Of a stretch of DNA of 64,000 bases, positions 1 through 64,000 are shown one piece after another. Source of the stretch: a plasmid. A program made the position numbers and the translations under genes. The stretch is taken from the sequence record NZ_CP027239.1; one strand, 5' to 3'. Each line of letters opens with the position of its first letter. Positions within the stretch are counted from its first letter, which is position 1. The notes under the pieces were generated by a model that did no database searches, had not been told where the DNA came from, and worked only from the letters and a program-made list of their open reading frames with translations.

Positions 1-105
1 GCTGAGATGACCCCGCTCGATGCCGCCGACGCCGGTGTCACGCTCGGCCCGTACTGCGGGCCGGTGGCCCTGGCCAACGGTTGCGTCGAGCCCGGCGGCC
101 AGTAG
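1..105 (+). CDS. 3' end of an unidentified gene (partial)
   Basis: Open frame from window start to TAG at 103-105; GC3-rich. Confidence 0.3.
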   Translation, partial: AEMTPLDAADAGVTLGPYCGPVALANGCVEPGGQ

Positions 106-183
106 CCCCACAGGCATGCCGCGGGAAGCGTCGACGCCCGTCGGCCTTCGGGCCCGGCCCCCGCTGCTGGCTACGATCTGACG

Positions 184-1254
184 ATGCACGCTGACGGCCA
201 CTTCACTCAGGTCAAAGTCCGCGCCGGAGACACTTCCGATGGTGCGGAGCGCCTGGTTTGGACCTCGGACATGCTCTCAGTCGAGGAGATGACCCCCACG
301 GTTCGTGACGACGGCGGGATGACGATCGTCGCTGGGGAGTTCCACGGCCACGCCGCCCAGGTTGGGACGTGGGTCGGGCCCGACGGGCTGCAGCTTGACG
401 AGGCAGATCCCGCCCCGCCCGAGTCAGCTGATTCCGGGCCCGTGCGTTACGTCGTGTGCCGAACCCTGCGTTACGGCAACGAGCACCAGGAGCTGGTGAA
501 CGTCGGCGCCGGGGCCGTCGAACTCTCCGACCACGAGGTGGAGCACTTGTGTCGGGCGCTGCTGTCCGATCTGTTGTGCGGTGCCGATGGGGATGCCGCG
601 GCGGCTGCCAGGTTCGCGGGCCAGGCGCCTACCTACCGCACGATCGTCTGCCGATTCCCTGCCGAGCACGAGGGGGTCCGTCACGGCACGTTCCTCTTGG
701 TGCTGACCGAGGGGCTGCGTCAGATCCGGGTGGTCGGCCAATGCCAGACCTACCGTCAGGCGCACACCTACGACGCATCTGCGCTGGTGGCTGCCGATGT
801 GGACGACATCTGGTTCACCGATGACAGCGAGATGATCGTCAGGCGGGTAGCGCTGAAACTGATGCGCGGCGTCCCGGCCCTCTACTCGATCTCGGTTCAG
901 CACGCCGGCTACCGGGGCGCCTACGAGGTCAACACCCGGCAGGAGGATCCCGACCTCGAGCTGACCGCCTCTGAGCGCTTCATCGCCCGCATGCTGGCTC
1001 GCCTGGTCGATAGACGGCGCGGCGCCGAAGCCGACCAGGCCTGGGCCAGTGCCGGACCCGTCGTGTGGCCGAACCTGACGCTGATGGTCGACGAAGCCAA
1101 CGCAGCGTGGCGCGAAGAAGAGGACCTGTGCTCTGAACTGGCCGAGCACGGCCTTCTCCAGGATCCTTACGCGTTCGACTCTCCCGACGACAGTTGGATC
1201 TTCCGCGAGGGACTGCGCTACAGCGACCTGATCCACTCCACTGTCCTGTGGTGA
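184..1254 (+). CDS. hypothetical protein (356 aa)
   Basis: High GC3; the overlapping minus-strand ORF 424..1236 is Arg-rich shadow; C-terminal 33 codons duplicated at 2825-2927. Confidence 0.55.
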   Translation: MHADGHFTQVKVRAGDTSDGAERLVWTSDMLSVEEMTPTVRDDGGMTIVAGEFHGHAAQVGTWVGPDGLQLDEADPAPPESADSGPVRYVVCRTLRYGNEHQELVNVGAGAVELSDHEVEHLCRALLSDLLCGADGDAAAAARFAGQAPTYRTIVCRFPAEHEGVRHGTFLLVLTEGLRQIRVVGQCQTYRQAHTYDASALVAADVDDIWFTDDSEMIVRRVALKLMRGVPALYSISVQHAGYRGAYEVNTRQEDPDLELTASERFIARMLARLVDRRRGAEADQAWASAGPVVWPNLTLMVDEANAAWREEEDLCSELAEHGLLQDPYAFDSPDDSWIFREGLRYSDLIHSTVLW

Positions 1255-1258
1255 GCGC
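1156..1258 (+). repeat. direct repeat copy 1 (~100 bp, ~97% identical to 2824-2927)
   Basis: Near-identical nt string ctccaggatccttacgcgttcgactctcccgacgac...ctgtggtgagcg at both sites. Confidence 0.85.
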
Positions 1259-1422
1259 CAACCCGGTTCGTCCTGCAGGGGCGCCTCTCGCGGGCGGCGG
1301 CGTCTGGGCCGCGGACCAGTAGCAAACGTCCGCAGGCCATTGCTGGCTGTGCGCGGCCAGGCGACTCTGAGGACACTGCGGTAAGCACGGAGCCGGGGCG
1401 TTACTGCCGACTTCGACAGCGT

Positions 1423-2595
1423 CTACTGCGGTGCGTCCAGCTCGGGCATGGCGGTCGCCCATCGGGCCAGATCATCGGCGGTGGCGGTCAATGCAGTCAG
1501 TTCGGCCCGCAGAACCTCGGCTACTCCGCTGGCGTTGGCTGTCAATGAAGTGAGGTGCTCGGCGGCGAGTTCATTTCCGGGCATGCCCCCGACCACCTGG
1601 GCTGCCAGATCATCGGCTTCCGTTGACCGCAGACGGTTGAGCTCGTCCAAGCGCTCACCGATGTCGCTAACAGCCATGTGCAACGCCACCAGGGACACGA
1701 CTCGCTCACGCAGCGAGGCCACGCCGGCGTCGTAGATGTTCTGACGCCCTTCCCACACGGCTACCGCCTCGTCGCCAAGCAGAGAGGGTCGTTCTCCATT
1801 GGATTGGCGCAGTCGCGCGAGGGATGAGACGAACTTGCCGACCTGGATAGCTTCTTCTCTGAGATTGATCTGGGCGCGTGGCCCGGCCAGGGTTTCTGAC
1901 CTCCAGGCAGGGGAGTTCTGCAGCGCCCCGGTTGCCTTAAAAGCAACGTCGAGCAGGAATTGTTCGTCGCTGGTGAGGTGTTCTGGCGCGCGCTGTGGGG
2001 ACGAGTCGAAGGTACCGCGGAGGCCTCTTCTGGCGCTGGCCCGCCAGTGAACGGCCAGCTTTAACGTGCTCGCGGCGACGATCAGCAGAACGACGGTGGT
2101 GATCATGGTGACGAGAACTGCGGTTGTCACCCCGGCAACCATGGCGATCGCGGTGAGTCCTGAGACGCTGATGCCGCCAGCAAGGAGCAGCGTGGGGAGT
2201 GGCTCCAAGGAGATTGAGGCTATCGGAGGCGAGGTGTAAAGCTCGGCGGGCCTTAGAGTGGGCTTCGCGGACTTCCGTGCCGGCGCGTACTCGTAGGGGA
2301 CGGGGTCGCTCGCGTGGTATCCGCGTTCTTGGAGGTCGAAGGCGACGGGCAATCCCTGTCGCACTGCTTCATCGAAGCGCTTCTTGTCGGCATTGTTGGC
2401 TGGCAGGTAGAGGTCGCCGACAGTGCGTCCCTTGGCCATCTCCACGACTACTTGCGGATCGTGGGAGGTGGTGAACATGGCGAGGTGCTTACGGGCTCTC
2501 GCTGTGAGGGACTCCCGGAGTTGGGCAGGCGCGGCGTGCTGGAGGGCTTTATCAGCAGCTGTGGAGGCGACGCTGTCTGGTTCCTGACGGGTCAT
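1423..2595 (-). CDS. membrane protein (multi-TM N-terminal, coiled-coil C-terminal); paralog of 35049..36101
   Basis: Hydrophobic helices (ISVSGLTAIAMVAGVTTAVLVTMITTVVLLIVAASTL); start refined to MTRQEP with RBS ggaagg; shares ...SLRERV...ALHMAV/ALQMVV...PGNELAAEHL with the 35049..36101 product. Confidence 0.6.
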   Translation of the reverse strand: MTRQEPDSVASTAADKALQHAAPAQLRESLTARARKHLAMFTTSHDPQVVVEMAKGRTVGDLYLPANNADKKRFDEAVRQGLPVAFDLQERGYHASDPVPYEYAPARKSAKPTLRPAELYTSPPIASISLEPLPTLLLAGGISVSGLTAIAMVAGVTTAVLVTMITTVVLLIVAASTLKLAVHWRASARRGLRGTFDSSPQRAPEHLTSDEQFLLDVAFKATGALQNSPAWRSETLAGPRAQINLREEAIQVGKFVSSLARLRQSNGERPSLLGDEAVAVWEGRQNIYDAGVASLRERVVSLVALHMAVSDIGERLDELNRLRSTEADDLAAQVVGGMPGNELAAEHLTSLTANASGVAEVLRAELTALTATADDLARWATAMPELDAPQ

Positions 2596-2823
2596 AGTGA
2601 ACCTTCCGGGAAAGTCGCCGAGGCATACCGCTCGGGCGTTTGTCTGGGCTGGTTGGAGAGGTAACCGTATCGGCGGTCCTTGCCGGCTGTGGTGCCGCGA
2701 AGAAAGCAATCAGGCCCGGCCGCTCAGCGATGCTGCACTCTGTCGGGTCGATTGCAGTGTTGAGCCATCAAGCCCACGCCATCCGGTCGTGGGGGTACGT
2801 CAAAGGAGTTACCCATGGAGCCG

Positions 2824-2927
2824 ATCTCCAGGATCCTTACGCGTTCGACTCTCCCGACGACAGCTGGATCTTCCGCGAGGGACTGCGCTACAGCGACCTG
2901 ATCCACTCGACTGTGCTGTGGTGAGCG
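2824..2927 (+). repeat. direct repeat copy 2; duplicated 3' fragment of gene 184..1254 (track ORF 2640..2924 is not a gene)
   Basis: Identical 33-codon tail ...DPYAFDSPDDSWIFREGLRYSDLIHSTVLW* without a matching gene body. Confidence 0.8.
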
Positions 2928-3011
2928 GCGGGCGAGATTTCACCTGGGACGGCACGACTGGCGAAGACAATGGATTCTCGGATTCTCGTCTACTGAGGAA
3001 GCCCTTCGCCC

Positions 3012-3443
3012 ATGAACGATCCCGTGATTTTGCTCGACATCGACGGCACCTGCTCGCCGATGTGCGCCTCGAATCTTCTTCCCGGGCGGTGGGAGCCCTG
3101 GGTGCGCGGCCAGTTCGGATGGAACAAAGGCTGGACGTCCGCGGCGATGGCCACCGCTCTACAGTCGCTGGCCCAGATTGCGGACGTACGGTGGTGCACC
3201 GGATGGGAGGCCGAGTCCGCGGCTTACGGCGCCGCCCTGGGCCTGGACTCACCGTGGATTCCCCTCGGCGCCGGCTGCTCAGAACGCATGTGGAAGCTGT
3301 CCGCAGTTGATGCAGCGCTGCCCGATCGCCCGGTGTGGTGGATCGACGACGAGCACGACGATTCCAGCACTCAGTGGGCGGAGACGCGGACGGCTCGTGG
3401 GGTCCCCACGACTGTAGTGGCGTGCGCCCGAACGTCGGTCTGA
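3012..3443 (+). CDS. hypothetical protein, possible small HAD-like hydrolase
   Basis: ILLDIDGT (HAD motif I DxDGT-like) and WWIDDEHDD; high GC3; overlapping minus ORF 2809..3567 is Arg/Pro-rich shadow. Confidence 0.4.
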
Positions 3444-3515
3444 CCTCGTACGACGTGCAGGCCGCCGCCCGCTGGGTTGGTGGGGTCGCGAGGCGGTGAG
3501 TGAGTGGCTTGCAGA

Positions 3516-3524
3516 CTGCTGCAC
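3516..3524 (+). promoter_or_regulatory. STGCTGCAC promoter-like motif copy (representative; full list of ~30 copies given in findings)
   Basis: Exact 9-mer; A-initial second block 17 nt downstream; gene start 69 bp downstream. Confidence 0.6.
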
Positions 3525-3584
3525 CGCGCCGGCTGCAGCGGAGAGTGAGTGCAGCCCGTTCACCCACCCCTCAGGAGGCTCACC

Positions 3585-3959
3585 ATGACCGCACACCGTG
3601 GAGTGCTCGTCGAACCCGACGGCACCGTCAGCATTGAGACCTTCGACTCCGTAGATCTGGAGGCGCTCAGGACAACGGTCGGCGCACGCTACGTCGATGT
3701 CGTCCGGGTCGCGAGCATGGGCGGTGCCGATGATCTGACTCTGGACGCCTGGGTGGATGACGAGGGGCTGTTCACCGCCGAGTTCAACCCGGTCGCCAGT
3801 TTCATGGTCGCCAGCCTGCTGGGGGCGACCTGCCAGCGCTTTCACGGCAAGATGCTGTTCGTGGCCGGAAACACGACCACCGGTGACAGCGTGGGCCTGC
3901 CGGCGGTCACCGAGAAGGCACTTGTCGACTTGGGGGAGTACCTGGCCAAGTCGCTGTGA
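3585..3959 (+). CDS. hypothetical protein, paralog family 1 (with 24534..24962 and 30276..30749)
   Basis: RBS aggagg; motif copy 69 bp upstream; shared core (VLVEPDGTV / LIAVDGTT / LVIAVDGTT ... LHGPVVL). Confidence 0.6.
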   Translation: MTAHRGVLVEPDGTVSIETFDSVDLEALRTTVGARYVDVVRVASMGGADDLTLDAWVDDEGLFTAEFNPVASFMVASLLGATCQRFHGKMLFVAGNTTTGDSVGLPAVTEKALVDLGEYLAKSL

Positions 3960-4158
3960 TCGCGCGGGCAGGGCCCGCTCGAGTGCAGACGGGGCGGGCT
4001 CTGCCCGCTGCCTGGGCACGCGGGCGCACTGTCCGTGATTAGCCCCAGGCCGGCGTCCTGCCGCTGGTCTCGGGCGTGCTGCACCGACACGGGCAGGGGA
4101 GAGGGTGGAGCCCGACCGGCCCGCCGCCCTTGGGCCATCTGAGACGAGGAGGAAGACC

Positions 4159-4419
4159 ATGACTGACGCCGCCCGCACGATCACCTTCGCCAGCGGAAAC
4201 CTGCCGGGAAACCCGCACAGCAGCAGCGCCCACGAGTTCGCCGAGTCGGCTGAGGTGCTGGCCCTCGTCCACGAGCAGCGCACCGCGAACCTCATCGCCC
4301 TGCTCAACACTCCTGATGTGCCCACCAGTGACCGCTCGGCCCTGCTGGACGCTGTCTACAAGAACCTGGGCATCGAGGTCACGAAGCCCGGCGATGGGGG
4401 AGCGGCTCTCAACCTGTGA
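4159..4419 (+). CDS. hypothetical protein (86 aa)
   Basis: RBS gaggagg; GTGCTGCAC motif ~75 bp upstream; hairpin terminator follows. Confidence 0.5.
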   Translation: MTDAARTITFASGNLPGNPHSSSAHEFAESAEVLALVHEQRTANLIALLNTPDVPTSDRSALLDAVYKNLGIEVTKPGDGGAALNL

Positions 4420-4429
4420 CCTGACACGG

Positions 4430-4460
4430 CCCCGCCCGACCAACGGGCGGGGCCGTCCCG
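4430..4460 (+). terminator. GC-rich hairpin (cggccccgccc-N7-gggcggggccg)
   Basis: 11-bp perfect stem right after stop of 4159..4419. Confidence 0.4.
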
Positions 4461-4572
4461 CATCCGACGCCAGCGGTGGAGATGGTCGGACAGAAAGCCC
4501 CCGAAAGCACGTAAGTTCTGGCTGCGGCCTGCACCTCGGGCGCAGTGGACCTCGGCGAAGGAGACAACGGCA

Positions 4573-4974
4573 GTGCGCGACGACGAATCCCGCTCGCTGG
4601 GGCGCGCCATCCGCGCGGCCAGGCTGGAGGCTGGGCTGACCCAGCTCAAACTGGCGGTCGCGGTAGGGGTCAGCGCCGGGCAGATCGGTGTGTGGGAGCG
4701 CGGTCGGGTCTCGCCTGCACGCGGCCGTGCCGCCTACGTGCCGGAGGTGTCCCGCGAGCAACTCGAGGCGATCGCGGCGGCGCTGGGCTGCGAGGTCGCG
4801 GCCATCGCTGATCGGGCGGCGCTGTCCGCCGCCACCCGGCTCATGCTCGGGTTGGAGCCGCTCGGCCCGGCCAGCACCGTCATCGCCGGGATCGAGTACG
4901 ACCTCTCCGAAGCCGAGACCGACCGGGTCGCTGCTTTCGTCGCGGGCCTCATCGCCGCCCGCGAACTGCACTGA
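4573..4974 (+). CDS. XRE-family helix-turn-helix transcriptional regulator
   Basis: LGRAIRAARLEAGLTQLKLAVAVGVSAGQIGVWERG is a classic XRE HTH; GTG start with RBS aagga. Confidence 0.6.
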   Translation: MRDDESRSLGRAIRAARLEAGLTQLKLAVAVGVSAGQIGVWERGRVSPARGRAAYVPEVSREQLEAIAAALGCEVAAIADRAALSAATRLMLGLEPLGPASTVIAGIEYDLSEAETDRVAAFVAGLIAARELH

Positions 4975-5065
4975 TCGTCCACTGCTGCACCTGTCGCGGG
5001 CGCCGAGACAGTGGTTGCAGACAGCGACGCGAACAGCGCGGAGCGCCCGAGGCGAGGAGCCCATC

Positions 5066-5449
5066 ATGGACCTGCAGACCATTCAGTTCGACACCCTCGA
5101 CGCCGACGCCCTGGACCGCCTCAAGCGGGCGGAGGACAACCTGCGTTTCGACGGGGACCACGATCCGCTGCTGAACCTGCGCGGCCTGATCACCGACCTC
5201 AACTCGGTCGGGGTCTGGCCGGGGCGGGACGTGCTCGCCACCCCCGAGGGCGGACTGGTCTCCGACGGACTGGACCTCAAGGTCAACATCACCGGGTTCA
5301 CCTACGTGTCGTGCTTCATCGACTCGATGGACGAACTGGTGGGCGACGAGGGCTGGACGTGGCGAAGCATCGCCCAGGCCGTCACGGACCGCCTCAATGA
5401 GGAGATCCAGGCTGCTCGCGAAGCGCTGATCGCCCCGGCCTACACCTGA
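5066..5449 (+). CDS. hypothetical protein (127 aa)
   Basis: Motif copy 76 bp upstream; RBS gaggag; terminator downstream. Confidence 0.5.
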   Translation: MDLQTIQFDTLDADALDRLKRAEDNLRFDGDHDPLLNLRGLITDLNSVGVWPGRDVLATPEGGLVSDGLDLKVNITGFTYVSCFIDSMDELVGDEGWTWRSIAQAVTDRLNEEIQAAREALIAPAYT

Positions 5450-5466
5450 CGGGCAGACCATAGGCC

Positions 5467-5496
5467 CCGCACCCGAACCGGGTGCGGGGCACTTCT
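5467..5496 (+). terminator. intrinsic terminator (ccccgcaccc-loop-gggtgcgggg followed by cttctttg)
   Basis: 10-bp stem plus T-rich tail after stop at 5449. Confidence 0.5.
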
Positions 5497-5639
5497 TTGC
5501 GCCACGGTCCCGCTGTCCGAGCTGCTGGCTGCCGCAGCACCCTTCGCAGAGGACGGGGCCTGGCGATCTCGCCTGCTGCACTTCCCGAAGCGCATCCGAT
5601 GCTGATCGGGACATGCACCCCTGGCGGAAGGACACCCCG

Positions 5640-6083
5640 ATGCGCTCACTGGACCTGGTCTTACACGCGATCACCGACGACGAACGGGCACGGCTCGACG
5701 ACACGGCCTCACAGCTGCGCGAACCCGACGACTGGAACGCCGGCACCCGTGGACTGTGGCGCTTCTCGTATGAGGGGTTCGACAGTCTGCGCCATTTCGT
5801 GAACGCCTTGGCCGATTGCGGGGGCCTGCAGTGGGCGCAGAGGGGCGGGTTCGACCTGCTGGCGACGTTCGAGTCGGGCGACGGCTCGAACGACATGGAC
5901 GACGGCCTCAACATCTCCGTCGCCTTGCACCTGGGCGACATCCAACGCTCGTTCTCGCCCCTGATCACCGTGTTCGTGGACGACGTGGCCGCGTTCCTGG
6001 GGGAGGAGCCCACCGTGGAGTCCGCCGCGACCGCGATTCGCGACGCGCTCAACGAGACCCTCGCGCATTTCGCGGCCGAGTAG
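5640..6083 (+). CDS. hypothetical protein, tandem paralog of 6136..6582
   Basis: Motif 59 bp upstream; RBS ggaagg; shares DGLNISVALHLGD/TEFINISVLLPTKN and AATAIRDAL/CAEAVARAL with next gene. Confidence 0.55.
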   Translation: MRSLDLVLHAITDDERARLDDTASQLREPDDWNAGTRGLWRFSYEGFDSLRHFVNALADCGGLQWAQRGGFDLLATFESGDGSNDMDDGLNISVALHLGDIQRSFSPLITVFVDDVAAFLGEEPTVESAATAIRDALNETLAHFAAE

Positions 6084-6135
6084 ACGTCCCGATCGCCGCG
6101 GCCAACTTCCAGCACTTCGACCGAAAGGCCCCACC

Positions 6136-6582
6136 ATGACTTCGCTGCTGATCAACTTCGACGACCTCGACCCCTCCGACCGTGCCGACCTGGAGGATCT
6201 GGCCACCTCGCTGGTCGAACCCGCCGACCACCGCTCTGAATGGGAGGGCCGCTGGTCCAAGTCGTTCCGCGCCTTGGACGCACTGCGCAGCCTGATCAAC
6301 GAGTTCGCCGCCCACGACGTGCTGCGGTGGGCCGACGGCACCCCGGCCGGGGCGACGGCCTCGTTCGACTCCGACGGTGAGCAGACCGACACCGAGTTCA
6401 TCAACATCTCCGTGCTGCTGCCGACCAAGAACACCACCGGCCGGTTCGGGGCGTTCGTGATGTTCCTGGTCTCCGACATCGACGACCTGCTGCCGGCGAG
6501 CGAGCGCACCGCGGCCACCTGCGCCGAGGCGGTGGCCCGGGCACTGGGCGACGCGGTCGCCGATGCGTGCACTGCTGCCTGA
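6136..6582 (+). CDS. hypothetical protein, tandem paralog of 5640..6083
   Basis: Same length (148 aa) and conserved blocks as upstream gene. Confidence 0.55.
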   Translation: MTSLLINFDDLDPSDRADLEDLATSLVEPADHRSEWEGRWSKSFRALDALRSLINEFAAHDVLRWADGTPAGATASFDSDGEQTDTEFINISVLLPTKNTTGRFGAFVMFLVSDIDDLLPASERTAATCAEAVARALGDAVADACTAA

Positions 6583-6589
6583 GTCGGCG

Positions 6590-6611
6590 GGCCCCTCCGG
6601 GGCCCGCACCG
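6590..6611 (+). terminator. hairpin gcgggcccc-tcc-ggggcccgc
   Basis: Perfect 9-bp stem immediately after stop 6582. Confidence 0.45.
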
Positions 6612-6692
6612 GGCGGGCGGCTGGCGCTGTCCGGCCAGGTCGAAGCACGGCCGGTCCCGCCGAAGGGAGGGGCAAGCGAGCGGTCGGCGGCA

Positions 6693-6701
6693 CTGCTGCA
6701 C
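6693..6701 (+). promoter_or_regulatory. STGCTGCAC promoter-like motif copy
   Basis: GCTGTCCGG 76 bp upstream, ACGCTG second block, ATG 60 bp downstream. Confidence 0.6.
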
Positions 6702-6760
6702 CCGCGGCAACGGCGGAGACGCTGACGGGGCAGTACCCACCCCGCTCGAGAGGAACCGCC

Positions 6761-7123
6761 ATGCACGATGACACCTCCACCCCTGATCCCCGCCCGCTCG
6801 CCGGTGCCGCCCTGGTCCTGCTCGGCGACGCCGTGCCACAGGAGACGGTCCGGCAGTGGTGGCAGGCCGCCCGCCACGTCTCCCGGCAGACGGTGGCCAG
6901 CGGCCAGCCCAGCCCCGCCCAGCAGGACGGGCAGGTGTGCATGACTGCGTTCCTGGGCGAGGTGCACCGACTGCTCGGGGAGGACGACGTGGCCCGCGAC
7001 GCGGCGATCAGCGCAGCGGCCTCGCAGGCCGACCTGATGGCCTTCCTTGCCACAAAGGAGCCGATCATGCGGGCCGCGATGCCCGACTACCTGCCGATCC
7101 TGCAGGGCTACCTGAACCCGTGA
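6761..7123 (+). CDS. hypothetical protein (120 aa)
   Basis: Motif 60 bp upstream; RBS gagagga. Confidence 0.5.
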   Translation: MHDDTSTPDPRPLAGAALVLLGDAVPQETVRQWWQAARHVSRQTVASGQPSPAQQDGQVCMTAFLGEVHRLLGEDDVARDAAISAAASQADLMAFLATKEPIMRAAMPDYLPILQGYLNP

Positions 7124-7310
7124 GCCTGGCACTGGGTGGGGCCACGGGCCTCGCCCAGCGCCTGCCGTCCCGGGCCCGCGCTGTCCGGGGGTCGGCAGGC
7201 CAGCCGCGACCTGCGGTGAGAGTCGCAGCCGTCGACGACTGCTGCACCTGGCGGACGAGAAGGGAGCGTCTTGGGCAGCGACGAACCCCGACAAGCCCAG
7301 GAGCAGACCG

Positions 7311-7820
7311 ATGGCACACACCACGTTCCCCGCGATCTTCCGCGACACAGCCCTGCTGACCCCCGCCCCCGCGCACGCTGACAGTGAGGTGATCGGCGTG
7401 GACCCGCAGACCGGCTACCACGTCCTGTGCGACGGGCACTTCGATCCGGACACCGTCCCCGCTGAGGTGCGGGCGGCTAAGGCCAGCGACTTCGCGGACT
7501 ACCTCAACCTGCTGGCCCGCCGACTGCGTGCCCGCATCCACGACACCCGGTCGGCCTCGTGGGAGGGCGACTGCGAGGTGCTGGCGGCCCGAAACCTGAT
7601 CGAGGAGTTCGCCGGCTACATCTACCGTCGCGACCTGCGCGAGGCCGAAGCCCTGCAGGCCGAGCTGATCACGCAGCGGGAGGACCGGCTGGCCGGCAGG
7701 CCCCTGCCGGAGTGGCGCAACAACGGGCCGGCCCGCCCGGCGATCCGTCGTGCCGCCGCCCTGGCGGGCATCTACCGGCGTCAGGCTGCCGCGCTGGCCC
7801 CGGCCACGGCCGCTGCCTGA
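7311..7820 (+). CDS. hypothetical protein (169 aa)
   Basis: Motif 64 bp upstream; RBS aggag. Confidence 0.5.
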   Translation: MAHTTFPAIFRDTALLTPAPAHADSEVIGVDPQTGYHVLCDGHFDPDTVPAEVRAAKASDFADYLNLLARRLRARIHDTRSASWEGDCEVLAARNLIEEFAGYIYRRDLREAEALQAELITQREDRLAGRPLPEWRNNGPARPAIRRAAALAGIYRRQAAALAPATAAA

Positions 7821-7856
7821 ACGCCCCCAGCGACGACCATTCGACGAGGAGAGACG

Positions 7857-8216
7857 ATGAAACCGATCGACGCCACGAACTGCTTGACTCTCGACGACCT
7901 GCGCCCCATGGCGCTGGAGGAGTCCGCCGACGACCCCGACCATCTGAGCGCCGTCATCCGGTACACGCCGGGGGAGTGGGACGCCACGATGGGCAGGCTC
8001 ATCGAGGCCACCATGCGTGACTTTCTGGAGGACGCCCCGATGCGTGTCACGGTGGAGTACCTGACACCCGACGAAGGGGACTGGATGCGCCTGACCGGCG
8101 AACTCGTCGCACTCACCGCAGGCGGCGACGCCGTGTTCCTCGGAGGTGACCGCGGCCAGAAGCCGACCCAACGCAAGACCGTCCCGCTTGAGGACATCTA
8201 CACCCTCGCGTTCTGA
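7857..8216 (+). CDS. hypothetical protein (119 aa)
   Basis: RBS gaggagag; tightly follows previous gene. Confidence 0.5.
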   Translation: MKPIDATNCLTLDDLRPMALEESADDPDHLSAVIRYTPGEWDATMGRLIEATMRDFLEDAPMRVTVEYLTPDEGDWMRLTGELVALTAGGDAVFLGGDRGQKPTQRKTVPLEDIYTLAF

Positions 8217-8626
8217 GGGGGCGCTGCTATCCGCTGGGCCGGGGCGGTCCGCACCGGTGGGGCACTGCTGGTTGGTGGTGCGCTTGAACGTAGCCTCCTG
8301 GCCCCTCCTCGCGAAGTGGAGTCGTGCGCTTGCCCGGGCAGGAAGTCCTACGTTCGCGTGAAGAACTAGACAGGTCGTCCACACCGCCGCGGGCTAACCA
8401 AGCCGCGCTGTCCGCAGTTCAGCTGGGACACGCGCCCTCCGCCCAATCGCGAGGCGATCATTGCTCCCGCAGGCGGCGCTACCCGCACGTCGTTGATTCC
8501 GAACCTTTCCCCGGCCTGCGCACGGCTGCTGTGGTTGCCGCCGGACTCGGTGAGGGTGCTGCACCGTCAAAGCTCAGGGGCACAGTGGGCTGATCGGAAA
8601 CACAGCCCGCGTCGAGGAGGCCCCTG

Positions 8627-9073
8627 ATGAGCACTCAGCACACCATGGAGGAGCGCATGAACGCACTGTTCGGCGAACCGGTCGACCTGCCCACCGTTGA
8701 CGAGCTCGTCGCTTCCGGAGACCTCGTCGATGCGACTGGCTCCTACGCTGCCGGCAACGCCAGCGACCCCGACCGGCAGGCTCGGCTGCTGTTCAGCGCA
8801 GCCGCCTGGGACGACCTCGCCGCCTGGGACGAGAGGAACGCCGCCTACCAGGATGTTTCGGGTCGAATCCACGACGTGGTGACCGCTAGCAGGTTCTGGC
8901 ACCCGCTGACCGGACGGTGCAACTCCCGCATGCTCGGCGAACGCACCGTGTTCTCCCTGACTCGGATCCCGAACACGCCCAGGGCGACGATCCCGCGACA
9001 CACCAACGCCACCATCTACCCCGCCATCGACAACGGGCGGCTCACGCTCACCTTTCGACTGGCCTACGAGTAG
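8627..9073 (+). CDS. hypothetical protein, paralog family 2 (with 10261..10707)
   Basis: GDLVDATGSYAAG...RLLFSAAAWDDLAAWDERNAAYQDVSGRI vs GDLVDATAIYAVS...RLLFTRQAWYDVAAWDEHNTAHQSVAGRI; motif 63 bp upstream; RBS gaggagg. Confidence 0.6.
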   Translation: MSTQHTMEERMNALFGEPVDLPTVDELVASGDLVDATGSYAAGNASDPDRQARLLFSAAAWDDLAAWDERNAAYQDVSGRIHDVVTASRFWHPLTGRCNSRMLGERTVFSLTRIPNTPRATIPRHTNATIYPAIDNGRLTLTFRLAYE

Positions 9074-9130
9074 CCCCGGGCCGCAGGCGATCGCCGCAGC
9101 CGACAAGCGGCGAGGCTATACCGGTCCTCG

Positions 9131-10033
9131 TTGTTCGACCCGCCAACTGTCGACTTTGTCAGCGCCAGGGCTGGCTACAGTTCGGCTATGGCACCGCGTC
9201 GCAGCTCCGAGGAGTCCCCACTGCAAAAGAACGGGGAGTGGCTGGCGCGACTCAATCGGTTGTCGCCCGCTGTCGATACCTGGCACAAGCGGTCCAAGAA
9301 CCCGCAGCCACCCGATCCGGGAAGCTCGCTCGCAGCCGACTCGATGGCGGGGCTCAACGTGGACAACCCAGTCTGGTACTCGATGTGCGTCTCTTCCGAG
9401 CATCTCCACTTCTCGCTCGAGGCAATGCGAGCAACCGGGACGTTGTATCCGACCGCCTACATCACGGTCGCCCGGACGGCGCTCGTCGCTGCCGTGAACG
9501 CTGTCTGGGTACTTGCGCCCCGGACCCGGCAGGAGCGTCGCGAGCGCGCGCTCACGCTTCGCGCCGAAGACCTTCGCTCCCAGATAACGGCCATTGGCAA
9601 CTTGCCAGCCGTTGACAGTGAATCCGAGGAGGTACAGCAGAAGCTCCTGGAGCAGCTGCGCGAGCGGCAATCTGGCCTGCAGGCGACCGCAGTCGCGCTG
9701 GGGATCGAGAGAGACGTGGAAAATCTCCGGCTGAATCAGACCGAAGCGATCAAATGGGTAGCTCGGAGCGTGCCCGATCTCGACGATGACCTTCTAGCTT
9801 CTGGGGTGCAGGCGATCTGGCGTTCAGGGAGCGCAGCCGCACACGCCCAGTACCACTACGGGGTGATGCGGGCCGCCAAGGATGAGACCGTGCCCGAACA
9901 GTCGGGAAGCTCAATCGTGAGGCTCAGCGGAGACCTCGACAAAGACATTGGCCCAGCCTTGGCCGCGGCAGCAATGGTTCTCAACGAGGCGTTTCGACTG
10001 TTCGACCTCCGGCGCGTTGCGCATCTGTCGTAG
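9131..10033 (+). CDS. hypothetical protein (300 aa) in locally lower-GC DNA; possible HEPN-like Rx6H motif (WRSGSAAAH)
   Basis: Long ORF with acceptable GC3 but lower GC than flanks; no upstream motif; sits between the two family-2 paralogs. Confidence 0.45.
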   Translation: MFDPPTVDFVSARAGYSSAMAPRRSSEESPLQKNGEWLARLNRLSPAVDTWHKRSKNPQPPDPGSSLAADSMAGLNVDNPVWYSMCVSSEHLHFSLEAMRATGTLYPTAYITVARTALVAAVNAVWVLAPRTRQERRERALTLRAEDLRSQITAIGNLPAVDSESEEVQQKLLEQLRERQSGLQATAVALGIERDVENLRLNQTEAIKWVARSVPDLDDDLLASGVQAIWRSGSAAAHAQYHYGVMRAAKDETVPEQSGSSIVRLSGDLDKDIGPALAAAAMVLNEAFRLFDLRRVAHLS

Positions 10034-10260
10034 CTGAGCGCTGCGCGCACGGTACGGGCGGCTGTCCGCCGCTCGCTGCGCAACATCTGCAGGGTCGACG
10101 ACATCGCCGATGGGGCGTCCGCCATCTTCGAGCCGGCGCTTCGCGGCTGTCCGCGCCGACTGCCCCACCACCTGCCGGTCCTTCCCTCGGCGCTGCTGCA
10201 CTCTGCGCGGCGGGAGGCAGGGTGATCGAACCCGATACCCCGTGACCGAGGAGCGAAGAG

Positions 10261-10707
10261 ATGACCCCACTGCTGTACCGCGATCACCGCGTCAACGTGA
10301 GCGACCTGGCAGCCGATGCCGCAGGGCTCGGCGACTTGGTGAACGCCGGAGACCTGGTCGATGCCACTGCCATCTACGCCGTCAGCGTGGGCGCAAACCC
10401 GCACGAGCTGCCGCGGCTGCTGTTCACCCGCCAGGCTTGGTACGACGTCGCCGCGTGGGATGAACACAACACCGCCCACCAGAGCGTCGCCGGCCGCATC
10501 TGCAAGGTCCTGGCCGCCGCCGAAGCCCTCGACACAGCAACCGGACACCCGACCCCAGTGCGGGCGGGGCAGCGTCGTCGAGTGTGGGTTGCGCGGATCC
10601 CCAACGCGCGGATGGCGTCGATGGCCGCTGCCACCAACGTCGACCTGGTCGAACTCCCCGACGGTCACCGAACCGCACTGCTGTTCTGCGCCACCTACGA
10701 GCCCTGA
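10261..10707 (+). CDS. hypothetical protein, paralog family 2
   Basis: See 8627..9073; motif 60 bp upstream; RBS gaggag. Confidence 0.6.
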   Translation: MTPLLYRDHRVNVSDLAADAAGLGDLVNAGDLVDATAIYAVSVGANPHELPRLLFTRQAWYDVAAWDEHNTAHQSVAGRICKVLAAAEALDTATGHPTPVRAGQRRRVWVARIPNARMASMAAATNVDLVELPDGHRTALLFCATYEP

Positions 10708-10778
10708 CCGCCAGGAACCCGGGCCCCGTCGCTGACAACGCGCAGCCCTGACCACCCCCGACCACATAGGAGGCCCCA

Positions 10779-11078
10779 ATGCCTCGGAAACTCACTACTG
10801 ACCAGCTGGAATGGCTCAGCGACAAGTGCGATGACCTCGACCTGAACCTGCGCACCGACTACGAAGGGCGCGGCCACTACGAATCCCCGGGCGTGGGCAT
10901 CGTCTGCCAGTCGCACGAGCTGGGCCTCGCGGCCCTGCTGATGGCGGCGACACTCAGCCAGGACAGCACCGGCATGGACTGGGATGACGTGCTCCACGAG
11001 CTCGACAATGCGCCCGCCCCGTCGATCGACTCGCTCGGGCTGTCTTCCATCGCCTACTGGCCCGGCCTCTCAGCCTGA
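10779..11078 (+). CDS. hypothetical protein (99 aa)
   Basis: RBS aggagg directly upstream. Confidence 0.5.
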   Translation: MPRKLTTDQLEWLSDKCDDLDLNLRTDYEGRGHYESPGVGIVCQSHELGLAALLMAATLSQDSTGMDWDDVLHELDNAPAPSIDSLGLSSIAYWPGLSA

Positions 11079-11209
11079 CCTCGACCGTCCCGGCCCAGAC
11101 GGGCCTGAAAGGAACCACCGATGACGAACTGGCTTGCCGCCATCGCTCACCTGCCCACCTGGAGCGGCTGGGGCACCCTCTTCCGCACCGCCCGCGACGG
11201 GGCAGCCTG

Positions 11210-11461
11210 GTGACCGCGATGCTCAGTCCCGCCCGCCATGCGAGGGCTGCCGACGTCGCAGCTGACCGTGCAGAGAACGCCGCCTACCGGAGCGACCAGG
11301 CCGAAGCCGACCGGCAGGCAGGTCTCGCCCGCCAGCACGCCGACCAGGCCGGGGCGCTGGCCGCCCGGCACCCCGGTTCGGCAGCCGACGTGGACGCCAC
11401 CGATGCCGACCGTGCCGCCGAGCGCGCCGAGCGGGAAGCCCGCAGCCTCACCGCTGGCTGA
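11210..11461 (+). CDS. hypothetical Ala/Arg-rich small protein
   Basis: ORF-track frame; preceded by a 30-codon mini-ORF with RBS gaaagg (11121..11213); low-complexity, weak. Confidence 0.3.
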   Translation: MTAMLSPARHARAADVAADRAENAAYRSDQAEADRQAGLARQHADQAGALAARHPGSAADVDATDADRAAERAEREARSLTAG

Positions 11462-11656
11462 ACGGCCCGACCGCGCCCACCCCGAACTCGAGGGGGTGCG
11501 CGCGGTGCCGCGGCGAACGCTCGCCCTGTCCGGCCCCAGCGCAGCACCGGCCAGCGGCAAGGCGGACCCGCACAGCCTCACCAGCGGCAGCTGCTGCACC
11601 CGCGAAACCGGGGGAGAGGCTCAGTGCATCCCGCAGACCCACCCCAGGAGGCCCCG

Positions 11657-12415
11657 ATGAGCGCCACAACACTGACTCAGCTGCTGACCCGCACAAAGGC
11701 CGGGCACGACTGTTACCTCGACGCTGCCCGCCTGGCCTCAGACGGTGACCTGGCCGCCGCCGCGGTGATGGCCCGCTACAGCGTGGACGCCTACGCCGAT
11801 GCCGCTGAGATCACAGCAGGCCTCGACGGCGGCAACATCGGCCGGCCCCGCATCTACGTCGCCTGTGCCGAGAAGTCCGCCGCCGTGGCCGCGATGATGG
11901 CTCAGCTGGCCACCCTCGCCGGTAGCGACTCCCTCAAGGACGCGGCCGTCTCGGCAGAGTTCGCGGCCCGCGCGGTGCGCCGCGCCCGCATCGCCGTGAA
12001 TCCGCGACTGGACGACAACGACCTCTCCGACGCCGGCCTCGCCGCAGCCAACGAGATCGCGGAAGCGTTCGCCGCGGTCAGCCAGTTGGCCGACGAGGCG
12101 GTAGCCCACGCAGATGACGCCGCACGGTATGCCGACGAGTGCGAGAACACGCAGGTGGCGCAGGACGCACAAGACGTGGCCTCGCAGGCGCGAGCCGCCG
12201 CGGTGAAGGCGGTGCGAGCGGCCGGGGTGGCGATGTCGTTGGCTCCCGGCGCCTACTCGACGGGGGCGACCGCAGCCCCCGACCGCGCCGACTTCGCCGT
12301 CACGGCGGCGACCGTTGCCGACCGTGCCGCCACCAAGGCAGAGCGGCACGCCGAGCAGAAGACGGCCAGTGAGGCTGTGACGTCCCTGCGCAGCCGCATC
12401 GCCGACCCCCGCTGA
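11657..12415 (+). CDS. hypothetical Ala-rich protein (252 aa)
   Basis: Motif 58 bp upstream; RBS aggagg. Confidence 0.5.
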   Translation: MSATTLTQLLTRTKAGHDCYLDAARLASDGDLAAAAVMARYSVDAYADAAEITAGLDGGNIGRPRIYVACAEKSAAVAAMMAQLATLAGSDSLKDAAVSAEFAARAVRRARIAVNPRLDDNDLSDAGLAAANEIAEAFAAVSQLADEAVAHADDAARYADECENTQVAQDAQDVASQARAAAVKAVRAAGVAMSLAPGAYSTGATAAPDRADFAVTAATVADRAATKAERHAEQKTASEAVTSLRSRIADPR

Positions 12416-12495
12416 CCCCTGCACTCCACGCGCACCGCAAGCGAGATCACCCGCCTGCGATGCACCTATGACTCGATCTGACGAAAGGCTCTGCC

Positions 12496-13080
12496 ATGTT
12501 CTCTCTCAAGGCATCGCCGATGGCCGATGCGATGCTCACCCGGGCATTGTGGAAGCCAGCGCCCGCAACCGACCTGGACGCCTACGCCGCGGTCCTCCAC
12601 ACCGTCGACGACGCCGCCGCATGGGAATGGAACGGCATCCCCGCGCACGTCGAACCGTTCTTCCAGTCGGGCGACGACACCCCCGATGCCCTGTTCGTCT
12701 CCGCCCGGTTCGGGGCGCTGGCCGCATCGCTGATGGTTGAGCTCGACACCGAACAGTTGGCCCGGGCTGACACCTGGGGTGGAGTACTCGAGATGGTCAC
12801 CGACGACCTCAACGATGCCCACGCGAGCCTGCTCAGGAGCTTCCCGCCAGCACCACCGCGGGCCGACGGGCTGGGGCAGCGACTGGTGAACCGCGACAGC
12901 ATCCGCGCCGAGATCGACGACAACCCGAACCTGACAGAGAGCCAGCGACTGAGGCTGATGGCAGCCCTTGACAGTGAGATCGACGACGCGATCGAGGCGT
13001 GCACCCGCAGTGTCGAAGATCAGCTGTACGCCGTGCACGACGAGTTGCAGGCACTGGTCGTCGCCGACCTGACCAGCTGA
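12496..13080 (+). CDS. hypothetical protein; C-terminus paralogous to 32612..32899
   Basis: Shares DNPNLT..QR..L and HDELQALVV blocks; hairpin terminator after stop. Confidence 0.55.
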   Translation: MFSLKASPMADAMLTRALWKPAPATDLDAYAAVLHTVDDAAAWEWNGIPAHVEPFFQSGDDTPDALFVSARFGALAASLMVELDTEQLARADTWGGVLEMVTDDLNDAHASLLRSFPPAPPRADGLGQRLVNRDSIRAEIDDNPNLTESQRLRLMAALDSEIDDAIEACTRSVEDQLYAVHDELQALVVADLTS

Positions 13081-13087
13081 CCACTCC

Positions 13088-13128
13088 CACCCCGCCGGTC
13101 GCCTTGGCCGCCGGGGTGGGTTCCGGCC
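13088..13128 (+). terminator. GC-rich hairpin (cccaccccg...cggggtggg)
   Basis: 9-bp outer stem with inner pairing, just after stop 13080. Confidence 0.35.
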
Positions 13129-13188
13129 TGCCAGGGGATAGGGCTGTCCGCCGCCGGTGGCGATCATGGGCGGCCTAATCTCCACGAC

Positions 13189-13758
13189 ATGACACTTCGC
13201 GGGGTGGTTGCCGTTCTCATGGTCTCGGCCATGGGCCTAGCCGGGTGCGGGGAAGACTGGTCGGCCGAACCTGAACCGCCCACCGAGGCAGAACTCGTCG
13301 TAGAACGTGCCCAACAGCGACAGCAGCAACTCGACGCCGAGCTCGAACGGTGGCGGGAACTCGACTTGGACGACCATATCGTCGCGCCGATGGGCGAACC
13401 GATCTCCGATCACGTCCTCACCACGTCGCTTGGCGAGCTCTACATCGACGGCTTCGGACTCTGCACCGATGTGACGATCACCAACAGCGGCACCCTGCCG
13501 AGGAAAGTGGGAGCGAGAGATTGGACCACCACCTACCCGAGCGGCTTCACCAGCCAAGGCCGCATTGTCAAAGGCGACGTCTCCGGCCGCAGCCATTGGT
13601 ATCGGCGAGGCTTGATCATCGTGCAACCCGGTGAAACCCGGACCATGCAGATCTGCCTTGGTGGCGCCGACGAACGCGAGGGCATCAAACCGGGCCTGTA
13701 CAAGATCAAGTTCACTCCAGCGCTGATGCAAACCCACGTCTGGCTAACCGTGATCTAA
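13189..13758 (+). CDS. secreted lipoprotein
   Basis: N-terminal signal peptide with lipobox LAGC (MTLRGVVAVLMVSAMGLAGCGEDW). Confidence 0.6.
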   Translation: MTLRGVVAVLMVSAMGLAGCGEDWSAEPEPPTEAELVVERAQQRQQQLDAELERWRELDLDDHIVAPMGEPISDHVLTTSLGELYIDGFGLCTDVTITNSGTLPRKVGARDWTTTYPSGFTSQGRIVKGDVSGRSHWYRRGLIIVQPGETRTMQICLGGADEREGIKPGLYKIKFTPALMQTHVWLTVI

Positions 13759-13955
13759 CTCTGGCGCTGCAGTTCGCCGGTTAGGTTCCGGCTTCTCAGG
13801 GGAGCTGTCCGCTGATTCGCCTGGTCTCGGCACTGATGGTGGCGTGATGGTCTGCTGCACCGGCGGGGTGGGATCACACGGCCCTGCTAACCCAAAAACT
13901 ACCTTTACAGATGTAGAGGCGGGCAGTTAGCCACCCACTCGATAGGAGCAAGACC

Positions 13956-14234
13956 ATGACTTTCATTGCACCCGCAGCCACCATCCTCGTCGGAATCCTC
14001 GGCCTGATTGGCGTCCTGGCCACCCTCCGCCAGCGCGCCCGCGCAGAAGCCACCGACCGGTTCTGGAAGCGCCTCATGTGGGCGCTGGACGCGGCCATGA
14101 GCGACGACCCCCGCACCCGCGAAGCCGGGGAACGAACCCTACTGGCCCTTCGCCGCCACCCGGAGGCCACCGCCCACGACCAGCACCTCATCCGTACCGC
14201 CCTCAACGGCAATCGCCGCCACCCGCTGACCTAG
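13956..14234 (+). CDS. small membrane protein (92 aa)
   Basis: N-terminal TM helix FIAPAATILVGILGLIGVLATL; motif ~96 bp upstream; RBS aggagcaag; terminator follows. Confidence 0.5.
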   Translation: MTFIAPAATILVGILGLIGVLATLRQRARAEATDRFWKRLMWALDAAMSDDPRTREAGERTLLALRRHPEATAHDQHLIRTALNGNRRHPLT

Positions 14235-14248
14235 AACCCCACACCTGC

Positions 14249-14275
14249 GCCCCGCCATCACGCGGGGCGCTTTCC
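14249..14275 (+). terminator. intrinsic terminator gcgccccgc-catcac-gcggggcgc followed by tttccgttct
   Basis: 9-bp stem plus T-rich tail after stop 14234. Confidence 0.55.
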
Positions 14276-14427
14276 GTTCTCGGCGCTGCGGGCTGTCCGC
14301 ACCGCCGGCGCCGCCGCGCACCTTCACTAATTCGCCTGAGCCCCGCCTCGGCCAGCGGGGCGTTCATCGTTCCCCCCGACCACGCGATCAGCACACGGGC
14401 CACGCGTGAGGTCCGCGACGCCAGACT

Positions 14428-14436
14428 CTGCTGCAC
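14428..14436 (+). promoter_or_regulatory. STGCTGCAC promoter-like motif copy
   Basis: Followed by tcgcggaccgccagggc-ACAGTG; near-identical extended version at 63366. Confidence 0.6.
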
Positions 14437-14571
14437 TCGCGGACCGCCAGGGCACAGTGAGCACACCCGGTTCGCCAACACGCGGCGACCGAAACAAGTC
14501 CCGGGCCCCCGTTGCTGACCACGCGCGGCGGGGGCCCGCACACACGACAGCAACACGAGAACGAGGTCACT

Positions 14572-14781
14572 ATGTCTTTCCGCAGCGAATGGTTCGACGC
14601 CGGCAGCACCCACGTCGGGCTTCTGACCGAAGGTGACGACCCCGACTGGTGCGACGAGCCGGTCACCGGTGAGGTCGCCGTCGTGTTCTCCGGCGACACC
14701 GGCGCCGTCATCGAGGGCAGCAAGGACGCCGTACGACGTCTGCTCACCGCCGCCCTGGACGGTCTCGACAGGCTCGGCTGA
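14572..14781 (+). CDS. hypothetical protein (69 aa)
   Basis: RBS gagaacgagg; motif at ~14430; track ORF 14512..14781 offers an alternative TTG start. Confidence 0.45.
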   Translation: MSFRSEWFDAGSTHVGLLTEGDDPDWCDEPVTGEVAVVFSGDTGAVIEGSKDAVRRLLTAALDGLDRLG

Positions 14782-14841
14782 TCCGATCCCCGTCGCTCTG
14801 GACGGTAGCCGTGAGGCCACCGCAGACGGTTCAAGGAAGGA

Positions 14842-15810
14842 ATGATCATGGAATCTGTTGACGCACTGATCAACTTGACCTCGAACTTCGCGCTGGCAGT
14901 GGCGGTGATTGCGGGGATCGCGGGCGGCTACAAGCTGGCTGTCGGGGAGCCCGGTACCGGAGTTCGGCTCGTCGCCATGTCGGTCGTACTCGGCGGGTTC
15001 CCGTTGATCTCGAAGGTCATCATGCCGTGGGCCGTCGAGCTGGGGTCTGCTGCTGAACCGTCCGCAGCTCCACCACAAGGTCCCGACTCTCAAGCGCCGA
15101 TCGACTCGCCGCAACCGCCCCCGCCGCCCCCGTCGGCAGATCCCTTCTCGGAGATTCCGCCGATCGCAGTCGGGGAGCCCGTCGAGCTGCCGGCATGGTT
15201 CTGGCCCGCCCTTGGTGGGAGCACGCTCGTGGTCGTGCTTGTGCCCCTCGTTGTGATGCTGGGCATCCGCGTGCTCGCAAAGCGCCGTCAGCAGCGCGAA
15301 CTGCGGAAAGAGATCGAACGGCTCTGGAGCCTGCACGATCGGAGCTTGCGCAAGCTCAAGCGGGCCTACACCGCGGCCGAGACCGATCCGTGGACCGCGT
15401 TCCGCCGACCGCTGCTGACTGATGTGACCGAGCCCCTGACCGCGCAGTTCCACGAGAAGTTCGCCCGAGCCCGAGAGCTGGATACCGAGTATCGACCCAC
15501 CAACAGGGAGCTGGTCGACCGTTTCGGTGACGCCGTTCGTGAAGCCACCGCCGCGTGGACGGCTGTCGACCAGCACGCCCGCGCTGTCGCCGTGCCCACC
15601 ACATCAGACGCTGAGCGACGCCGCCTGCGCCGGGCCGAAGACGCTCTGCGGTTGGCGCTGGACGAACGCGCCAGCCCCGCCGAGCGGGCCGTCGCTCTGG
15701 CCAGAGTCGAGCAACTCATCGCAGGACTGACGGCGATCCCCGACAAGGCGCGCGCGGCCGTCGTCGCCGAGTTGGAAACCACGACGCGGCTGGCGCTCAC
15801 CAGCGGATGA
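14842..15810 (+). CDS. membrane protein with Pro-rich linker and coiled-coil C-terminal domain
   Basis: Two N-terminal TM helices, PPPPPPS stretch, third TM (LVVVLVPLVVMLGI), charged coiled-coil tail; RBS ggaagg. Confidence 0.6.
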   Translation: MIMESVDALINLTSNFALAVAVIAGIAGGYKLAVGEPGTGVRLVAMSVVLGGFPLISKVIMPWAVELGSAAEPSAAPPQGPDSQAPIDSPQPPPPPPSADPFSEIPPIAVGEPVELPAWFWPALGGSTLVVVLVPLVVMLGIRVLAKRRQQRELRKEIERLWSLHDRSLRKLKRAYTAAETDPWTAFRRPLLTDVTEPLTAQFHEKFARARELDTEYRPTNRELVDRFGDAVREATAAWTAVDQHARAVAVPTTSDAERRRLRRAEDALRLALDERASPAERAVALARVEQLIAGLTAIPDKARAAVVAELETTTRLALTSG

Positions 15811-15868
15811 TCGCCGGAGCTTGGCACTAGGCTGACACAGTCGCAGGCAGGAAAAAAAGGGGATCTAC

Positions 15869-16045
15869 ATGCAACGTGCCATCGGATACGCGCTACTCGC
15901 GGTTGCGGTGGCGATGCTCAGCGTGGCCCTTCTGCGGTTACGCCGCGGCAACTACCAGCCTGCAGTGGGCCTCGCCGTGAGGCCGCTGATGTTCGCCGCC
16001 GCCGCGTGCAGCGCAGCCGGATCCGTGGTCTTGTTCACCTCCTAG
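15869..16045 (+). CDS. small membrane protein (58 aa, below ORF-track cutoff)
   Basis: ATG with RBS aaagggga; two hydrophobic helices (LLAVAVAMLSVALL, LMFAAAACSAAGSVVLF). Confidence 0.35.
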   Translation: MQRAIGYALLAVAVAMLSVALLRLRRGNYQPAVGLAVRPLMFAAAACSAAGSVVLFTS

Positions 16046-16111
16046 CCTGCGCACCTCCGGGGGCGCGGGCCAGAAGGTTCGCGTCGGAGTCGCCGGATAC
16101 CGTGCCTGCCC

Positions 16112-16396
16112 GTGGACGAGCTCGCCGAGAAAATTCGTGTCGCCTCTGAGCAGCTGGACCCGGCCCGGTTCCTGGAGCTGCTCAGGTGGCACCGCGTCGT
16201 GGCCGGCCTACCCGAGCTGGACTGGTCGCAGCCTGGTGTCTACAAGAGGGCTGTCGACGAGCTCACCCCCGAGCGAGCCGCAGAACTCCTGCGAGATGTA
16301 CGGCGCACGGCCCGAGATCCGCGCGGTCACCGGCACGGCGCCGACGGCAAACCCCAGTTCCGGCAGGGTCGAACCCTGCGTAACCGATTCAACTGA
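16112..16396 (+). CDS. hypothetical protein (94 aa)
   Basis: ORF-track frame with GTG start; GC3-rich. Confidence 0.4.
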   Translation: MDELAEKIRVASEQLDPARFLELLRWHRVVAGLPELDWSQPGVYKRAVDELTPERAAELLRDVRRTARDPRGHRHGADGKPQFRQGRTLRNRFN

Positions 16397-16474
16397 GCGT
16401 CCCGGTGCACGACACCGTGTCGGACTGTCCGAATAGTCTGAACCAGACCCAGGCGAACAACGGAGGACCCACCG

Positions 16475-16987
16475 ATGGCAACTACCGATGCTGGCGACGA
16501 CCTTCTGCGGCTGATCGGCGTGGGCAGCGGCTGGGACTTCGATCCGCCTCTGCCGGCCCTGTGGGCCCGACGGCTTCGCCGCGTAACCGGGACTCATCCG
16601 TCGGGCGCCCGCCTGGAGCTGGTGTGGACCCTCACCGGGGGCATCGCCGACGCGACCACGTGGGTGAGCGCCCGCGGCGCGGTCGTGGAGTTCGCGCCGA
16701 TCGTGCCGCCGGCCCGCGATGCCCTTTTGATTGCGCTGTTGACCACGCCAGATGACACGCAGCAGCAGGCCGACGAGACTGTCGCCACGCACATCGCCGA
16801 TTTCTGGTCGACCACCCCACGCAAGCTCAACGACCGCGTCCGGGCGTCGATGCTGGAGGGACAGCCCGAGCCCCAGCGCCAGCAGCTCATCGACCACATG
16901 GAGCTCGTTGACCGTCGCCTCCAGGCCTACCATCAGCGCAGCCAACAGCGGGCCCGGCGCCGCGGCTGGCATCCCCCGACACCCTGA
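16475..16987 (+). CDS. hypothetical protein (170 aa)
   Basis: RBS acggagga upstream of ATG. Confidence 0.5.
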   Translation: MATTDAGDDLLRLIGVGSGWDFDPPLPALWARRLRRVTGTHPSGARLELVWTLTGGIADATTWVSARGAVVEFAPIVPPARDALLIALLTTPDDTQQQADETVATHIADFWSTTPRKLNDRVRASMLEGQPEPQRQQLIDHMELVDRRLQAYHQRSQQRARRRGWHPPTP

Positions 16988-17170
16988 ATTGACGCGCGGG
17001 AGCCGTCGACCGGCCACGGCCTGTCCACGCCGTCACCGCGGGGCGCCCCAACGAAACCGGCGCCATCCGACCGGTGCATGGAGCTGCTGCACGCCCAGGC
17101 GGCGGCGGCACAGTGTGGGCATCTCACCTACCCAACCGGGGCGGGTGACCGGCCCGAAAAGGGGAGCCCG

Positions 17171-17437
17171 ATGAGCAACGCCGATCCCGTCATGGCCCAG
17201 CCCAGCCGCGCCACCTTCCACGTGGAAATGACCCGAGTGGTCGAAGTGACCATCGACATGCCGGACGGGCACACCCTGGACGACTGCTCCTCCCATCGGC
17301 TGTGGCGCTGGCCCGACAGCGTCCTGGAGGCGATCGAGGACGCTGTACGCGAGGAGCTCGCCGACGAGAGCGCTACCTCCCTCCTTGGCGGCATCTCCGA
17401 GATCAGCCACTCGGACGGCGACGCCGCCACCGGATGA
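17171..17437 (+). CDS. hypothetical acidic protein (88 aa)
   Basis: Motif 79 bp upstream; RBS aaaagggga. Confidence 0.5.
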   Translation: MSNADPVMAQPSRATFHVEMTRVVEVTIDMPDGHTLDDCSSHRLWRWPDSVLEAIEDAVREELADESATSLLGGISEISHSDGDAATG

Positions 17438-17472
17438 CGCCGCCACCCGCCTCTGCGATTCGAGGAGAACCC

Positions 17473-17772
17473 ATGACCCACACCTATCCCACCCCGACCC
17501 ACGCCGAGCTCACCTCCCACGGAATCACAGCCCGCATCGACGCCAACTACGACGCAGCCACCGCAGCAGACCCACTCGGCGCGTTCGCCAGTGTCACGGT
17601 GGCCGGCCACCCGGACGTGGCGGTTCACGTCCACTCCTCAACCACCGTCGACGGCGCAGTGACCGTCCTGGTCGACGCCCCCGAAGGCACGACAATCCGA
17701 TTCGACGTGAACGACGCCAGCGTTGCCGAGTCCGTCGTCGGGGAAGCATCCCGCCTGGTCGACGACGACTAA
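17473..17772 (+). CDS. hypothetical protein (99 aa)
   Basis: RBS gaggag; follows previous gene by 35 bp. Confidence 0.5.
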   Translation: MTHTYPTPTHAELTSHGITARIDANYDAATAADPLGAFASVTVAGHPDVAVHVHSSTTVDGAVTVLVDAPEGTTIRFDVNDASVAESVVGEASRLVDDD

Positions 17773-17799
17773 CGGTCATCCGCCGCCCCGGGTGCTCGA

Positions 17800-18225
17800 C
17801 TAGTCGGAGGTCGGCGACCTCCATCGCCGGAGAGTGTCCAGCGCTCGACGGTGCCCGGTGTCCCCGCCAGTAGGTTCGTGTTTGCGGAAACGGTCGACCG
17901 CCCCGACGAACCGTTCGAGCTCGGCGATCGCACGTCCGAGATCGCCCTGACTCTCGTACAGCTGCGCCAACGCCATCGCCGGTCCAGGAGCCACCGTGTA
18001 CCCGGCCAGCTGCGCCCCACGTTCAGTGGCGTCGCGCATCTCGCACAGCAGAGCCTCATACTCGCGCCACTTCTGTGCCCGCTCCAACCGCTCCACCTCA
18101 TCCCACCAGGACGTGAAGTGCCGACCCCGGACCGCCTCCGCGGCCTCAGCGGCATCCATCAGGTCGAAGTAGTCGTCGTCCTCCATGCGAACACCGTAGG
18201 ACGGTCGAGCACTCACCACGCCCAC
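17800..18225 (-). CDS. hypothetical helical protein (141 aa)
   Basis: Minus-strand ORF convergent with 17473..17772; GTG start with RBS gaggcgg; charged helical composition. Confidence 0.45.
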   Translation of the reverse strand: MGVVSARPSYGVRMEDDDYFDLMDAAEAAEAVRGRHFTSWWDEVERLERAQKWREYEALLCEMRDATERGAQLAGYTVAPGPAMALAQLYESQGDLGRAIAELERFVGAVDRFRKHEPTGGDTGHRRALDTLRRWRSPTSD

Positions 18226-18401
18226 TGTCGTAGACCGCCTCGTATCTCCCGGCCTGTCCGCAGCCCCCGCCCTGACTCTGCTTCCCCTCCCGGTTCGCTC
18301 GCATGGCCACCGTGCAGTAGCTGCTGCACCTCGCCGATGCCGGGAGATCGTCGGAAGGAGCCGCCCGATCGGGTGGCCCGACCACGACGAAGGGCACCGC
18401 G

Positions 18402-18821
18402 ATGACCACCACCCCCGACACCGACTTCCCAGCTGGCCTGCTGATCCAGGTCGTTCGCCCGGCCCCCTCGACGTACGGGGACCTGACCCTTGGGGGAGTG
18501 TCGGCCGAGGCGAAACAGCTCACCCTGATCGGCATCATCGACGCCGACGGCGACTACGAGCAGCTGCCCAAGCAGTCCCGCGTCTTCCCTGCCCGCCCCG
18601 ACGCGCCCGCCGTGGTGCTGGATCGCACCGCCGGTGGGTTCCCGATCCTGGTGCCCGCCAGCCACCACCCGGAGACGGGATGGGGCCGGGTTCGTACCCA
18701 CACCATGGCCGGCGGCAACTTCGGCGCCTCCTCCGACTCCCGGGTCGGCGACGCCCTGCTGGCGGTGAGCGGGTCACGCTTCTACGGGGCCGTGGCGATC
18801 CACGACCGCATCGAACGCTGA
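18402..18821 (+). CDS. hypothetical protein (139 aa)
   Basis: Motif 73 bp upstream; RBS gaagggca. Confidence 0.5.
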   Translation: MTTTPDTDFPAGLLIQVVRPAPSTYGDLTLGGVSAEAKQLTLIGIIDADGDYEQLPKQSRVFPARPDAPAVVLDRTAGGFPILVPASHHPETGWGRVRTHTMAGGNFGASSDSRVGDALLAVSGSRFYGAVAIHDRIER

Positions 18822-18999
18822 ACGCGGAGCTACTCTCGGCGCTGCGCGCCGATCGGAATCCCGCCACAACCCCGCCACTCCACGGGACCTACCCGCGGCA
18901 CCTACTCGCTGCACGGGCAGGCATACGGCCTTCACCGACCCCGCCGCGCCGGGTGGGCTGCCGACCCGGCGCGGTGGGTGAGTCATCGTCCCGGTCACC

Positions 19000-19170
19000 T
19001 CACCACGGGCCCACCTCGAGAAGTTTGACGACGCCCTGGCCGATGACCGCTGCGGCTGTCACCTCCGTGAGCCACGAGCCGAGCCGCCGAACCCACCAGC
19101 CGAGCCGCCGAATCCACCGGCCCGCCCCGCCGTCGTCGCCGCCGTAGCCGTTGCTTCCCTTGTTCCTCAT
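19000..19170 (-). CDS. small Gly/Arg/Trp-rich protein (56 aa)
   Basis: Minus-strand ATG (MRNKGSNGYGGDD...) in a locally lower-GC patch; weak. Confidence 0.25.
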   Translation of the reverse strand: MRNKGSNGYGGDDGGAGRWIRRLGWWVRRLGSWLTEVTAAAVIGQGVVKLLEVGPW

Positions 19171-19479
19171 CTCGACGTACCCCTTGGGGTTTGGGCCCTC
19201 GCCGGCTGCGTGGGCCTGTACCTCTTCACTGGGAAGCCGCAAGGTTCACAGCATCACCCCGCGATCCGACCGGGCCCTGAGCTCGCTGACAGTCACTACA
19301 TCTGGACCAGCTGACCCGGACCTGCCGCGCAAGGGGAGGGGCCGGCCACCCGCCGGGCTGTCCGAACCGGGGGCCAGGTCAGCGCATCGAACCTCCGCAG
19401 CCGATACCGCGGTACTGCTGCACCCCGAGGGAGCGGGCAGAAGGTGGAGGCGACAAACGACATCGCCCAGGAGGACGCC

Positions 19480-19821
19480 ATGACCACCATCGCTGACCGC
19501 GCCGCCGAGATCCTCGCAGGCTGGGACGCCGACGACGCCGCCGCCAAGGAGCGCCTCGAAGCCCACACCGCATGGGTCACCCACATGGTCGAGGTGGAGC
19601 GCATCCGTCCCGAAACCCTGCCCTGCATCCACGGCACCGCCTTCTGGCCAGACCGCGGTCAAGTCTGCACCTCCTGCGAGTCCGAGGCCGAGGCCATCGC
19701 CTACGACTACCGCACCCCCGAGGAGGTCGCCGCCGACCGCCAGCGGGCCGCCCTGGCTCAAGCGGAGCGGGAAGCAGCGCACGCCGCCGAACCCGGCTCG
19801 TGGACCGATCACCCGTTCTGA
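19480..19821 (+). CDS. hypothetical protein (113 aa) with C..H...C..C cluster
   Basis: Motif 57 bp upstream; RBS ggagga. Confidence 0.5.
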   Translation: MTTIADRAAEILAGWDADDAAAKERLEAHTAWVTHMVEVERIRPETLPCIHGTAFWPDRGQVCTSCESEAEAIAYDYRTPEEVAADRQRAALAQAEREAAHAAEPGSWTDHPF

Positions 19822-19851
19822 CCAGCCACACGCCCACACGAGGAGGACTCG

Positions 19852-21126
19852 ATGACCACGATGACACTGACCGACGATGACCGCGCCGACACCGCCGCCG
19901 AGTCCGGCCGCGAGTTCGACATCCCCGCCTGCGCTGTGTCGGAGGCGATCGGCCGAATCGACCGCGCGAACCGCCGCCTCGAGCGGGCCGGCATCGAGTC
20001 CCGGTTCGTCTACGAGCTCACCCCCTACGAGCACACCGCCACCCGCGACGGCATCACCCGCACCGAACGCCGCGTGGTGCTGACCATCAACTCGCCTGCC
20101 CTGTCGTTCGGCGGGTGGCGGTTCCAGGCGGCCCTGGACATCATCGACGGGCAAGCCATCGTCTCCGCCCCGCCCGGCGTCGACCTGTCGGACTGGGAGC
20201 GGCCAGACGCCCACCAGTGCGACCACTGCGGCCTCAACCGGACCCGCACCCACTCCTACGTGGTGCGCCACGAGGACACCGGCGAGCTGCGCCAGATCGG
20301 GCGTTCCTGCCTGCCCCTGTTCCTGGGAGTGCGCCCGGCCGGACTGTGGGCCTTGCAGTGGGACTACGACGACCTGGAGATGTTCACCGACCGCGACGCC
20401 CACGGCAACGCCCCAGTCGTGGTCACGTCCTACGACCCCCGCGAGCTGCTGGCCCTGACGACAGTGCTCAGTGAGCGTGGGCGCCGCTACGTCTCCCGCG
20501 CTGCGGCCGGTGATGGCCGCACCGCCACCGCCGACATCCTGTGGTCGATTCTGGATCCGTCGCCGTACGAGACCAGCCAGGTGCGGGCGTGGCGCGAGGA
20601 GATCACCGCCGCCGCGGCACTGGTGCCCGCCGGCGACATCGACGACATGATCGCCACCGCCACCACGATGGGCGACTCTGACTACGCCCAGAACCTGCGA
20701 GTATTGGCTGGCCAGGACCACATCCCGGCCCGCCACGTCGCACTGTGGGCATCCCTGGTCGGCGTCTACTTCCGCCGAGAACGAGACAAGGACCGCCGGG
20801 CCGCGCTGCCGGAGCTGACCGGCGGCTACCTGGCAGACAAGGGCGCAAAGATCGCCGACATCACCGGCATCGTCACCACGTTGACCAGCTGGGAATCGGA
20901 CTACGGCTACCCGCCCAAGACGGTCACCCTGCTCGTGGTGCACACCGACTGCGGTCACCTGCTCAAGTGGCAGGGGACGGTGCCCGACGAGGTCGACGGC
21001 CAGCGCCTGGAGTGCGGGCAGCGCGTGACCATCGCCCGGGCCACGGTCAAGGCCCACGAGCAGTGGAAGGGCACCCCGCAGACCCGCATCGTCCGAGCAA
21101 AGCTGACGCGTCCCGCCACCGAGTAG
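19852..21126 (+). CDS. hypothetical protein (424 aa) with zinc-ribbon-like HQCDHCG...C motif
   Basis: RBS gaggagg; GC3-rich; the larger minus-strand ORF 19246..21057 is a Gly/Ala/Arg shadow. Confidence 0.6.
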   Translation: MTTMTLTDDDRADTAAESGREFDIPACAVSEAIGRIDRANRRLERAGIESRFVYELTPYEHTATRDGITRTERRVVLTINSPALSFGGWRFQAALDIIDGQAIVSAPPGVDLSDWERPDAHQCDHCGLNRTRTHSYVVRHEDTGELRQIGRSCLPLFLGVRPAGLWALQWDYDDLEMFTDRDAHGNAPVVVTSYDPRELLALTTVLSERGRRYVSRAAAGDGRTATADILWSILDPSPYETSQVRAWREEITAAAALVPAGDIDDMIATATTMGDSDYAQNLRVLAGQDHIPARHVALWASLVGVYFRRERDKDRRAALPELTGGYLADKGAKIADITGIVTTLTSWESDYGYPPKTVTLLVVHTDCGHLLKWQGTVPDEVDGQRLECGQRVTIARATVKAHEQWKGTPQTRIVRAKLTRPATE

Positions 21127-21177
21127 GGGCGCCGCCGGTGGCCCTCACGAGCCGGTCAGGCGACGCCTCAGATGGCC

Positions 21178-21262
21178 TGCTCGTGGAGGCCGTGCCTACC
21201 TTCTCGTGGAGGCCGTGCCCGCCTTCTCGTGGAGGGGGTGGCCCCCTTCTCTTGGAGAAGTA
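21178..21262 (+). repeat. tandem ~22-bp repeats (cttctcgtggaggccgtgcc[c/t][a/g]c x ~3.5)
   Basis: Visible direct repetition in the intergenic space after 19852..21126. Confidence 0.7.
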
Positions 21263-21486
21263 GAGAGCCCTTTGGATCTCCGCTGAGGCGGGGCGCCCGC
21301 CGCGGGGCGCCGGCGCTGTCCGGGCCAGCCGGCAGAGCGTTGGCCGCCCGCCGCCACCCGCTGCCGCCCGGGGCGAGCCGCCGCCGGCGAGCGTGCGGCG
21401 CCGTGGCCCGCGCGAGTGCTGCTGCACCCGTCGACTCCGACGAGAGGCTGGCCACGTCACGCAGCCCACCCCGAAGGAGCCCCCTA

Positions 21487-21903
21487 ATGCGCAGCCACAG
21501 GCTCAGCCTCAACTACTTCACCGCGCCAGCGCCCGCTGGCGTCAGCGGTGACTTCTGGATCGACTACCTCGAGGACGTCCTGATCGACCTCAGCCGCGAC
21601 GACGTCGGAGACGCCATCGCCAACCACTCGGCGTACCCGCTGGAGGACTACGTCCCCGACGGCGGTAAGTCCGCGGTCCTGACATGGCTCAACGAGCAGG
21701 TGGCGGCGCTGCGCCACGGCAGCCGCCACGTCGAGATCCTCTACCCGCCCGGACTGACCATTGACGGCGAGCCCGCCGCGCTGGTGACGGCCAGCGACGA
21801 CGGCATCGACTGCGCCTCACAGCAGGCGACCGCGTTCGCGATGCTCGCGTGGCTGGTCAACGACCGCCAGGCCCAGGACCACCGCCGCGACTTCGCCGCC
21901 TAG
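21487..21903 (+). CDS. hypothetical protein (138 aa)
   Basis: Motif 60 bp upstream; RBS gaaggag. Confidence 0.5.
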   Translation: MRSHRLSLNYFTAPAPAGVSGDFWIDYLEDVLIDLSRDDVGDAIANHSAYPLEDYVPDGGKSAVLTWLNEQVAALRHGSRHVEILYPPGLTIDGEPAALVTASDDGIDCASQQATAFAMLAWLVNDRQAQDHRRDFAA

Positions 21904-21914
21904 CCCCTCCCAAC

Positions 21915-21946
21915 GGCCCCGGCCCCAGCACGCGGGGCCGGGGCCC
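21915..21946 (+). terminator. hairpin ggccccggcccc-N7-ggggccggggcc
   Basis: 12-bp perfect stem after stop 21903. Confidence 0.45.
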
Positions 21947-22146
21947 TCTCGCTGCCGCCCACCCGGCCGCTCTGTCCAAACGCCCGCAGGTCGCTCGTGG
22001 ACCTGCCGCAGCGGCATGACCGGCCCATACCTTTACTCCAGCTCATTGACAGGTGGGTTCTCTTCTCCGCCTCGCAGATCTGCTGCACCGGCGCGAGGCA
22101 CCGAGACGATATGGGCACACATCCAGCCAGCACAGAGGAGCAGGCC

Positions 22147-22284
22147 ATGAAGGCAACAGACACGGTCAGGCAGGGAGCAACCGCCCTGGCCCGCCACCTG
22201 GCGGCCGGAACGGGAGCGGGCCTGCGGCTGCTCGTGCTGGTGACCATCGACCACGCTCTCGACACCCCGCTGCCCCGCTACTGA
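22147..22284 (+). CDS. small hydrophobic protein (45 aa)
   Basis: Motif 58 bp upstream at the family-typical spacing; RBS agaggagcagg. Confidence 0.3.
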   Translation: MKATDTVRQGATALARHLAAGTGAGLRLLVLVTIDHALDTPLPRY

Positions 22285-22343
22285 CGACCGCCCGGCCGCG
22301 CGGCTCAACAAGACGTGGCCACAGTCCCGCGAAAGGACATCCC

Positions 22344-23072
22344 ATGAGCACTGAAACCACCCACTTTGACCGCGCCAAGATGACGGACCGTGTCGGCAAG
22401 CTGTTCGCCAAGGCTGCCTCCACCTCCAGCGAAGAGGAGGCGTCGGCGCTGCTGGAGAGGGCGTTCGCGCTGAGCGCCAAGTACGGCATCGACGAGGCGC
22501 TGGCCCGCTCGGGTGGCGACATCGACGCGGCGGAGATCGTCACCGTCACTATCGACGTCACCGGCCGTTACCAGCCCGACCAGATCGGCCTGGTCGCCTC
22601 GATAGCGAACGCGTTGCACTGCAAGGTGGTCACGGTCCAGGCTGGCCAGAACCGTAAGTGCATGGTGGTCGGTGCTCGCCGTCACACCGATCGCGTGACG
22701 ATGCTTGCGGGCTACCTCATTGGCATCATGCTCACGCGCGCCGCCAAGACGCGTCCCTCGCATCCGGGAGTGCCGACCGTGGCCCATCGCAAGAGCTTCA
22801 TGACGGGGTTCGCCTTCGCGGTCGGGTCCAGGTTGGCTGCGGCGGAGGACAACGCCGTGCACGACAGCGTCGACACCAAGGGTGCGGCACTGGTGCTGGC
22901 CAGCGATGCCGACCGTGCGGCGGCCGAACTTGACCGTCAGTTCCCCACCGCGGTGCCCGGTCGGCGCCGAAAGGTCGGCGTCTCGGGAATCGACGAAGGG
23001 CGCAGCGCCGCCAACGACCTCGACCTCGGCCAGGCCCGGTTCGCCGGCCACCGGCACGCCCTGACCGCCTGA
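22344..23072 (+). CDS. hypothetical protein (242 aa), DUF2786-like N-terminus (KLFAKAASTSSEEEASALLERAFALSAKYGIDE)
   Basis: RBS gaaaggacat; the N-terminal alpha-helical module recurs in actinobacterial plasmid/phage proteins (from memory, not searched). Confidence 0.55.
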   Translation: MSTETTHFDRAKMTDRVGKLFAKAASTSSEEEASALLERAFALSAKYGIDEALARSGGDIDAAEIVTVTIDVTGRYQPDQIGLVASIANALHCKVVTVQAGQNRKCMVVGARRHTDRVTMLAGYLIGIMLTRAAKTRPSHPGVPTVAHRKSFMTGFAFAVGSRLAAAEDNAVHDSVDTKGAALVLASDADRAAAELDRQFPTAVPGRRRKVGVSGIDEGRSAANDLDLGQARFAGHRHALTA

Positions 23073-23296
23073 CCGCCTGACCCCAGCGGCGGTCAACGGA
23101 CCAGCCCCCGGCGGATCCCCGCCGGGGGCTGCACTTTCGCCCGAGCTCGCTGGCCCCCCTGTCCGCTTCGCCCGCCGAACGCACACCGCCAGCAGGCCCT
23201 GACATGGCGTGTGATCTGCGCGTTTATGGCTGCTGCAGTTTCCGGACGGCGCGAAACGATGAGTCGGTCAGCGCATCCGGATGGAAGGGGAACAGC

Positions 23297-23557
23297 ATGG
23301 CAATTCCGAAGAGGCTCAAGACGGTATTCGCCCTAGCGCAGGACCACGGGTGGACCGTCACAGAGACCAAGGACGGGCACCCCGCCCTAGTTCCCCCGAA
23401 GGGGACGGTCGATCACCAAGGCAGGCCGGTGGCGCTCGTAGCGTTCGCGAAGACCCCCTCGGACCACCGCGCCGACAAGAACGCCATCGCGGCGCTGCGT
23501 CGGCTAGGGCTCGGCGTCCCGGCAAAGGGGCATACTAAGAAGAAGGCACAACGATGA
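23297..23557 (+). CDS. hypothetical basic protein (86 aa)
   Basis: CTGCTGCAG variant motif 59 bp upstream; RBS ggaagggga. Confidence 0.5.
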   Translation: MAIPKRLKTVFALAQDHGWTVTETKDGHPALVPPKGTVDHQGRPVALVAFAKTPSDHRADKNAIAALRRLGLGVPAKGHTKKKAQR

Positions 23558-23922
23558 TCTGGGAAGAGGTGACCGCAATGACGAACCGCCACTGGCAGGT
23601 GTTCGCCGATCTGGCGGCCCGCGACCACGCCGCGCACGCGCGGGTGCTCGAGGCGGTCCCGGGCGCGGCGCTGACGCACTTCGCGGACGGCAGTGCAGAA
23701 GCCACGATGATCATCGACGCACCCACCCAGCACGAAGCCACCCTGTTCGTGCGGCTGGCGCTGCTGGAGCTCGACTTGGAAGCCACCGGCCTGTCGGTAG
23801 AAGAGACCGGCCCAGACGACGTTGGTGAGCCGTTCGAGCCACTGGACTTGGCGGACCCGGCGATGGCCCGGGCGCAGGAGTGGGCGCACTCCCTGGCCCG
23901 ACCCATCCCGGCCCTGACCTGA
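23554..23922 (+). CDS. hypothetical acidic protein (122 aa)
   Basis: ATGA start/stop overlap with previous gene (translational coupling). Confidence 0.5.
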   Translation: MIWEEVTAMTNRHWQVFADLAARDHAAHARVLEAVPGAALTHFADGSAEATMIIDAPTQHEATLFVRLALLELDLEATGLSVEETGPDDVGEPFEPLDLADPAMARAQEWAHSLARPIPALT

Positions 23923-24126
23923 CACACCACTGACGTAGCCGCTGCTGCCCGCCTCGCTCATTCCGGGGCGGGCAGCGGCGATTTCGCACTCCCCTCGGGC
24001 GGCTGGCTGTCCGGCCACGCCCCCCGGCCGCGGCACCGCCGGCGTCTCGGCAGAGCTGTGCCGGCATGCCCGTCGGGTTAACTGTGCGGACCCCGCCGAC
24101 TGGCAGAGGCGCGACCGTGAAAAGAG

Positions 24127-24396
24127 GTGCTCGTGGACCCGTTGTTCGACCTGGACCTGGCCGTCGCCGGCCTACCGGACGATGGCGGACTGTTTCCCGC
24201 CGGAGCCGCAGCCCCGCACCTCGAGGAACCGGCCCTGGGGCGCCACGGACAACTGGTGTGGTTCTGGCATCCGGGCCACGGCGAGACCGTCGTAGGCACC
24301 TGGTTCGGCCCCGGTCCCCGCGCAGACGCCATCGCCGTCACCTACGGCGGCGACCTGCTGCTGATCGACACCACAACGTGGACGATCACCGTGTGA
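24127..24396 (+). CDS. hypothetical protein (89 aa)
   Basis: GTG start with RBS gaaaagagg. Confidence 0.45.
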   Translation: MLVDPLFDLDLAVAGLPDDGGLFPAGAAAPHLEEPALGRHGQLVWFWHPGHGETVVGTWFGPGPRADAIAVTYGGDLLLIDTTTWTITV

Positions 24397-24533
24397 CCCC
24401 AGCTGCCGTCGGACAGGCCCGGGAGCATGCTGCCGGCCGGGCCCGCGAGCTCGCTCAGGGGTACGGGTCACCACACTCCGCGCGACGGCCGAGAAGGTGG
24501 GATCCACACCCACCCCTGCTCGAAAGGCCCACC

Positions 24534-24962
24534 ATGACGATCGCCTCCCTGAACACCGTGACGGGGCTGCTCATCGCAGTCGACGGCACCACGAGCCGCC
24601 AACCCCTCCACCGCGTCGAAGGCACCGTCCTGGCCGGCCTGCAGGGCCTCGTGGGTGCCGAGGACGTCGAGTCGGTGCCACTGAGGGACTGCCCCAACAA
24701 GCCGGGTAGGACAGTCGACGCGTGGGCAGCGGCCGGAAGCGACCTGCAGCCCAACTGGGTAGCCACCGCGCTGGCAGCCCTGGTCAGTGACGATCACCGC
24801 CGCGTCCTGCACGGGCCGGTTGTACTGCTGACGACAGACCAGCGCACCGGGCGTTGTCACAGCCTGCCCTCCGAGCTGGTGGGTGGGATCGGAACCGCCG
24901 CGTCCCGCCTGGCGCAGGCCTCGACGATCGCAGGGAAGGTCGAGCATGCTCTGCGCGCCTGA
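24534..24962 (+). CDS. hypothetical protein, paralog family 1
   Basis: RBS gaaagg; LIAVDGTTSRQP...LHGPVVLLTTDQRTG shared with 3585..3959 and 30276..30749; the N-terminal extension of track ORF 24066..24962 is Arg/Pro junk. Confidence 0.6.
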   Translation: MTIASLNTVTGLLIAVDGTTSRQPLHRVEGTVLAGLQGLVGAEDVESVPLRDCPNKPGRTVDAWAAAGSDLQPNWVATALAALVSDDHRRVLHGPVVLLTTDQRTGRCHSLPSELVGGIGTAASRLAQASTIAGKVEHALRA

Positions 24963-25049
24963 CCCGCCCAGCTAGAAGCGGCTCCACGGCATGCCCACCC
25001 CTTAGGGTTTTGCTCATCGGAACAAAACTCTCAGGGGAGGCGACTGCGG

Positions 25050-27158
25050 GTGTGTATCGCAGAAGACCAGCCCGGCGGGCCCAAAAGGTGCCCAGCCGAC
25101 ACCGCCAAAGCGGTCGCTGACGCAGAAGCTCGAGTGCAAGCGATCCTCGCCCAGCGAGAGGAAATCGAAGCCAACCTCGCCCTGATCGAAGCGAAGTTCC
25201 TGTCCGGTGACCCTGCAGCGGTCGCCGCGGACCTGGATAGCGCCAAGACCGACCTCGACTTCGCCAAGACCGACCTCGAGGAAGCGAGCGAGCACCACGG
25301 CCTTCAAGAGAAGCTCGCCCAGGCACAGAAGACGCCAGCGCAGACCTACCTCGAATCCACCGAAGCAGACCTCGCCCAAGCCGAACTGGACGCCGACGAA
25401 GCCCGCAAGGCCTACCAGCGGGTACAGCGCAAGACCTCCGCCGCGAAGAAGAACCTCGCCGAAGGCGAGACGACCTCCCCCGAACTGGAAGAGCTCGAGC
25501 AGCAGAAGCTCGAAGCCAAACTCCACTGGGACACCTGCAAGGCAGATGTGAAGCTGCAGGAAAAGCGCGTCGCCGAAGCCGGCCAGTTCATCAAAGACGA
25601 GAACCTCGGCCGTGAATGGGCCGCATCCACAGACCTGCCAGAAGAAGAGCGGGATGCCTACCTGGCTGGGCTGTCCGACGAGGATCTCGAGGCGATCGGC
25701 CGGTACCAGGCCCACGGTCTCCGGGCCGAGATTGACGAAGCGCTGCCCGTTGGCGGGACTCCGACGATCGACGACCGTGAACGTGACACCAGCATCTACG
25801 GTCCTGGCACCATCACCTGGCACCACGGTGGCGCGGTCGAAGAGGTCGAAGGTCGAATCCTGGACGCCGACACCGCCATCTACCGCAAGGGCTACGGCGA
25901 CTTTTACATCCTGCTCAAAAACGGTGACGAGTACGAAACTGTCGGGCAGGCCGATTCCAAGGCCGCAGCAGTGGCCCAGGCGAACCAGATTCCGGTCCTG
26001 ACCCAGATGGAGCCGCTACCTGACGGTGCCACTGAGCTGCAACGCGAGGTGTGGCAAGCCAAGGCGGAACTGCGGGCAGGTGCAGCGGAGCAAGCCGCGG
26101 TGGTCTCATCGGCGAAGGCCCAAGCCGAGGCGCGGGCAAAGCTCGCCGACGTCGAGGGGGCAGCCCGGGACCGCGTGGTGGACCTCAGCGTGGTGGGCCC
26201 GGTCCAGGCTGAGGCCAGGGACGGCCGGCTGCGGCACGTCAAGCGCGAACGGGAGAAGGCCGCCGACGCCGCTGGAGCCAAGGCCCGCGAGGAGGCGCTG
26301 GCTGCTGGAGCGTCGGCGGCGGACGCGGACAAGGCGTACGAGACGGCCCGGCGGAAGTCGCTGGGCACCGTGACGCTGCGCGGCGGGGTGATCCCGCATT
26401 TCAACCACCGCATCCCCCCCGAGAGTCTGGGGCAAGACGGCTACAACGCCCTGGCGCGCAGTGGCATCCGCGCATGGGGCGTGGAAACGGCGAACGACTA
26501 CTCCGTGATCGGGAAACGACTCGGCAGCCCGCAGTCGTGGGGGTTCCACGGTGGGCCGCACAATCTGCAGACGTCGAATATCGACGAGCTGACCAACCGG
26601 GCCAGGCCCTTCCTGAACAACGAGCTCACCGCAGCGGAGCGCAAGTCCCTGACGGCCTACACGGGCGGGATCTACCAGAGCATCAACGCCGCGGTCACCG
26701 GGCGGGACAAGAACCCGGCGTCGAGCATCGCCACCCACGTCTCCCGAATTGAGTCAGCGTTCGGCAAGTTGGCGGCCTCCCAGAAGCACGCGGAGCCGAT
26801 GGTCGTCGTGCGTGGCACGGGCGTTCCGTCGGGTTGGAAGGGCACCACGAAGGAATTTCTGGACAAGACCTTCACCCCAGGCAGTCGCGTCGAGATTGGA
26901 AAAATTACCTCTACCAGCACCAAAACGTCGATCGCTTCCGGGTTCGGCAACGGTAAGGACCCGTACGTCATGGCGATCCGCTCACGCACCGGGCTGGCGG
27001 TCAAGAGCATCTCCAGTCACAGTCACGAAGATGAGGTGCTGATGACGATGGGCACCAAGATGCGCTGCGTCGACATCCAGGAGAAGGGGATGCACGGCCG
27101 CCCGACCGTCTACCTCGTGGAAGAGGACCTCGTCGCTGAGGCCGAAGATGGGCTGTGA
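25050..27158 (+). CDS. coiled-coil protein with C-terminal R-S-E class mono-ADP-ribosyltransferase domain
   Basis: GTG start with RBS aggggagg in an AT-rich promoter patch; C-terminus has LTAYTGGIYQSIN, VVVRGTG (Arg), ITSTSTKT (STS) and HEDEVLM (ExE) in canonical order; no signal peptide. Confidence 0.8.
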   Translation: MCIAEDQPGGPKRCPADTAKAVADAEARVQAILAQREEIEANLALIEAKFLSGDPAAVAADLDSAKTDLDFAKTDLEEASEHHGLQEKLAQAQKTPAQTYLESTEADLAQAELDADEARKAYQRVQRKTSAAKKNLAEGETTSPELEELEQQKLEAKLHWDTCKADVKLQEKRVAEAGQFIKDENLGREWAASTDLPEEERDAYLAGLSDEDLEAIGRYQAHGLRAEIDEALPVGGTPTIDDRERDTSIYGPGTITWHHGGAVEEVEGRILDADTAIYRKGYGDFYILLKNGDEYETVGQADSKAAAVAQANQIPVLTQMEPLPDGATELQREVWQAKAELRAGAAEQAAVVSSAKAQAEARAKLADVEGAARDRVVDLSVVGPVQAEARDGRLRHVKREREKAADAAGAKAREEALAAGASAADADKAYETARRKSLGTVTLRGGVIPHFNHRIPPESLGQDGYNALARSGIRAWGVETANDYSVIGKRLGSPQSWGFHGGPHNLQTSNIDELTNRARPFLNNELTAAERKSLTAYTGGIYQSINAAVTGRDKNPASSIATHVSRIESAFGKLAASQKHAEPMVVVRGTGVPSGWKGTTKEFLDKTFTPGSRVEIGKITSTSTKTSIASGFGNGKDPYVMAIRSRTGLAVKSISSHSHEDEVLMTMGTKMRCVDIQEKGMHGRPTVYLVEEDLVAEAEDGL

Positions 27159-27273
27159 TTGGGGCAGTTGATCGTCGGTGCTGCTGCACCGCGCAAGCCC
27201 CATGATTGACTCGATTCATACCAACGGACTGAGCCTTACACCGAGGAGGACTCACCACCGGAAAGGACACGAC

Positions 27274-27480
27274 ATGAAGGTCAGCAAGGAACAGATCCAG
27301 ATTCTGAACGAGCACATCGCAGAGAACCCGGACCAGGGGCCGCACGAGATCGCCCGCTACATCGCCCGCATCACTGACATGGGTGAAGACGACACTTTCG
27401 CCCTGGCCACCATCGTGAAGCACCTCAAGAACGGCGACCCGCTCCCGGCCGCGTACCTGGCCGAAGACCAGGGCGACTGA
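27274..27480 (+). CDS. small protein (68 aa) between ART and ARH genes
   Basis: RBS ggaaaggac; stop overlaps the ARH start (TGATG). Confidence 0.5.
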   Translation: MKVSKEQIQILNEHIAENPDQGPHEIARYIARITDMGEDDTFALATIVKHLKNGDPLPAAYLAEDQGD

Positions 27481-28583
27481 TGAGCCAGGCAGACAACACG
27501 GCCCGCTACGCCAACGCGCTGATCGGCGGAGCCGCCGGCGACGCCTGGGGCTACCAGGTCGAGTTCACCAAGTACCCGAAGATGCCCGCCTACCCCGTGA
27601 GCCCGCCGGCCGGCGACTGGATCATCTCCGATGACACCCAGATGCTGCTGGCGACCCACAACGCGCTGCACGATGTCGTGGACTTCGATGACATCGACGA
27701 GGTGGCCGAGGTGATCCTCGACCGGTACCTGGACTGGGCGGTAGACCCAGACAACAACCGAGCGCCCGGGACGACGTGCATGAGTGCGCTCTGGAACATC
27801 GAATCGGGCAAGCATTGGAACGCCGGCGGTGCCCGCTACTCGGCGGGCTGCGGCGCGGTCATGCGGCTGGCCCCGGCTGCGTTCGCCCCGCAGCAGTACC
27901 GGCGAGGTCTGGCCGTGCTGCAGGCCGTCGTCACCCACCGCCACCCCAAGGCCGCCCTGTCGGCGCTGCTGCTGTGCGATGCCTTCACCGTCGCCGGCCA
28001 GGCACCGCTCCTGGAGCACGCCCGAGCTGACCTGATGACGCTCGCGACCCGCCTGCCGGATGCGTGGGCAGACGACGACTACCTCCTGCGAGTCCTGGCC
28101 CTGCTGACCGACGACCCGCACGCCTACCTGTCTTCCGCACTTGGCCCCGAGCCCGGCCGTCGCGGGCCGTCGATGGAGCAGGCGTTCACCGCAGCGGCAG
28201 AACGTCTGGCCATCGAAACCCACTCCACCGGCTGGGCTGGTGACCCCTGCGCCGGAATCGGCGAAGGTTGGGACGCAGCAACCGCCACCGCACTGGGGAT
28301 GCTGGCCGCCGACCTGCACCGCAACGGCCGCCTCGGCCCGGTGGAGGCCATTGCCTGGGCGGCGACCAGCAACGGCGACTCCGACTCAATCGCCACCCTC
28401 GCCGGCGCCCTCATCGGAGCCGCCAGCAGCGACCCCGGATTCTGGGGCGACCACCAGCTGGGCCTATGCCTGGAGCCGCGCTACGCAGACGAAATCGACA
28501 ACGCCGCATCGCAGGGCCCCGCAAGCACCCTGGCCGGGGTATCAGCAGCCATGGATCGACCAGTGGGCCTGACAGGCGTCTAG
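27480..28583 (+). CDS. ADP-ribosyl-[protein] glycohydrolase (ARH/DraG family)
   Basis: Family motifs GGAAGDAWGY, SDDTQM, APGTTCMSA and C-terminal SNGDSDSIATLAGALIGA (Mg-binding Asp cluster). Confidence 0.85.
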   Translation: MSQADNTARYANALIGGAAGDAWGYQVEFTKYPKMPAYPVSPPAGDWIISDDTQMLLATHNALHDVVDFDDIDEVAEVILDRYLDWAVDPDNNRAPGTTCMSALWNIESGKHWNAGGARYSAGCGAVMRLAPAAFAPQQYRRGLAVLQAVVTHRHPKAALSALLLCDAFTVAGQAPLLEHARADLMTLATRLPDAWADDDYLLRVLALLTDDPHAYLSSALGPEPGRRGPSMEQAFTAAAERLAIETHSTGWAGDPCAGIGEGWDAATATALGMLAADLHRNGRLGPVEAIAWAATSNGDSDSIATLAGALIGAASSDPGFWGDHQLGLCLEPRYADEIDNAASQGPASTLAGVSAAMDRPVGLTGV

Positions 28584-28760
28584 AAGGCCGAGTGTTCCGC
28601 AGGCTTGAAGACGCCGCGCGGGTCAAGGAGTCGGTGCGGGTCTTCACCACGACGGGGCAGACCTTCGTTGGCCTCCCGTCGTTCCGGCACTCCTGCGCGC
28701 GGTCGGCTTTTCTCTGACGGCGGAGGAGATGACGTCCATGGCGGGACGATGCGTGACTGC

Positions 28761-29180
28761 CTACGCGGAGCCGTCCGTAATGATCGAGCTGAATAACGCG
28801 ACCTTCGTGAGCGGCAGCACCAGCGTCCACTCCTGCGCTTTGGAAGGCACGATGGCCAGGTACCCGACGCCTTGTTCCCAGGCGTCGACACCCATCAGGG
28901 TGTTGCCGCTAAGTCGCGCTGCAGCCGGGTGGTCAATGGCGCGAAGCTGGTCGGCGACGCCCTGATCGACGGTCACGTTCATGCGTTGGGCGGTTGCCGG
29001 GAGCAACGTGGGGAGGATGACGACATCGGAGTTAGGGGATAAGGACCCGACTCCGCTGAGTACCGACGCAAGGTCGTCGATCTTCCCGGGCAGGTCCGCC
29101 ACGTCGTCGGACAGTCGTCGCACGGCATCGGAGAGCTCAGACAATGCAGCTTCGCCGAGGCCTTCGTCATTCGGTTGCAT
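28761..29180 (-). CDS. hypothetical protein (139 aa)
   Basis: Start refined to MQPNDEG with strong RBS gggagggg; upstream part of the track ORF has low GC3 (non-coding). Confidence 0.5.
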   Translation of the reverse strand: MQPNDEGLGEAALSELSDAVRRLSDDVADLPGKIDDLASVLSGVGSLSPNSDVVILPTLLPATAQRMNVTVDQGVADQLRAIDHPAAARLSGNTLMGVDAWEQGVGYLAIVPSKAQEWTLVLPLTKVALFSSIITDGSA

Positions 29181-29341
29181 GGACAGTGCCCCTCCCGTTG
29201 ATTGCTCGTCGATTCTGGCACGCGAAATGGCCCACCGAGGGCGGTCGCCGCCGAACGGTGCGCCACGGTGGAGGAGCTGTTGCCAGGCCGCTCGTTCGAG
29301 ACGGTGCGCTACGACCTGCTCATTCACTAAGGAGATCAGTT

Positions 29342-30253
29342 TCAGGCGGCGTGATCCCCGGGCTCGCCCCATCGCACCCAGTCGCCGTCGTCCCAGTTGT
29401 AGCCGCGGTGCCAGGCCGCGTCGGAGACGATGTCGCGCACCTGCGGAGTGCAGGTGTCGGTGATGGCCTTGTCGGCGGTCAGCCACAGAGCGTCGGTGAC
29501 CCGCATGAGAGCTGTGGTCTCCGCCGGTGACAGCTGTTCGAGATCGACATGCTGGGCAAGTCGGTTGAGCACATCCGCGGTGGTGCAGATCGGGAACCGA
29601 TCGGCCTTGAGCCGGTACCAGACATCGGGCACCGCGTAGAGCTCATTGATGTCGGTCGAGCGGTCGGCGATGACCTGCAAGACCTTCATCGGGGAGGGGT
29701 GGAGCAGGTACTTGATGACCTGCGGTCTCACCGGCTCGTACTCGTCGGCCACGCCTTTGCGCTTCTTGAGGCCATTGCAGTCGTAGCCGCCCACTTCATC
29801 GAACTCGTCGGCGTTGATCCACCGCTTGTCGAGGATGTCCTGGTAGCGGCGCATGTGGGCGGCCTGCTCGGCAGTGACCTCGACAGCGTCACAGTCCAGC
29901 AGCTGCTGGACTGTGATGCCGTGGTTCCACTGCGGCGGTGTCTTACCGGGCTTGTGCTCGGTGCGGGCCAGCTCTGTCCGCTCTCCGGCAGGGGAGTAGT
30001 CGACTGCGGTGAAGTCGGCGCCGTTGCCTGACTCCTCGACGACCGGGGTGCGACCGCCGGGCCAGTCTGCCGGGTCGAGCTGCGGGAACAGGGCCAGGAC
30101 CAGGGCCTCGCGGAGGTGCTCACTGTGGTCGGTGGCCAACTGGGCGATCGCCTTGTTCAGCGGCGCCTCGAGGAAGCCGAAGCCGACGCCGGTGGAGCGG
30201 TCGATCCAGCGGGAACGGATGGGCTCGGTGTAGGGGGTGCGGGGCGTGTTCAT
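29342..30253 (-). CDS. hypothetical protein (303 aa)
   Basis: GC3-rich minus-strand ORF in an operon with 30276..30749. Confidence 0.55.
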   Translation of the reverse strand: MNTPRTPYTEPIRSRWIDRSTGVGFGFLEAPLNKAIAQLATDHSEHLREALVLALFPQLDPADWPGGRTPVVEESGNGADFTAVDYSPAGERTELARTEHKPGKTPPQWNHGITVQQLLDCDAVEVTAEQAAHMRRYQDILDKRWINADEFDEVGGYDCNGLKKRKGVADEYEPVRPQVIKYLLHPSPMKVLQVIADRSTDINELYAVPDVWYRLKADRFPICTTADVLNRLAQHVDLEQLSPAETTALMRVTDALWLTADKAITDTCTPQVRDIVSDAAWHRGYNWDDGDWVRWGEPGDHAA

Positions 30254-30275
30254 CGTGGGTTCTCCTTTGCGGTGG

Positions 30276-30749
30276 TCAGCTCTGGTCTTCGCCGCGGGCG
30301 TGGAAGGCGGTGATGGACTCGGTGATTCCGTCGACGATTTCGGGGATCGAGGTGATGACTCCGACCTCGTTCTGCAGTAACGTCAGCGCCTCGGCGCTCA
30401 GGGGCAGACTGTCGCCTGTCTCGGGATTCCCGGCCTGCAGAACCACTGGTCCGTGAAGGACCGCGTTGTCTGCGCCGAGTGCCTGGGCGAGCACTGTTGC
30501 CGCCATGTTCCGGGGCCGCTCGTAGGCGGACATGCGCCCGTACCAGAAGTCGAGTGCCATGCCGTTCAGCACGGCGGCAAGGCGCGGCCCGGGCCGTCGG
30601 TTGAGGGACGGGTTGACGGGCAGGACCTCGGCTCGTCGGGCGCCGATCAGAGGGTAAATGTCCTCCAGGTCGTGAATGTGCGGCTGAGTCTCGACAGGCC
30701 AGGTCGTGCCGTCGACGGCGATCACGAGTGCGGTGGCTTGGTTGCTCAT
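30276..30749 (-). CDS. hypothetical protein, paralog family 1 (reverse-strand copy)
   Basis: LVIAVDGTTWP...LHGPVVLQAGNPETG. Confidence 0.6.
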   Translation of the reverse strand: MSNQATALVIAVDGTTWPVETQPHIHDLEDIYPLIGARRAEVLPVNPSLNRRPGPRLAAVLNGMALDFWYGRMSAYERPRNMAATVLAQALGADNAVLHGPVVLQAGNPETGDSLPLSAEALTLLQNEVGVITSIPEIVDGITESITAFHARGEDQS

Positions 30750-30771
30750 GGTGGGTTCTCCGTTGTGGTTG

Positions 30772-31269
30772 TCAGTGGTTCTCGGAGTGGGTGCGCAGGA
30801 TGGCTACGCCTCCGGCGGGTTCGCTGGTCAGCGATTCCAGGTAGAGGGGGCCGTTGCCGTTGGGGGAGCGGACCTGGAGCCGGCCGCCGGGGAGGGCTTC
30901 GATGTGCCAGCCGCAGACCATTGCGGACTGGGTGTCATCGCTGGGGACCGCCTCCGGCTGGTAGTCCCACAGCTTGATGGGGTTGGCTGCGCCTCGGACC
31001 CAGGGGTTGGGAACTTCCTGTCCGATTAGGTCTGCCCGCTCGGGGGCTGCGCCGAGCTCGAAGACAACCTTCCCGCCGCTGTCGTCTGGGCGGCTGTGGC
31101 CGAGGACGCGCCACACGCCGACGATGGTGTTGTCGCGCACGGCTGCCAGATAGTCGCCGTAGCCGCGGATCGACTCCTCTGCGACCTTCCAGTACTTGCT
31201 CGCGGCCTCCATGAGCTGCTGTTCGGTGACGGCTCCCACGGCCGATCGGCTGACGTTTACAAGGATCAT
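30772..31269 (-). CDS. hypothetical protein (166 aa)
   Basis: Start refined to MILVNV with RBS gagaggga; first gene of a minus-strand operon. Confidence 0.55.
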   Translation of the reverse strand: MILVNVSRSAVGAVTEQQLMEAASKYWKVAEESIRGYGDYLAAVRDNTIVGVWRVLGHSRPDDSGGKVVFELGAAPERADLIGQEVPNPWVRGAANPIKLWDYQPEAVPSDDTQSAMVCGWHIEALPGGRLQVRSPNGNGPLYLESLTSEPAGGVAILRTHSENH

Positions 31270-31297
31270 GTCCGGTCCCTCTCTCGATGTTGTGACG

Positions 31298-31312
31298 CTA
31301 TCTAATTTAGAT
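31298..31312. promoter_or_regulatory. perfect palindrome TATCTAAtTTAGATA in AT-rich divergent promoter region
   Basis: 7-bp arms with a 1-nt centre, between divergent gene starts at 31269 (-) and 31445 (+). Confidence 0.5.
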
Positions 31313-31444
31313 ACGCACGGCCTTGTTGTCAATACGTCTTTGGAAGATGTTCCGAGGTTCTGAACCGAGACGCTGCTGCACCTGGGATTTGTGCCGGAAT
31401 CATCGCCGAAGACAACGACGTCTTCCTGGTGAAAGGAGCCCGTC

Positions 31445-32011
31445 ATGGGTTCGATCAGCTATCCCAAGTCCCCTGGCCGCACGACCGACCAGGAGCTGCG
31501 GGCCTACCTGGCCGAGAACCTGCCCGCCGGCCATAGTGTGGTCGCGCAGGCCACCCGGCCTGCACTTGATTATGAGTTCTCCCGCGAGTTGTTCGCAGCG
31601 GTCGAGGACGGCGATGGCAACGTCACCTGCCACGTCCTGCTGGGCGGCTCCCAGAACGGAGAGATGTACATCAAGGCCCTGCATGAGGACATGGGTCCGT
31701 GCGTGAACCCGGATCCACCCGCGCGCGTGCTCGCTGCACTGACGCCGACGGACTCCAAGTACGCCCTCGAGTTTCGTGCCGCCGCGGCCGATGCGTTGGA
31801 GCGCAAGAAGGTGGCGAAGGCCATGATCGGCCTGCACCTCCGGTTCGACGTCCCGTTCCCGTACCCGGGCGAGGACGCCGAGCGCACCGACTTTCGTGTG
31901 CAGTCGATGAGCAGGTTCACCCGCCCCGACGGCACCGGGCTTTACCGCGCACCCAAGGGCTGGTGGATGCGCACCTTTCGTGTCGTCCCTGCGGCTGATA
32001 CGGCGGCTTGA
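31445..32011 (+). CDS. hypothetical protein (188 aa); a truncated second copy lies at ~34795-34966
   Basis: Motif 64 bp upstream; RBS gaaaggag; C-terminal block PYPGEDAERTDFRVQSMSRFTRPDG...APKGWWMRTF. Confidence 0.55.
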   Translation: MGSISYPKSPGRTTDQELRAYLAENLPAGHSVVAQATRPALDYEFSRELFAAVEDGDGNVTCHVLLGGSQNGEMYIKALHEDMGPCVNPDPPARVLAALTPTDSKYALEFRAAAADALERKKVAKAMIGLHLRFDVPFPYPGEDAERTDFRVQSMSRFTRPDGTGLYRAPKGWWMRTFRVVPAADTAA

Positions 32012-32102
32012 GCCCCCGCGACGAGAGCCCCGCGTCATGGCTGGCGCGGGGCTCTCGTCGTATGCGGACTGTTGCTGTCCGGCAGTAGCAGTTCGGTCAG
32101 CC

Positions 32103-32444
32103 CTAATCGGCCTTATCGTTCGTGCGGCGCCGGTCTGCAGCGTCGACGAGGTATCCAGCCAGACGATTATTTTTGCCGTCACTGGCCGCGTAAGCGGTGA
32201 GCGCCTCAGCGAGGTTCTGCTCGGAGTCCTGAGCGTCAGAGAGTGCCTGGTTCAGTTGCTGGAGGTCATCGGCGATGTTCTCCCAGAATCTCGTGAAGTG
32301 CTCACGGCGAGCGTTCATCGCAAGCTCGTCGAGACCAATCTCCACTCGTTTGAAGGCGTCGAGGTCCGCAGTGGTCATGTCTCGCACTGCGCTCTCGCGG
32401 GTGAGGCGGGATCCATCAGGTGTAGTCACGGTTGCTCCGATCAT
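32103..32444 (-). CDS. hypothetical acidic protein
   Basis: Minus-strand ORF convergent with 31445..32011; start chosen at internal Met (MIGATV); weak RBS. Confidence 0.4.
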   Translation of the reverse strand: MIGATVTTPDGSRLTRESAVRDMTTADLDAFKRVEIGLDELAMNARREHFTRFWENIADDLQQLNQALSDAQDSEQNLAEALTAYAASDGKNNRLAGYLVDAADRRRTNDKAD

Positions 32445-32611
32445 CGTCACGTGCCTCAGTAGCACCAGTGGCCGTTGCGAACGCCACAAGTATGTACGTC
32501 AGGAGTGTCGAAGTGCCACAGTGCGGGCAGAGGCGGGTTTGGCCCCTGCTGCACTGTGCGCTCCGGGTGGGACAACTGGGGGGACCAGCCCCGAACGACA
32601 GGAGACCAGCC

Positions 32612-32899
32612 ATGACGAAACCGACCACTGCAGGGGCGCTCGACGTCTCTGACCAGCAGGAGCAGGACGCCCTCGACCAGACCGGCATCTTGCGCCGCCT
32701 GGTCACCATCGAAGCCATCCGCGCAGAAGCCGGCGACAACCCGAACCTGACACCCGCGCAGCGCAAGATGCTCCTGACAGCATCCGATGTGGCGATCCTC
32801 GAGGCAATCGACATCGAAGCCCTCGCCATTGAGGACCGCCTGTTCGCACTCCACGACGAGCTGCAGGCGCTCGTGGTCAACCAGATCGCGGCGGCATGA
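32612..32899 (+). CDS. hypothetical small protein (95 aa), paralogous to C-terminus of 12496..13080
   Basis: Motif 58 bp upstream; RBS caggagacc; ATGA overlap with next gene. Confidence 0.55.
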   Translation: MTKPTTAGALDVSDQQEQDALDQTGILRRLVTIEAIRAEAGDNPNLTPAQRKMLLTASDVAILEAIDIEALAIEDRLFALHDELQALVVNQIAAA

Positions 32900-33792
32900 C
32901 CATCTCGACACGGGAAGGCGAGCCCGTGACCATCACCCTGTCGGACCTGCAGATCACGCCCGCCGGCCCCTACGTCGACGCCGGCACCCCCGCCTCCCAC
33001 TGGGAGGCCAGCATGGACGACGACGCCTTCTACTGGGGCGCCCGCTACACCGAACCCCTGTTGTGGGCGGTCGGCGGGCACGAGGGCCCGTCGCTGGTCA
33101 ACGTCACCGGGGCGCCGGGGCTGGACCTGGTGCTCGACGTGACCGTGAACAACGACGGGTTCACCGGTGGGCCGATGCTGTGGCTCTCCCCGGTCCTGCG
33201 CCACGCCGGAACGCCGCTCCTGCGGCTCGGCTGCGAACCGGTGTTCATCGAGAACCTGCTCGGCGACTACCTCGACGAGCACGGCGACGTGATCGCCAGC
33301 CCCGACACCGTGCACGCCACCGAAGACGAGTTCCTGGCCGCGCTCGCGCCCCGCGTGTGCCAGCAGATCAACGCCCACCTGGCCACCCAGACCGCCGTGC
33401 AGATCACCGTGCCCGACGTGCCCGGCTGGCAGCGCGACCAGACCATCGTCACGATCACCGTGCCGTCGACGATGGGGGAGGACCACCGCCCTGCCGCGGC
33501 GGAGATCGCCGACCGCCTGGGCGAGCACTTCCAGCTGGACGTGGTGACGGGCCAGTCGACGGTGGTGGGGCAGGTCGAAGCGTTCGGGCTGGGACTGCGC
33601 GAGCTCGCCCCCGCCCTGGACTGGGACGGCATCCTGACGCGGCCCGACACCGACGGCGCGTTCCTCGACGCCACCGGCCCGGCCGACGCGCTCACCCCGG
33701 CGGCTCGCCGCTACCTGAGCGTGATGCGCCGCAGGGGCTGCGTCGGGGTTGAGACCACCGTCGACGGCGCCCACGTGTTGGGCCCCCGGTAG
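32896..33792 (+). CDS. hypothetical protein (298 aa), paralog of 36630..37517
   Basis: Collinear blocks (SLVNVTGAPGLDL / SLLNVTGAPGVYL; DVIASPDTVHATEDEFLAALAPRVCQ / EVIASPDATHSSNAAFLAELAPRVCE; DALTPAARRYL / DALTPAARSFL). Confidence 0.6.
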   Translation: MTISTREGEPVTITLSDLQITPAGPYVDAGTPASHWEASMDDDAFYWGARYTEPLLWAVGGHEGPSLVNVTGAPGLDLVLDVTVNNDGFTGGPMLWLSPVLRHAGTPLLRLGCEPVFIENLLGDYLDEHGDVIASPDTVHATEDEFLAALAPRVCQQINAHLATQTAVQITVPDVPGWQRDQTIVTITVPSTMGEDHRPAAAEIADRLGEHFQLDVVTGQSTVVGQVEAFGLGLRELAPALDWDGILTRPDTDGAFLDATGPADALTPAARRYLSVMRRRGCVGVETTVDGAHVLGPR

Positions 33793-33812
33793 CCACACGA
33801 CCCGGTATCAGC

Positions 33813-33842
33813 GCCCCGCCCCACCGCCGTGGGCGGGGCGCT
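33813..33842 (+). terminator. hairpin cgccccgccc-N9-gggcggggcg
   Basis: 10-bp perfect stem after stop 33792. Confidence 0.45.
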
Positions 33843-34030
33843 TGCCGCGGACCCGCGCCCCTGCAGCGGCTGTCCGCCACCCCGCAGCACCCCATCGCAC
33901 GCAGCGTCGGCTCGCCGGCGGCAGGGCCGGCCGCGCAGACTGCTGCACGCCCAGACACCGGCGGAAAGGTGAAGCCCATCGAGGAGCCACACCGCGCCCC
34001 TCACCCCGCCGGAACCACCAGGAGGACGCC

Positions 34031-34606
34031 ATGGGCCACACCACCACCGTCGAAGGACGCCTGACCATCCCCACCCGCGCCGTGAACGCGTGGGCCGCCA
34101 GCGCACACTCGGACGCGAGCACCGACGAGGCGCGGCGCGAGGAACTGCTCGCGGCCCTGGCCGAGCGGGTCAGCTGCGACGCGGCCGACCCCGTGCACAC
34201 GACCGTCAACGCCGACGGCGAGGTGACCGCGTACCTGGACGGAGACTGGTGCAGCTCCTACATCGAGGACACGCTCACGGTCCTGGCGGAGAACGGCGCC
34301 ACCGGCCGCGTCGTGTTCCCCGACGAGGGCTGGGGCTACGAGCTCGCCGCCAACAAGGTGCGTGAGATCGAGGCGGGCCAGATGTGGCCCGAAGACCAGA
34401 TGCTGGTCCTGCAGGTGAGCGCTCCCGGGCGGGACCGGCACCGCGCCGTCTACTCGACCGATCACGCCGTGTGCCGGGCGATCCACGCCCTGCACGCCGA
34501 GTGGTTCGGCCGGAACTCCACCCCGGCCGACCTCGACGCCGCTCTCGCGGCTCTCATCGCCGCTGGCGCCGAGGCCACCTGCGAAGCGCTCCCGTTCGCC
34601 GCCTGA
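34031..34606 (+). CDS. hypothetical protein (191 aa), paralog of 39247..39825
   Basis: Motif 83 bp upstream; RBS aggagg; TVEGRLTIPTRAVNAW / TIKGELTIPTTAITAW and FPDEGWGYEL / FPEEHWGYDL. Confidence 0.6.
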   Translation: MGHTTTVEGRLTIPTRAVNAWAASAHSDASTDEARREELLAALAERVSCDAADPVHTTVNADGEVTAYLDGDWCSSYIEDTLTVLAENGATGRVVFPDEGWGYELAANKVREIEAGQMWPEDQMLVLQVSAPGRDRHRAVYSTDHAVCRAIHALHAEWFGRNSTPADLDAALAALIAAGAEATCEALPFAA

Positions 34607-34794
34607 CCCTGCACCGCGTCGGCCCGCACCGTGGACAGGTGCGGGCCGACGCCCGTTGGGCCCCACGGCGCGACCCCTGCCAGCCCGCTGTCCGGCACTC
34701 GCCGTGGTCCCCTTCGGGACGACACCCGCCGCCGGGGCGCGGTCCACGCCCGGCGCCCACCACTGCCGATTCGGGCGTGCTGTACCCCAGTAGT

Positions 34795-34966
34795 CGCCGG
34801 GCAAGGTGGTCAGGTTCGCCCGACCGGTGGGCTACGGCGGCGAGCATGCCGACCGCACCACGTTCCGGGTGCAGACGATGAGCCGGTTTACTCTCCCCGA
34901 GGGGCCAACACGGTTCGTTGCCCCGAAGGGGTGGTGGATGCGGCCCTTCACCGTTATGGAGGACTG
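34795..34966 (+). pseudogene. truncated 3' fragment of a 31445..32011-like gene
   Basis: Translates to ...RFARPVGYGGEHADRTTFRVQTMSRFTLPEGPTRFVAPKGWWMRPFTVMED* matching the C-terminus of 31445..32011; no N-terminal portion present. Confidence 0.6.
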
Positions 34967-35048
34967 AAGGCGGGCCCCTGGATCGACGACGAGAGCCCCA
35001 CACAGGGATGGTGTGGGGCTCTCTTGCGGGACGGAAGGAGACGGCTGG

Positions 35049-36101
35049 TCACTCCCCGTGTCGGAGCGGACTCTCCGCCGCTTGAGTTGCCGCGGCCTGC
35101 CCATTGTTGGGAGCCGACGTCCGGCTGTCCGCGACCTCGATGGAGGACGACTGCAGGTTCAATAGCGCGAGCAGGTCGGCGGACTGAGTGTTGATCTCCG
35201 CCAGGTGCTCGACCGCCAGCTCATTGCCGGGAATGGTCGCGGCGATACGGTCCGCCAGTGCTGCCCTTTCGCCGGAGGGAGTGTCGAGCTGTCGCCCGAT
35301 CGCCTCCACGACCATCTGCAGCGCCACCTGCTGCTCTACCCGCTCACGCAGGGACGACAGGCCGGCTTGATAAACCGCGTAGTCGTCCCGCCACTTGGTC
35401 TGCGCCTCAGCATCGAGATGCACCGGGATGTCACCCAACGCTCGCCGCAGGTCCTGGAGAGCACCAGCCGCGCGAATGGTCTCAGAGGCCTCCGCTCGCA
35501 GGTCGACGCCCGATCTCCACTCGGCCATACTGGCGGACTTCCACATCCGGGACGTACTGCCAGCATGCAGGTCCCACAGCGCAGCAGCAGAGTGGCGGAC
35601 CAGACGCGATTCGTCGCCGCCTTCCAGATGGTCGCGGCGAGCGCGCGCATTGGGCCTGTCACCCGCCTGGGCGCGCGGCAGGACCCACACGTCCTCTCCA
35701 GGCTTCGGCCCGAAGGCTTCGGTGACGCCGATGGCGCAGCCCGCTACGAGAATCGTGATCGCGAGCGCAACCATGATCAGATTAAATTGCGTCTCCGCAA
35801 TCGCTCCCGTGTGCAGGAACATCTGCGCGGCGAGGCCTATGGGTATGGGGATGACGACAGCGAGCACCATGGACGCAATCGGCTTCTGCTTGATGGGTGG
35901 GCGCCCCAGCAGTGTTGAGCCAAACGGGCTCGCTGCCGGCCGCAACATCGCACCAGACCACTCGTCATACGACGAGTCCCTTGCGACGCGAGCAACCATG
36001 CTCCTGTCCGGCTCGCCCTCGAGCTTCTTCCTCGCCTGATTGATGAATGGCTCCAGCAACCTGCCCGAATCATCCGGCTTCGGGATCGACATTTCGCCCA
36101 T
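35049..36101 (-). CDS. membrane protein (paralog of 1423..2595)
   Basis: RBS gaggag; TM segments (IASMVLAVVIPIPIGLAAQMFL, LIMVALAITILVAGCAIGV); shared C-terminal helical blocks. Confidence 0.6.
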   Translation of the reverse strand: MGEMSIPKPDDSGRLLEPFINQARKKLEGEPDRSMVARVARDSSYDEWSGAMLRPAASPFGSTLLGRPPIKQKPIASMVLAVVIPIPIGLAAQMFLHTGAIAETQFNLIMVALAITILVAGCAIGVTEAFGPKPGEDVWVLPRAQAGDRPNARARRDHLEGGDESRLVRHSAAALWDLHAGSTSRMWKSASMAEWRSGVDLRAEASETIRAAGALQDLRRALGDIPVHLDAEAQTKWRDDYAVYQAGLSSLRERVEQQVALQMVVEAIGRQLDTPSGERAALADRIAATIPGNELAVEHLAEINTQSADLLALLNLQSSSIEVADSRTSAPNNGQAAATQAAESPLRHGE

Positions 36102-36270
36102 GGCATCTCCTCACGTTGCGGTCGGCGTGCCAGAAAGTGTCCCACCGACTCATGCCGACGAACCCCGCGCTAAGCAGTCGCCCCGCATGGTCTTCATCGC
36201 CGTCTACTGCAGTCCGAGAACACGGGTGAAGGGTGTGGGCATCGGATCTCGCCACCCCACAGGAGGAGCC

Positions 36271-36633
36271 ATGATGGCCACCAAGCAGTACGCCGGATAC
36301 GTCGACGACGCCGATCTCGACTCCAACCCTGACTTCGCCCGCACGCAGCTCGACAGCTACTCCAAGGTGGTCGCCATGCTCCGCCACTTTCCCCGCGCCG
36401 AGACCTACAGCAACACCGCCACCGCTGCCGACTGCGAGCAGATGGCCACGATGGTTACCGACCGCATCGGCGCAGGATGGGGCCGCACTAGCGGAATGGT
36501 CGTTGCCCGGCACCCGAAAGGCACGCTCCACCTGTTCGCCGGCGACATCGTGGGCGTCACCCCACAGTCGGTGCAGTTCTCCAACGGCACGGTCATCCCG
36601 TGCAGCCGCATCATCGCGGTGGGACTGCAGTGA
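36271..36633 (+). CDS. hypothetical protein (120 aa)
   Basis: RBS aggagg; stop overlaps GTG start of next gene. Confidence 0.55.
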   Translation: MMATKQYAGYVDDADLDSNPDFARTQLDSYSKVVAMLRHFPRAETYSNTATAADCEQMATMVTDRIGAGWGRTSGMVVARHPKGTLHLFAGDIVGVTPQSVQFSNGTVIPCSRIIAVGLQ

Positions 36634-37517
36634 TCGCCTCCGGCACGACCACCACGGTGGTTCAGCTTTCGGACCTGCGCGTCTACCCCGCAGGCAACTA
36701 CGCCGCCACCAACCGGCCCGCGCCACTGTGGGAAGCCAACTACACGGACGACCCCGCGAGATTGGGGCAGCAGTTTGTCGACCCGATTATCGAGGCCGTA
36801 GGGCCGCATTGCGGGCCGTCACTGCTGAACGTGACCGGAGCGCCCGGCGTCTATCTGGGGCTGGATGCCGCGATCACCAACGACGGCTACTCCGATGGTC
36901 CGCTGGTGTGGCTGATGCCGTGCCTGATCGTCGCGGGCCGGGAGGTGCTCCGGCTCGCACCGGAGCCGCTGGCGTTCAGCGACCTTTACCCCGAGCACCT
37001 GGGAGGGGATGGCGAGGTGATCGCCAGTCCGGACGCCACCCACTCGAGTAACGCCGCGTTTCTGGCCGAGCTCGCGCCGCGTGTGTGCGAGCGCCTCAAC
37101 CTCTACTTCGCCTCCCGCCACGAGACCGCTCTGACAGTGCCGGAGGTGGACGGGTGGGCGCGGGACTGCGCCTGGGTGCGCATCGAGACTGGCCTCTCCT
37201 TTGATAAACGGGGGCGCCCAGCTATCGCCGACACCGCTCGAGCCGCAGGTGAGGCGTTCGGGCTCGCGTCGGTAGGCCCGCGATCCACGCTGTACGAGCA
37301 GCTCGAATCACTCGCGGCCGGCGTGGTGGAGCTCGCTCCCCGCATGGAGGCGGACTTTGTGGGCCACGACGGATCGGGTGGCCCGTTCGTCGACTTTCAC
37401 GGCCCGGTCGATGCGTTGACTCCCGCCGCGCGGTCCTTCCTGGCCGAGCTGTCAGCCGATCGCCGGATGACGATCGAGGCCGTGGTCGACGGGGCGGAAA
37501 TACTGAGAGGGAACTGA
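36630..37517 (+). CDS. hypothetical protein (295 aa), paralog of 32896..33792
   Basis: GTGA start/stop overlap; see 32896..33792. Confidence 0.6.
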   Translation: MIASGTTTTVVQLSDLRVYPAGNYAATNRPAPLWEANYTDDPARLGQQFVDPIIEAVGPHCGPSLLNVTGAPGVYLGLDAAITNDGYSDGPLVWLMPCLIVAGREVLRLAPEPLAFSDLYPEHLGGDGEVIASPDATHSSNAAFLAELAPRVCERLNLYFASRHETALTVPEVDGWARDCAWVRIETGLSFDKRGRPAIADTARAAGEAFGLASVGPRSTLYEQLESLAAGVVELAPRMEADFVGHDGSGGPFVDFHGPVDALTPAARSFLAELSADRRMTIEAVVDGAEILRGN

Positions 37518-37593
37518 CCCGGATTGCACAGCGGACGGCGAGAGTCGTGACCTGCGCCGTTGTCGGCGCAGGTCACGAGGGGGACTGTACGGA

Positions 37594-37941
37594 TCAGGAG
37601 TAGCTGTCGAGGACTTCGCGGATCTGGGCGACGATTTCTCGGTCGGTGTTTTCGGCGTAGTCGATGAGTCGCTGATCTCCGCCTTCGGAGGGTTCGAGCA
37701 CGGCGGCAACGAGGTCGCCGATCGCGGTGCCACGCCGGTAGAGGCGGACCTCTTCGCTCGCCAGTAGTGGGAGGGGGGAGGGAAGGTGTCCGAGTCCGTA
37801 GCCGGCGAGTTCTTTGGAGATGTTGGTGACAACCGTTTCCCCGAGGCGGCTGACCCCGTAGGCGTCGCGCAGTTCGCGCATCTCGGTCACGTAGATGGTG
37901 TTGTCGTCGACGTGCTCGCCCAGGTAATCGAATCCGCTCAT
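37594..37941 (-). CDS. hypothetical acidic protein (115 aa)
   Basis: Minus-strand ORF with good GC3. Confidence 0.5.
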   Translation of the reverse strand: MSGFDYLGEHVDDNTIYVTEMRELRDAYGVSRLGETVVTNISKELAGYGLGHLPSPLPLLASEEVRLYRRGTAIGDLVAAVLEPSEGGDQRLIDYAENTDREIVAQIREVLDSYS

Positions 37942-37999
37942 GGCTGTCCTGTCTCTCGGGGGTCAACGCTGGACCCGTTAGTCGCAAGTTTACGGGAGC

Positions 38000-38235
38000 G
38001 GCTGTCACAAAACCACTGACAACGGTGGGGCTAACGTAGTGCGTCTGCGAGTTACGATGCATGTCGTAGGCTGGGTGGCAACACTGCAGGTTCGGCCCGG
38101 ACAAAAATAATGGGCGCCTCGCCCGGTTTTCGCTCGGTGACAGAAACGATGGATTGCGTCATCGCATTTCGAGTTTTTGCCGCCCCCCTCCGAACTGGCC
38201 GTTTCCGGGTGACAGAAACGGTGACAGAAACAAAT
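38000..38235. promoter_or_regulatory. repeat cluster upstream of recombinase gene: GTGACAGAAAC x3 direct plus one inverted copy (ggttttgtgacag)
   Basis: Visible repeats in a locally AT-richer stretch; candidate res/crossover or operator sites. Confidence 0.5.
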
Positions 38236-38311
38236 CTCAAATAACCTAGTTGTGTCATGCGTTTTGACCACACGTCGCTCTGTGGCGGACGAACAGGAAG
38301 GTAGGCATACC

Positions 38312-39106
38312 GTGGGTACCCAAAATCAGGCCAGAAGCGCCCAGAACCCCTCCGATTACGACCCCTTCGAGCTCGTTTTCGCGCCGCGCAGACCCCTGAT
38401 GAACCCCACCTTCGACCTGAACCAGGACTCGTGGACAGGCACGGTCTACGGCTACGCCCGGGTCTCGACCGCCGACCAGTCCCTCGATCATCAGATCGAC
38501 GCCCTCCGTCAGGCCGGCTGCGAGAAGATCTACACCGAGAAAATGAGCGGCACCCGCAACGATCGCGAGCAGCTCAAGAAGCTCTGCTACGAACTCGAGC
38601 CCGGCGATACCGTGATCGTCACCCGCCTGTCCAGAGTCAGCAGATCGAGTCGCGACACCATGAAGCTCATGGACGCCTTCGCGGAAGTGGGGGTCCGGTT
38701 CCGTGCCCTCTATGAGGCGATCGACACCGCCACCAGCACAGGCAAGCTGTTCCTGACGATCTTGTCGGGGCTCGCCGAAGCTGACCGAGAGACCATTGTG
38801 GCCTCGACCAACGCCGGGCTCGCCGCGGCCCGCGCGCGTGGAAAGAAGGGCGGTCGGCCGCCGGCCATCGACACCGAGAAAGCCAAGCGCATCCTCGACT
38901 ACATCGACCGGCTCAGCCTGGACATCGGGGAGACCGCCGACATCGTCAAGGTCAGCAAGCGCACCGTGCAGCGGTTCCTGGCGGAGAAGAAGGAATCCGA
39001 CGACGCCGGCAACGACGACTTCTACAACAAGTACGGACTGTCCAAGAAGGCGATGGCCAGCGACGTCCCCACCAGCCCCGACCCCATCGCCGAGCATGTT
39101 GCCTAA
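38312..39106 (+). CDS. small serine recombinase (resolvase/invertase family)
   Basis: YGYARVSTADQ catalytic motif, conserved R/D residues, C-terminal HTH (ETADIVKVSKRTVQRFL); start uncertain (GTG 38312 with RBS aggaagg, or ATG 38399). Confidence 0.8.
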   Translation: MGTQNQARSAQNPSDYDPFELVFAPRRPLMNPTFDLNQDSWTGTVYGYARVSTADQSLDHQIDALRQAGCEKIYTEKMSGTRNDREQLKKLCYELEPGDTVIVTRLSRVSRSSRDTMKLMDAFAEVGVRFRALYEAIDTATSTGKLFLTILSGLAEADRETIVASTNAGLAAARARGKKGGRPPAIDTEKAKRILDYIDRLSLDIGETADIVKVSKRTVQRFLAEKKESDDAGNDDFYNKYGLSKKAMASDVPTSPDPIAEHVA

Positions 39107-39246
39107 CTTCGCAGGTCAACACCGGTGAAGGTGGCCCGCGGCGCCTCGGCCCGCGGGCTACTGCGGTGGTGCTGCACCCACGGCCGCCGGGGAGAGGGTG
39201 GGTTCACGCCCGGGCAGAGCGCCCGGCCACCACTTCGGGAGGACCC

Positions 39247-39825
39247 ATGGGAAACAGCACCACCATCAAGGGCGAACTGACCATCCCCACCACCGCGATC
39301 ACCGCCTGGGCAGATGCCAACGACCTCGACCCAGCCACCGTCGACGTCAAGGCCGAGCTCTACTCAGCCCTCTTCGTGCGCTGCTCCGAGAACGTCGACC
39401 CGGAGGACGCCATCCACGAGATCAAGGCCACCGACGATGAGGTGACCGTCAACCTGTACGGCGACTGGGCCAGCGGGGTGTTCGACGATCTCCTTCGCGA
39501 GCTCGCCGGCCACGGGGTACGTGGCCGCATCACGTTCCCCGAAGAGCACTGGGGGTACGACCTCGAAAACAACGCCGTGACCTGCATCGAAGCCGAACTG
39601 ATGTGGCCCGACGAGGAGGCCACGCTCATCACCGTCGACGCCCCCAGCCTGGGAACCCACCAGGCGATCTACACCCACGATCGGCCCGGCCGCCGAGGCA
39701 TGGCCACGCTGCTGGAGCGGTGGCTAGGACAGAAGTCGACTGCCTGCGACCTCGACGAAGTGCTCGCCGAACTCGTCGCCGCCGGCGCCACCGTCACCCG
39801 CACCACGGTGCCGTTCAACCCCTGA
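39247..39825 (+). CDS. hypothetical protein (192 aa), paralog of 34031..34606
   Basis: Motif 70 bp upstream; RBS gggaggac. Confidence 0.6.
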   Translation: MGNSTTIKGELTIPTTAITAWADANDLDPATVDVKAELYSALFVRCSENVDPEDAIHEIKATDDEVTVNLYGDWASGVFDDLLRELAGHGVRGRITFPEEHWGYDLENNAVTCIEAELMWPDEEATLITVDAPSLGTHQAIYTHDRPGRRGMATLLERWLGQKSTACDLDEVLAELVAAGATVTRTTVPFNP

Positions 39826-39887
39826 CCCGACGGGCGGTGCAGGCCCCGCGCCCGCCAGCACGGACCGCAGCAGAAGGAACCACCACC

Positions 39888-40145
39888 ATGTCGAACAACA
39901 CCGGCCCCACCATCTCCAACTGGCCCGCTCAGGACCTGTGGCTCGGCCAGTTCATCTACCTGGACGGATCCAGCTGGGTGCACATCGCGCAGTCCCGCGC
40001 GGCCGCGTTCGAGGCGCTGGCAGCGAAAGAAGAGCTGGAGATCCCCGCGGGGCAGACCGCGCAGCAGGTTGTGGAGGAGATGCTCGGCGAGTCCGAGACA
40101 ACCTCCTACAACGTGACGCCGGTGGACTCCACGAGCTTTGCCTGA
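39888..40145 (+). CDS. hypothetical protein (85 aa)
   Basis: RBS gaaggaacc. Confidence 0.5.
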   Translation: MSNNTGPTISNWPAQDLWLGQFIYLDGSSWVHIAQSRAAAFEALAAKEELEIPAGQTAQQVVEEMLGESETTSYNVTPVDSTSFA

Positions 40146-40252
40146 CCGTCATCGCTGCAGGTGCCCCCAGGCTTTCCCCTGGGGCACTGGTACCTGCGTT
40201 GCTGACGGCTGCCGCCGACGGAGTGGACTGCAGAGGGCCGTTTTCGCGGCGG

Positions 40253-40906
40253 CTACTGGAAGAAGACCGGTTCGCCGAGCTCGTCGGCCCAGCCCTCGGG
40301 CAGCCTCCACTCGACGCGGTTCCCATTCACCGCGTAGCCGATGATGTCGGGACCGCCATTCTCGGTGCCGACAGGGACGCTCAAAGTGGTGGCTCCCTTC
40401 GCTTTCGAGTTGGGCGGCAGATTGAGGATCTGTTTCGACCCGTCGCATGAGAAGACCAGGTCGTCGTCGAGGCTATTTACCTCGATATTCTGGATCACTT
40501 CTCCCTCGTCGTTAGCGTAGTAGAAGTCCGAGGACCACAGCCACTCTGGATATTCGTATGTGCCCACCTCGACATCGGCCTCGAACTTGATTTGGCGAAT
40601 CTCGCCGGTGACCCCCTCCTCTGCGAAGTCGGGGATAGAGTCGTAGCTAACCGCTTTGCATCCGGTCGCGTCGAGACGCGAGTTGGAGATAGTAATCAGA
40701 GGGGTTCCAGTGTCGTCTGTGAGCGTGACCGGTTCACCGAGGGCGACCTCGACCGCACCGCGTTCGTTGGTTTCCTGCACCTGCTCAGCAGCGGTCTCAG
40801 CGGGGGATGCGGCAGGCTCAAAGCCACCGTCGTCGTCGTTGCTGCACCCCGCCAAGGTGAGCGCGGATATGGTGAACGCCACTGCGGGAAATAGGCTTCG
40901 TTTCAT
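40253..40906 (-). CDS. secreted lipoprotein
   Basis: MKRSLFPAVAFTISALTLAGCS signal peptide with lipobox; acidic mature domain. Confidence 0.6.
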   Translation of the reverse strand: MKRSLFPAVAFTISALTLAGCSNDDDGGFEPAASPAETAAEQVQETNERGAVEVALGEPVTLTDDTGTPLITISNSRLDATGCKAVSYDSIPDFAEEGVTGEIRQIKFEADVEVGTYEYPEWLWSSDFYYANDEGEVIQNIEVNSLDDDLVFSCDGSKQILNLPPNSKAKGATTLSVPVGTENGGPDIIGYAVNGNRVEWRLPEGWADELGEPVFFQ

Positions 40907-41082
40907 GCCGCTCAGAGTACGGTAGCGCTCTCACTTAGGTGCACAGTAGCGGCATTTGTCTCGGCTGGATTCAGCTACGCTCGTGTCAACCGTAAAGTGC
41001 GACTACGATTGCATTCGACCGGCCACCGACATGGAGCGCGGTTGATCCATTCCGGCGACCAGAGTCAGCATTAGGAGCGCAT

Positions 41083-41433
41083 ATGGCTGTCCGTTACGAA
41101 ACCATTTACGTCGACGATCTCGATGGCGCCGAAATAGAAGGCGGCCGGGCTGAAACGATCGAGTTCGCCTTCGACGGCAAGACCTACACAATCGACCTCG
41201 ACGAACAGAACGCCGCCGCGTTCCGTGAGGCCATTCAGCCGTACCTCTCGGCGGCCCGCCCGGCGGACAACGGCAAGAAGCGGGCAGCCAAGACCGCCCG
41301 CCGCTCGAGCTCCTCGACCACCAAGAGCGAGACGGGGAAGATCCGCGCGTGGGCCCGAGCCAACGGCTACACCGTGTCTGACCGCGGCCGGATTCCGGCC
41401 GACATCATGGAAGCGTACCGCGCCGCCAACTAG
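41083..41433 (+). CDS. lsr2: Lsr2-like nucleoid-associated protein (xenogeneic silencer)
   Basis: ~115 aa; N-terminal oligomerisation region; basic linker; C-terminal RGRIPADIMEAY AT-hook-like DNA-binding motif typical of Lsr2. Confidence 0.75.
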   Translation: MAVRYETIYVDDLDGAEIEGGRAETIEFAFDGKTYTIDLDEQNAAAFREAIQPYLSAARPADNGKKRAAKTARRSSSSTTKSETGKIRAWARANGYTVSDRGRIPADIMEAYRAAN

Positions 41434-41479
41434 GGCGTGTCTCCCATAGCTCGGCGGTGACTCGCGAGACCGTGGCCGT

Positions 41480-41899
41480 ATGGGACAGACGAAGTCACGG
41501 TTCCGCCAGTTCACCGACCAGCAGTGGGAGCGGATCGAGCCCCTGCTGCCCTCGAATGCAGGGCGGCAGGGGCATCCGTTTCGAGACAACCGCAAGATCG
41601 TCGAGGCGATCATCTACCGCTACCGAGCAGGGATCCCGTGGCGGGATCTGCCCCGCGACGAATACGGGGCGTGGCAGACGGTGTGGAAGCGCCACGCCCG
41701 CTACGCACGGGACGGGACCTGGGATCGTATCTTGCACGTGATCCTGGCCGATGCCGATGCGGCCGGAAAGATCGACTGGAACGTTTCGGTTGATGCGACG
41801 ATCTGCCGTGCTCATCAGCACGGCACGAACACCACCCGCCCTGATCAGGACACAGGGGGCCAGGTCGAATCACAAGAACCGATCCTTCCGGGACTGTGA
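41480..41899 (+). CDS. IS5-family transposase orfA (N-terminal DNA-binding part)
   Basis: QQWERIEPLLP...GRQGHPFRDNRKIVEAIIYRYRAGIPWRDLP matches the N-terminal region of IS5/IS427/IS1031 transposases. Confidence 0.75.
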   Translation: MGQTKSRFRQFTDQQWERIEPLLPSNAGRQGHPFRDNRKIVEAIIYRYRAGIPWRDLPRDEYGAWQTVWKRHARYARDGTWDRILHVILADADAAGKIDWNVSVDATICRAHQHGTNTTRPDQDTGGQVESQEPILPGL

Positions 41900-42336
41900 A
41901 CCCGCAGGTCGCGAATGTGGTCACCGGCGGGCAGCGCAATGATGGTGCGATGCTCGCTGAAGTACTGGCCGACATCCATGTACCGCGCCTTGGCCGTGGC
42001 CGGCCTCGCACCCGCCCGGACGCGGTGATCGCAGACAAGGCGTACTCGTCCGGCACGATCCGCCGCCAGCTCCGCAGTCGCGGTATCGCCGCCGTGATCC
42101 CAGAGAAGAGTGACACCATTGACGCCCGCGCCCGGCGGGGAAGACGCGGCGGCCGGCCGCCGAAACTCGACGTTGACCTCTACAGAGGGCGAAACGTCGT
42201 TGAGCGCTCCTTCGCTCTGGCCAAGCAGTGGCGCGCCCTGGCCACCCGCTACGACAAACTCGCGATCACCTACCGCGCCGCCGTCACCCTCTGCGCCATC
42301 CTGACCTGGCTACGCCATTTAGGAGAGACGCCCTAG
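41896..42336 (+). CDS. IS5-family transposase orfB (DDE catalytic part; expressed by programmed frameshift from orfA)
   Basis: VIADKAYSS...RGIAAVIP...RNVVERSFALAKQWRALATRYDK = DDE_Tnp_1 C-terminal signature. Confidence 0.7.
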   Translation: MNPQVANVVTGGQRNDGAMLAEVLADIHVPRLGRGRPRTRPDAVIADKAYSSGTIRRQLRSRGIAAVIPEKSDTIDARARRGRRGGRPPKLDVDLYRGRNVVERSFALAKQWRALATRYDKLAITYRAAVTLCAILTWLRHLGETP

Positions 42337-42938
42337 CTTCTCGCCAGGGCGCGGACCCACTGTGAGGTCTGTGACGGATGCGTCAGATGGACAACGTGTA
42401 GCCCGGGAAACCGGCCCTCCAACGTCGGTATCACTGGCTTGAGCTTCTTCCGCGTGTGCCAGCCCCATCGCAGAATGTGGTCCTCGTCGATGAGGGTTTT
42501 CCATAGCGGCGGCTCGTAGTTCCCGTTCCAAAGTTGCTCGCGCTGCAAGCGTCGGCGGACCGTCCGACGGATGAGGCGGGCCATCTGGATCCTTGTCGGG
42601 TAGTCCAGCCACAGGATGGTGTCAGCTCGGGAGACGATAAGGGGCCGCGCTTCGCGGTACTGCAATTCAACAACCCAGCAAGGTGTCGAGATCAAGTCCT
42701 CTACGTCTTCGAGAAAAGTCTCTCGCCGGGTCCAGTTTGGGCCGTGGTAGAGACTGTCCAACTCGACGCGCTCGCAACGCAGGACTTCTGCCAGCTCATC
42801 GCACAAGGTCGTCTTTCCCGAGCCAGAGACTCCAGCTACCGCGATGCGCTTAGGCCCCCAGGTGATCCTGTCATCAGCGTTGAGCACTGTCCTATTATCC
42901 GCACTTCGCATAGAAGCAGGACCCGGGCTCCCCCACAC
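42333..42938 (-). CDS. P-loop NTPase / small nucleotide-kinase-like protein
   Basis: Walker A GVSGSGKTT near N-terminus, ~190 aa, adenylate-kinase-like size; bracketed by IS inverted-repeat copies. Confidence 0.55.
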   Translation of the reverse strand: MWGSPGPASMRSADNRTVLNADDRITWGPKRIAVAGVSGSGKTTLCDELAEVLRCERVELDSLYHGPNWTRRETFLEDVEDLISTPCWVVELQYREARPLIVSRADTILWLDYPTRIQMARLIRRTVRRRLQREQLWNGNYEPPLWKTLIDEDHILRWGWHTRKKLKPVIPTLEGRFPGLHVVHLTHPSQTSQWVRALARS

Positions 42939-42974
42939 CCACTTACTCGCCCCATCCAGTGGGTCACCGATTAG

Positions 42975-42996
42975 CTATAGGAGACACGCCCTAGCC
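42975..42996 (-). repeat. third copy of the IS terminal inverted repeat (21/22 match to left IR, opposite orientation)
   Basis: ctataggagacacgccctag = reverse complement of ctagggcgtgtctcccatag. Confidence 0.75.
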
Positions 42997-43172
42997 GCCG
43001 AGGCACCGCCAGGGCCCGGCTCCGAAGAACGTTTTCGGGGCCGGGCCCTTTCGCGTCCACGGCGCACGAGCCGGGCGGGTGGCTGTCGGCAGCGAACTGC
43101 TGCACCTAGATGGGGCGGCAGCACAGTAAGGGCATGCCAGTCGCACCGCACACCAGCACGGAGGAGCACGCC

Positions 43173-43490
43173 ATGGACACCATCACCGACACCCGCACCT
43201 TCACCTTCGAGGGCACACCCATCAACCCCGAGCACCCCGACTTCGGTGGCGCCCCGGCGTTCACCTCCGCCACCGGCCTGGACGAGGTTCGCTCTCGCAT
43301 CGACACCGTCTTCGAGGGCAAGGCGCTGCCGTGGCGCCAGGTACTCTCCCTGGCTGGCACCTACGGAGTGGTGTACCTGCCCGACGACGTGCGCGGCACT
43401 CTCGCCGGGATCGCCGACCGTCTCGCTGTCGGTGCAGGCGTCGCGGTGCACGACGCTGACGAGGTCGTGACCATGACCCGTACCGCCTGA
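43173..43490 (+). CDS. hypothetical protein (105 aa)
   Basis: Motif 68 bp upstream; RBS ggaggagcac. Confidence 0.5.
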   Translation: MDTITDTRTFTFEGTPINPEHPDFGGAPAFTSATGLDEVRSRIDTVFEGKALPWRQVLSLAGTYGVVYLPDDVRGTLAGIADRLAVGAGVAVHDADEVVTMTRTA

Positions 43491-43558
43491 ACTGCGCCTA
43501 TCCGCAGAGAGGCCCGCAGCGCAGAACGTGCCGCGGGCTTCGTCATCGCGGGATGGCC

Positions 43559-43879
43559 CTAGTCGTGGCGGGCCCCCATGAGGTGCAGGATCTGGTGCAC
43601 GGTGTCGTCGGCGAGGCTGTAGCGCTGGCCGCGACCGTCGTGGGGGTCTTTGTCCGCGCGTACCCACCCCTGGTCGCGGAGGACTCGTAGGGCCTGGGAG
43701 GCGGCGTTGCGGGTGATGCCGGCGGCGCTTGCGAGCTCGGTGACGGTGGCGACTCCCGGGCCCGCGTCGTGCATGTGCGCCAGCAGGGCCAGTCGGGTGG
43801 GGTGGCCGAGAAGATCGAACCGGTCCGCCCACTCAGGCAGGTCGAGCTCCTGGCGGGTGTGAACGTGGGCGTGAGTCAT
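43559..43879 (-). CDS. ArsR/SmtB-family transcriptional regulator (probable metal sensor)
   Basis: HTH LGHPTRLALLAHMHD...ATVTELASAAGITRNAASQALRVLRDQGWV; RBS gaaggag; divergent from the ABC-transporter operon. Confidence 0.7.
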   Translation of the reverse strand: MTHAHVHTRQELDLPEWADRFDLLGHPTRLALLAHMHDAGPGVATVTELASAAGITRNAASQALRVLRDQGWVRADKDPHDGRGQRYSLADDTVHQILHLMGARHD

Positions 43880-44030
43880 GGTGGGGCTCCTTCGCGGGTG
43901 CTGGCCCCAATGCTCACACGGGCCCGTATCGGTGCGGCGTCTGCCGACACGACCTACCGATACGCTCCCGGATAGGTGTCGAAACGGACACCTACATCGG
44001 AAACGAACGCCCATATAGGAGCACCCCGCG

Positions 44031-45641
44031 ATGCGGACACCCATCTCTATTGCCTGCGCAGCACTCGCCCTGCCGCTGGTCCTGTCCGGATGCACCGCCC
44101 CGGCCGGCACCGCGCCCGCTACCGACCAGCTCGTCCTGGCCACGGCCGACGACCTGGGGGAGTTCAACCCGGTTGCCGGCTACTCCTCCAACGGGGTGTC
44201 CCCGCTGTACGAGGGACTGTTGCGCCCGGCCGCGGCCGATGACACGAAGCTGCCTGCGCTGGAGCCGGCGCTCGCCGCCGAAGCGCCGCAGGTCAGCGAG
44301 GATGCCCGGACGTGGACGGCGCGGCTGCGCGAGGGGGTGCGGTTCCACGACGGCACTGACCTGGACGCCGGTGACGTGGCCGCCACCTATCGGGCGGTCC
44401 TGGACCCTGCCTCGGCATCGCCGATCGCAGACGACTACCGGCTCATCGCCCGCATCGACACCCCCGATGCGCTGACCGTGCGGTTCCACCTGGATGCCCC
44501 GAACCGCGAGTTCGCCTCTCGCCTCCTGCTGGGCATCGCGCCGAGCGAGCGCCTGGCTGGCGGCCCGGCCGCCGACTCGAGCTTGAACACTGATCCGGCC
44601 GGCACCGGCCCGTTCCAGCTCGAGCAGCTCTCGCCGACCGAGGCGGTCCTGGTCGCCAACCCTGGCTACCGGGACGGCGCCCCTGAGTTGGACCGGGTCG
44701 TGCTGCGCTCAGTTCCCGACGACAACGCCCGCGCCCAGCAGCTGCTGGCGGGGCAGGTCGACGGTGCCGCGCTGCCACCGCGCCTGGCCGACAGCGTCGA
44801 TGGCCGCGACGGGGTGACTGTGCAGTCGGTCAACTCCGCCGACTGGCGCGGGGTATCGCTGCCGGTCAATCACCCGTTTACCGGGGAGGCGGTGGCCCGG
44901 CGGGCCCTGAACATGGCCGTGGACCGAGAGGCACTGGTCGAGCAGGTGCTGTCCGGCCACGGCCAGGCGGCCACCACCCCGATCACCAGCGCCTACCCGG
45001 AGTACCACCAGGTCGCCTTCGGGCCCATGGATCCGGCCACCCGGGTCTTCGAGGCCTCCGCGCTCCTGCGGGGCGCCGGCTGGGAGCTCGACGACGAGTC
45101 CATGGTGCGGATCCGGGACGGGCAGCGCGCCGAGCTGACGGTCGCTTACCCGGTCAACGACAGCCTGCGCCGCGAGCTGGCGTCGGCGTTCGCTGACCAG
45201 GTCCGGGCCATCGGTGTCGACGTCACCCTGTGGGGCGCCTCCTGGGACGAGATCGAGGCCCGCGCCGACGAGGTCGCGATCATGCTCGGCGGGGGAGACA
45301 ACCCGTACACCGTCGACACCCAGGCCCGCCGCGCTCTGCACTCACGCACGCCCGCGTCGGGGCCGTTCGACAACCCGGGCGGATGGAGCAACCCCGGCAT
45401 CGACCAGGCTCTGGATGCCCTGACTGACCCGGCCAATACTCGCAGCCCCCGGGACCTGTACGCCCAGGTGCAGGACGAGTACCGCACCGACCCGGGCTAC
45501 GTCGTCCTGGCCACCCTGCGCCACACCTACGCCACCCGCGACACCGGCTACTCCGGGCCCGCTCCGATCCTCGAGCCGCACGCCCACGGCGTCACCTGGG
45601 GCCCGTGGTGGTCCCTGGGCCAGTGGACGGCGAACCGGTGA
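44031..45641 (+). CDS. ABC transporter substrate-binding lipoprotein, family 5 (Nik/Dpp/Opp-type)
   Basis: Lipoprotein signal (LVLSGCTAP); size and family-5 SBP blocks (...FHDGTDLDAGDVAATY...). Confidence 0.85.
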   Translation: MRTPISIACAALALPLVLSGCTAPAGTAPATDQLVLATADDLGEFNPVAGYSSNGVSPLYEGLLRPAAADDTKLPALEPALAAEAPQVSEDARTWTARLREGVRFHDGTDLDAGDVAATYRAVLDPASASPIADDYRLIARIDTPDALTVRFHLDAPNREFASRLLLGIAPSERLAGGPAADSSLNTDPAGTGPFQLEQLSPTEAVLVANPGYRDGAPELDRVVLRSVPDDNARAQQLLAGQVDGAALPPRLADSVDGRDGVTVQSVNSADWRGVSLPVNHPFTGEAVARRALNMAVDREALVEQVLSGHGQAATTPITSAYPEYHQVAFGPMDPATRVFEASALLRGAGWELDDESMVRIRDGQRAELTVAYPVNDSLRRELASAFADQVRAIGVDVTLWGASWDEIEARADEVAIMLGGGDNPYTVDTQARRALHSRTPASGPFDNPGGWSNPGIDQALDALTDPANTRSPRDLYAQVQDEYRTDPGYVVLATLRHTYATRDTGYSGPAPILEPHAHGVTWGPWWSLGQWTANR

Positions 45642-46633
45642 TCCGCCGGCTGGGGGAGCGGCGCCGCGATCTGCTGACGTTGACCGCGCGGCGGGCCGCG
45701 ATCGCGCCGCTGATCATGGGCATGGTGACCGCGGCGGCGTTCGCCCTGGCCGCGGTGTCGCCGCTGGACCCACTGGCCGCCTACCTGGGCGACAGCTACC
45801 AGTTCGCCGGAGCGGAGACCCGCGACGCGGCCGCGAAGGCGCTGGGCGCGGACGCCTCGTGGTGGCAGGCATGGTGGCACTGGCTTGTCGGGACGGCCAG
45901 CGGGGATGCAGGCTTCTCGCACACCTACCGGCAGCCGGTGGTCACGGTGCTGGCCGAGCGACTGCCGTGGACGCTGCTGCTGTCCGCGGCCGGGCTCGGG
46001 GCGGCGTTGCTGCTCGCGGTGGCCGGCGGGCTGGTCGCTGCGCTGCGGCCGGGTGGGGTCGTGGACCGGGCGGTGGCCAGGCTGGCGGTGTTGGCCTCGA
46101 CGGTGCCGACGTTCGTGATGGCGTTGGTGGTGGTGGCGGTGTTCGCGGTGACCTGGCAGGTGGTGCCGGTGTCGGGGGCGTGGGCGCCCGGTGCGGCGCC
46201 GACGGTGGTTTCGACCGCGACGCACCTGGTGCTGCCGGCGCTGGTTCTGGCCGTCTCGCAGCTGCCGTGGATGCTGCTGACCACCCGGCAAGCAGTGTTG
46301 AAGGCTGTGGAGTCCGCGCCGGTGTGCCACGCCCGCGCCCGCGGCTTGAGCCGATGGCGAGTGCTGGTCGGGCATATCGGCCCGGTGTCGTGGACCCCGT
46401 TGATCGCGCTGGTCGGCGCCCGACTGCCGGAGGTGATCGTGGGCGCCCTGGTCGTGGAGGAGGTATTCGCCTGGCCCGGCCTGGCAGAGGCCACCGTCGA
46501 CGCCGCCCTGGGCGCCGACCTGCCGCTACTCGCGGCGGTCACCGCCCTGTCCGCCGCGGCAATCATCGCAGGCACCTGGCTCGCCGACTGCGCCCTGATG
46601 CTGGCTGACCCGAGAGTGAGGGTCCATGCCTAA
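45638..46633 (+). CDS. ABC transporter permease (NikB/DppB-type)
   Basis: GTGA overlap with SBP stop; multiple TM helices; typical permease cytoplasmic loop. Confidence 0.8.
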   Translation: MIRRLGERRRDLLTLTARRAAIAPLIMGMVTAAAFALAAVSPLDPLAAYLGDSYQFAGAETRDAAAKALGADASWWQAWWHWLVGTASGDAGFSHTYRQPVVTVLAERLPWTLLLSAAGLGAALLLAVAGGLVAALRPGGVVDRAVARLAVLASTVPTFVMALVVVAVFAVTWQVVPVSGAWAPGAAPTVVSTATHLVLPALVLAVSQLPWMLLTTRQAVLKAVESAPVCHARARGLSRWRVLVGHIGPVSWTPLIALVGARLPEVIVGALVVEEVFAWPGLAEATVDAALGADLPLLAAVTALSAAAIIAGTWLADCALMLADPRVRVHA

Positions 46634-46739
46634 CCGCGACCTTCGGGCTGCTGCACCTCAGTCGGCCGGCGTGACCGTGGGACCACTGACCACCGCGGCG
46701 GGCACGCCACGTCAGGCCGCCCACCGAAAGGAACACTCG

Positions 46740-47018
46740 ATGACGCTCACAGAGCAGCTGGACCAGATCGACGCGCAGATCGCAGGATTCACGGACTTCG
46801 GCGGCGACGCGACTCGCGCCCTGAACGCGGTAGGGGCGCCCCAGCTGGTGGCCGCGATCCGGGCCGTGGCGACCACCATCGGCCCCCACTATGACGCCGA
46901 GGTGCGGCGCAACGCCAAGTTCGGACGCACCGGCAGTGACTGCGTGTGCGAGACGTGCCGAGCGATACGCGGCATGGTCGACGCCCTCAGCTCCGGGGAG
47001 CACCATGCGCAGCTCTGA
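46740..47018 (+). CDS. hypothetical protein (92 aa)
   Basis: Motif 84 bp upstream; RBS gaaaggaaca. Confidence 0.45.
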   Translation: MTLTEQLDQIDAQIAGFTDFGGDATRALNAVGAPQLVAAIRAVATTIGPHYDAEVRRNAKFGRTGSDCVCETCRAIRGMVDALSSGEHHAQL

Positions 47019-47052
47019 CGATCTTGACCCAGCGACGCAGGGAGAACCGACG

Positions 47053-47451
47053 ATGAACAGCGAAGAAGTCGACGTGGCCGCTGACGCCATGTGGGCAGCC
47101 ATCGACGACACGGGCATCCGCGGGCGCCTCTACCGAGAGGACTGCCTGTACCTCGCGCAGGTACTGGCAAAATCCGGGCTGCTGGCGCGCCACGTCGACG
47201 ACGACCAGGCCCCAGTTTCCGACGGCGAGTGGGTGCGCATCCCCGCAGATCAGGTGCACGAGGAGTGGATGGCGGCAGTCGGCTGGCGCAACGGGATCGG
47301 CCAGACCGAGCAGAACCAGGGCTACGGAGACACCCGGGAAGCGGCCCTGGCTGACGCCCGTAGCCAGCCGCGGCTGCTGGGACTCGGAGACGAGGACGAG
47401 GTCGCCCACAAGGCACTGCGCCGCCTTGCCAGCTCGTGGGAGGAGGCGTGA
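47053..47451 (+). CDS. hypothetical acidic protein (132 aa)
   Basis: RBS agggagaacc. Confidence 0.5.
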   Translation: MNSEEVDVAADAMWAAIDDTGIRGRLYREDCLYLAQVLAKSGLLARHVDDDQAPVSDGEWVRIPADQVHEEWMAAVGWRNGIGQTEQNQGYGDTREAALADARSQPRLLGLGDEDEVAHKALRRLASSWEEA

Positions 47452-48059
47452 GCAACGCCTTCTTCACCGCCGACCTGCACCTCGGGCACCGGCTCGTCTC
47501 CGACCTGCGGGGTTTCGACACTGTCGAAGACCACGACTGTGCCGTCATGGACAACCTCGCCGCCACACTTGGCACCAGCGACACCCTGTGGCTGCTCGGG
47601 GACATCTCCGCAGGGGGCGGCGGCGGTCAACGTCACGCCCTCGCGCTGATCGAGGAGGTGCTCGTCAGTCGCGGCCGTACCGTGCACCTGATCCCCGGCA
47701 ATCACGACGGTGTGCATCCGCTTCACCGCAACGCACTCAAGTGGGATGGCCCCTACCGGCAGGTATTCGCCTCGGTGCAGCCGTTCGCGCGGCGCCGCAT
47801 CGCCGGCCGCAACGTATGGCTGTCACATTTCCCGTGGCGGGGCGGAGGGGACCACACCGACATCGACCGCTACGAGACGGTGCGCCTGAACGACGACGGC
47901 ACGTCGTGGCTCCTTCACGGACACACCCACAGCCTCGAAGCCATCGACTACGAACGCCGCCAGATCCATGTCGGTCTCGACGCCTGGGACCTGCGCCCCG
48001 TACCGCTGGAGGAGATCGCGGCCCTGGTCAACGCCACCGAAGTGGCAGTGCCCAGGTGA
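47448..48059 (+). CDS. metallophosphoesterase (calcineurin-like / PPP-type)
   Basis: DLHLGH, LLGDIS, GNHD and HGHTH metal-ligand blocks in calcineurin-like order; GTGA overlap with previous stop; RBS gggaggagg. Confidence 0.7.
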   Translation: MSNAFFTADLHLGHRLVSDLRGFDTVEDHDCAVMDNLAATLGTSDTLWLLGDISAGGGGGQRHALALIEEVLVSRGRTVHLIPGNHDGVHPLHRNALKWDGPYRQVFASVQPFARRRIAGRNVWLSHFPWRGGGDHTDIDRYETVRLNDDGTSWLLHGHTHSLEAIDYERRQIHVGLDAWDLRPVPLEEIAALVNATEVAVPR

Positions 48060-48175
48060 GCCCGCGACCGCGACCTGCCGGCCCGTCACCGCCGACGCGC
48101 GCCAATGCCTCCACCGCCGAGCCCGCACCCAACCCGAAGAAAGGATCGCCGGGCACCGCCCGACGGAACACCGCT

Positions 48176-48961
48176 ATGCAACGCACTCACCGCAAGATCC
48201 TCGCGTCGGCAACCATCGCCGCTGCCCTCACGCTGACCGCGTGCTCCTCGGAGGAATCGGGCGCCCCAGCCGACGGCCCAAACCACGGCGGCAGCCCTGC
48301 GCACGGCGGGGACACCGAACAGACACCGACGTTCGACTACTCCATGCCGCAGCTGGGCCCGGTCACCGTCCACGAGATGCGCTTCGAGATCCCGCAGGTC
48401 GCGCTCGACAACGAGCCCGACTACGAAGAGGGAAAAATGTTCAGCTCGATCTCGATCAAGCCGATGCAGATCGACGCCCCGGGTGTGTGCGGCATCGAGA
48501 TGAACCGAGAGCTGCACAACGATCCCGTGGAACGGCTGACGCAGCGGCTCTTGGCGGACAACCGCCGCTTGCCCACGCTGCGCACAGGCTGGGGCGATGA
48601 CGACAAGCTCCCCACTCCGGAGGAGGCCCGTGAGTTCGCCGTAGACGTCGTCGCCGGGCAGAAGCGCAAGCCGGAAAGCGCCCTGGACCTCGCCAACCCT
48701 GAGCCGGGCCGGTACGTGTCGGACGACTTCACCAGCATCAAGGCCGTTGGCTCTTGTGCCTCGTCGGTCGATTCCGATGACGCGCTGGTCACCGTGGCCT
48801 ACCGAATGGTCGGGCAGAGGCCAGCCGTCGATTCTGGCGATCCGTACGACACCTTCGCCGAGGCCGAGGTCGGGATCTTCACCAACGGCGACATCTTCGT
48901 CACCGGCGCCGAGATTGAGGGCTGGGAGCAGGACATCAACGGGGACTGGATCCCCGACTGA
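48176..48961 (+). CDS. secreted lipoprotein (261 aa)
   Basis: MQRTHRKILASATIAAALTLTACSSEE signal peptide/lipobox. Confidence 0.6.
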   Translation: MQRTHRKILASATIAAALTLTACSSEESGAPADGPNHGGSPAHGGDTEQTPTFDYSMPQLGPVTVHEMRFEIPQVALDNEPDYEEGKMFSSISIKPMQIDAPGVCGIEMNRELHNDPVERLTQRLLADNRRLPTLRTGWGDDDKLPTPEEAREFAVDVVAGQKRKPESALDLANPEPGRYVSDDFTSIKAVGSCASSVDSDDALVTVAYRMVGQRPAVDSGDPYDTFAEAEVGIFTNGDIFVTGAEIEGWEQDINGDWIPD

Positions 48962-49006
48962 TCCAGCCGAGCCCGAGCATTTCGCCCACACGAGCAGGAG
49001 CCAGCC

Positions 49007-50581
49007 ATGACCCCACCGACCGTTCAGGTCCGCGTGGCCTTCGCCCTCACCGCACTGTCCGCGCTCGCGGGCTACGCCGTGCTGTGGCCTGCGCTGGCTC
49101 CTGCCGGCTGGGCCGGCTCGGACTACCTGCGGGCCCGCTCCGGGCCGTCGTGGCCGCACCTGATGGGCACTGACCACCTGGGTTACGACGTGTCGGTGCG
49201 GGTCGCTGAGGCCCTGCAGGTGTCGTTGGCGGTCGCGGTGGCCACCGCGGTGGGCGCCGCCGTGATCGGGCTGCTGGTGGGGGCCACAGCCGCCGCCTGC
49301 GGGGGGCGGGTCGACGCCGCCCTGATGCGGGCCACCGATGCTGTGGCCGCGGTGCCGCACCTGCTGGCGACCATCGTCGTCGTTGCCATGTTCCGCGGCT
49401 CGCTGACCGCCATCGTCATCGCGCTGACGCTGACCCACTGGACGACCCTGGCCCGCGTCGTCCGCGCGGAAACCCAGACGGTGATGGCCTCTGGCTACAT
49501 CGCCGCCTCCCGGACCGCCGGCGCTTCCCGCGCCCAGCTTGTGCGCCACCACATCGTCCCGGCCGTCGCCCCGCAGGCGGGGATCGCGATCGTGATGATG
49601 GTGCCGCACGCCATCTGGCACGAGTCCACGCTGTCGTTCCTGGGCATCGGGCTGGCCCCGGAGCAGGCCAGCCTGGGCACGCTCATCGACTCCGCCAGCG
49701 CCGGACTGCTCGAGGGCCAGTGGTGGGCGCTCGCCGCGCCCTCAGCGGTGCTAGTGGCCGCTACGGCGGCGTTGGCGGCGCTGCGCCCCGCCGGCACCCG
49801 CCTCGCCCGCCGTCGGCTCGGCGACCGGGCCCTGCCAGCCAGTCGCAGAGCAGGGGAGGGGCTGCAGGTGCGGGACCTGACCGTGGACATCCACACCGCG
49901 GCCGGGCCGGTGCGCGCCCTCGACGGGGCGACGCTGCGCGTCGCCTCGGGCAAGATCGTCGCCGTGACCGGTCCGTCCGGCGCCGGTAAGTCCACCCTGG
50001 CGCACGCCCTGGCCGGGCTCCTGCCGGCCGCCGCCACCCTGACCGGGCACATGGACTCCGGCCCGGTCGGATACATGCCGCAGAACCCCGCCTCGGCGTT
50101 CACCCCGACCCGGCATCTGCGCAGCCAACTCGCCGAGATCATCGACGCCCACAGCGCACCGACCACCGTCGACCAGCTCTGTCACCAGGCGGGTCTACCG
50201 CCGCACCTGATCGACCGGTTCCCGCATGAGCTGTCCGGAGGGCAACTGCAGCGGGCCGCGTTCGCCGCCGCCCTGGCCAGCGGGCCCCGCGTGCTGATCG
50301 TCGACGAACCCACCTCCGGCCTAAACCCCGAGCGGGCCGCCGACGTGATGCACCTTCTGCGGGCAGTGGCCGACAGCCAGGCGATGGCAGTCCTGCTGAT
50401 CACTCACGACCTGACCGCGCTGGCGGCAACCGGGGTGGCGGACCGCGTCGTTGAGCTCCACGACGGTCGACTCTCCGATGAGTCGGCCGCGGGGCCACGC
50501 GCGGCGTGCCCAGACGATGAAGGCTGCCCCGCCCCTGCCGCGGCCGTCGCCGAGCCGATGGCGGCGGTGGTGCGAGCGTGA
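49007..50581 (+). CDS. ABC transporter permease-ATPase fusion (NikC/DppC-type TMD + ABC ATPase)
   Basis: N-terminal TM domain; C-terminal Walker A GPSGAGKST, signature LSGGQLQRAA, Walker B LIVDEPTSGL. Confidence 0.8.
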   Translation: MTPPTVQVRVAFALTALSALAGYAVLWPALAPAGWAGSDYLRARSGPSWPHLMGTDHLGYDVSVRVAEALQVSLAVAVATAVGAAVIGLLVGATAAACGGRVDAALMRATDAVAAVPHLLATIVVVAMFRGSLTAIVIALTLTHWTTLARVVRAETQTVMASGYIAASRTAGASRAQLVRHHIVPAVAPQAGIAIVMMVPHAIWHESTLSFLGIGLAPEQASLGTLIDSASAGLLEGQWWALAAPSAVLVAATAALAALRPAGTRLARRRLGDRALPASRRAGEGLQVRDLTVDIHTAAGPVRALDGATLRVASGKIVAVTGPSGAGKSTLAHALAGLLPAAATLTGHMDSGPVGYMPQNPASAFTPTRHLRSQLAEIIDAHSAPTTVDQLCHQAGLPPHLIDRFPHELSGGQLQRAAFAAALASGPRVLIVDEPTSGLNPERAADVMHLLRAVADSQAMAVLLITHDLTALAATGVADRVVELHDGRLSDESAAGPRAACPDDEGCPAPAAAVAEPMAAVVRA

Positions 50582-51249
50582 GCCTGCGCTGCGAGAACGT
50601 CACCTACCGGCACCCCGGCGCCGACCAGCCCGTGCTGGCCGGGCTGAGCCTGGAGGTCCAGCCCGGGCGCATTGTGGCCGTGACCGGCCCGTCAGGGGTC
50701 GGCAAGACCACGTTGGGTCGCCTGATGGCCGGCCTGCTGACGCCGGATTCGGGAACGATCACCTGCGACGGCCGGCCGGTCGGTGCCCGGCGTGGCCGGC
50801 TGCCGCGGTGGACTGCGCTGCTGGCCCAGGATCCGCTGTCCGCCGCCGACCCCCGCCACAACCTCGGACGGATGATCTCCCTGCCGGCACGCCTAGCCGG
50901 GAAGAGCATCGACGTGAAGGCAGCCGCGGCGGAGGTGGGTTTAGGCCCCGAGCTGCTGGATCGGCTACCGGGACAGGTGTCAGGCGGGCAACTGCAGCGG
51001 GCGTGCCTGGCCCGGGCCCTGGCCCAGCGGCCCAACTATCTGATCGCCGACGAACCCACCGCGCATCTCGATACCGACAGCACGGCCACGATCGCTGCGG
51101 TGTTGCGCCGCCGCGCCGCCCGCGGGCTCGGCGTCCTTCTCATCACCCACGAGCTTGAGCTGGTCCGCGACATCGCGGACGTCACGACGCACCTGCTCCC
51201 GACGTCGACGGAGACGATGAACCCACTTTCGGACCGTCCCAGCCGATAA
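50578..51249 (+). CDS. ABC transporter ATP-binding protein (second ATPase)
   Basis: GPSGVGKTT, VSGGQLQRAC, LIADEPTAHLD; GTGA overlap with upstream gene. Confidence 0.85.
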   Translation: MSLRCENVTYRHPGADQPVLAGLSLEVQPGRIVAVTGPSGVGKTTLGRLMAGLLTPDSGTITCDGRPVGARRGRLPRWTALLAQDPLSAADPRHNLGRMISLPARLAGKSIDVKAAAAEVGLGPELLDRLPGQVSGGQLQRACLARALAQRPNYLIADEPTAHLDTDSTATIAAVLRRRAARGLGVLLITHELELVRDIADVTTHLLPTSTETMNPLSDRPSR

Positions 51250-51287
51250 CATCTGCGCAGGCAACAACCACCGGGCAGGAGAAGGCG

Positions 51288-51431
51288 ATGGCGGTGAACT
51301 GGAAAGCCTTGCAGGCAGAACTAGACGCGGACGCCTCGCAGATCCTCGCCGACTGCGCTGTCCGCGCCGACGCCCTCTGCGCCGAGGTGTACGGCGACCT
51401 CTACCACTCGCCCCAGGGGCAGGCCAGCTAA
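51288..51431 (+). CDS. small protein (47 aa, below track cutoff)
   Basis: ATG with RBS ggagaagg immediately after transporter operon. Confidence 0.3.
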   Translation: MAVNWKALQAELDADASQILADCAVRADALCAEVYGDLYHSPQGQAS

Positions 51432-51485
51432 CCAGCCCGTAGCCAGCGGGCGCTAGAGCAGGCGTTGCGAGCATCCAACCCCTGG

Positions 51486-54308
51486 TTAGTCCGCCGTCAA
51501 CTCCTGATACCGCTGGAACAGCACCTCAAGACGCTGCCGCTCCGTCGTGAGCTTGCGGGAAGCACCGAGCGCGACATCAACCTCGCGGTCCAGTCTGTCG
51601 TGCGCTTTCACGAGCTGCGGGTCCATCGCCAACGGGTTGTAGGCATCGGCCAAACTTCGCTCCGGGTGCAGCTCTCGGGCCGCCAGAACGCCCTTTCCGG
51701 CAGCGATGATCTTCGCTCTCTGTTTATCGCTGAGGGCTGGGACCGGGAAGGTGTTCCACGTCAAAGTGTTCGCGAATCGGACTCGCGATTCCAGGCGGCC
51801 ACCGATGGTTTTCTGCCAGGTGATGAACATCGACGAGGACAGCAGAGCAAACTGCAGGCCGTCGAGGTCTTCGACGGTGAAGGTCAGATCGCTGGCGATA
51901 GTCGCAGCGGGAATTGCCGCAGCGAGATAGTAGGGACGAGTCTCACTGGACACTTTGGGCAGGCACAGATGTGGAACGTCGCGGTGGGATCGTTGGCCGA
52001 ACAGATGAGGGGTTGCGGCCATCGCGCGGGTGGACGCGGCCTTGCTCTTCGCGCGGAAAGCCGCGACCGCTTCGAGCCTGCTCTTAAGGAACGGACTGCG
52101 TCCGATGTCTGCGGGGTCTAAGTCCACGAGCCACAGGCACCATCGGGGGAGGCCGTGAAGTAGCTCGCGCGAGCCGATGAACGGGCGAACGTACTGCGCG
52201 GCTACCGGGTCGGCCATCACCTGGTCGTAATCGTCGACCTCGACGATTAGGTTGCCGTCGTCGCGAGCCATGTTGCCGAACACCGCAGGCACGATCTCTG
52301 GAGAAAGTGGTTGGGAGCGCTTGGCGACGAGCACGTTGGGCGCGTCGACGAGATAGGCGTTGATTCCCACGGTGACAGGTAGGGGCTCCGCGGGACCGCT
52401 GGGGGATGAGTAGCCGAACAGGCGTGGCTTAGTGGCGTCGTCTCGGGTGAAACCGACGATCACGCAGTGCACGGCCGCCTTGCCGGGGGCCTGGGAATCC
52501 CAGGCAAAGGTGCGGTGTGCGAATCCGATGCGCCAGCCGGCGGCGAAGATCGGGCCGAACAGCCGGGGAACTTGGTCGCCTTGTGTGATGGAGTTGGTGG
52601 TGACGTAGGCAAACGCCCCGGGCCGGTCGGCGAGTAAGTTGAGCGATTTGGCGTGCCACGCGGTGACGTAGTCCAGGCGACTGATGTCGTTGGTGCCCCA
52701 TGCAGTTCGTAGCTGGTCGGCCTGCTCTGTCGTGCGGGTGGCGTGTCCGAGGAAGGGCGGATTGCCGAAGATGAAGGTCTGACCGGCCGGCTTGGGCAGG
52801 GCTGCGTTCCAGTCCAACTCGAGCGCGTCGCCGTGGACGATGTGAGCCGTGATTCGGATGGGCAGCCGGTCGGGGGCCTGTCCGATTGCTTCAGCGAGAC
52901 GGCGGTTGGCTTGGTGATCGACGAGGAACATCGCGGTTTCGGCGATCTTCGCTGGCCACCAGTTGATCTCGAAAGCGTAGAACCGGTCGATCGTCAGCTT
53001 CTGCTCGAGCGTGGCGTCTAGCGACATGCCGGTCTCGCCGAGCCGGCGTCGGCGCTCGACGATGAGATCGGTCTCGATGTCGCGCAGCTTGTCGTAGGCG
53101 AGCGAGATGAAGTTCCCGCTGCCAGCCGCGGGATCGACGTAGAGGTTGGCCGCGAGCTCGTCCTGCAGTGCGGCGAGCTGCGCCGGGGTGGTGGACTTGT
53201 TGGCGATCAACCGGTCCGCTCGTGACCGGTAGTCATCGAGAAACAGGGGGCCGATGGTCTTGAGGATGTTCTCTTCGCTCGTATAGTGCTCGCCGGCGGT
53301 GCGGCGGGCCTCTCTGGACTTCACGAGCTGGAACATGGCACCGAAGATGGCCGGCGAGATTCGGGTCCACCGGAATCGGCATGCAGCCAGCAGGGCGTCG
53401 CGCATCGCTGGGGTGAAGAAGCTGGCCGGCAGGGTTTCGGCGAACAGTGCACCGTTTACGTACGGGAACCGTGCCAGCAGGTCCGGCAGGTCTCGCCGCC
53501 CGCGGCCGGGTGGGGTGTTGAGGACCTGGAACAAGGTCACCAGCTGGCCGCCCAAAGTATCCGGCCCCGTGGTCTCCTCCACCCACCGGTAGAACAGATC
53601 GGCTTCCCACAGCCCGGCATCGTCCCCGTAGAGCAAGAACAGGATGCGCGTGAGGAAGATCGACGCCTGCTGAATCTCGGCGTCCTCTTCGTCCGGGTCG
53701 GTGGGCGCTTCGTTGGAGACGTCTTCGTCGGCGTCGTCGCCGACCATTGCTGTGTAGAGATCGGCCATCAATTGGGCCGCGTGAATGGAGGCGTGCTCCT
53801 CTTCGCGGCGGGTGATGGTTTCGTGGCCCGCCAGGAACAGCAGGGCGTCCAGGTGGGCCGCAATGTGTGCGACGTCTATCTCGACGCTGGTCCGCTCATC
53901 TCCCAAGCGGTCGACCCGGAGTCGGGCAAAGTCGGTGACCAGCACGTACTTGGGAAACTCGTGCTGACCGATGCTTCCGCCGGACAGGTAGTCGAGGGCT
54001 TGTCGGTGTGCTTTGTCCAGGTCAGCGCCCAGGCTCTTGGCCTCACCGATGAACACTCCAGACTGGAACACGTCGATGTACCCGCTGCGGCCAGTGCTAG
54101 CCCGCACCGCGTCTCGCTCAAACAGATCCAGGCGGGCCGCGTTGATGCCGAAGCAGCCGAGCAAGTCAGACCAGAAGGAGTGCGCGAACGATTTCTCCGT
54201 GTGCGGGGTGTTGTCCTCCCGCCACGTTCGGACGGTAGTGGCCCAGTGGTTGGCGAAGTCGACCAGTCGACGTTTGATCTCGCCCCGGTCCACACCCGTA
54301 GTTGCCAT
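51486..54308 (-). CDS. type IIL/IIG restriction-modification enzyme, MmeI family (fused PD-ExK nuclease + gamma-class N6-adenine MTase + target-recognition domain)
   Basis: 940 aa; N-terminal D...GEAK (PD-ExK-like GYIDVFQSGVFIGEAKS); MTase motif I VDPAAGSGNF and motif IV NPPF; size and architecture match MmeI (~920 aa). Confidence 0.8.
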   Translation of the reverse strand: MATTGVDRGEIKRRLVDFANHWATTVRTWREDNTPHTEKSFAHSFWSDLLGCFGINAARLDLFERDAVRASTGRSGYIDVFQSGVFIGEAKSLGADLDKAHRQALDYLSGGSIGQHEFPKYVLVTDFARLRVDRLGDERTSVEIDVAHIAAHLDALLFLAGHETITRREEEHASIHAAQLMADLYTAMVGDDADEDVSNEAPTDPDEEDAEIQQASIFLTRILFLLYGDDAGLWEADLFYRWVEETTGPDTLGGQLVTLFQVLNTPPGRGRRDLPDLLARFPYVNGALFAETLPASFFTPAMRDALLAACRFRWTRISPAIFGAMFQLVKSREARRTAGEHYTSEENILKTIGPLFLDDYRSRADRLIANKSTTPAQLAALQDELAANLYVDPAAGSGNFISLAYDKLRDIETDLIVERRRRLGETGMSLDATLEQKLTIDRFYAFEINWWPAKIAETAMFLVDHQANRRLAEAIGQAPDRLPIRITAHIVHGDALELDWNAALPKPAGQTFIFGNPPFLGHATRTTEQADQLRTAWGTNDISRLDYVTAWHAKSLNLLADRPGAFAYVTTNSITQGDQVPRLFGPIFAAGWRIGFAHRTFAWDSQAPGKAAVHCVIVGFTRDDATKPRLFGYSSPSGPAEPLPVTVGINAYLVDAPNVLVAKRSQPLSPEIVPAVFGNMARDDGNLIVEVDDYDQVMADPVAAQYVRPFIGSRELLHGLPRWCLWLVDLDPADIGRSPFLKSRLEAVAAFRAKSKAASTRAMAATPHLFGQRSHRDVPHLCLPKVSSETRPYYLAAAIPAATIASDLTFTVEDLDGLQFALLSSSMFITWQKTIGGRLESRVRFANTLTWNTFPVPALSDKQRAKIIAAGKGVLAARELHPERSLADAYNPLAMDPQLVKAHDRLDREVDVALGASRKLTTERQRLEVLFQRYQELTAD

Positions 54309-54503
54309 CGACGATCTCCTTGCCGGTCACCTGGTTCCCGCCGATCCTGCCAGTGGGTCGCGCTGTCCAAGCAGGCGGGAGGTCTCGTCTCATTGGGCCT
54401 CTGAGAACCAGGCGCCCGCATCGGGGCGGGTAGTGCTGCACCGGCACGGAGGGGCTGGACACTAGGGGCCATCAACCCGCCCCTCCAGTGAATGGAGCCC
54501 CCG

Positions 54504-55121
54504 ATGAGCCTCCCGCATCTCCCCGGTAACCGATACGTCCTCAATCTGCGCACTTTCCCCGAGGGGGATCTGCAGGTGAACTTCACCTGGCACGACGACG
54601 CGTGCCGGTTCCTGATGGACCAGGCCTTCCTGTACGCCGGGCGCGTGACCTCGTTCCACGCATGTCTGGCTGAGCACACCGATGCCGATTGGCGCCGCAT
54701 CCTGCACGAAGTGCACTGGAAGGCCGACGCCGACGAGCACGGATTGCAGGCGTTCGTGGACGACACGATCCGCGCAGACCTCGCCAGGCAACTGCTGAAC
54801 GGGCTCGACCACGGTCTGATCCGGGCCGGTGTGGCCTCGAAGGTGGTGTACGCCGAGTGGCAATGGGTGGCCACCTGCGACGGCTGCCACCTCGACGACC
54901 TGCCCGCGCTCGTCCGCCTGGCCGACGGTGGCAACCTCACTGACTTCTACGACCTGCTGGATTCCAGCCTCTACGACGTCGCTGATCGCTACTTCGTGCA
55001 GAACCTGTTCGGGCTCTCCACCGACCAGCCGTTGGCAGTTCGCCGTGAACGCAACGGGGCCATCACCACCAGCGCGGACCCCGACTTCGCTTGCGAGCCG
55101 ATACTCAAGGCCACCGCATGA
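54504..55121 (+). CDS. hypothetical protein (205 aa)
   Basis: Motif 63 bp upstream; RBS ggagccc. Confidence 0.5.
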   Translation: MSLPHLPGNRYVLNLRTFPEGDLQVNFTWHDDACRFLMDQAFLYAGRVTSFHACLAEHTDADWRRILHEVHWKADADEHGLQAFVDDTIRADLARQLLNGLDHGLIRAGVASKVVYAEWQWVATCDGCHLDDLPALVRLADGGNLTDFYDLLDSSLYDVADRYFVQNLFGLSTDQPLAVRRERNGAITTSADPDFACEPILKATA

Positions 55122-55387
55122 GCCGCCAGCCAGCCACCGTCTCGTCGCTGGTCGCCGACTACGCCCTCTACGGGGTGACCGCCGGGATGGTCCGCGCTCT
55201 CGCAGCGAACATCGCCGTCACCCACGCCGCCCACGTTGACGGTGACCATGACCCGCTCCCGGCTGCCGTCGCGGCGGAGCTGGTCGTCGAACTCAATGCC
55301 CTGGCCTCGGACTTCCAGGCGCAAATTCCTGCGCGGCAGGACGCCTACGCCGCGAACATCCGCCAGTACGGGCACCTGTTCACCTAA
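55118..55387 (+). CDS. hypothetical protein (89 aa)
   Basis: ATGA overlap with previous gene. Confidence 0.45.
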   Translation: MSRQPATVSSLVADYALYGVTAGMVRALAANIAVTHAAHVDGDHDPLPAAVAAELVVELNALASDFQAQIPARQDAYAANIRQYGHLFT

Positions 55388-55424
55388 CCGCCACGAGAAC
55401 CCCGCCAGGACGGAGAACCGCCCC

Positions 55425-55628
55425 GTGTTCGACACCCACATATGGCTGATGGACGCCGAGGATGACGTCCGCGCGGCGATCTCCGAAAAGTTCAAGATCA
55501 TCCCGGACGACGAGTACGACGTACCTGCGATCACCCGCGAGGTGTTCGACGACGTCGACGGCGTCCTGTCGCCGAACGCCCTCGCGGAGCACTTCTGGAT
55601 CGTCGCCCGCAAGCACCGCTACACCTGA
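55425..55628 (+). CDS. hypothetical acidic protein (67 aa)
   Basis: GTG start with RBS aggacggag. Confidence 0.45.
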   Translation: MFDTHIWLMDAEDDVRAAISEKFKIIPDDEYDVPAITREVFDDVDGVLSPNALAEHFWIVARKHRYT

Positions 55629-55819
55629 CAAGGAGCCGTCCCGACCGGGTTGCGGCGCCGGGGAAGTCCGTCGGGTGGCTGTCCGGCCCACGCGGGCGGC
55701 AAGCCGCTGCCAGCGAAGAGTCCCGCCCGCCGCGCGGGCCCGGGGCGCTGCTGCACCGAGCAACCAGGCGGGCACGCTCGCACTCGTCCACCCCGCCTCC
55801 ACGAGCAAGGGAGCAACCG

Positions 55820-56224
55820 ATGAGCCGCACCGTTCGCCGCAGGTTCGCCTACACCGCGCGCGTTCGCACCAAAGTCGGGGGCGCTGGGCACGCGGCCTGG
55901 TCGGCGCGTGTGAGGTTCGAGCGCCGAGAGTGGGGCTCGAGCGTGCGGGAGGTGCAGCGCACCAAGTCGATCGTCGAGTCGTTCGACGAGCTGATCGACC
56001 CCAGCCACCCCGACATGCCCCCCGGCTTCGACCTGGAGACCCCCGAGATCCGCAGCTACATCGAACGGGCCCGCGCGGCCCGCGCCGTGGCCGATGCCGT
56101 CGCCGAGCAGCTGGCGCCCATCCAGGCGCAGTGGAAGGCGCAGACCGCCAGCACCAGCGATTATCCGCTCGACGGCTGGACCCCGGCAGCGTCCCCGCCG
56201 GCCACAACCGACCCCACCGCATGA
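55820..56224 (+). CDS. hypothetical protein (134 aa)
   Basis: Motif 64 bp upstream; RBS aagggagcaacc. Confidence 0.5.
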   Translation: MSRTVRRRFAYTARVRTKVGGAGHAAWSARVRFERREWGSSVREVQRTKSIVESFDELIDPSHPDMPPGFDLETPEIRSYIERARAARAVADAVAEQLAPIQAQWKAQTASTSDYPLDGWTPAASPPATTDPTA

Positions 56225-56333
56225 CCGGAGGTGCCCGGCGATCGTGCCGCCCACTGCGCAGGCCTCCGTGCTGCACCCCGGACCGCCGCGAGAACACTGA
56301 TCACCACACCGCCACCAGACCGAGGAGCACCCG

Positions 56334-56765
56334 ATGAGCGCCACCCGAACCATCACCGCCGCCGAACTCCGCCCGGGCGACACGTTCGTCAAGGACGATC
56401 AGCGGTTGACCGTCACCGACCAGGTCGCCCCGTCTGACACCTGGGCCGGTTTCACCCGCGTCGGCCTCGACTACGGAGTGCTCTACATCCTCTCCGACGC
56501 GCAGGTCACCGTCGTCGCCAGCACCGACGACGCGTGGGCGGACGTGACAGTCGGCCCCAACGGTTCAGTCGCCGACGAGACCAACGCCCACCACTTCACC
56601 ACCGCCGCCGGGACCCCGATCGCCACCAAGCTGCAGCTGGCCGTTCCCGCCGACCTGACCGCCGAGGACGAGATCGCCGAGTGGGTCGGCCACATCAGCC
56701 AGCGCATCATCACCGCCGGCGGGCCCGGCACCACCTTGACCGTGCACGTCGGAGACGGGCAGTGA
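56334..56765 (+). CDS. hypothetical protein (143 aa)
   Basis: Motif 58 bp upstream; RBS gaggagcacc. Confidence 0.5.
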   Translation: MSATRTITAAELRPGDTFVKDDQRLTVTDQVAPSDTWAGFTRVGLDYGVLYILSDAQVTVVASTDDAWADVTVGPNGSVADETNAHHFTTAAGTPIATKLQLAVPADLTAEDEIAEWVGHISQRIITAGGPGTTLTVHVGDGQ

Positions 56766-57151
56766 CCGCCGCAGACCGGCGCCGGGCGCCGTTCGCCGCG
56801 GTGCGGCCCTGCAAGCACTGCCCGTTTCGCAGCGACATCACCCCGTACCTGAGGCCGGAGCGAGCCCGCGAGATCGCCGATTCTCTCGACCGTGGTGAGG
56901 ACTTTCCCTGCCACCAGACGGTCACGTACGGCGAAGAAGACGGCCTCGAGACCGCTGATACGGGCAATGCCGCCCGCTGCGCCGGCGCCTTGATCATCTG
57001 CGAGAAGACCGACCGTCCCACGCAGGCCATGCGGATCGGTGAACGGCTGGGCCTGTACGACAGGAACGCCCTCGATATGGCCGCCCCGGTCTACGACACC
57101 CTCGCCGACTGGGTGACCGCCCACCAGGCCGCCCGCCACGGTCGGCACTGA
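56762..57151 (+). CDS. hypothetical Cys-containing protein (CKHCPF...C..C)
   Basis: GTGA overlap with previous gene; possible metal-binding cluster. Confidence 0.5.
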   Translation: MTAADRRRAPFAAVRPCKHCPFRSDITPYLRPERAREIADSLDRGEDFPCHQTVTYGEEDGLETADTGNAARCAGALIICEKTDRPTQAMRIGERLGLYDRNALDMAAPVYDTLADWVTAHQAARHGRH

Positions 57152-57361
57152 CTCGACCCGCGCTCGCGCCCCCACCAGCACGGGAAGATCCTGGCTGGGT
57201 GCACGGTGGCCTCGGCCCGACGGCGGCCTTGTCTTCCGGTCGGGCTGTCCGGCACGGCATTAGGCAGCCCCCGGGTCACAGCGCCGCACGCTGCTGCAGT
57301 CCCCAACAGGCGCGGGAAGGTGAGGGCATCAACCCACCCCGACCCGCTGAGGGAGCACACC

Positions 57362-57751
57362 ATGGCACTCGAGCCGCTGACCCCGACTGACCGAATCGTC
57401 AACGTCTACCTGAACGTCGCTCGCGACAGCCTGGGGCGACCCGCCGCACTGTTCGACGGGTACAAGGCCGGCGACCCCCTGCGCCACTGCTTCCGGCTCC
57501 CCCTCGTCGGCGCGGAGCTGCGCCTGTCGCCCACTGCGCTCGCGGAGAAGGTGTACCACCTGCTCAACGTCGGTGATGACCCCATGCTCGGTACGCCCGA
57601 CGAGCGGGCGGTGGCTTACCGACTCGCCAACTACCGATCCCTGAGCGTGGGCGACGTTCTCGAGATCGACGGCGAGCATCTGGCCGTGGCTTCCATGGGG
57701 TTCGTCTCCGTCGACGCCCCGGCGCGGGAGGCGATCTCGACGCCGTGGTGA
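57362..57751 (+). CDS. hypothetical protein (129 aa)
   Basis: CTGCTGCAG variant motif 63 bp upstream; RBS gagggagcac. Confidence 0.5.
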   Translation: MALEPLTPTDRIVNVYLNVARDSLGRPAALFDGYKAGDPLRHCFRLPLVGAELRLSPTALAEKVYHLLNVGDDPMLGTPDERAVAYRLANYRSLSVGDVLEIDGEHLAVASMGFVSVDAPAREAISTPW

Positions 57752-58101
57752 CCCAGGTGTGCGGGGCGATCATGGACTGGAAACCGGCCCTGACCCCAGT
57801 CCAGGCACGGCCCGGCAGATAGCAGGGCGCCCGCGAGCCAGGGACGGGCCACCCTGTGGCTGCGCTGTCCACGCTCCACCTCCGAGTCGCCGCCGCACGG
57901 TGGGGGAGGTTCGGGCCAGTTCGACGCGATCCCGTGGTTCGGCCCCGTCCGTTCCAAGGTCCGGCCCGGGTTGACGCCCGCGCGACACGCCGAGGAACCG
58001 CGCGGACCAGCGAAATTGGAAATGCGAAATACTAAATCCCCGGGTCGGGCTCTCCCGCTGCGTAGCGTCACTCTCGCACGCTGCCAGAGGAGGAGTGAGC
58101 G

Positions 58102-58404
58102 ATGGACACCCAGCACACCACCGGTGCTCGAGGAACCACCTCGAAGCGAAGGGTCGGCCGTCCGAGCAAGGGCGTCTACAAGCCGTACAGCATCAAGGCG
58201 CGGATCGACATCGCCAACGAGCTGGAGGCACTGGCCGGCAACGGGATCACTCGTACCGACCTCTTCGAGGCGGCAGCTGCGATGGCCCTCCGTGACAAGG
58301 AGGCGCTACTGGCTGAGGTCGAGGCGCAGCGCGAGATTGCGGCGCGGCACCGGCTGGAGATCGGCCTACCTCCGACGAAGGGGGACCGGAATGTAGCCGC
58401 CTGA
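58102..58404 (+). CDS. small DNA-binding protein (AT-hook GRPSKG + helical/RHH-like)
   Basis: RBS gaggagg; upstream AT-rich region with GCGAAAT x2; positioned immediately before the rep gene. Confidence 0.55.
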   Translation: MDTQHTTGARGTTSKRRVGRPSKGVYKPYSIKARIDIANELEALAGNGITRTDLFEAAAAMALRDKEALLAEVEAQREIAARHRLEIGLPPTKGDRNVAA

Positions 58405-58410
58405 ACGCGC

Positions 58411-58740
58411 CTATTCGACGCCGGTCAGCGCACTGGCCCGACCACCAATCGGGCCGCTCCCAGCTGATCGAACCGAAGTCGAAGCACCGCGGCCACCGCG
58501 TTGTTCACCACACAACGTGCGACCCTGCAGGCGAGACGAAGGAAACGGCGACCACCTAGAACTTCCCACTGCAGGCCACCAACCTGCAGAAAAAGAAGAA
58601 CCCGCCCCTGACGGGGACGGGAACTTCAGAAACCAGAAGCGGAAGATTCTCTCGGTTACCAGCCGATCCCGGTTACCAGCCGGGTTCCTCCGAACGCCAT
58701 CCAGATCGCTCGTTGCCGACCAAAGCAATGAGGTCCTTTT
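58411..58740. promoter_or_regulatory. candidate replication origin / iteron region
   Basis: Locally reduced GC; direct repeat GGTTACCAGCCG x2; CTGCAGG x3; aaaaagaag A-tract; lies at the 5' end of or upstream of the prim-pol gene. Confidence 0.4.
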
Positions 58741-60700
58741 GTCGTACGACGACGACTATACAGCGCTGCCCCCTACCCATCTACCGGACGACACGCCGAG
58801 CAATGCTGGGCTGACCTGGGAAATACTCCGCGATAGCTGGAGCCCTCGGACCCACATCCGGGTCGACCGCGACGGTGACAACGCCGTCTACGTCGACGTG
58901 CCCGCCGGCCGAACCCGCCCGGCGAAGCCGCACGCGCTGTACCTCGCCGACGAACAGCAGCGATTCCGCCTGCTCGGCTTCGACTTCGACGCCCACCGGG
59001 ACGGACTGTTTCCGCAGGTAGATGCCGCAGCCTTGCAGGCAGTCCTCACCGCCGCCCACATCCCGCACCTGGCGTGCGTCTCCGGGCCCGGCGGCGGCGT
59101 CCACGTGTGGGTGCGCCTGTCCGCCCCCACGCCTGCCTCCGCGGTCCGTCGCCTCGCCCGCCAGCTGGACGCCGTCTACCCGTCGTTCGACCCCACCCCG
59201 CTGCTCAACGCCGCCACCGGCTGTCTTCGAGCTCCTGGGTCTCCGCACCGCCGAGGCGGCCACTCCGCCCCACAGGGCAATCCCCGGATCCTGCCCGTGG
59301 CTTTCCCCGATGTCGTGCGAGCCCTGGCTGGTCTGCGCCCCGCTGCGGGCACCTCGGCCGGCAGCCCGCGGGCCGAGCGGCGCCAGCCGATCGACACCAC
59401 CGCCTGGGGCACCCCGCATCTTCGCGGGATCCGGCGGCCGTTGCCGGCGCAGTTCCGCGCTCTCGCCCGCAAACCCGTCGCCCTGGCCGCCGATGCCTCT
59501 GCCATCGGCTGGTCCCTGCTGTTGGCCTGCGCGCACGCCCGTTTCACCCAGGAGGACGTCCACCACGCCGCCTTCGTCGAGCAGTGGCCTGGCCTGGAGT
59601 ACCTGCGCACCGTCCGTCAGGCCGACCATCGCTCTCCCCGGCCCAGGAAGGAGCAGTTTCTCGAGCAGCAGTGGCATCGCGCCGTCGACAGCGCAGCTGC
59701 GATCCCTGCACCACCAGAGGATGCCGGCAGCGCCAAGTGGCAGGCCTCCGCTGAGCGTGTCGCCGCGTTCCAGCAGGAGTGCGACCGCACGCCCAACCGG
59801 TGGCACGGGTGCACCGGCGTCGTCGACAGGCTCCTGCTCGACGCCCTGTGCTGGCACATCGCTCGAGCGGCGACCACAACGGTGCACCTGTCCGAGAGGG
59901 CGTGGGCGCTGACCGCAGGCCTCGACAGATCCACCGTCAACCGTCGCATCAAGACCTTGCTCGCCGAGGGCTGGATCGTGCGCGTCAAGGACGCCGCCGG
60001 ACCGTGGGCGGCGCAGTGGGCGTTAAGAGAAGGGGGCGGGAAATCAGGTAGTGGCCCAAATTCGGTAGAGGTGATCGACTCTCTCGCCGAGAAACTGCGA
60101 TCCGCTCGTCACGACGTCTGGTGCGCCCCCGGCTGGGGCCAGACCGCGTGGGCGGTGTGGCGGGCCATCAGCGATGGCGTCCGCGGGCTCCGCCAGATCC
60201 GCGCCGCGACAGGACTGGGCGTGAGCACCATCGCCAGCAAACTCGCGGCCCTGCGCGGTGCCGGCCTCATCGACCGAACAGGGCGACGCGCCTATAGCGG
60301 CCGCAGTCGTCTGGCCACGGCCGCCGAGCACCTCGGAATCCGTGGCGCCCACGCGGACAAGGAACGCCTATACGCACTGCATAGCGCCACATTCGTGTGG
60401 TGGCTCACCGACCGTCTCCGCGACCAGCTGTCCGGCCCCAGCGACGCCCTGGCCGAGTGGGGCATGTTCCCCGACGACCACGTTGCCGCCAGTACCGACC
60501 CCCGGGACGTTGCGATGGTCTACGGGGCAGTCTCCGCGGGCACACCGCCGCAGGTCACCGCCTGGTCAGCCGCGATGGTTTTGCAGGAACTCCACCGCCA
60601 CCGAGACCCCCGCTACTGGCGCGAGCTCGTCGCCGACGCCCGCACCGCGCTGCCCGCGGCGGAGATGTACGGGCCGGCGGTCCTACATCTGGCTGCCTAG
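58517..60700 (+). CDS. replication protein with bifunctional primase-polymerase (AEP/prim-pol) N-terminal domain
   Basis: AEP motifs LGFDFDAH (DxD), VSGPGGGVHVWVRL (sGxGxH), LRAPGSPHRRGG (R-PGS-H); C-terminal wHTH-like region; true start probably downstream of 58517 (5' part overlaps iteron-like DNA). Confidence 0.7.
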   Translation: MRPCRRDEGNGDHLELPTAGHQPAEKEEPAPDGDGNFRNQKRKILSVTSRSRLPAGFLRTPSRSLVADQSNEVLLSYDDDYTALPPTHLPDDTPSNAGLTWEILRDSWSPRTHIRVDRDGDNAVYVDVPAGRTRPAKPHALYLADEQQRFRLLGFDFDAHRDGLFPQVDAAALQAVLTAAHIPHLACVSGPGGGVHVWVRLSAPTPASAVRRLARQLDAVYPSFDPTPLLNAATGCLRAPGSPHRRGGHSAPQGNPRILPVAFPDVVRALAGLRPAAGTSAGSPRAERRQPIDTTAWGTPHLRGIRRPLPAQFRALARKPVALAADASAIGWSLLLACAHARFTQEDVHHAAFVEQWPGLEYLRTVRQADHRSPRPRKEQFLEQQWHRAVDSAAAIPAPPEDAGSAKWQASAERVAAFQQECDRTPNRWHGCTGVVDRLLLDALCWHIARAATTTVHLSERAWALTAGLDRSTVNRRIKTLLAEGWIVRVKDAAGPWAAQWALREGGGKSGSGPNSVEVIDSLAEKLRSARHDVWCAPGWGQTAWAVWRAISDGVRGLRQIRAATGLGVSTIASKLAALRGAGLIDRTGRRAYSGRSRLATAAEHLGIRGAHADKERLYALHSATFVWWLTDRLRDQLSGPSDALAEWGMFPDDHVAASTDPRDVAMVYGAVSAGTPPQVTAWSAAMVLQELHRHRDPRYWRELVADARTALPAAEMYGPAVLHLAA

Positions 60701-60726
60701 CGGCCTCCTGCCCGCTCTCGCGCACG

Positions 60727-60765
60727 CGTTTGCACGTAGGTACAATGGACGTGCAAGCAAGGAGG
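60727..60765 (+). promoter_or_regulatory. promoter with palindromic operator TTGCACGT-N11-ACGTGCAA containing TACAAT
   Basis: Perfect 8-bp inverted repeat flanking a -10-like hexamer, 10 bp before the RBS of the antitoxin gene. Confidence 0.55.
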
Positions 60766-60770
60766 TTCCG

Positions 60771-61610
60771 ATGTCTGAACCAGCGAAGGCTCCCAGTTCC
60801 GCACGCGTCGTAAGCAGGCCTCGCGGTAGACGCCGTGAGAACCCCGAGGGAGCGGCCATCTCGATCGACGATGCCGCCAAGCGGAACTTGAAGCTGCATC
60901 TCGTCGCCGCCTCGGGTGAGACGATCACGGCTTCGGGAAGCTCAGACCTGCTGACGGTGTCGGCCCGCACCTTCAAGCGAAAGGCCCCCACCACAGCACC
61001 CAAGGCCGGGCCACGCGACCAAGTGGCGCAGGCCGTTCTGGACCTCCTGGCCGACGTCGGGATCCCTGCCGAGGAGGGGCCCCGCCTGATTGATCACGTC
61101 CGAGACCTGCTCCGCTCGACCACTTCGTCGCAGTCCACCCCCGTCAGCCAGGCCGACGTGAACTACCTACGTCAGCACGCAGGTCTGGACGACCCGTCGG
61201 TCATCGACGACTGGAACCCCCAGTCCGAAGACCAGCTACGGGCAGAAGTCGCCGTGGCTAACGCCACGACGTTCATGATGGGCACCCTCAGCCGAGAGGA
61301 AGCCGCACAGCTGCTCAACAGGGACGAATCCGTGGTGTCGAGGCGAGTCAGCAACGGGCAACTCCTCGCGGTCTACAGAGATGGGCGCCCGCGCTTCCCG
61401 CGGTGGCAATTCCACAACGGGCAGGCCCTGCCCGGACTGCCCGCGGTGATCGACGCGCTGTCGACGCTGGGCATGGACACCGTGGCCGTAAGTAGCTTCA
61501 TGGTCCGCCCCAACGACGAGCTAGACGGACTACCGCCCGTCGACTACCTCGTCGGCGGAGGCGACCCAGAGGCTGTAGTGGCTCTTCTCGAGAGCATGGC
61601 GCGCAGTTGA
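60771..61610 (+). CDS. Xre/ParS/MbcA-type antitoxin (HTH + C-terminal RES-toxin-binding domain)
   Basis: RBS aaggagg; HTH LSREEAAQLLNRDESVVSRRVSNGQLLAV; C-terminal block FMVRPNDELDGLPPVDYLVGGGDPEAVVALLES (DUF2384-like). Confidence 0.7.
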   Translation: MSEPAKAPSSARVVSRPRGRRRENPEGAAISIDDAAKRNLKLHLVAASGETITASGSSDLLTVSARTFKRKAPTTAPKAGPRDQVAQAVLDLLADVGIPAEEGPRLIDHVRDLLRSTTSSQSTPVSQADVNYLRQHAGLDDPSVIDDWNPQSEDQLRAEVAVANATTFMMGTLSREEAAQLLNRDESVVSRRVSNGQLLAVYRDGRPRFPRWQFHNGQALPGLPAVIDALSTLGMDTVAVSSFMVRPNDELDGLPPVDYLVGGGDPEAVVALLESMARS

Positions 61611-62251
61611 GCGGTCGGCCCAAGGCTCCGAGGACCCCACGAAGGCCCTTGGAGTGGGATGACACTGACATCGTCACGGTCAATCCCGGTACTGCGCTGT
61701 GGCGGATTCACAGGACTCGCGGTCCGTTCCCGAGCGCCTGGAGCGACTACCGCTTCTACGGGCCACTGCCGGGGATGCGGTGGGACCCCCACCCTGCGCC
61801 GACCGCAGCCCACACCGACTGCGCCGTCCTCTACACCGCCTACGACCTGCCCACCTGCATCGCGGAGGTCTCTCATCCCGCCGGCCTAGTCGACACCGTG
61901 ACGGCTAGCCCGTTCGCGACGTCCTGGTCCCCGACCAGGCCCCTGCGCCTACTCGATCTCACACGGCAGTGGCCGCTTCGGATGGACGCCACGCACGCCC
62001 TGATGTTCGCTCCCCGATCGACGTGCAGGAACTGGGCGCACGAGATCTGGAAGACCGCGCGCAGCGAGGGCAAGCAACTGGACGGACTCGAGGTGCAGTC
62101 GACGGTGACGGGCTCCAACATGGCCGTGCTGTTCTCTGACAGTCAAAACGCCCTTCCCGCCGCCCCGGCATTCACCTCCCCCCTCTCCGGGCCGATGGTC
62201 TTCACCATCGCGGCGAACCTCGCCGCCAGAGTGCAGTGGCCCATCATCTGA
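61607..62251 (+). CDS. RES-domain toxin (ParT/MbcT-like NAD+-consuming toxin)
   Basis: Start overlaps antitoxin stop; RES-family blocks LWRIHRTRGPF, GMRWDP (Arg), AVLYTAYDLPTCIAEVSHP (Glu), downstream conserved Ser. Confidence 0.7.
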   Translation: MSGRPKAPRTPRRPLEWDDTDIVTVNPGTALWRIHRTRGPFPSAWSDYRFYGPLPGMRWDPHPAPTAAHTDCAVLYTAYDLPTCIAEVSHPAGLVDTVTASPFATSWSPTRPLRLLDLTRQWPLRMDATHALMFAPRSTCRNWAHEIWKTARSEGKQLDGLEVQSTVTGSNMAVLFSDSQNALPAAPAFTSPLSGPMVFTIAANLAARVQWPII

Positions 62252-62291
62252 GTCGCCGTCGTCGTCCTCGCGGGCCGGATGACCTCTCAGG

Positions 62292-62564
62292 ATGAGCCGC
62301 CGACGCTACAGACGAGACACCCCCGTCGCGCCGCCCCTTTTTCCGTGGGCCCGACTAACGTCGCGGGCCATGAGCGCCGTGGAAGACCGCCCCAACTACT
62401 GCCCGAACGGACATCCCTTCGGGCCGGACAAAGTCCTGGTCGGGTGGCGCCCTCCGCCGGTGGGCCAGGTCGGACGCGGTTCCCGCACCTACGAGTGCCT
62501 GCAGTGCGGGGCCATCATGGACTGGAAACCCACCCTGACGCCCGCCAGCGGCCCCCACAGGTAG
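62292..62564 (+). CDS. hypothetical zinc-ribbon protein (C..H...C..C)
   Basis: YCPNGH...ECLQCG pattern; start uncertain (62292 or ~62370). Confidence 0.35.
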   Translation: MSRRRYRRDTPVAPPLFPWARLTSRAMSAVEDRPNYCPNGHPFGPDKVLVGWRPPPVGQVGRGSRTYECLQCGAIMDWKPTLTPASGPHR

Positions 62565-62750
62565 CGGTCGGGGGCGACTGCGACGCTGTCCGCACCACAT
62601 CCCGCCGAGCTCTCACCCGCCACCGGCCCGCATGCTGCTGCACCTTCCGGCCCTGCGCCGATAGTTGAGCCGTCCCACCGCCTCGGCCGGGAGCGGCTCC
62701 ACGAAGCCGCCCTGAGGACGAGCGGAACGCCCGACCGAAGGGAGCCCTCG

Positions 62751-63221
62751 ATGCTTCTGCGCGACATGCTCGACAAGTACGCCAACCTGCAGCGCCAACG
62801 CCAGCAGGAATCTGACGCCATCGAATCCGGCGAGCACGGCAGTTACGAGCTGTACGACGAGCTCGAAGACAACATCGCCGAGCTGTTCATCGACAACGCG
62901 CCCGCGCTGACTGCGCTGCTCGCCCGGCTCGACGCGCTGACCGCCGCGGTCACCGCCTACGACACGGCCACCGAGGCTGGAGACAACGACGACAGCCACG
63001 ACGAGGCGATCCGGGTGGCCGCCCGCGAGGTGATGGAGCAGGCGCGCGGCGCGGGCGGTGAGCACAGCGGGCCTGACTACGCCGATCTGCGCCAGGCGCA
63101 CACGGCAGCGTTGCGGGCCGTCGACGGCGACAGCAACGACGACGAGATCGCCGCCTGGCGTGAGACCGCGGAACTGGCGACGGCGTACCTGCCCGGCTAC
63201 CAGGACCCGACCATCGACTGA
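62751..63221 (+). CDS. hypothetical acidic protein (156 aa)
   Basis: Motif ~108 bp upstream; RBS gaagggagcc; hairpin follows stop. Confidence 0.5.
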   Translation: MLLRDMLDKYANLQRQRQQESDAIESGEHGSYELYDELEDNIAELFIDNAPALTALLARLDALTAAVTAYDTATEAGDNDDSHDEAIRVAAREVMEQARGAGGEHSGPDYADLRQAHTAALRAVDGDSNDDEIAAWRETAELATAYLPGYQDPTID

Positions 63222-63232
63222 CCACCACCACC

Positions 63233-63262
63233 TGACCCCGGTCCGAGCAACGGGCGGGGTCA
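63233..63262 (+). terminator. hairpin tgaccccgg-N12-ccggggtca (approx.)
   Basis: 8-9-bp stem after stop 63221. Confidence 0.35.
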
Positions 63263-63365
63263 GCTGGTCTCCGCTGAACGGCAGCGCCGCTGTCCGGCCC
63301 GGATCGCGCGCCTTCATCCGGCCGACGCCCGGCACCCACCCACGACGAACGGGTTCGACGGCGCG

Positions 63366-63374
63366 GTGCTGCAC
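63366..63374 (+). promoter_or_regulatory. STGCTGCAC promoter-like motif copy
   Basis: gtgctgcactcgcggaccgc shares a 17-nt extension with the copy at 14428. Confidence 0.6.
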
Positions 63375-63482
63375 TCGCGGACCGCGGCGGAACCATCGAC
63401 AGCAACCGGGCCCGGAGCGACCTCCCTTGGCGCATCCGGCGTCACCGCAGCCAGGGCCCGGCGCAGGATGGAGGCTTAGACA

Positions 63483-64000
63483 TGGGTCAGTACCACGTCA
63501 TCGCGAACCTCGATAAGCGCCTGGGGTACAGCCCCAGATCGACCGGCGACTTCCTCAAGCTCACCGAGTTCGGGCACGCAGGCGGAGCCATGTGCGCCCT
63601 GGTCGCCCTGCTCGATGGGGATTGGCACGGCGAGCGGGTGGCCATCGTCGGCGACTACGCAGAAACCGGCGACCTGACCGCCGAGGCGACACTGCGCGCC
63701 GGTCTCGATCCGGCGCATCTGTACGCGGCCATCAATCACCCCGCGTGGCTGCGTGAAACGCATGGCATCAGCAGCGACTGGCGCAACGTCGGCTGGCTGG
63801 CACGCAAAGTCGTCGCTGGCAGTGGGCTTGGCCGCTTCGACCGCCAGGAGTGGACGGTGCGCGACTACGACGGCACCGTCAGAACTAGCCACGGCTACCG
63901 GTGGGAGCTGACCCCGCAGCCTGACAGCAGGCAGCGCGTGGTGGTCAACCTCGACCGGGCCGAGAAGATCGACCCGGCCGCGTTCGGTGACGACCGCAGC
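63483..64000 (+). CDS. hypothetical protein (5' part; runs off the window)
   Basis: ATG with RBS gatggagg; motif ~109 bp upstream; open to window end. Confidence 0.5.

Follow-up and report, generated by a model that had tools for sequence, protein, structure and literature searches.

The 64-kb window, by which we mean the whole stretch of DNA analyzed here, contains about 30 intergenic copies of a 9-mer that all lie on the + strand and that are each followed at a fixed distance by a second block. The explanation that we favor, with moderate confidence, is that these mark approximately 32 insulated promoter-gene-terminator units of one element-specific promoter class, carried by a large plasmid-like Dietzia (Mycobacteriales) element and placed under one putative specificity factor. 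If the units are insulated and share one factor, it would switch about 48 mostly uncharacterized small genes together, on or off.

A two-block motif repeated on one strand

The 9-mer STGCTGCAC has 28 exact matches in the 64-kb window, 28/28 on the + strand, where shuffles average 2.37 and never exceed 7 (about 12-fold over the 2.4 expected), and the intergenic copies, all + strand, number 30 once CTGCTGCAG at 23230 and 57291 is counted in. The array of some 30 co-oriented intergenic 9-mers described in the original prediction is therefore real, and its coordinates are correct in all but one case (22081, where the correct position is 22080), as is the 17-nt extension that it noted as common to 14428 and 63366. 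The partner block also follows three degenerate versions of the 9-mer, again on the + strand, at 2730, 34777, and 36204. The central T of the 9-mer is invariant in a nonredundant set that includes relatives (58/58 sites), and since the sequence flanking the copies has no information content, they are not recent duplications. A 31st match, GTGCTGCAG at 27915, is inside a gene and without the second block, and it looks like chance.

The second block is G-N2-A-N3-T: of the 30 window copies, 29 have A at +26, 28 have T at +30, and 22 have G at +23, and C at +36 and A/G at +37 are enriched. It had been described as ASRGTG, of which the A holds in 29/30 copies, with C/G following it in only 23/30 and xGTG at 12 sites, and the conserved partner is instead the T at +30, which had not been singled out. 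When pooled with relatives (58 nonredundant sites), the block has G-14 in 46/58, R-13 in 52/58, C-1 in 36/58, and a purine at +1 in 42/58, and its -14G/-11A/-7T pattern is that of a -10 element of the sigma-70 family. The C/purine start signal is 6-7 nt past T(-7) and is followed in most copies by a 29-56 nt leader, GGAGG, and ATG. With this -10 signature, start signal, and leader geometry lying downstream, the 9-mer would span about -37 to -29 from the predicted start, which is the -35 position. The predicted promoter would thus consist of the invariant (C/G)TGCTGCAC at -37 to -29, a -10 element G(-14)-R-G-A(-11)-N3-T(-7), and a start, which we infer to be at the C/purine step 6-7 nt downstream. 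The -35/-10 reading put forward originally fits the fixed spacing, a two-island phylogenetic footprint, the start signal, and the leader, RBS, and ATG geometry. The original distances to start codons are likewise borne out: counted from the first base of the 9-mer, most fall at 66-93 nt and five at 104-144 nt.

Predicted promoter units (coordinates, strand, 9-mer or -10 element, downstream genes):
2730-2767, +, probable unit with degenerate 9-mer ATGCTGCAC, -10 A-N3-T, and predicted start; AAGGAG and ATG ~84 nt downstream
3516-3553, +, CTGCTGCAC-N17-AGAGT; first gene 3585-3959 (DUF3846)
4076-4113, +, GTGCTGCAC-N17-AGGGT; gene 4159-4419
4982-5019, +, CTGCTGCAC-N17-ACAGT; gene 5066-5449
5573-5610, +, -10 ATGCT; genes 5640-6083, 6136-6582
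6693-6730, +, -10 ACGCT; gene 6761-7123
7239-7276, +, -10 AGCGT; genes 7311-7820, 7857-8216; homology block with relatives begins exactly here
8556-8593, +, GTGCTGCAC, -10 ACAGT; gene 8627-9073
10193-10230, +, -10 AGGGT; genes 10261-10707, 10779-11078
11591-11628, +, -10 AGGCT; gene 11657-12415
13852-13889, +, no T at +30 (ACGGC), long AT-rich leader; gene 13956-14234
14428-14465, +, -10 ACAGT, 107-nt leader; genes 14572-14781, 14842-15810
17084-17121, +, -10 ACAGT; genes 17171-17437, 17473-17772
18321-18358, +, -10 ATCGT; gene 18402-18821 (DUF8317); homology block begins exactly here
19415-19452, +, -10 AAGGT; ATG ~19480, then 424-aa gene 19852-21126
21419-21456, +, -10 AGGCT; gene 21487-21903
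22080-22117, +, -10 ACGAT; genes 22147-22284, 22344-23072 (DUF2786/DUF7168)
23230-23267, +, CTGCTGCAG, -10 ACGAT; genes 23297-23557, 23554-23922
27181-27218, +, no A at +26 (TGACT; variant kept in L001); genes 27274-27480, 27480-28583 (ADP-ribosylglycohydrolase)
31373-31410, +, -10 ATCAT; gene 31445-32011
32546-32583, +, no T at +30 (ACAAC); genes 32612-32899, 32926-33792
33940-33977, +, -10 AAGGT; gene 34031-34606
34777-34814, +, possible unit, GTGCTGTAC, -10 AAGGT; no clear ORF downstream
36204-36241, +, probable unit, CTACTGCAG, -10 AGGGT then tgggCA; gene 36271-36633
39169-39206, +, GTGCTGCAC, -10 AGGGT; genes 39247-39825, 39888-40145
43097-43134, +, -10 ACAGT; gene 43173-43490
46648-46685, +, -10 ACCGT; genes 46740-47018, 47053-47451, 47448-48059
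54433-54470, +, GTGCTGCAC, -10 ACACT; genes 54504-55121, 55118-55387, 55425-55628
55748-55785, +, -10 ACGCT; gene 55820-56224
56268-56305, +, GTGCTGCAC, -10 ACACT; genes 56334-56765, 56762-57151
57291-57328, +, CTGCTGCAG, -10 AAGGT; gene 57362-57751
62635-62672, +, -10 ATAGT, 79-nt leader; gene 62751-63221
63366-63403, +, GTGCTGCAC, -10 ACCAT; gene 63482 to beyond 64000

That small uncharacterized proteins make up a regulon of some 30 units is also supported, the count being 32 units and about 48 genes. The median upstream gap is 196 nt for genes with the motif and 59 nt for genes without it, the latter being as expected inside operons, and the motif precedes none of the 12 - strand genes and was not found at the resolvase, Lsr2, ABC transporter, or AEP primase genes. 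The cargo, which is nearly all co-oriented, includes DUF3846, an ADP-ribosyltransferase/glycohydrolase pair, DUF2786, and, in relatives, an orphan Dam-like methylase and ArdC-N.

Among diverged relatives in Dietzia and Gordonia, conservation is confined to the two blocks. Across 19 diverged orthologous pairs, A at +26 is kept in 100%, T at +30 in 95%, and +23 to +25 in 74-89%, compared with 32-58% for the spacer and 26-68% for upstream sequence. Every Dietzia or Gordonia relative examined contains the bipartite motif at 6-12 per 20 kb on the + strand and 0 on the - strand. The negative-control DNA totals 195 kb, and the full bipartite motif was found neither in its 145 kb of unrelated Dietzia plasmids nor in its 50 kb of Rhodococcus pyridinivorans pB, which has the same ParA...RecG backbone. 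In the unrelated Dietzia plasmids the 9-mer does occur within genes, as CTG-CTG-CAG/C codons.

Relation to SigA promoters and the putative regulator

To our knowledge, SigA promoters of Mycobacteriales are without a -35 consensus, and we know of no actinobacterial -35 that the 9-mer resembles. In Mycobacterium smegmatis, 79% of promoters contain ANNNT, and 63% of the ANNNT promoters are TANNNT, with VANNNT promoters being weaker (PMC6448022). T at -12 is depleted in the array (1/58 sites of the pooled set, P = 0.0007), and judged by this depletion these are not plain SigA promoters; set against the 63% TANNNT of M. smegmatis, it also suggests dependence on the -35 block. The original argument that no TAnnnT is present, and hence that the promoters are not housekeeping-like, was too strong, as A-N3-T with G at -14 is the core Mycobacteriales SigA -10; the abnormal features are the near absence of T at -12 and the invariant 9-mer. 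Because the -10 is without the SigA-preferred T(-12) and the 9-mer is unlike actinobacterial -35s, we propose a dedicated specificity factor, such that host RNA polymerase would fire only once this factor reads the 9-mer. An alternative sigma, reading it through region 4, would be one candidate; a protein that binds at -35 and either activates transcription or remodels sigma is just as plausible.

A dedicated sigma for the array is possible; in agreement with the original prediction, no sigma-70 domain was found in the window, and neither such a domain nor any other clear candidate for a specificity factor turned up in the window, in ~20 kb of flanks, or in syntenic relatives, precomputed Pfam assignments included. 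The sole recognizable DNA-binding protein that tracks the motifs in sampled Dietzia and Gordonia relatives is the following:
4573-4974, +, XRE-family HTH protein, 133 aa, candidate regulator that co-occurs with the motifs

XRE-type regulators are mostly repressors, and that the only co-occurring DNA binder is of this type bears against our reading, in which both what the factor is and its sign are inferred. TGC-T-GCA, the core of the 9-mer, is nearly palindromic and could suit a repressor operator, and if the array genes serve establishment and are required when the element reaches a new host, it would be awkward for them to rely on an activator that the element itself encodes. The main rival, which we regard as possible but rather unlikely, is that host RNAP-SigA reads G-14/A-11/T-7 unaided and that a global repressor encoded by the element, such as the XRE protein, binds the 9-mer as its operator, with the array firing in a naive host (zygotic induction) and being shut down as repressor accumulates. 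Unaided SigA also reads A-N3-T with G at -14, making a factor-independent promoter possible, and the ANNNT core with C-1/purine+1 fits SigA (PMC6448022). The XRE gene sits within a motif-driven stretch, and the cargo resembles plasmid establishment and anti-defence genes, nearly all co-oriented, as described for leading regions (PMC11541004). However, with T-12 depleted and no TGn, the -10 alone looks weak, an HTH dimer would usually read a site longer than 9 bp, the invariant central T argues for asymmetric reading, and a distance to the -10 that never varies is more often seen where the holoenzyme touches both blocks directly.

Terminator-like hairpins and a second co-oriented motif

Each insulated unit would be ordered as gene, GC-rich hairpin, ~20 nt, GCTGTCCG, 40-95 nt, promoter, 30-55 nt leader, GGAGG, and ATG. 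Strong hairpins start 5-18 nt beyond upstream stop codons, and GCTGTCCG, a second co-oriented motif missed originally, lies ~20 nt past terminator-like hairpins and 46-104 nt ahead of the 9-mer.

Terminator-like hairpins:
3962-4011, +, dG -42, between gene 3585-3959 and promoter at 4076
5464-5490, +, perfect GC hairpin 15 nt past stop codon, one of ~15 such hairpins
43011-43050, +, dG -36, ahead of promoter at 43097

Copies of GCTGTCCG (or the variant GCTGTCCA where given):
5512-5519, +, 21 nt past hairpin 5464-5490, 61 nt ahead of 9-mer
6626-6633, +, 18 nt past hairpin 6587-6607, 67 nt ahead of 9-mer
7180-7187, +, 17 nt past hairpin 7128-7162, 59 nt ahead of 9-mer
8407-8414, +, 149 nt ahead of 9-mer
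10061-10068, +, intergenic
10146-10153, +, 47 nt ahead of 9-mer
13143-13150, +, 22 nt past hairpin 13086-13120, no 9-mer after; mosaic block end
13804-13811, +, 48 nt ahead of 9-mer; start of mosaic block with L004
14292-14299, +, 21 nt past hairpin 14247-14270
19357-19364, +, 58 nt ahead of 9-mer
21315-21322, +, 104 nt ahead of 9-mer
24006-24013, +, 19 nt past hairpin 23934-23986, no 9-mer after
32074-32081, +, 12 nt past hairpin 32018-32061, no 9-mer directly after
33869-33876, +, 26 nt past hairpin 33810-33842, 71 nt ahead of 9-mer
34687-34694, +, 34 nt past hairpin 34616-34652, 90 nt ahead of degenerate 9-mer 34777
54362-54369, +, GCTGTCCA, 71 nt ahead of 9-mer
55678-55685, +, 70 nt ahead of 9-mer
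57244-57251, +, 47 nt ahead of 9-mer
57864-57871, +, GCTGTCCA, past gene 57362-57751, no 9-mer after
62585-62592, +, 50 nt ahead of 9-mer
63289-63296, +, 20 nt past hairpin 63227-63268, 77 nt ahead of 9-mer

Gene content is mosaic between relatives, and the edges of homology blocks fall exactly at the 9-mer (7239, 18321, 22077) or at the 8-mer GCTGTCCG (13804, 13150, 14299), as would suit the idea that the 9-mer and/or the hairpin with GCTGTCCG mainly mark points of inter-plasmid module exchange, the promoter-like features being secondary. We consider this very unlikely, as edges at conserved islands are also expected from selective retention of functional units or from BLAST extending into conserved motifs, no integron-type integrase was found (the recombination genes are one small serine recombinase and one IS), and the -10 partner and start-codon geometry are left unexplained.

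GCTGTCCR has 33 copies in the window, 12 of them coding, of which 9 read G-CTG-TCC-G, and these coding copies, like the codon occurrences of the 9-mer in unrelated Dietzia plasmids, are what an artefact of composition or codon usage in a GC-rich genome would produce. For the 9-mer this origin is refuted, its probability being negligible, by the 30/30 intergenic, single-strand placement at 12-fold over expectation, the fixed partner block, conservation across diverged relatives, and the absence of the full motif from the 195 kb of control DNA.

Cluster A mycobacteriophage stoperators are likewise co-oriented, asymmetric, and intergenic (PMC9283540), a pattern matched by the ~30 sites here, and the likeness had been raised in the original prediction; the 9-mers would then be asymmetric repressor roadblocks, pointing along transcription and halting elongating polymerase between genes, rather than initiation signals. 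The likeness fails because a -10 element accompanies every copy at a fixed position, and we find the roadblock reading highly improbable: stoperators lack an A-N3-T partner whose distance is always the same (29/30 here), a start signal, and a regular leader, the 9-mers open the units at their 5' end, past the terminator-like hairpins, homology blocks start at the 9-mer, and no phage content was found. The description of cluster A stoperators is a better match to GCTGTCCG than to the 9-mer, and GCTGTCCG is likely to be either a phased upstream site for a regulator or a transcriptional insulator.

A co-oriented 9-mer with a fixed partner block

The 9-mer STGCTGCAC (CTGCTGCAC) has 28 exact matches in the 64-kb window, all on the + strand, compared with 2.37 ± 1.44 (maximum 7) in dinucleotide-preserving shuffles; base composition as the source of the pattern is excluded. 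Two copies reading CTGCTGCAG, at 23230 and at 57291, bring the number of intergenic 9-mers to 30, which bears out the original prediction of about 30 copies in number, strand and position, and in the window there is no equal spread over both strands or into coding DNA. A search for degenerate sites, allowing up to two mismatches in the 9-mer and requiring the partner block, returned + strand sites at 2730, 34777, and 36204, and on the - strand five two-mismatch matches, none closer and none near the consensus. The sequence GTGCTGCAG at 27915 was also considered as a site, and it is inside a gene and without a second block, so it was treated as a chance occurrence. Since the sequence outside the two blocks carries no information across copies, the copies are not recent duplications of one segment.

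The second block, which had been described as ASRGTG, had to be redrawn. With offsets counted along the motif from the 9-mer, the partner block in the position matrix of the 30 sites consists of an A at +26, found in 29/30, and a T at +30, found in 28/30; +23 is G in 22/30, and +24 is a purine. We then pooled 58 nonredundant sites from the window and its relatives, chosen by the pattern TGCTGCA-N18-A-N3-T, so that in this set the A and T are fixed by construction.

Base preferences at the 58 pooled sites
+23, G, 46/58
+24, purine, 52/58
+29, G, 39/58
+36, C, 36/58
+37, A or G, 42/58

Across the same 58 sites the spacer (+9 to +25) is strongly T-poor on the coding strand (0–7 T per column) and G-rich toward the -10, while CGGACCGC, which is common to three spacers, shows no enrichment.

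Anatomy of the probable promoters

Judged by its sequence, A-N3-T corresponds to A(-11) and T(-7) in the -10 hexamer of sigma-70-family promoters. Setting the T at -7 brings the C/purine step to -1/+1, the G at +23 to -14, and the 9-mer to -37 to -29, which is the -35 position. With the last base of the 9-mer at +8 and the first of the -10 hexamer at +25, the spacing is the same in 29 of the 30 window sites and in 58/58 of the pooled, pattern-selected sites; the two blocks and their fixed spacer fit a sigma-70 -35/-10 arrangement, with 16–18 bp between hexamers. The C at +36 and A/G at +37 constitute a predicted start at the expected 6–8 nt past the -10, and from there to the ATG most copies have 29–56 nt, with GGAGG before the ATG and longer leaders in five. 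CCCACCC occurs 30 times in leaders versus 22 expected and is not enriched overall. The heptamer TGCTGCA at -36 to -30 is invariant in every copy, while T at -12 (+25) is present at only 1/58 sites (P = 0.0007 against base composition), and a consensus sigma-70 scan of the window returned 0 promoters.

The same positions stand out when 19 pairs of orthologous promoters are compared, each followed by coding DNA of 68–93% identity. In these pairs the 9-mer is identical (partly by construction), the A at +26 expected at -11 is kept in 100% and the T at +30 expected at -7 in 95%, and positions +23 to +25 are conserved at 74–89%, compared with 32–58% for the spacer and 26–68% for upstream sequence.

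One leader differs in composition. The gene at 13956–14234 has a 104-nt leader (13885–13960) that is unusually AT-rich and contains a conserved small hairpin, CCTTTAC-AGAT-GTAGAGG, with counterparts in two compared loci (L001, 3770–3845; L004, 3561–3636); the hairpin showed no covariation and no Rfam match, and the promoter of this gene is one of the two that lack T at +30.

Organization of the proposed transcription units

A codon-usage-based gene call found 71 + strand and 12 - strand genes. The motif is in the upstream gap of 32 + strand genes (median gap 196 nt), whereas the 39 other + strand genes have a median upstream gap of 59 nt, as expected inside operons. None of the 12 - strand genes is preceded by the motif, and random placing of 32 promoters on the 83 genes would spare all 12 with a probability of ~0.007. 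In total there are 32 units with ~48 genes and a median product of 130 aa, in agreement with the predicted regulon of about 30 units of small uncharacterized proteins; the serine recombinase, Lsr2, Opp-like ABC transporter, and AEP primase genes are without the motif. Strong GC-rich hairpins are found 5–18 nt past many of the upstream stop codons and look like terminators lacking T-tails, and a scan of the window for T-tail terminators gave chance level.

It is very probable that the 9-mer sites are transcription initiation signals of a sigma-70-family holoenzyme: they stand at one spacing from an A(-11)/T(-7) pair that is kept in orthologues, carry a start signal and a leader of regular geometry, follow hairpins, and are associated with first genes.

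A second co-oriented motif, the 8-mer

The 8-mer GCTGTCCR (GCTGTCCG) occurs in 33 copies, all on the + strand, versus 9.6 expected on both strands together. Twelve are in coding sequence, where nine read G|CTG|TCC|G and therefore reflect codon usage, and 21 are in the 15 kb of noncoding DNA (5512 to 63289). Where a strong hairpin is present, the 8-mer is 12–34 nt past it, at 17–22 nt in 7/10 cases, and it is 46–104 nt upstream of the 9-mer. A full unit thus reads gene, hairpin, ~20 nt, GCTGTCCG, 40–95 nt, 9-mer, 16-nt spacer, -10, start, leader, GGAGG, and ATG. No partner block accompanies the 8-mer, and it follows five genes that have no directly following canonical 9-mer promoter; in one of these cases the 8-mer is at 34687, with the degenerate 9-mer further on at 34777. 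Because the 8-mer comes after hairpins, and also after genes that no promoter follows, it may act as an insulator or in the manner of a stoperator. The distances from 8-mer to 9-mer cluster at 46–51, 55–62, 66–72, and 77–82 nt, with a best period of 11.3 bp (R = 0.44, p ~0.011 corrected for periods scanned), which is suggestive of helical phasing with the promoter and, through that phasing, of a site for an upstream regulator. The 8-mer is also present in the compared loci L001–L006, L011–L015, and L026, and a scan of viral contigs for 8-mer and 9-mer pairs gave only single chance-level matches per contig.

Distribution of the array among relatives

Homologues of the 424-aa protein encoded at 19852–21126 place the window in Dietzia, the closest named match being from D. 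maris (87%) and further ones from Dietzia sp., Gordonia, Rhodococcus hoagii, and Nocardia. In the Dietzia and Gordonia contigs the bipartite motif occurs 6–12 times per 20 kb and never on the - strand, and the 8-mer is present too. In Dietzia sp. 179-F the array begins directly after the RecG-like helicase gene, and the ParA-containing backbone upstream is without it. No bipartite motif was found in 145 kb of unrelated Dietzia plasmids, where the 9-mers are in-frame CTG-CTG-CAG codons, or in 50 kb of Rhodococcus pyridinivorans pB, though pB shares the ParA...RecG backbone (RecG 67% identical); gene orientation in pB is mixed.

Blocks of homology shared by the window and its relatives often start exactly at the 9-mer (7239, 18321, and 22077), or start or end at the 8-mer (13804, 13150, and 14299). 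To regard the 9-mer as a recombination site would leave its promoter geometry unexplained, and we give that reading very little credence.

The element and its genes

The content of the element is plasmid-like. No phage function was found among 20 products scanned with PHROGs, megablast of 20 kb against phage and plasmid collections gave no match, and no Rfam family was found in the window. An ARAGORN tRNA-Met call at 4806–4881 is inside the gene for the XRE protein, a 133-aa helix-turn-helix product, and is probably false.

Genes of the window and its upstream edge
Just upstream of the window, ParA and RecG-like helicase
25050–27158 and 27480–28583, ADP-ribosyltransferase (702 aa), 68-aa ORF, and ADP-ribosylglycohydrolase
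38312–39106, small serine recombinase
41083–42336, Lsr2-family xenogeneic silencer, then an IS4/IS5-type transposase split in two ORFs
51486–54308, - strand, MmeI-family type IIL restriction-modification enzyme, complete, the largest opposite-strand gene
58739–60700, AEP primase with a wHTH domain, with homologues on Dietzia and Rhodococcus plasmids
60771–61610 and 61649–62251, Xre/MbcA-type antitoxin and RES-domain toxin, adjoining the AEP primase
In the window, DUF3846 gene
In the window, DUF2786/DUF7168 and DUF8317 genes

The AEP primase is the sole gene shared with small Dietzia plasmids in PLSDB (45–47% identity), and the Xre/RES pair is probably a plasmid maintenance module. The relatives from D. 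maris and Gordonia also have the ADP-ribosyltransferase/glycohydrolase genes, which resemble a pair of the toxin/antidote type or one with an anti-defence function. Recognition sites of the MmeI family typically end in CAG(C), as do the reverse complements of the 9-mer and the 8-mer. Near the serine recombinase, a segment 100% identical in GCA_025147785.1 begins exactly at window position 37576, and its left flank in that assembly carries chromosomal genes (polyprenyl synthase, MptA, and a PknB-like kinase); position 37576 may be an integration or rearrangement junction, or mark an independently moving submodule.

Candidate factors

In line with the original prediction that no sigma-factor gene is evident in the window, no sigma-70 domain was found in the directly scanned products, nor in the precomputed Pfam tables of syntenic loci. 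A limited presence/absence comparison, of two motif-positive relatives with sampled motif-negative loci, left only three window products that are in both of the former and absent from the latter.

Products tracking the motif
4573–4974, XRE-family HTH protein
8627–9073 and 10261–10707, paralogues of a 148-aa family, each with its own 9-mer promoter
14572–14781, 69-aa protein

Members of the 148-aa family are also present in the relatives from Dietzia sp. 179-F and Gordonia. Among the three products, only the XRE protein is a recognizable DNA binder, and its PDB matches are to generic XRE folds, with E values of 0.003 or weaker. Before the XRE gene, the -35 of a TAAGTT promoter is overlain by the 8-mer core in inverted form; this too was considered and rejected, as the orthologues of Dietzia sp. 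179-F and Gordonia do not have it.

Our view of how the 9-mer would be read is an inference from these patterns. We give roughly even weight to the possibility that a dedicated specificity factor reads it, which would be either region 4 of an alternative sigma or an activator or sigma-remodelling protein at the -35. A dedicated factor is favoured by a -10 that lacks T(-12) and a TGn extension and has its own G-R-G at -14 to -12, and by a spacing that never varies; a -10 systematically without these two features would rely on such a factor. The near-palindromic TGC-T-GCA always has T at its centre, which hints at asymmetric reading and likewise favours a dedicated factor. In the main rival reading, SigA alone would read these promoters and the 9-mer would be the operator of a global repressor, for example the XRE protein, with a burst on host entry; this we consider unlikely but still a serious candidate, given that the cargo looks establishment-like and that the XRE protein is of the repressor type.

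Comparison with known systems

The original prediction set these promoters apart from housekeeping ones by the lack of TAnnnT, and in this only part of the argument stands. In Mycobacterium smegmatis, 79% of mapped promoters have ANNNT between -13 and -6, with C favoured at -1 and A/G at +1, and 63% of the ANNNT promoters are TANNNT, the VANNNT class being weaker, while a SigA -35 consensus is absent (PMC6448022). The lack of TAnnnT therefore does not rule out a housekeeping-like -10; what is abnormal is a T(-12) at 1/58 sites against ~63% TANNNT, and an invariant 9-bp block at -37 to -29 where SigA promoters of Mycobacteriales have no -35 consensus. In common with SigA promoters, the array has its A-N3-T as far from a C/purine start as expected.

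The G at -14 seen here is also that of the corynebacterial extended -10. Promoters of ECF (group 4) sigma factors generally have AAC in the -35 and CGT in the -10, and differ from the consensus here, CTGCTGCAC ... GRGA-N3-T, which has neither. T4 middle promoters combine a MotA box at -30 with a sigma-70 -10 through sigma appropriation by MotA/AsiA, and mycobacterial RecA-NDp promoters depend on PafBC; like these, the array joins a host-type -10 to a non-host upstream block at a fixed distance, before dozens of genes of one programme, but its sequence is unrelated, no MotA, AsiA, or PafBC homologue was identified here, and it is on a plasmid, not a phage. In function we liken it to these sets, with the host-type -10 kept and the -35 replaced, and to the global regulons of conjugative plasmids. 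Among the latter, KorA/KorB of RK2 and ArdK/StbA of R388 bind operators that are longer and palindromic, and whose place varies from one otherwise ordinary promoter to the next; by analogy, one plasmid protein would serve operators in many promoters of establishment and maintenance genes, but here the 9-mer takes the place of the -35, at one exact position, in ~32 promoters. The early promoters of the Streptomyces phage phiC31 are many, near-identical, and noncanonical in both -35 and -10, and to our knowledge their factor has never been identified; they are alike in being multicopy noncanonical bipartite promoters of an actinobacterial mobile element with no recognizable sigma gene, a likeness of arrangement, and unlike in belonging to a phage rather than a plasmid.

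In cluster A mycobacteriophages, a monomeric repressor with two domains (HTH and stoperator domain) binds stoperators of 13 bp, which are not locked to a -10 and are mostly found between genes, at a distance from promoters (PMC9283540). As in those phages, more than 20 short asymmetric intergenic sites lie along the direction of transcription in an actinobacterial mobile element, with all 30 9-mers and 21 intergenic 8-mers on the + strand. The resemblance to stoperators in the original prediction holds for these co-oriented intergenic sites, but not for the 9-mer itself, which has its -10 partner at one distance in 29/30 copies, whereas the 8-mer behaves as free-standing. Neither a two-domain immunity repressor nor the functions of a temperate phage genome were found, with 20 products scanned for the latter, the only HTH candidate being the XRE protein, and with a fixed -10 partner in place the 9-mer is most improbably a pure stoperator.

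Leading-region Frpo islands are likewise long co-oriented runs of small plasmid genes with anti-defence-type domains (PMC11541004). Promoters of the Frpo/ssi kind form when single-stranded DNA folds into a long imperfect hairpin and so restores the -35/-10, and they adjoin oriT on the side that is transferred first. Folding of -40 to +60 around the 30 sites with DNA parameters gave a mean z of -0.39 with none below -2, and with no excess single-strand folding these are not Frpo-type single-strand promoters; moreover, neither the window nor the flanks examined showed an oriT or a relaxase, and the array exceeds 60 kb. Integron cassette arrays, whose promoterless cassettes end in attC, differ in that each unit here has its own promoter and that only the small serine recombinase and the IS transposase were found, with no IntI tyrosine integrase. 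With its sequence unrelated, no homologous factor found, and traits that define SigA, ECF, stoperator, Frpo, and integron systems lacking, the array falls outside all these families. We found no description of the motif in the literature searched, and a full-text search for the 9-mer string gave only primers in unrelated papers.

The result is a sharply defined and easily testable regulon of ~32 promoters and ~48 mostly unknown genes on a large plasmid, set in Mycobacteriales, where promoters are normally without a recognizable -35. Identifying the factor would show how such plasmids coordinate what seem to be establishment or anti-defence genes, and could reveal a new way to redirect actinobacterial RNA polymerase. 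As compact insulated parts, the promoter, hairpin, and 8-mer might be put to use for gene expression in Dietzia, Gordonia, and Rhodococcus.

Signals in more distant relatives

Three loci from Micrococcales elements have a different signal: CCGCACATCTACC is 4–5 nt before the ATG in L016 (Cellulosimicrobium), L018 (Pseudactinotalea), and L019 (Cellulomonas), with 11–15 copies on the + strand only in L016 and L018 and one or two in L019, and it looks like a leaderless promoter. It precedes paralogous genes whose products begin with a shared N-terminal motif, M..(S/T)RVPAGV.TGGQF. In the R. hoagii locus L007 (WVAB01000001.1) there are ~15 GC hairpins, ACCCCTCCCCGG...CCGGGGAGGGGT, on both strands, each followed 40–60 nt later by TAyGGT-N4-5-GCATCACA, a promoter-like sequence that would be this organism's own, different private signal. 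As distant relatives use other signals, the 9-mer signal is specific to one lineage of a wider plasmid family; from this lineage-specific replacement of the signal, it would seem that members of the family generally have private promoter codes. Going further, the element might encode a factor outside current domain libraries, either a novel sigma-like protein or one redirecting SigA, that reads CTGCTGCAC at the -35; together with GCTGTCCG ~20 nt past each hairpin and phased at ~11 bp, this would make a standardized, insulated promoter-gene-terminator cassette swapped among Dietzia and Gordonia plasmids, with distant relatives carrying private signals such as CCGCACATCTACC. This fuller picture is speculative, and we regard it as improbable in its entirety.

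Two other repeats taken up as promoter signals were rejected, TCAACCAG in L018 being a protein repeat and GCGGGGCT in L015 (Dietzia sp. 179-F) a CRISPR array. The latter is at 14200–15100, with a type I-E cas operon, directly downstream of the motif array on a 233-kb contig. In the Nocardia altamirensis loci L008/L017 (6660–7180), ~10 direct iterons, AAACYGTTTCTTCGC, lie upstream of a RepA_C gene and look like a plasmid replication origin.

Follow-up and report, generated by a model that had tools for sequence, protein, structure and literature searches.

The stretch of DNA analyzed here (the window: 64,000 nt of sequence record NZ_CP027239.1) carries a short word, GCTGTCCG, that recurs in the gaps between genes, and the question is what it does there. 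It occurs 31 times in exact form, on the + strand only, compared to 6.3 copies expected over both strands. Intergenic DNA, 10.7 kb in all, holds nineteen of these copies against an expectation of 0.43 (Poisson P = 6e-25), and the − strand of the window's intergenic DNA has none. An earlier note on this DNA had proposed the word as a conserved intergenic element, and on both counts its frequency stands well above expectation. In a de novo ranking, GCTGTCCG and TGCTGCAC are the two commonest intergenic 8-mers of the window; GCTGTCCG is also in the top two for D. maris and Dietzia sp. 179-F and first in a Gordonia MAG. The array is part of an integrated Dietzia mobile element of >75 kb.

In 28 promoters, all on one strand, TGCTGCAC is the −35-like box, followed after 17 nt by A-N3-T. 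The sites are listed below, all on the + strand; "gap" after a hairpin is the stem-to-motif spacing and "distance" is that from the motif to the box, both in nucleotides.

5512..5519, +, exact GCTGTCCG, between g8→g9; hairpin 5464-5490 (12 bp), 21 nt upstream; box 5574, distance 62
6626..6633, +, exact, g10→g11; hairpin 6587-6607, gap 18; box 6694, distance 68
7180..7187, +, exact, g11→g12; hairpin 7128-7162 (15 bp), gap 17; box 7240, distance 60
8407..8414, +, exact, g13→g14; without compact hairpin; box 8557, distance 150
10061..10068, +, exact, g15→g16, first of two; 28 nt past the stop codon; box 10194, distance 133
10146..10153, +, exact, g15→g16, second of two; box 10194, distance 48
13143..13150, +, exact, g20→g21, without promoter box; hairpin 13086-13120 (15 bp), gap 22; second copy of its flank at 13785-13811
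13804..13811, +, exact, g21→g22; box 13853, distance 49; exact start of a block common to L004
14292..14299, +, exact, g22→g23; hairpin 14247-14270 then TTTCCGTTCT, gap 21; box 14429, distance 137
19357..19364, +, exact, divergent gap g32(−)→g33; without hairpin; box 19416, distance 59
21315..21322, +, exact, g34→g35; box 21420, distance 105; also in the orthologous gaps of D. maris and Gordonia
24006..24013, +, exact, g39→g40; hairpin 23937-23983 (19 bp), gap 22; downstream promoter non-B; invariant island in three-species alignment A2
32074..32081, +, exact, convergent gap g49→g50(−); hairpin 32018-32061 (20 bp), gap 12; no promoter box within 170 nt
33869..33876, +, exact, g52→g53; hairpin 33808-33844 (13 bp), gap 24; box 33941, distance 72
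34687..34694, +, exact, g53→g54(−); hairpin 34616-34652 (15 bp), gap 34; downstream, a box with one mismatch (TGCTGTAC) and a possible small ORF
55678..55685, +, exact, g78→g79; box 55749, distance 71
57244..57251, +, exact, g81→g82; box variant CTGCTGCAG at 57292, distance 48
62585..62592, +, exact, g87→g88; box 62636, distance 51
63289..63296, +, exact, g88→g89; hairpin 63232-63263 (11 bp), gap 25; box 63367, distance 78
4028..4035, +, possible variant ACTGTCCG; hairpin 3964-4008 (17 bp), gap 19; box 4077, distance 49; geometry like that of the exact sites
17020..17027, +, variant CCTGTCCA from the earlier note, two mismatches, uncertain; without hairpin; box 17085, distance 65
18253..18260, +, possible variant CCTGTCCG, divergent gap; box 18322, distance 69
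21971..21978, +, possible variant TCTGTCCA, two mismatches, uncertain; hairpin 21913-21947 (13 bp), gap 23; box 22081, distance 110
23158..23165, +, possible variant CCTGTCCG; hairpin 23102-23131 (13 bp), gap 26; box variant 23231, distance 73
54362..54369, +, possible variant GCTGTCCA, divergent gap g76(−)→g77; box 54434, distance 72
2731..63396, + (all), promoter regulon, n=28, TGCTGCA[C/G]-N17-A-N3-T

Recurrent octamers had been reported at 20 + strand positions, and all 20 match a GCTGTCCG-type word within 9 nt. Every exact start listed above is among them except 5512, just outside the reported range, and 32074, inside it, which were overlooked together with 12 coding copies; the inexact ones are CCTGTCCA at 17020, CCTGTCCG at 18253, and GCTGTCGG at ~43082. 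The inclusion of variants as sites does not hold up as well. One-mismatch forms as a class are not enriched (14 on the + strand, 14 on the −), position-1 variants are weakly enriched, and GCTGTCGG at 43082, 15 nt from a promoter box, is probably no true site. The word is all-or-none and asymmetric, its flanks are not conserved, and in a three-species alignment it forms an invariant island between variable spacers. Because GCTGTCCG is kept exactly while its one-mismatch forms stay at background, the sequences point to selection for function, purifying and confined to the word as an isolated island.

The 12 coding copies in the window are mostly host Leu-Ser codon context. On the Dietzia chromosome GCTGTCCG occurs in both orientations, with ~1.2 copies per 10 kb of each strand, and this similar coding density accounts for most of the coding excess in the element. 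Host intergenic DNA has a single copy in 4.7 kb, with no host-wide intergenic enrichment, and the intergenic series ends at the element junction. Intergenic DNA is 40-fold enriched in the functional copies, which sit at one specific place, past the hairpin and ahead of the promoter.

The position of the word is tied to the hairpin that precedes it. Among 50 non-redundant sites, a compact hairpin lies upstream of the motif in 33 and downstream in 9, and folding energies are −28.6 kcal/mol upstream versus −21.1 kcal/mol downstream (p = 7e-5). Stem and motif are separated by a median of 22 nt (SD 8), with 15 of 25 values within 17-26 nt; against a length-matched null, in which the motif was placed randomly in the available slack of each gap, 14 of 18 fall within 17-26 nt (P<5e-5). 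All of the length variation of the gaps lies between GCTGTCCG and the promoter. A spacing of ~22 nt equals one polymerase footprint. The hairpins are U-poor, with a T content of 25% past the stems, and a scan for canonical terminators accepts only 2 in 20 kb; U-less hairpins fail to terminate mycobacterial polymerase in vitro, and extra help is needed (PMC3993855). A compact upstream hairpin is missing at six to nine of the 19 exact sites, and divergent gaps, where no upstream gene runs in the same direction, contain one exact site and three variants.

The relation to the promoter is looser. The promoter consensus is sTGCTGCACc, 17 nt, gAnnGT, and then a CA start-like dinucleotide ~6-7 nt on. 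An exact GCTGTCCG lies 40-165 nt upstream of 14 of the 28 full promoters, compared to 6% expected (P = 1.5e-10); 23 of 28 have a near-site upstream, and 5 to 14 have no site, depending on the strictness of the site definition. Conversely, a promoter box follows 15 of the 19 exact intergenic sites at 46-150 nt, while 4 have none, one or two of these in convergent gaps; copies after + strand genes without a downstream box are those at 13143, 24006, 32074, and L005:7503. The earlier note had placed the element downstream of a hairpin and 45-150 nt upstream of the STGCTGCAC block at variable spacing, with no rigid bipartite site, and this agrees with the measured range of 46–160 nt (SD 28). No distance is <46, leaving an exclusion zone ahead of the promoter. 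The values group at 46-50, 55-61, and 64-72. Phasing is weak: in each of two independent subsets the Rayleigh test peaks at 11-11.5 bp (p = 0.019 and 0.039 after scan correction), and adding the window's variant sites makes it non-significant (p = 0.23).

Our tentative reading, to which we give a probability of about 0.4, is that GCTGTCCG is a stoperator-like, polar protein-binding boundary that would halt read-through polymerase, complete termination, and insulate the next promoter. The word would be the recognition site of a putative DNA-binding protein, probably encoded by the element and binding asymmetrically. Each unit would close with a GC-rich hairpin whose U-tract is poor, followed ~22 nt past the stem by GCTGTCCG, oriented with transcription. 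The front edge of the polymerase lies ~14 bp ahead of its active site, an E. coli value that may not be that of Dietzia. A polymerase that passed the hairpin would then hit the bound protein with its active site ~7-9 nt beyond the stem, the point where a U-tract would normally pause it, and the stalled enzyme would let the hairpin release the transcript. DNA-bound roadblocks are known to cooperate with terminators in delimiting transcription units (PMC10310618). Of the three ideas put forward in the earlier note, a transcriptional road-block is the best supported, given the spacing of ~22 nt past U-poor hairpins and the strict orientation; we infer protein binding, the block, and its completion of termination from this arrangement. 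A pure roadblock would not need 15 of 19 sites to have a box, nor the weak 11-bp phasing, and the ~500 copies extrapolated for the host chromosome, which would titrate a binder, also count against a boundary site, as do the exact sites that have no compact hairpin and the sites in divergent gaps.

A second regulator's operator or activator site, the second of those ideas, is a live if doubtful rival. A regulator on GCTGTCCG would touch polymerase or a box-bound factor from whole helical turns upstream of the TGCTGCAC promoters, with site centres near −81, −92, and −103, and the ~28-promoter regulon would be switched on or off together as in plasmid "establishment regulons"; proximity to the hairpin would be secondary. 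The box co-occurrence, the 46-bp minimum, and the clustered, weakly phased distances fit such a site, as do sites and promoters in divergent gaps that have no upstream terminator. In a Prescottella relative, a conserved word of its own precedes each promoter by ~19-20 nt and flips with gene orientation, and the p576 establishment regulon offers a precedent (PMC8708921). However, the position of GCTGTCCG is set by the hairpin and not by the promoter, the phasing fades once variants join, sites occur without boxes and promoters without sites, and classical dimeric activators or repressors seldom use a lone asymmetric 8-mer. Recognition might instead take place at the RNA level, with an RNA-binding protein or nuclease reading GCUGUCCG ~22 nt past the hairpin in read-through transcripts and setting the 3' end, stability, or processing of the mRNA. 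The sense-strand restriction, the fixed distance to the hairpin, and an all-or-none 8-nt specificity typical of single-strand recognition would suit this, but it seems improbable: the 46-bp exclusion zone and weak helical phasing suggest duplex DNA, the motif has no preference for the paired or unpaired state (0.37 versus 0.36), some sites lie in divergent gaps, where sense transcription should not arrive, and the window has no Rfam family match.

That all 31 copies lie on one strand would also be explained if this strand were read in transfer, replication, or repair, independently of transcription, as with a Chi-like, KOPS/TRS-like, or primase-recognition 8-mer. The + strand genes hold 11 copies against 3.3 by synonymous shuffle and none of the complement (2.6 expected for the 8-mer, 5.8 for the 7-mer), the 7-mer in − strand genes favors the window's + strand 6 to 2, an AEP-type primase is among the proteins of the element, and gene and replicon polarity are inseparable in this element family. 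We nonetheless consider such a signal unlikely, since the host has a similar coding density in both orientations and no intergenic enrichment, and since the 40-fold concentration between hairpin and promoter is not required by it. The last idea of the earlier note, a relic of the recombination events that built a cassette array, is very improbable, and so is the related view of the word as an active core of such junctions; sites of this kind would be comparable to integron attC core sites. Relatives do differ in gene content by whole cassettes, alignment blocks often stop at or near the motif (one spans site 13805 to site 14293), and a hairpin-plus-motif module is gained at one gap and lost at an orthologous position. 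But conserved islands anchor alignment ends anyway, synteny breakpoints lie in the spacers and not in the 8-mer, and fused modules in L004 keep each motif's own flanks, with the junction between the motifs. There are no inverted partner copies on the − strand, the word is kept exactly under apparent purifying selection, with one-mismatch forms at background, and the sole recombinase is a serine resolvase at 38282 in a separate block, with no integron-type integrase nearby.

No protein that binds GCTGTCCG was found among the element's proteins. The suggested binders are not supported: the XRE protein at 4573, of generic Cro/C1 type, has the sole clear HTH of the array, the "RHH" protein at 58102 has no family or structure match, and the ArsR sits within an inserted cargo block.

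Several known systems resemble parts of the arrangement. Class I activator sites, such as those of CRP at −61.5, −71.5, −82.5, and −92.5, likewise lie upstream of the promoter at variable distances tending to whole helical turns; GCTGTCCG differs in being asymmetric and GC-rich, with moderately supported phasing and a position set by the hairpin instead of the promoter. In p576, one conserved regulatory sequence, EGeRS2, is repeated upstream of many variable, mosaic operons that carry small establishment or anti-defence genes, for coordinated control (PMC8708921). The gene content here is in keeping with this, including DUF3846, an ADP-ribosyltransferase, a glycohydrolase, and a toxin-antitoxin pair, with ArdC in a relative. 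The RK2 KorA/KorB and R388 ArdK/StbA operators serve comparable establishment-gene regulons of conjugative plasmids. Such operators overlap or abut the promoter and are usually repeated or palindromic, whereas GCTGTCCG stands alone as an asymmetric 8-mer, keeps at least 46 bp from the box downstream of it, and is placed by the preceding terminator. We know of no described class of bacterial terminator with a conserved DNA word at a fixed distance past the hairpin. Mycobacterial-type terminators are alike in having a GC-rich hairpin and then a weak U-rich stretch (PMC3993855), but their known helper is NusG, which is not a site-specific DNA-binding protein.

The resemblance also extends to phages of the same bacterial order, which have oriented, asymmetric, multi-copy intergenic repressor sites that halt elongation, the stoperators, proposed to stop elongating polymerase (PMC9283540). 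Those of cluster A mycobacteriophages (bound by the L5 gp71 or TipsytheTRex immunity repressor) are similarly asymmetric, with ~20-30 highly conserved copies, and both they and GCTGTCCG are spread across a mobile element of Mycobacteriales in short intergenic spaces, oriented with transcription. The words differ in length (8 bp versus 13 bp) and are unrelated except for TGTC. Other differences are that the Dietzia element is no phage and that none of its copies overlaps a promoter in the manner of an operator; a gp71-like two-domain repressor was not found among its proteins, and no array protein resembles a stoperator repressor. The fixed ~22 nt to a hairpin has not been described for stoperators. 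With polymerase halted at the word and the transcript released by the hairpin, GCTGTCCG would work as a stoperator does, in concert with a terminator, marking the boundaries between the transcription units of the element, and it would shield the next TGCTGCAC-type promoter, at least 46 bp on, from upstream read-through.

The intergenic gaps of this element have a common order: a stop codon, a GC-rich hairpin, ~22 nt, the oriented 8-mer GCTGTCCG, 46-160 nt, a promoter box (sTGCTGCACc), a leader, and the next gene. The 8-mer occurs 31 times in the window, always on the + strand, compared to 6.3 copies expected on both strands, and 19 of the copies fall within the 10.7 kb of intergenic DNA, for which a first-order Markov model predicts 0.43 (P≈6e-25); the intergenic - strand holds none. 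Every position at which the earlier note placed the element lies ≤9 nt from a real copy, but its intergenic list missed those at 5512 and 32074. Unbiased counting puts TGCTGCAC first and GCTGTCCG second among the intergenic 8-mers of the window; the same two words lead, in either order, in D. maris and Dietzia sp. 179-F, and GCTGTCCG ranks first in a Gordonia MAG. Both words end at the element-chromosome junction, and 4.7 kb of host intergenic DNA contained only one copy of the two, with no complete box promoter in the host chromosome loci.

An alignment of one orthologous gap from three species shows GGCTGTCCG as an invariant island; the hairpin before it and the promoter block after it are conserved too, and the spacers on either side are variable or deleted. 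In another gap there has been turnover: one site has decayed, and a new hairpin-plus-site module has arisen upstream. The motif flanks carry no information beyond GC content, so the unit is a sharp asymmetric 8-mer, and the site has no dyad symmetry. From these sequence comparisons we take it that the 8-mer is a selected, element-specific signal. The copies at 13123-13150 and 13785-13811 have ~20 nt of upstream flank in common (ggttccggc.t..cagggga.agGCTGTCCGc), a local duplication of the spacer module. A literature search on either motif or on promoters of the Dietzia element returned nothing relevant, and a search of genome and viral contigs for GCTGTCCG-N39-69-CTGCTGCAC gave, among the matches listed, single chance ones in unrelated phyla.

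Genes on the + strand contain 11 of the 12 coding copies, mostly as xxG-CTG-TCC-Gxx (Leu-Ser), and a synonymous-codon shuffle yields 3.3 where 11 are observed, which first suggested a polar signal running through the replicon. However, 42.5 kb of Dietzia chromosome hold 10 copies of the word in both orientations, 9 of them coding, a density of ~1.2 per 10 kb per strand in host DNA; most of the coding excess in the window is thus host codon context. The variant words that the earlier note admitted fared poorly as a class, since one-mismatch forms are equally frequent on the two strands (14 on each), with a slight excess only at positions 1 and 8; GCTGTCGG at 43082, 15 nt from a promoter box, is probably not a site.

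The window has a GC content of 66-72% and 89 genes according to a GC3-based gene caller, ~85% of them on the + strand. Most are small and gave no family in Pfam, PHROGs, or NCBIfam. The recognizable ones encode a DUF3846 protein, an XRE-type HTH protein, a DUF2786/DUF7168 protein, an ADP-ribosyltransferase with its own ADP-ribosylglycohydrolase, a serine resolvase, an MmeI-type restriction-modification enzyme, an AEP primase fused to a winged helix, and a RES-Xre toxin pair, and an inserted block carries Lsr2, an IS element, ArsR, and an ABC transporter. Judged by their families, these genes indicate a mobile element. Sequence beyond both window ends was obtained through exact-protein look-ups. 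The right junction with the Dietzia chromosome lies ~2.2 kb past the window end (at ~13440 in L250 and 10001-10077 in L253, the two loci that cover it), where D. cinnamea homology starts 76 nt into a PucR-family gene; this gene is ordinarily joined to the end of aceE, and in another D. cinnamea genome, in which the site is empty, aceE runs straight into it. The window therefore lies within an integrated island of >75 kb. Further features of the element are as follows.

8627-9073 and 10261-10707; 5613-6083 and 6136-6582; 12496-13080 and 32492-32899: small genes that are paralogous or share modules
g20 and g51 (called genes, numbered in order): a common 70-aa C-terminal domain, 50% identical
21176-21257: 3.6 tandem copies of the 23-nt unit CCTTCTCGTGGAGGCCGTGCCCA, within the long gap that follows g34, shortly before the hairpin and the 21315 motif; D. 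maris has the repeat too
35000-51500: central block, with no motif pair in its intergenic DNA; genes for a resolvase, Lsr2, an IS4/5-family transposase in two ORFs, a P-loop kinase-like protein, ArsR, a peptide ABC transporter, and a metallophosphatase
38150-38240: GGTGACAGAAAC, two tandem copies and a third close by, in an unusually AT-rich gap of 340 nt before the resolvase gene at 38282
51486-54293, - strand: gene for the MmeI-family restriction-modification enzyme
57752-58101: 350-nt gap 5' of a small gene at 58102 and the AEP primase-wHTH gene, with an AT-rich stretch of GAAAT repeats (gaaattggaaatgcgaaatactaaat)

The paralogues and common modules indicate duplication and domain shuffling inside the array, and the central block looks like inserted cargo that breaks up the regulon. 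The GGTGACAGAAAC repeats look like a res or iteron-type site for the neighboring serine resolvase, and the gap at 57752-58101 is a candidate replication origin or promoter region.

A 424-aa protein of the array has homologues in D. maris (87% identity), Dietzia sp. 179-F (68%), and the Gordonia MAG (65%), and in Prescottella and Nocardia at ~40%; by these homologues the host is a Dietzia. The backbone resembles large Rhodococcus and Prescottella plasmids at ~45% protein identity. A tblastn search of plasmids found only distant Rhodococcus, Prescottella, and Mycobacterium relatives (~30-47% identity), too distant for common motifs, and the sole megablast match of 24 kb to plasmids and phages was a shared ADP-ribosylglycohydrolase gene. 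In Dietzia sp. 179-F (locus L004), after the motif-bearing array come a CRISPR array and the cas genes of a type I-E system (14142-15401 and 16146-21063), with motif copies in nearby gaps, suggesting that the element carries a CRISPR-Cas system.

The partner of the 8-mer is readily described. Among 35 non-redundant intergenic boxes, sTGCTGCACc is followed after 17 nt by A and, four bases on, by T, each conserved in 33 of 35 and usually in the form gAnnGT, with CA ~6-7 nt beyond. The A and T match two key bases of the actinobacterial TANNNT -10 element, and the box motif is, on this likeness, a promoter. All 28 complete box promoters in the window (2731-63396; examples at 5574, 6694, 7240, 10194, and 33941) are on the + strand, and they appear to be of one non-sigma-70 type; no sigma-70-type promoter was found in 20 kb. 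A box lies downstream of 15 of the 19 exact sites, and an exact site lies 40-165 nt upstream of 14 of the 28 promoters, compared to 6% expected (P = 1.5e-10), with a near-site upstream of 23. This association and the intergenic excess (19 versus 0.43) are what the earlier note had proposed to look for. The motif-to-box distance is never below 46 bp and clusters near 47, 58, and 69, and the Rayleigh test peaks at 11-11.5 bp. After correction for the period scan, the p value is 0.008 for pooled sites, 0.019 for the 14 exact sites of the window, and, independently, 0.039 for 20 pairs from relatives, but it is 0.23 once the variant sites of the window are added, and the 11-bp phasing is suggestive only. 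A second promoter, with the motif as its -35 or -10 element, was also considered but rejected, as there is no conserved partner box at any spacing.

On its other side, the motif is held to the hairpin. A compact hairpin is found ≤80 nt upstream of 33 of 50 non-redundant sites and downstream of 9, and the upstream flanks fold at -28.6 kcal/mol, compared to -21.1 for the downstream flanks (p = 7e-5). Hairpin ends were taken from compact near-perfect stems, since ends based on the MFE are blurred by weak outer pairs. For stems of ≥11 bp, the median stem-to-motif gap is 22 nt, with 15 of 25 gaps at 17-26 nt, and its standard deviation is 8, versus 28 for the motif-to-promoter distance. In a length-matched null, the motif was placed randomly in the slack that each gap leaves from the hairpin to the 46-bp zone preceding the promoter; the 14 of 18 sites observed within 17-26 nt were reached in <1 of 20,000 trials, and an unbiased scan statistic agrees on this spacing. 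The motif is thus anchored to the hairpin, and variation in length lies in the stretch from motif to promoter.

The hairpins themselves are likely to be weak terminators. Two pass a hairpin-plus-T-run scan (≥5 T in 8 nt) in 20 kb, and the T fraction is 0.25 in the nine bases after the stems versus 11% in the remaining spacer. Purified mycobacterial polymerase does not terminate at hairpins without U-tracts, even with NusA and NusG (PMC3993855).

Our best reading, with a probability of about 0.4, is a stoperator-like roadblock: a protein at the 8-mer would stop read-through polymerase and complete termination, where binding, blocking, and release are all steps that we infer. It is the transcriptional road-block among the options of the earlier note, favored here by the hairpin anchoring (P < 1 in 20,000) and the strict orientation. 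A protein on GCTGTCCG would meet the front edge of the polymerase, with the active site ~14 bp upstream, a figure that reportedly comes from roadblock experiments in E. coli. With a gap of 22 nt, the RNA 3' end would then lie ~7-9 nt past the stem, which is the normal geometry of an intrinsic terminator, so that the roadblock would give the pause that the absent U-tract cannot. The same model would explain the fixed hairpin spacing, the strict orientation, the clearance before the next promoter, and the sites after + strand genes that have no following box (13143, 24006, and 32074, and position 7503 of the relative locus L005). Roadblocks that cooperate with terminators have been documented (PMC10310618). 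Against the roadblock, a third to a half of exact sites have no compact hairpin, and a few sites are in divergent gaps, with no co-directional gene upstream. A bolder form of the proposal, which we think unlikely, is that hairpin, ~22 nt, and GCTGTCCG make up a new class of factor-dependent bacterial terminator, in which a site-specific bound protein exactly one polymerase footprint past a U-less hairpin supplies the pause; the protein would then switch such boundaries, from open in a naive host to closed after it has accumulated. If true, this would be a concrete, testable answer, at least for one element family, to how U-poor hairpins terminate in Actinobacteria.

Cluster A mycobacteriophages have >20 asymmetric, oriented, intergenic stoperators, at which a monomeric repressor has been proposed to stop elongation (PMC9283540), and by analogy these seem the closest precedent. 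Both systems have highly conserved asymmetric copies spread over the element (>20 there; 19 exact and up to 8 near-copies within 64 kb here), in short intergenic spaces and with an orientation that tracks transcription; the motifs, the 28 promoters, and ~85% of genes here are all on the + strand, with no reversed block. In the stoperator system, reversing a site abolishes the block to elongation. The stoperator consensus is 13 bp, of GGTGGMTGTCAAG type, whereas the core here is 8 bp, and the stoperator site doubles as an operator over the early promoter, whereas the nearest copy here is 46 bp from the box. The stoperator repressor is a monomer of ~183 aa with an HTH and a 'stoperator' domain; sequence searches of the window, which is one part of the island, returned no such protein. 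Of the canonical intrinsic terminator, a GC-rich hairpin and then a U-tract of 7-9 nt, the hairpin is present and the U-tract is not. The 8-mers of the Chi, KOPS, and TRS kind are strand-skewed over the whole replicon, coding or not, and shared with the host, in contrast to the intergenic, element-specific excess here. Integron attC sites are imperfect inverted repeats with complementary cores at both ends and an adjacent integron integrase, whereas this motif has no reverse-complement copy, and no tyrosine integrase was found in the window. In Frpo, single-stranded DNA folds into a long hairpin with imperfect pairing and so regains -35 and -10 boxes (PMC11541004). The hairpins here, in contrast, are short (9-20 bp), variable in sequence, unrelated to the motif, and without a promoter box or motif in them. 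The actinobacterial DnaA box, TTGTCCACA, is a 9-mer that ends in a conserved ACA; the motif has TGTCC alone in common with it, all 19 exact sites have G at position 8, and CTGTCCA forms are few. The PafBC/RecA-NDp box (TGTCRGTG-N8-TANNNT) shows a partial resemblance with no supporting arrangement. The same holds for MmeI-family targets (…CAG), whose general form is that of the motif reverse complement, CGGACAGC; this likeness is probably coincidental, because relatives have the motif regardless. The motif belongs to no described family: set against the definitions of stoperator, operator, terminator, Chi/KOPS, attC, Frpo, and DnaA box, it departs from every one in a tested feature or more. By analogy, its nearest likeness is to a stoperator joined to a weak terminator.

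The main rival, that the motif is an upstream operator or activator site for the box promoters, an option that the earlier note had also raised, is a distinctly weaker prospect than the roadblock. The promoter association, the 46-bp minimum, and the weak phasing are what such a site would lead one to expect, and they count against the roadblock. Plasmid establishment regulons, in which one repressor governs many variable operons, are a precedent (PMC8708921). Regulons of the p576 type likewise repeat a conserved regulatory sequence 5' of many operons, but there the operator overlaps the promoter and the autoregulated repressor gene belongs to the regulon, whereas here the site is at least 46 bp upstream and no repressor was found. 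Class I (CRP-like) sites lie at distances that differ by integral helical turns; for the suggestive 11-bp phasing here, the p values are 0.008-0.039, or 0.23 with variants. The Prescottella equi contig, which carries a distant relative of the element, has neither motif and is therefore no more than an analogy. Its hairpins are palindromic and conserved, CACCCCTCCCC-N17-GGGGAGGGGTG (e.g., 6328-6367, 8705-8744, 11393-11432, and 20960-20999); their 3' arm is ~19-20 nt upstream of sigma-A-like promoters (TTGACG…TAGTGT…CATCACA), and the half-sites flip with gene orientation. The roadblock and operator readings are mutually compatible, because the L5 repressor acts at operators and stoperators alike.

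An RNA-level 3' element is improbable, given the DNA-type spacing rules, the lack of preference of the motif for paired or unpaired positions (0.37 versus 0.36), and the absence of any Rfam match in the window. We think equally little of a single-strand signal of replicon polarity, in the manner of Chi, KOPS, or priming sites: gene and replicon polarity coincide in the data, since promoter-bearing blocks keep to one strand in every relative, but the excess is intergenic, precisely placed, and element-specific. Least probable is a recombination junction, which the earlier note had offered as a relic of the building of the array; there is no inverted partner copy in the window, fused modules retain separate motifs and join between them, and the exact word is maintained by selection.

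The roadblock requires a binder. Neither PHROGs, NCBIfam, and PDB sequence searches nor a tblastn comparison to phages turned up a stoperator-type repressor in the window; the island runs past the window. Searches of PHROGs, NCBIfam, Pfam (E ≤ 1), and PDB returned a generic XRE HTH only. None of the regulators put forward in the earlier note stands out: the XRE protein (4573-4974) is a generic Cro/C1-type HTH protein with no similarity to stoperator repressors and no phage homologue, the protein at 58102, supposedly RHH, matches no family or structure, and ArsR sits in the inserted cargo block. A tRNA-Met called by ARAGORN at 4806-4881, inside the XRE gene and overlapping a coding motif copy, has no Rfam support and is probably a false positive in GC-rich coding DNA.

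Nearly all proteins of this element are without a known family, yet its regulatory grammar is unusually legible: about 28 one-gene units share one promoter, and each has a weak hairpin with the identical oriented 8-mer at a set distance from it; this fixed spacing makes a specific mechanism directly testable. If the polar roadblock is true, the stoperator principle would reach from phages to integrated plasmid-like elements and would gain a mechanistic tie to an old problem, the U-poor terminators of high-GC Actinobacteria. If instead the site is an upstream operator, it would define, in the elements of Dietzia and Gordonia, a large regulon for establishment or anti-defence, with the motif pair as a handle for finding the regulator and recognizing islands in genomes. 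In either reading, the motif pair is a practical marker that delimits this island family, ending exactly at the element-chromosome junction.

What the first reader, a model, noticed from the sequence alone, without database searches (positions are those of the whole stretch)
25050..28583. Tricistronic ADP-ribosyltransferase / small protein / ADP-ribosylglycohydrolase module
Seen in sequence: the C-terminal ~200 aa of the 702-aa product of 25050..27158 carry the R-S-E ADP-ribosyltransferase (ART) signature in canonical order. The blocks are ERKSLTAYTGGIYQSIN (Y..Y..IN NAD-binding helix), MVVVRGTG (Arg), GKITSTSTKT (STS) and HEDEVLM (ExEVL ARTT loop). This domain follows ~450 aa of charged coiled-coil with no signal peptide. 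A 68-aa ORF comes next. The third ORF (27480..28583), translationally coupled by a TGATG overlap, has the ARH/DraG family hallmarks GGAAGDAWG, SDDTQM, GTTCM and the SNGDSDS metal-binding cluster.

Established knowledge: R-S-E ARTs (C3, iota, T4 Alt/Mod, Tre1) modify Arg or other acceptors, and ARH-family enzymes reverse Arg-ADP-ribosylation. ART+ARH pairs act as toxin/immunity (Tre1-Tri1) or as regulatory switches (DraT-DraG).

Inference: this is a cytoplasmic ART with its own eraser encoded on a plasmid-like element. It could be a toxin-immunity/addiction pair, an anti-phage abortive module, or a regulator of host proteins (compare T4 Alt/Mod retargeting RNAP, notable given the element-wide dedicated promoter motif). 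The long coiled-coil N-terminus and the 68-aa middle gene are not explained by known examples.
Basis: partly seen in the sequence, partly recalled or inferred. Interest (0 to 1): 0.85.

Follow-up and report, generated by a model that had tools for sequence, protein, structure and literature searches.

The report
Plasmid ADP-ribosyltransferase, small partner, hydrolase
A plasmid of mycolic-acid bacteria carries an enzyme that tags proteins with ADP-ribose, next to a tiny acidic partner protein that always travels with it and an enzyme that removes the tag; this looks like a three-part toxin/antidote or switch module of a known general kind, but with an undescribed architecture and an undescribed third component.

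Summary
ORF 25050..27158 ends in a C3/ExoS/Tre1-like R-S-ExE ADP-ribosyltransferase (ART). R588, S621, E660 and E662 are invariant in 24 homologues. ORF 27480..28583 is an ARH1/DraG/Tri1-type ADP-ribosyl-arginine hydrolase (ARH) with invariant metal-ligand motifs.

The emphasis of the finding needs changing. The constant partner of the ART is the 68-aa gene, not the hydrolase. It lies directly downstream of the ART in 31 of 32 related loci. It is a uniformly acidic, HTH-derived three-helix protein. The ARH is adjacent in only 16 of 32 loci, but it sits on the same replicon in 36 of 41 ART-bearing plasmids.

The small gene and the ARH overlap (TGATG). They follow a copy of a plasmid-wide promoter-like motif, so they probably form their own transcription unit.

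The N-terminal about 500 residues are not loose coiled coil. They form a conserved, confidently modelled region found in only 26 representatives among 1.84 billion.

The module occurs on Dietzia, Gordonia, Rhodococcus, Prescottella, Nocardia and Mycobacterium plasmids. In mycobacteria it lies directly upstream of a plasmid ESX (type VII secretion) locus.

Best reading: an arginine-specific ART toxin or effector, held in check by a stoichiometric inhibitor and an enzymatic eraser. The target and the biological role are unresolved. I found no description of this family in the literature searched.

The parts
25034..25040 (+). Shine-Dalgarno sequence GGGGAGG, 9 nt upstream of the GTG start of the ART gene
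   Evidence: Read directly from the sequence.
25050..27158 (+). Gene for the 702-aa ART protein (GTG start; product begins M-C-I-A)
   Evidence: ORF listing. Full-length homologues in Dietzia, Gordonia, Rhodococcus, Prescottella, Nocardia, Mycobacterium and Tomitella. AlphaFold model with pLDDT 85.7 and pTM 0.74.
25053..25097 (+). N-terminal Cys motif C-x11-C (CIAEDQPGGPKRCPA, aa 2-16). It starts at residue 2 in every family member.
   Evidence: Motif scan over all loci. The same motif heads a WhiB-like paralogue and an ArdC-like ORF on mycobacterial plasmids. It is modelled as disordered, with pLDDT below 50.
25101..25742 (+). Long acidic helical region (aa 18-231; helices 18-47, 55-90, 96-134, 144-193)
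25767..25994 (+). Conserved five-strand beta domain plus helix (aa 240-315); invariant residues include D246, T247, Y250, E267, G268 and R269
   Evidence: Alignment A1 and AlphaFold model. No fold assignment was obtained.
26034..26363 (+). Second long helical region (aa 329-438)
   Evidence: AlphaFold model and conservation in alignment A1.
26364..26579 (+). Highly conserved pre-ART block (aa 439-510; consensus GGVIPHFDHKIPPESLG...RSGIRAWGxETAxDYxVI...WGF; the window has N at the D and R at the K)
   Evidence: Many invariant columns in alignment A1. The block is retained in short 312-348 aa variants that lack the helical region. The loop at aa 451-457 has low confidence.
26580..27155 (+). R-S-ExE ADP-ribosyltransferase catalytic domain (aa 511-702). 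R588 = 26811-26813; S621 = 26910-26912; E660 = 27027-27029; E662 = 27033-27035.
27181..27190 (+). CTGCTGCACC, a copy of the plasmid-wide strand-specific promoter-like motif. It lies in the gap between the ART gene and the small gene, about 84 nt upstream of the small ORF's ATG.
   Evidence: TGCTGCAC occurs 30 times on the + strand and never on the - strand of the window. The same motif sits in the same gap in Dietzia locus L004, whose ART is only 59% identical. The downstream half of this copy departs from the consensus.
27274..27480 (+). Gene for the 68-aa acidic three-helix partner protein (ATG start, GAAAGGA Shine-Dalgarno)
   Evidence: An HMM of the family hits directly downstream of the ART in 31 of 32 loci. 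The family has at least 162 clusters and no Pfam model. AlphaFold pLDDT 86.8, three helices. pI 4.0-4.7 in 36 of 38 aligned members. Sub-threshold HTH_38, DUF433 and KorB-HTH similarity.
27480..28583 (+). Gene for the 367-aa ADP-ribosyl(arginine) hydrolase. Its start overlaps the stop of the small gene (TGATG).
   Evidence: Pfam PF03747 at E=1.2e-36. The best PDB sequence matches are ARH1 arginine hydrolases. S50-D51-D52-T53 and D300-S301-D302-S303 are invariant in 12 orthologues. It aligns to the Tri1 model only from profile position 64, so it lacks Tri1's N-terminal extension.

Best explanation
This is a plasmid-borne, three-component ADP-ribosylation module that acts inside bacterial cells.

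**Component 1, the ART (domain, fold and catalytic residues shown).** The 702-aa protein is an active mono-ADP-ribosyltransferase. Arginine specificity is inferred from two things: its Glu-x-Glu motif, and the arginine-type hydrolase that accompanies it.

**Component 2, the small protein (co-occurrence shown, function inferred).** The 68-aa acidic three-helix protein is the ART's obligate partner. It is most likely a stoichiometric inhibitor, of the antitoxin or immunity kind, that binds the basic catalytic domain.

**Component 3, the ARH (enzyme class shown, role inferred).** The ARH is translationally coupled to the small gene, and both probably come from their own promoter. It removes ADP-ribose from arginine and so resets any modification made in the plasmid-bearing cell.

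**Net logic (inferred).** Cells that hold the plasmid are doubly protected. The modification persists only where the ART acts without its antidotes. That could be after plasmid loss (addiction), or in a cell that meets the ART but lacks the antidotes.

Functionally, the small protein plus the ARH would do, as two proteins, what the bifunctional immunity protein Tri1 does as one: an active-site-occluding N-terminal extension plus a DraG-like eraser. The target protein is unknown.
For: **The ART is real and looks active.**
- Pfam domains at aa 522-680.
- R588, S621, E660 and E662 are invariant in 24 homologues, including those from loci without an adjacent ARH.
- The STS and ExE blocks align with those of ExoT and ExoS.

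**The closest solved ARTs are toxins with ARH immunity.** The closest by identity and rmsd, both at 22% identity, are Listeria Lmo0066 ('ART-ARH type toxin effector-immunity pair', 8za7) and Tre1 (6drh).

**The ARH looks active and arginine-type.**
- Pfam E=1.2e-36.
- The nearest PDB sequences are ARH1 arginine hydrolases.
- It matches the Tri1 and DraG NCBIfam models.
- Its metal-ligand motifs are invariant.

**The small protein behaves like a dedicated antidote.**
- It lies immediately downstream of the ART in 31 of 32 loci, the classic immunity or antitoxin position.
- It is uniformly acidic (pI 4.0-4.7), whereas the ART catalytic domain is basic (pI 8.7-9.7).
- It diverges faster than either enzyme: window versus Dietzia locus L004 gives 44% identity, against 59% for the ART and 68% for the ARH.
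- Family members show weak similarity to DUF433 and HTH antitoxin-type domains, and one carries the source name 'Antitoxin'.

**Expression of the antidotes looks independent of the ART.**
- The small gene and the ARH overlap by TGATG here, and by 4 nt in Rhodococcus plasmids.
- A promoter-like motif precedes them, and this is conserved in Dietzia L004.

**The ARH lacks the Tri1 N-terminal extension**. The two modes of protection by Tri1 are described in PMC8120803.

**Replicon-level linkage.** 36 of 41 ART-bearing plasmids also carry the ARH.

**Retention without transfer genes.** The module is kept on plasmids typed non-mobilizable (19 of 41). This fits a maintenance or conflict role that does not depend on transfer.
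Against: - No experiment or complex model shows that the small protein binds or inhibits the ART. No multimer prediction was available.
- The small protein has an HTH-derived fold, so it could instead be a regulator.
- A paralogous subfamily of the small protein sits after VapBC pairs, with no ART nearby.
- A 700-aa toxin with a conserved 500-residue non-catalytic region is unlike classical type II toxins.
- The ARH is absent within 10 kb in half of the loci and absent from 5 of 41 ART plasmids at E<=1e-40. It is therefore not strictly required.
- Toxicity of the ART has not been shown.
- No PADLOC model matches any of the three proteins.
Confidence: 0.5

Rival explanations
1. **Conjugation or establishment effector.** The ART protein, and perhaps other proteins with the same N-terminal Cys motif, would be delivered from donor to recipient through the plasmid's type IV or type VII machinery. 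There it would ADP-ribosylate recipient proteins such as RNA polymerase, defence or division proteins, as phage T4 Alt does after injection. The small protein and the ARH would keep the donor unharmed and later reset the transconjugant.
For: - In 8 mycobacterial loci the ART and small gene lie directly upstream of eccA-eccB-eccC of a plasmid ESX locus. Such plasmid ESX systems are required for conjugation of pRAW (PMC4173767).
- In pVAPN the trio points toward the gap that precedes the MobF relaxase gene.
- The conserved N-terminal Cys motif also heads an ArdC-like ORF (Peptidase_M78 plus weak ArdC-N) and a WhiB-like protein next to eccA.
- The large conserved non-catalytic region suits a delivered effector better than a type II toxin does.
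- Weak match to the Alt-like PHROG.
Against: - The ESX link holds in only 8 of 32 loci, and relaxase adjacency in only 1 of 32.
- 19 of 41 ART plasmids are typed non-mobilizable. pNSL1 and pRaL13d show no relaxase near the module.
- The N-terminal 505 aa are not shared with other toxin domains: 26 hits, all of the same architecture or fragments of it.
- The window itself shows no type VII secretion genes.
Confidence: 0.2
2. **Regulatory writer/eraser switch of the DraT/DraG kind.** The ART and the ARH would reversibly modify a host or plasmid protein to tune a process such as transfer, replication or host metabolism. The small HTH-like protein would act as a regulator or adaptor rather than as an inhibitor.
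For: - Writer and eraser both have intact active sites and co-occur on the same replicon in 36 of 41 plasmids, even when about 65 kb apart.
- The ARH matches the DraG NCBIfam model.
- The small protein has an HTH-derived fold.
- Separate promoter-like elements would allow separate control.
Against: - The small protein is strongly acidic throughout the family, which is unusual for a DNA-binding HTH.
- DraT is not an R-S-E C3-like ART of this clade (my own knowledge). The nearest solved relatives here are toxins and effectors.
- The immediate toxin-then-small-gene order and the fast divergence of the small gene look like an antidote arrangement.
Confidence: 0.15
3. **Anti-phage abortive-infection or exclusion module.** Phage infection would release or activate the ART, for example through loss of the labile small inhibitor. 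The ART would then ADP-ribosylate host or phage proteins and stop the infection.
For: - Gordonia and Mycobacterium phages carry stand-alone ARHs of the same subfamily: 46% identity over the full length, E=9e-85, phrog_22100 at E=6.7e-59. These phage ARHs have no adjacent ART, as expected of a counter-defence that erases Arg-ADP-ribose.
- The window carries other conflict genes, including an MmeI-type restriction-modification enzyme.
- ART-based defence systems exist, for example CmdTAC (PMC11618068, listed).
Against: - No PADLOC model matches.
- No sensor or NTPase component lies nearby.
- The module's own ARH would counteract the defence unless it is regulated.
- Phage ARHs could serve other purposes.
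Confidence: 0.12

Closest known systems
Tre1-Tri1 (Serratia proteamaculans type VI secretion ART toxin and bifunctional ARH immunity; PDB 6DRE, 6DRH)
   Same: - Arginine-type DraG/ARH hydrolase encoded with it: NCBIfam Tri1 model at E=6e-7.
- The proposed double protection, by occlusion plus erasure, parallels what is described for Tri1 (PMC8120803).
   Different: - No PAAR or type VI secretion context.
- The ART carries a 500-residue helical and beta N-terminal region.
- The ARH lacks the Tri1 N-terminal extension: the alignment starts at profile position 64.
- A separate 68-aa protein is the constant partner, and it shows no sequence similarity to Tri1.
- The scores are far below the Tri1 equivalog cut-off (28.5 against 490 bits).
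Listeria monocytogenes Lmo0066 ART-ARH toxin effector-immunity pair (PDB 8za7)
   Different: It is a short (about 180 residue) Firmicute ART. No small third component is known to me. I found no paper describing the system in the library, so the comparison rests on the structure title only.
C3 / ExoS / ExoT / Vis / VIP2-iota family of R-S-E mono-ARTs (Pfam PF03496, PF01129)
   Same: Fold and catalytic motif order. The ExE motif is typical of the arginine-specific members (ExoS, ExoT, Vis, iota, ART2), not of the QxE asparagine-specific C3 (the specificity rule is established knowledge).
   Different: Those are secreted toxins acting on eukaryotic targets. This protein has no signal peptide, sits on plasmids of soil and animal-associated actinobacteria, and comes with an eraser. 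That implies a bacterial intracellular target.
DraT-DraG nitrogenase switch
   Same: A writer plus a DraG-family arginine eraser encoded by the same genome. The DraG TIGRFAM model matches weakly (E=4e-6).
   Different: The score is far below the DraG equivalog cut-off (26 against 337 bits). There is no nif context. The ART belongs to the C3-like toxin clade, not to DraT.
Phage T4 Alt (injected RNA-polymerase ART) and polyvalent proteins of conjugative elements
   Same: A large mobile-element protein with a C-terminal R-S-E ART. Weak match to the Alt-like PHROG (E=3e-4). The concept of an effector delivered together with the DNA comes from PMC5512222.
   Different: - tblastn finds no phage homologue.
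- According to PMC5512222, the ARTs of polyvalent proteins belong to a different clade from the R-S-E Alt/VIP2 one.
- There are no MuF, portal, ArdC or helicase domains in this protein.

Membership tests
R-S-E (C3/ExoS-like) mono-ADP-ribosyltransferases (Pfam PF03496 / PF01129) | Sequence match above the curated Pfam cut-off | tested here: met
   PF03496 scores 38 bits against a cut-off of 23.4. PF01129 scores 34.8 bits against 22.3.
R-S-E (C3/ExoS-like) mono-ADP-ribosyltransferases (Pfam PF03496 / PF01129) | ART fold (split beta-sandwich with an N-terminal helical lobe) | tested here: met
   [not shown]
R-S-E (C3/ExoS-like) mono-ADP-ribosyltransferases (Pfam PF03496 / PF01129) | Catalytic Arg, Ser-Thr-Ser and Glu-x-Glu in order, and conserved | tested here: met
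   R588, T620, S621, T624, E660 and E662 are invariant in 24 sequences. The STS and ExE blocks align to those of ExoT.
R-S-E (C3/ExoS-like) mono-ADP-ribosyltransferases (Pfam PF03496 / PF01129) | NAD-dependent ADP-ribosyl transfer to arginine | not testable with these tools
   Needs an enzyme assay. Arginine specificity is inferred from the ExE motif and the ARH1-like partner.
DraG/ARH ADP-ribosylglycohydrolases (Pfam PF03747) | Sequence match above the curated cut-off over the whole domain | tested here: met
   127.3 bits against a cut-off of 26.2, covering profile positions 2-278 of 287.
DraG/ARH ADP-ribosylglycohydrolases (Pfam PF03747) | Conserved acidic and Thr/Ser ligands of the binuclear metal site | tested here: met
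   S50-D51-D52-T53 and D300-S301-D302-S303 are invariant in 12 orthologues. The SDDT block aligns with that of human ARH1.
Tri1-type bifunctional immunity proteins (NCBIfam NF041672) | Equivalog-level sequence match | tested here: not met
   28.5 bits against a cut-off of 490.
Tri1-type bifunctional immunity proteins (NCBIfam NF041672) | N-terminal extension that occludes the toxin's active site | tested here: not met
   The ARH aligns to the Tri1 profile from position 64, and the Pfam domain starts at residue 13, so no extension is present.
DraT/DraG regulatory pair (TIGR02662) | Equivalog-level DraG match and nif context | tested here: not met
   26.3 bits against a cut-off of 337. No nitrogenase genes were seen in the window.
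Type II toxin-antitoxin / polymorphic-toxin immunity arrangement | A small partner gene immediately adjacent to the toxin gene and co-conserved with it | tested here: met
   The small-protein HMM hits directly downstream of the ART in 31 of 32 loci.
Type II toxin-antitoxin / polymorphic-toxin immunity arrangement | Direct binding and neutralisation of the toxin by the partner | not testable with these tools
   No complex prediction or experiment was available. Only the charge complementarity is seen.
Polymorphic toxins (shared N-terminal trafficking region with varied C-terminal toxin domains) | The same N-terminal region fused to different toxin domains in relatives | tested here: not met
   A search with the N-terminal 505 aa returned 26 representatives, all of the same ART architecture or fragments of it. 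Only the first 20-130 residues are shared with non-toxin proteins, namely the WhiB-like and ArdC-like ones.
Type VII (ESX) secretion substrates | Genomic linkage to an ESX locus | tested here: inconclusive
   Adjacent to eccA, eccB and eccC in 8 of 32 loci, all from mycobacterial (Mycobacteriaceae) genomes. Not so in the window or in the Rhodococcus or Dietzia loci.
Type VII (ESX) secretion substrates | Helix-turn-helix with WxG / YxxxD/E signal, or an LXG-like domain with WXG100-like partners | tested here: not met
   [not shown]
Known anti-phage defence systems (PADLOC-DB 2.0) | Match to any defence-system protein model | tested here: not met
   No hit for any of the three proteins at E<=0.01.

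The most novel reading that the evidence does not exclude
The ART protein, the ArdC-like protein and the WhiB-like protein share the N-terminal Cys motif. On this reading, all three are cargo that mycolic-acid-bacterial plasmids send into the recipient during conjugation, in mycobacteria through the plasmid ESX / type IV-like apparatus. The motif would be the translocation or DNA-coupling signal. The ART would rewrite recipient proteins by arginine ADP-ribosylation. The small protein plus the ARH would form a split, two-protein version of bifunctional Tri1 immunity that protects the donor and later resets the transconjugant. This would be the first protein effector known for ESX-dependent plasmid conjugation, and a plasmid counterpart of phage T4 Alt.
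Probability: 0.12. Interest if true: 0.85.

Novelty: new variant of a known kind. Interest (0 to 1): 0.6.

Why it matters
ART toxins paired with ARH-type immunity are known from type VI secretion (Tre1-Tri1) and from a Listeria pair. Writer/eraser switches are known from nitrogen fixation.

This family is different in four ways:
- It has a conserved 700-residue architecture that is restricted to plasmids of Mycobacteriales.
- It has an obligate third component, a small acidic HTH-derived protein with no Pfam family.
- Its eraser can be adjacent, distant on the same plasmid, or missing.
- It sits in the backbone of medically and environmentally relevant plasmids: the Prescottella equi pVAPN virulence plasmid, Mycobacterium avium ESX plasmids and Rhodococcus catabolic megaplasmids.

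If the small protein is a direct ART inhibitor, the module shows that the two functions of Tri1 can be split between two genes. It would also offer a compact, testable system for arginine ADP-ribosylation inside actinobacteria.

Related stand-alone ARHs in actinophages hint at a wider ADP-ribosylation conflict in these hosts.

The family is auto-annotated in RefSeq. I found no description of it in the literature searched.

Tried and rejected
1. **Phage origin or a MuF/Alt-type packaged ART.** tblastn of the ART protein against 50,697 phage records found nothing. Only the ARH has phage relatives.
2. **Polymorphic-toxin reading.** The N-terminal 505 aa are not shared with other toxin domains.
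4. **Small protein as homologue of Tri1's N-terminal extension.** A profile search of PDB sequences gives no Tri1 hit. The resemblance is functional analogy only.
5. **Small protein as a classical DNA-binding HTH.** The fold and weak Pfam matches point to an HTH origin. Its uniformly acidic charge argues against DNA binding. This is not excluded.
6. **Leading-region argument from pVAPN.** The relaxase is adjacent only there. pNSL1 and pRaL13d have none nearby.
7. **Known defence system.** No PADLOC hit.
8. **Sigma-70 promoter and intrinsic terminator scan of 24000-29600.** Nothing above chance.
9. **Flanking repeats that might define a mobile cassette.** Only short, chance-level repeats were found. 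The flanking DUF3846-like genes are paralogues.
10. **Literature searches** for the family on Rhodococcus and Mycobacterium plasmids and in the pRAW and pVAPN papers found no mention of it.
11. **First attempts at domain scans** failed because of wrong small-ORF coordinates, and later a wrong L016 frame.

Full report
**1. What is there**

The window is 64-73% G+C. It is nearly identical in gene order to a Dietzia cinnamea contig. The closest ART homologues are 85-94% identical and include a Gordonia sequence.

Three ORFs lie head to tail on the + strand:
- 25050..27158: 702 aa, GTG start preceded by GGGGAGG.
- 27274..27480: 68 aa, ATG start preceded by GAAAGGA.
- 27480..28583: 367 aa, whose ATG overlaps the previous stop codon as TGATG.

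Pfam assigns ADPrib_exo_Tox and ART to aa 522-680 of the first protein. It assigns ADP_ribosyl_GH (E=1.2e-36) to nearly the whole third protein. It assigns nothing to the 68-aa protein.

**2. The transferase**

An alignment of 24 homologues from Gordonia, Dietzia, Rhodococcus, Prescottella, Nocardia, Mycobacterium, Mycolicibacterium and Tomitella shows these residues to be invariant: R588, T620, S621, T624, E660 and E662, and the NAD-pocket residues Y537, Y542 and N546.

The AlphaFold model built on that alignment is confident (pLDDT 85.7, pTM 0.74). Its C-terminal domain matches:
- ExoS, XopAI, Plx2A, C3, VIP2, CDTa, iota, HopU1, Vis and Certhrax by Foldseek, with best E=7.5e-8.

A family profile aligns the STS and E-D-E blocks onto the STS and E-x-E of ExoT and ExoS. 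By established knowledge, the Glu-x-Glu form of the ARTT motif marks arginine-specific members. That fits the partner hydrolase.

The protein has no hydrophobic segment, so it acts in the cytoplasm unless it is exported by a specialised system.

**3. The non-catalytic 500 residues**

They are not loose coiled coil. The model shows:
- four long helices (aa 18-193),
- a five-stranded beta domain with a helix (aa 250-313),
- further long helices (aa 329-438),
- a very conserved block just before the catalytic core (aa 439-510).

That last block has many invariant positions. It is kept even in 312-348-aa relatives that lack the helical part.

Every family member starts, at residue 2, with a Cys motif. 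In the window this is MCIAEDQPGGPKRCPA. In most relatives it is MCRSxxHGxGRRCPGCG. On mycobacterial plasmids the first 90-130 residues recur, at about 62% identity, on a roughly 300-aa WhiB-like protein next to eccA. The short form of the motif also heads an ArdC-like metallopeptidase ORF.

**4. The hydrolase**

Its nearest solved sequences are the ARH1 ADP-ribosyl-arginine hydrolases. It also matches the Tri1 and DraG NCBIfam models, far below their equivalog cut-offs.

The two metal-ligand motifs, S50-D51-D52-T53 and D300-S301-D302-S303, are invariant in 12 orthologues.

It aligns to the Tri1 model only from profile position 64. It therefore lacks the N-terminal extension with which Tri1 plugs the active site of Tre1 (PMC8120803).

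Stand-alone ARHs of the same subfamily occur in Gordonia and Mycobacterium phages, without any adjacent ART (46% identity, E=9e-85).

**5. The small protein is the constant partner**

I fetched 32 related loci: three annotated plasmids and 29 genome contigs. An HMM built from 13 small proteins finds a family member directly downstream of the ART in 31 of the 32. In the remaining locus it lies 7 kb away.

What the family looks like:
- At least 162 clusters, and no Pfam model.
- It models confidently as three helices (pLDDT 86.8).
- It gives only weak, sub-threshold matches to homeodomain-like or HTH folds and families: HTH_38 in 19 of 38 members, DUF433 in 17 of 38, and the KorB HTH.
- It is uniformly acidic (pI 4.0-4.7 in 36 of 38 members). 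The ART catalytic domain is basic (pI 8.7-9.7).
- It diverges faster than either enzyme: window versus Dietzia L004 gives 44% identity, against 59% for the ART and 68% for the ARH.

A second subfamily follows VapB/VapC pairs in ESX-associated regions of M. avium plasmids. So the fold is not exclusive to ART partners.

**6. The hydrolase is a looser partner**

The ARH is adjacent in 16 of 32 loci (Rhodococcus, Prescottella, Dietzia, Aldersonia). It is absent within 10 kb in the mycobacterial and Nocardia loci.

At the level of whole plasmids the link is strong. 41 PLSDB plasmids carry the ART and 39 carry the ARH (E<=1e-40); 36 carry both. These include both M. avium plasmids, where the ARH stands alone about 65 kb from the ART.

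The ART catalytic residues are intact whether or not an ARH is adjacent.

**7. Transcription units**

The octamer TGCTGCAC occurs 30 times on the + strand of the window and never on the - strand. It usually lies 70-85 nt upstream of a Shine-Dalgarno sequence and an ATG. A second conserved element follows about 16 nt downstream.

One copy lies at 27182, in the 115-nt gap between the ART gene and the small gene. None lies directly upstream of the ART; the nearest is at 22081.

The Dietzia locus L004 shows the same strand-specific motif, again with a copy in the same gap, although its ART is only 59% identical. The downstream half of the 27182 copy departs from the consensus.

I infer that the small gene and the ARH form their own unit. 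The ART would be the last gene of an upstream operon. This needs transcript mapping.

**8. Genomic company**

The module rides on at least three backbones:
- In Rhodococcus, Prescottella and Nocardia plasmids it follows a conserved set: ParA, DUF2637, two hypothetical proteins and a 660-aa cutinase-family protein. In pVAPN alone it precedes the MobF relaxase.
- In eight mycobacterial loci it lies directly upstream of eccA-eccB-eccC of a plasmid ESX locus. Plasmid ESX systems of this kind are needed for conjugation of pRAW (PMC4173767).
- In the window and in Dietzia it sits among small hypothetical genes: DUF2786/DUF7168 upstream, and DUF3846-like paralogues on both sides.

19 of the 41 ART plasmids are typed non-mobilizable. 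pNSL1 and pRaL13d have no relaxase near the module.

**9. Interpretation**

Shown:
- an active-looking arginine-type ART,
- an active-looking arginine-type eraser,
- an obligate small acidic partner,
- plasmid residence.

Inferred: the small protein inhibits the ART by direct binding, and the ARH erases stray modification. Together the two would supply, as two proteins, the two kinds of protection that Tri1 supplies as one. The antidotes would be expressed independently of the ART.

This toxin/antidote logic is my best explanation (confidence about 0.5). It leaves open whether the pay-off is addiction, exclusion of competitors or phages, or action in conjugation recipients.

The rivals are:
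- a delivered conjugation effector (0.2),
- a DraT/DraG-like regulatory switch (0.15),
- an anti-phage module (0.12).

The target cannot be predicted from sequence.

**10. Novelty**

The enzymes are auto-annotated in RefSeq, and the general ART/ARH theme is known. The following were not described in any paper I could find:
- the 700-residue architecture,
- the small obligate partner,
- the variable placement of the eraser,
- the association with ESX-type conjugative plasmids and the pVAPN backbone.

I rate it a new variant of a known kind, of moderate to high interest.

Noticed in passing
window, 30 sites on the + strand (e.g. 3517, 4077, 6694, 11592, 19416, 21420, 22081, 27182, 39170, 56269): The octamer TGCTGCAC (extended form CTGCTGCACC) occurs 30 times on the + strand and never on the - strand. 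It is typically 70-85 nt upstream of a Shine-Dalgarno sequence and an ATG. A second conserved element (GgGAc.gTG) follows about 16 nt downstream. It looks like a dedicated, non-sigma-70 bipartite promoter used across the plasmid. The related Dietzia locus L004 has 7 copies on the + strand and none on the - strand.
   Followed up: partly
window 51486-54308 (- strand): A 940-aa MmeI-family type IIL restriction-modification enzyme with all five MmeI Pfam domains.
   Followed up: no
window 44031-51249 (+ strand): A peptide/nickel-type ABC transporter cluster: a SBP_bac_5 solute-binding protein, permeases, and a fused permease-ATPase. This is cargo unrelated to the ART module.
   Followed up: no
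window 58517-60700 (+ strand): A 727-aa protein with a weak archaeo-eukaryotic primase (AEP-TOTE) match and a winged-helix region. It may be the plasmid's replication or priming protein.
   Followed up: no
window 24516-24962 (+) and 30276-30749 (-): Two DUF3846-like paralogues (34% identity over 124 aa, E=6e-10) lie in inverted orientation around the ART module and its neighbours. No flanking DNA repeats were found.
   Followed up: partly
window 22347-23072 (+ strand): A DUF2786 + DUF7168 protein at the head of the gene run that ends with the ART gene. The same arrangement is seen in the Dietzia contigs.
   Followed up: no
L043 2896-3981 (- strand; M. avium plasmid p1-JPH1): An ArdC-like ORF (Peptidase_M78 at E=5e-6, ArdC-N at E=0.0017). 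If its start is moved 38 codons upstream of the annotated one, the product begins VCRATTDPGGPRRCSGDT, which is the same N-terminal Cys motif as the window's ART (MCIAEDQPGGPKRCPADT).
   Followed up: partly
L017 12707-13621, L044 11564-12322 and equivalents in L015, L021-L025, L028 and L029: A roughly 250-300-aa protein next to eccA. It shares the first 90-130 residues with the ART protein (about 62% identity) and ends in a WhiB-like Cys cluster (Pfam Whib E about 0.007).
   Followed up: partly
L033-L036 6001-6219; L015 731-955; L018 2269-2484: A second subfamily of the small protein (MLNILQRNVIRGYLDxGMSPEEIADYLGRVNDL...). It lies immediately after a VapB/VapC (PIN) pair, within EspC-like, DUF4226 and EspK_C regions of M. 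avium plasmids.
   Followed up: partly
L041 3969-4991 (Gordonia phage Aleemily gp114); L042 3850-4851 (Mycobacterium phage Phrappuccino gp191): Stand-alone phage ARHs closely related to the plasmid ARH (46% identity for Aleemily), with no ART gene nearby. They may be a phage counter-measure against arginine ADP-ribosylation.
   Followed up: partly
L007 12407-13055; L010 9475-11839: Possible decay of single components. The ARH of Rhodococcus sp. SMB37 (L007) appears split into two ORFs, while its ART and small gene are intact. The second ART copy of R. opacus 1CP (L010) is split into 170 + 635 aa, while its small gene and ARH are intact. Sequencing errors are not excluded.
   Followed up: no
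window 25230-25271: A 21-nt tandem duplication inside the ART gene. It encodes the repeated heptad DLDSAKT / DLDFAKT in the first helical hairpin.
   Followed up: no
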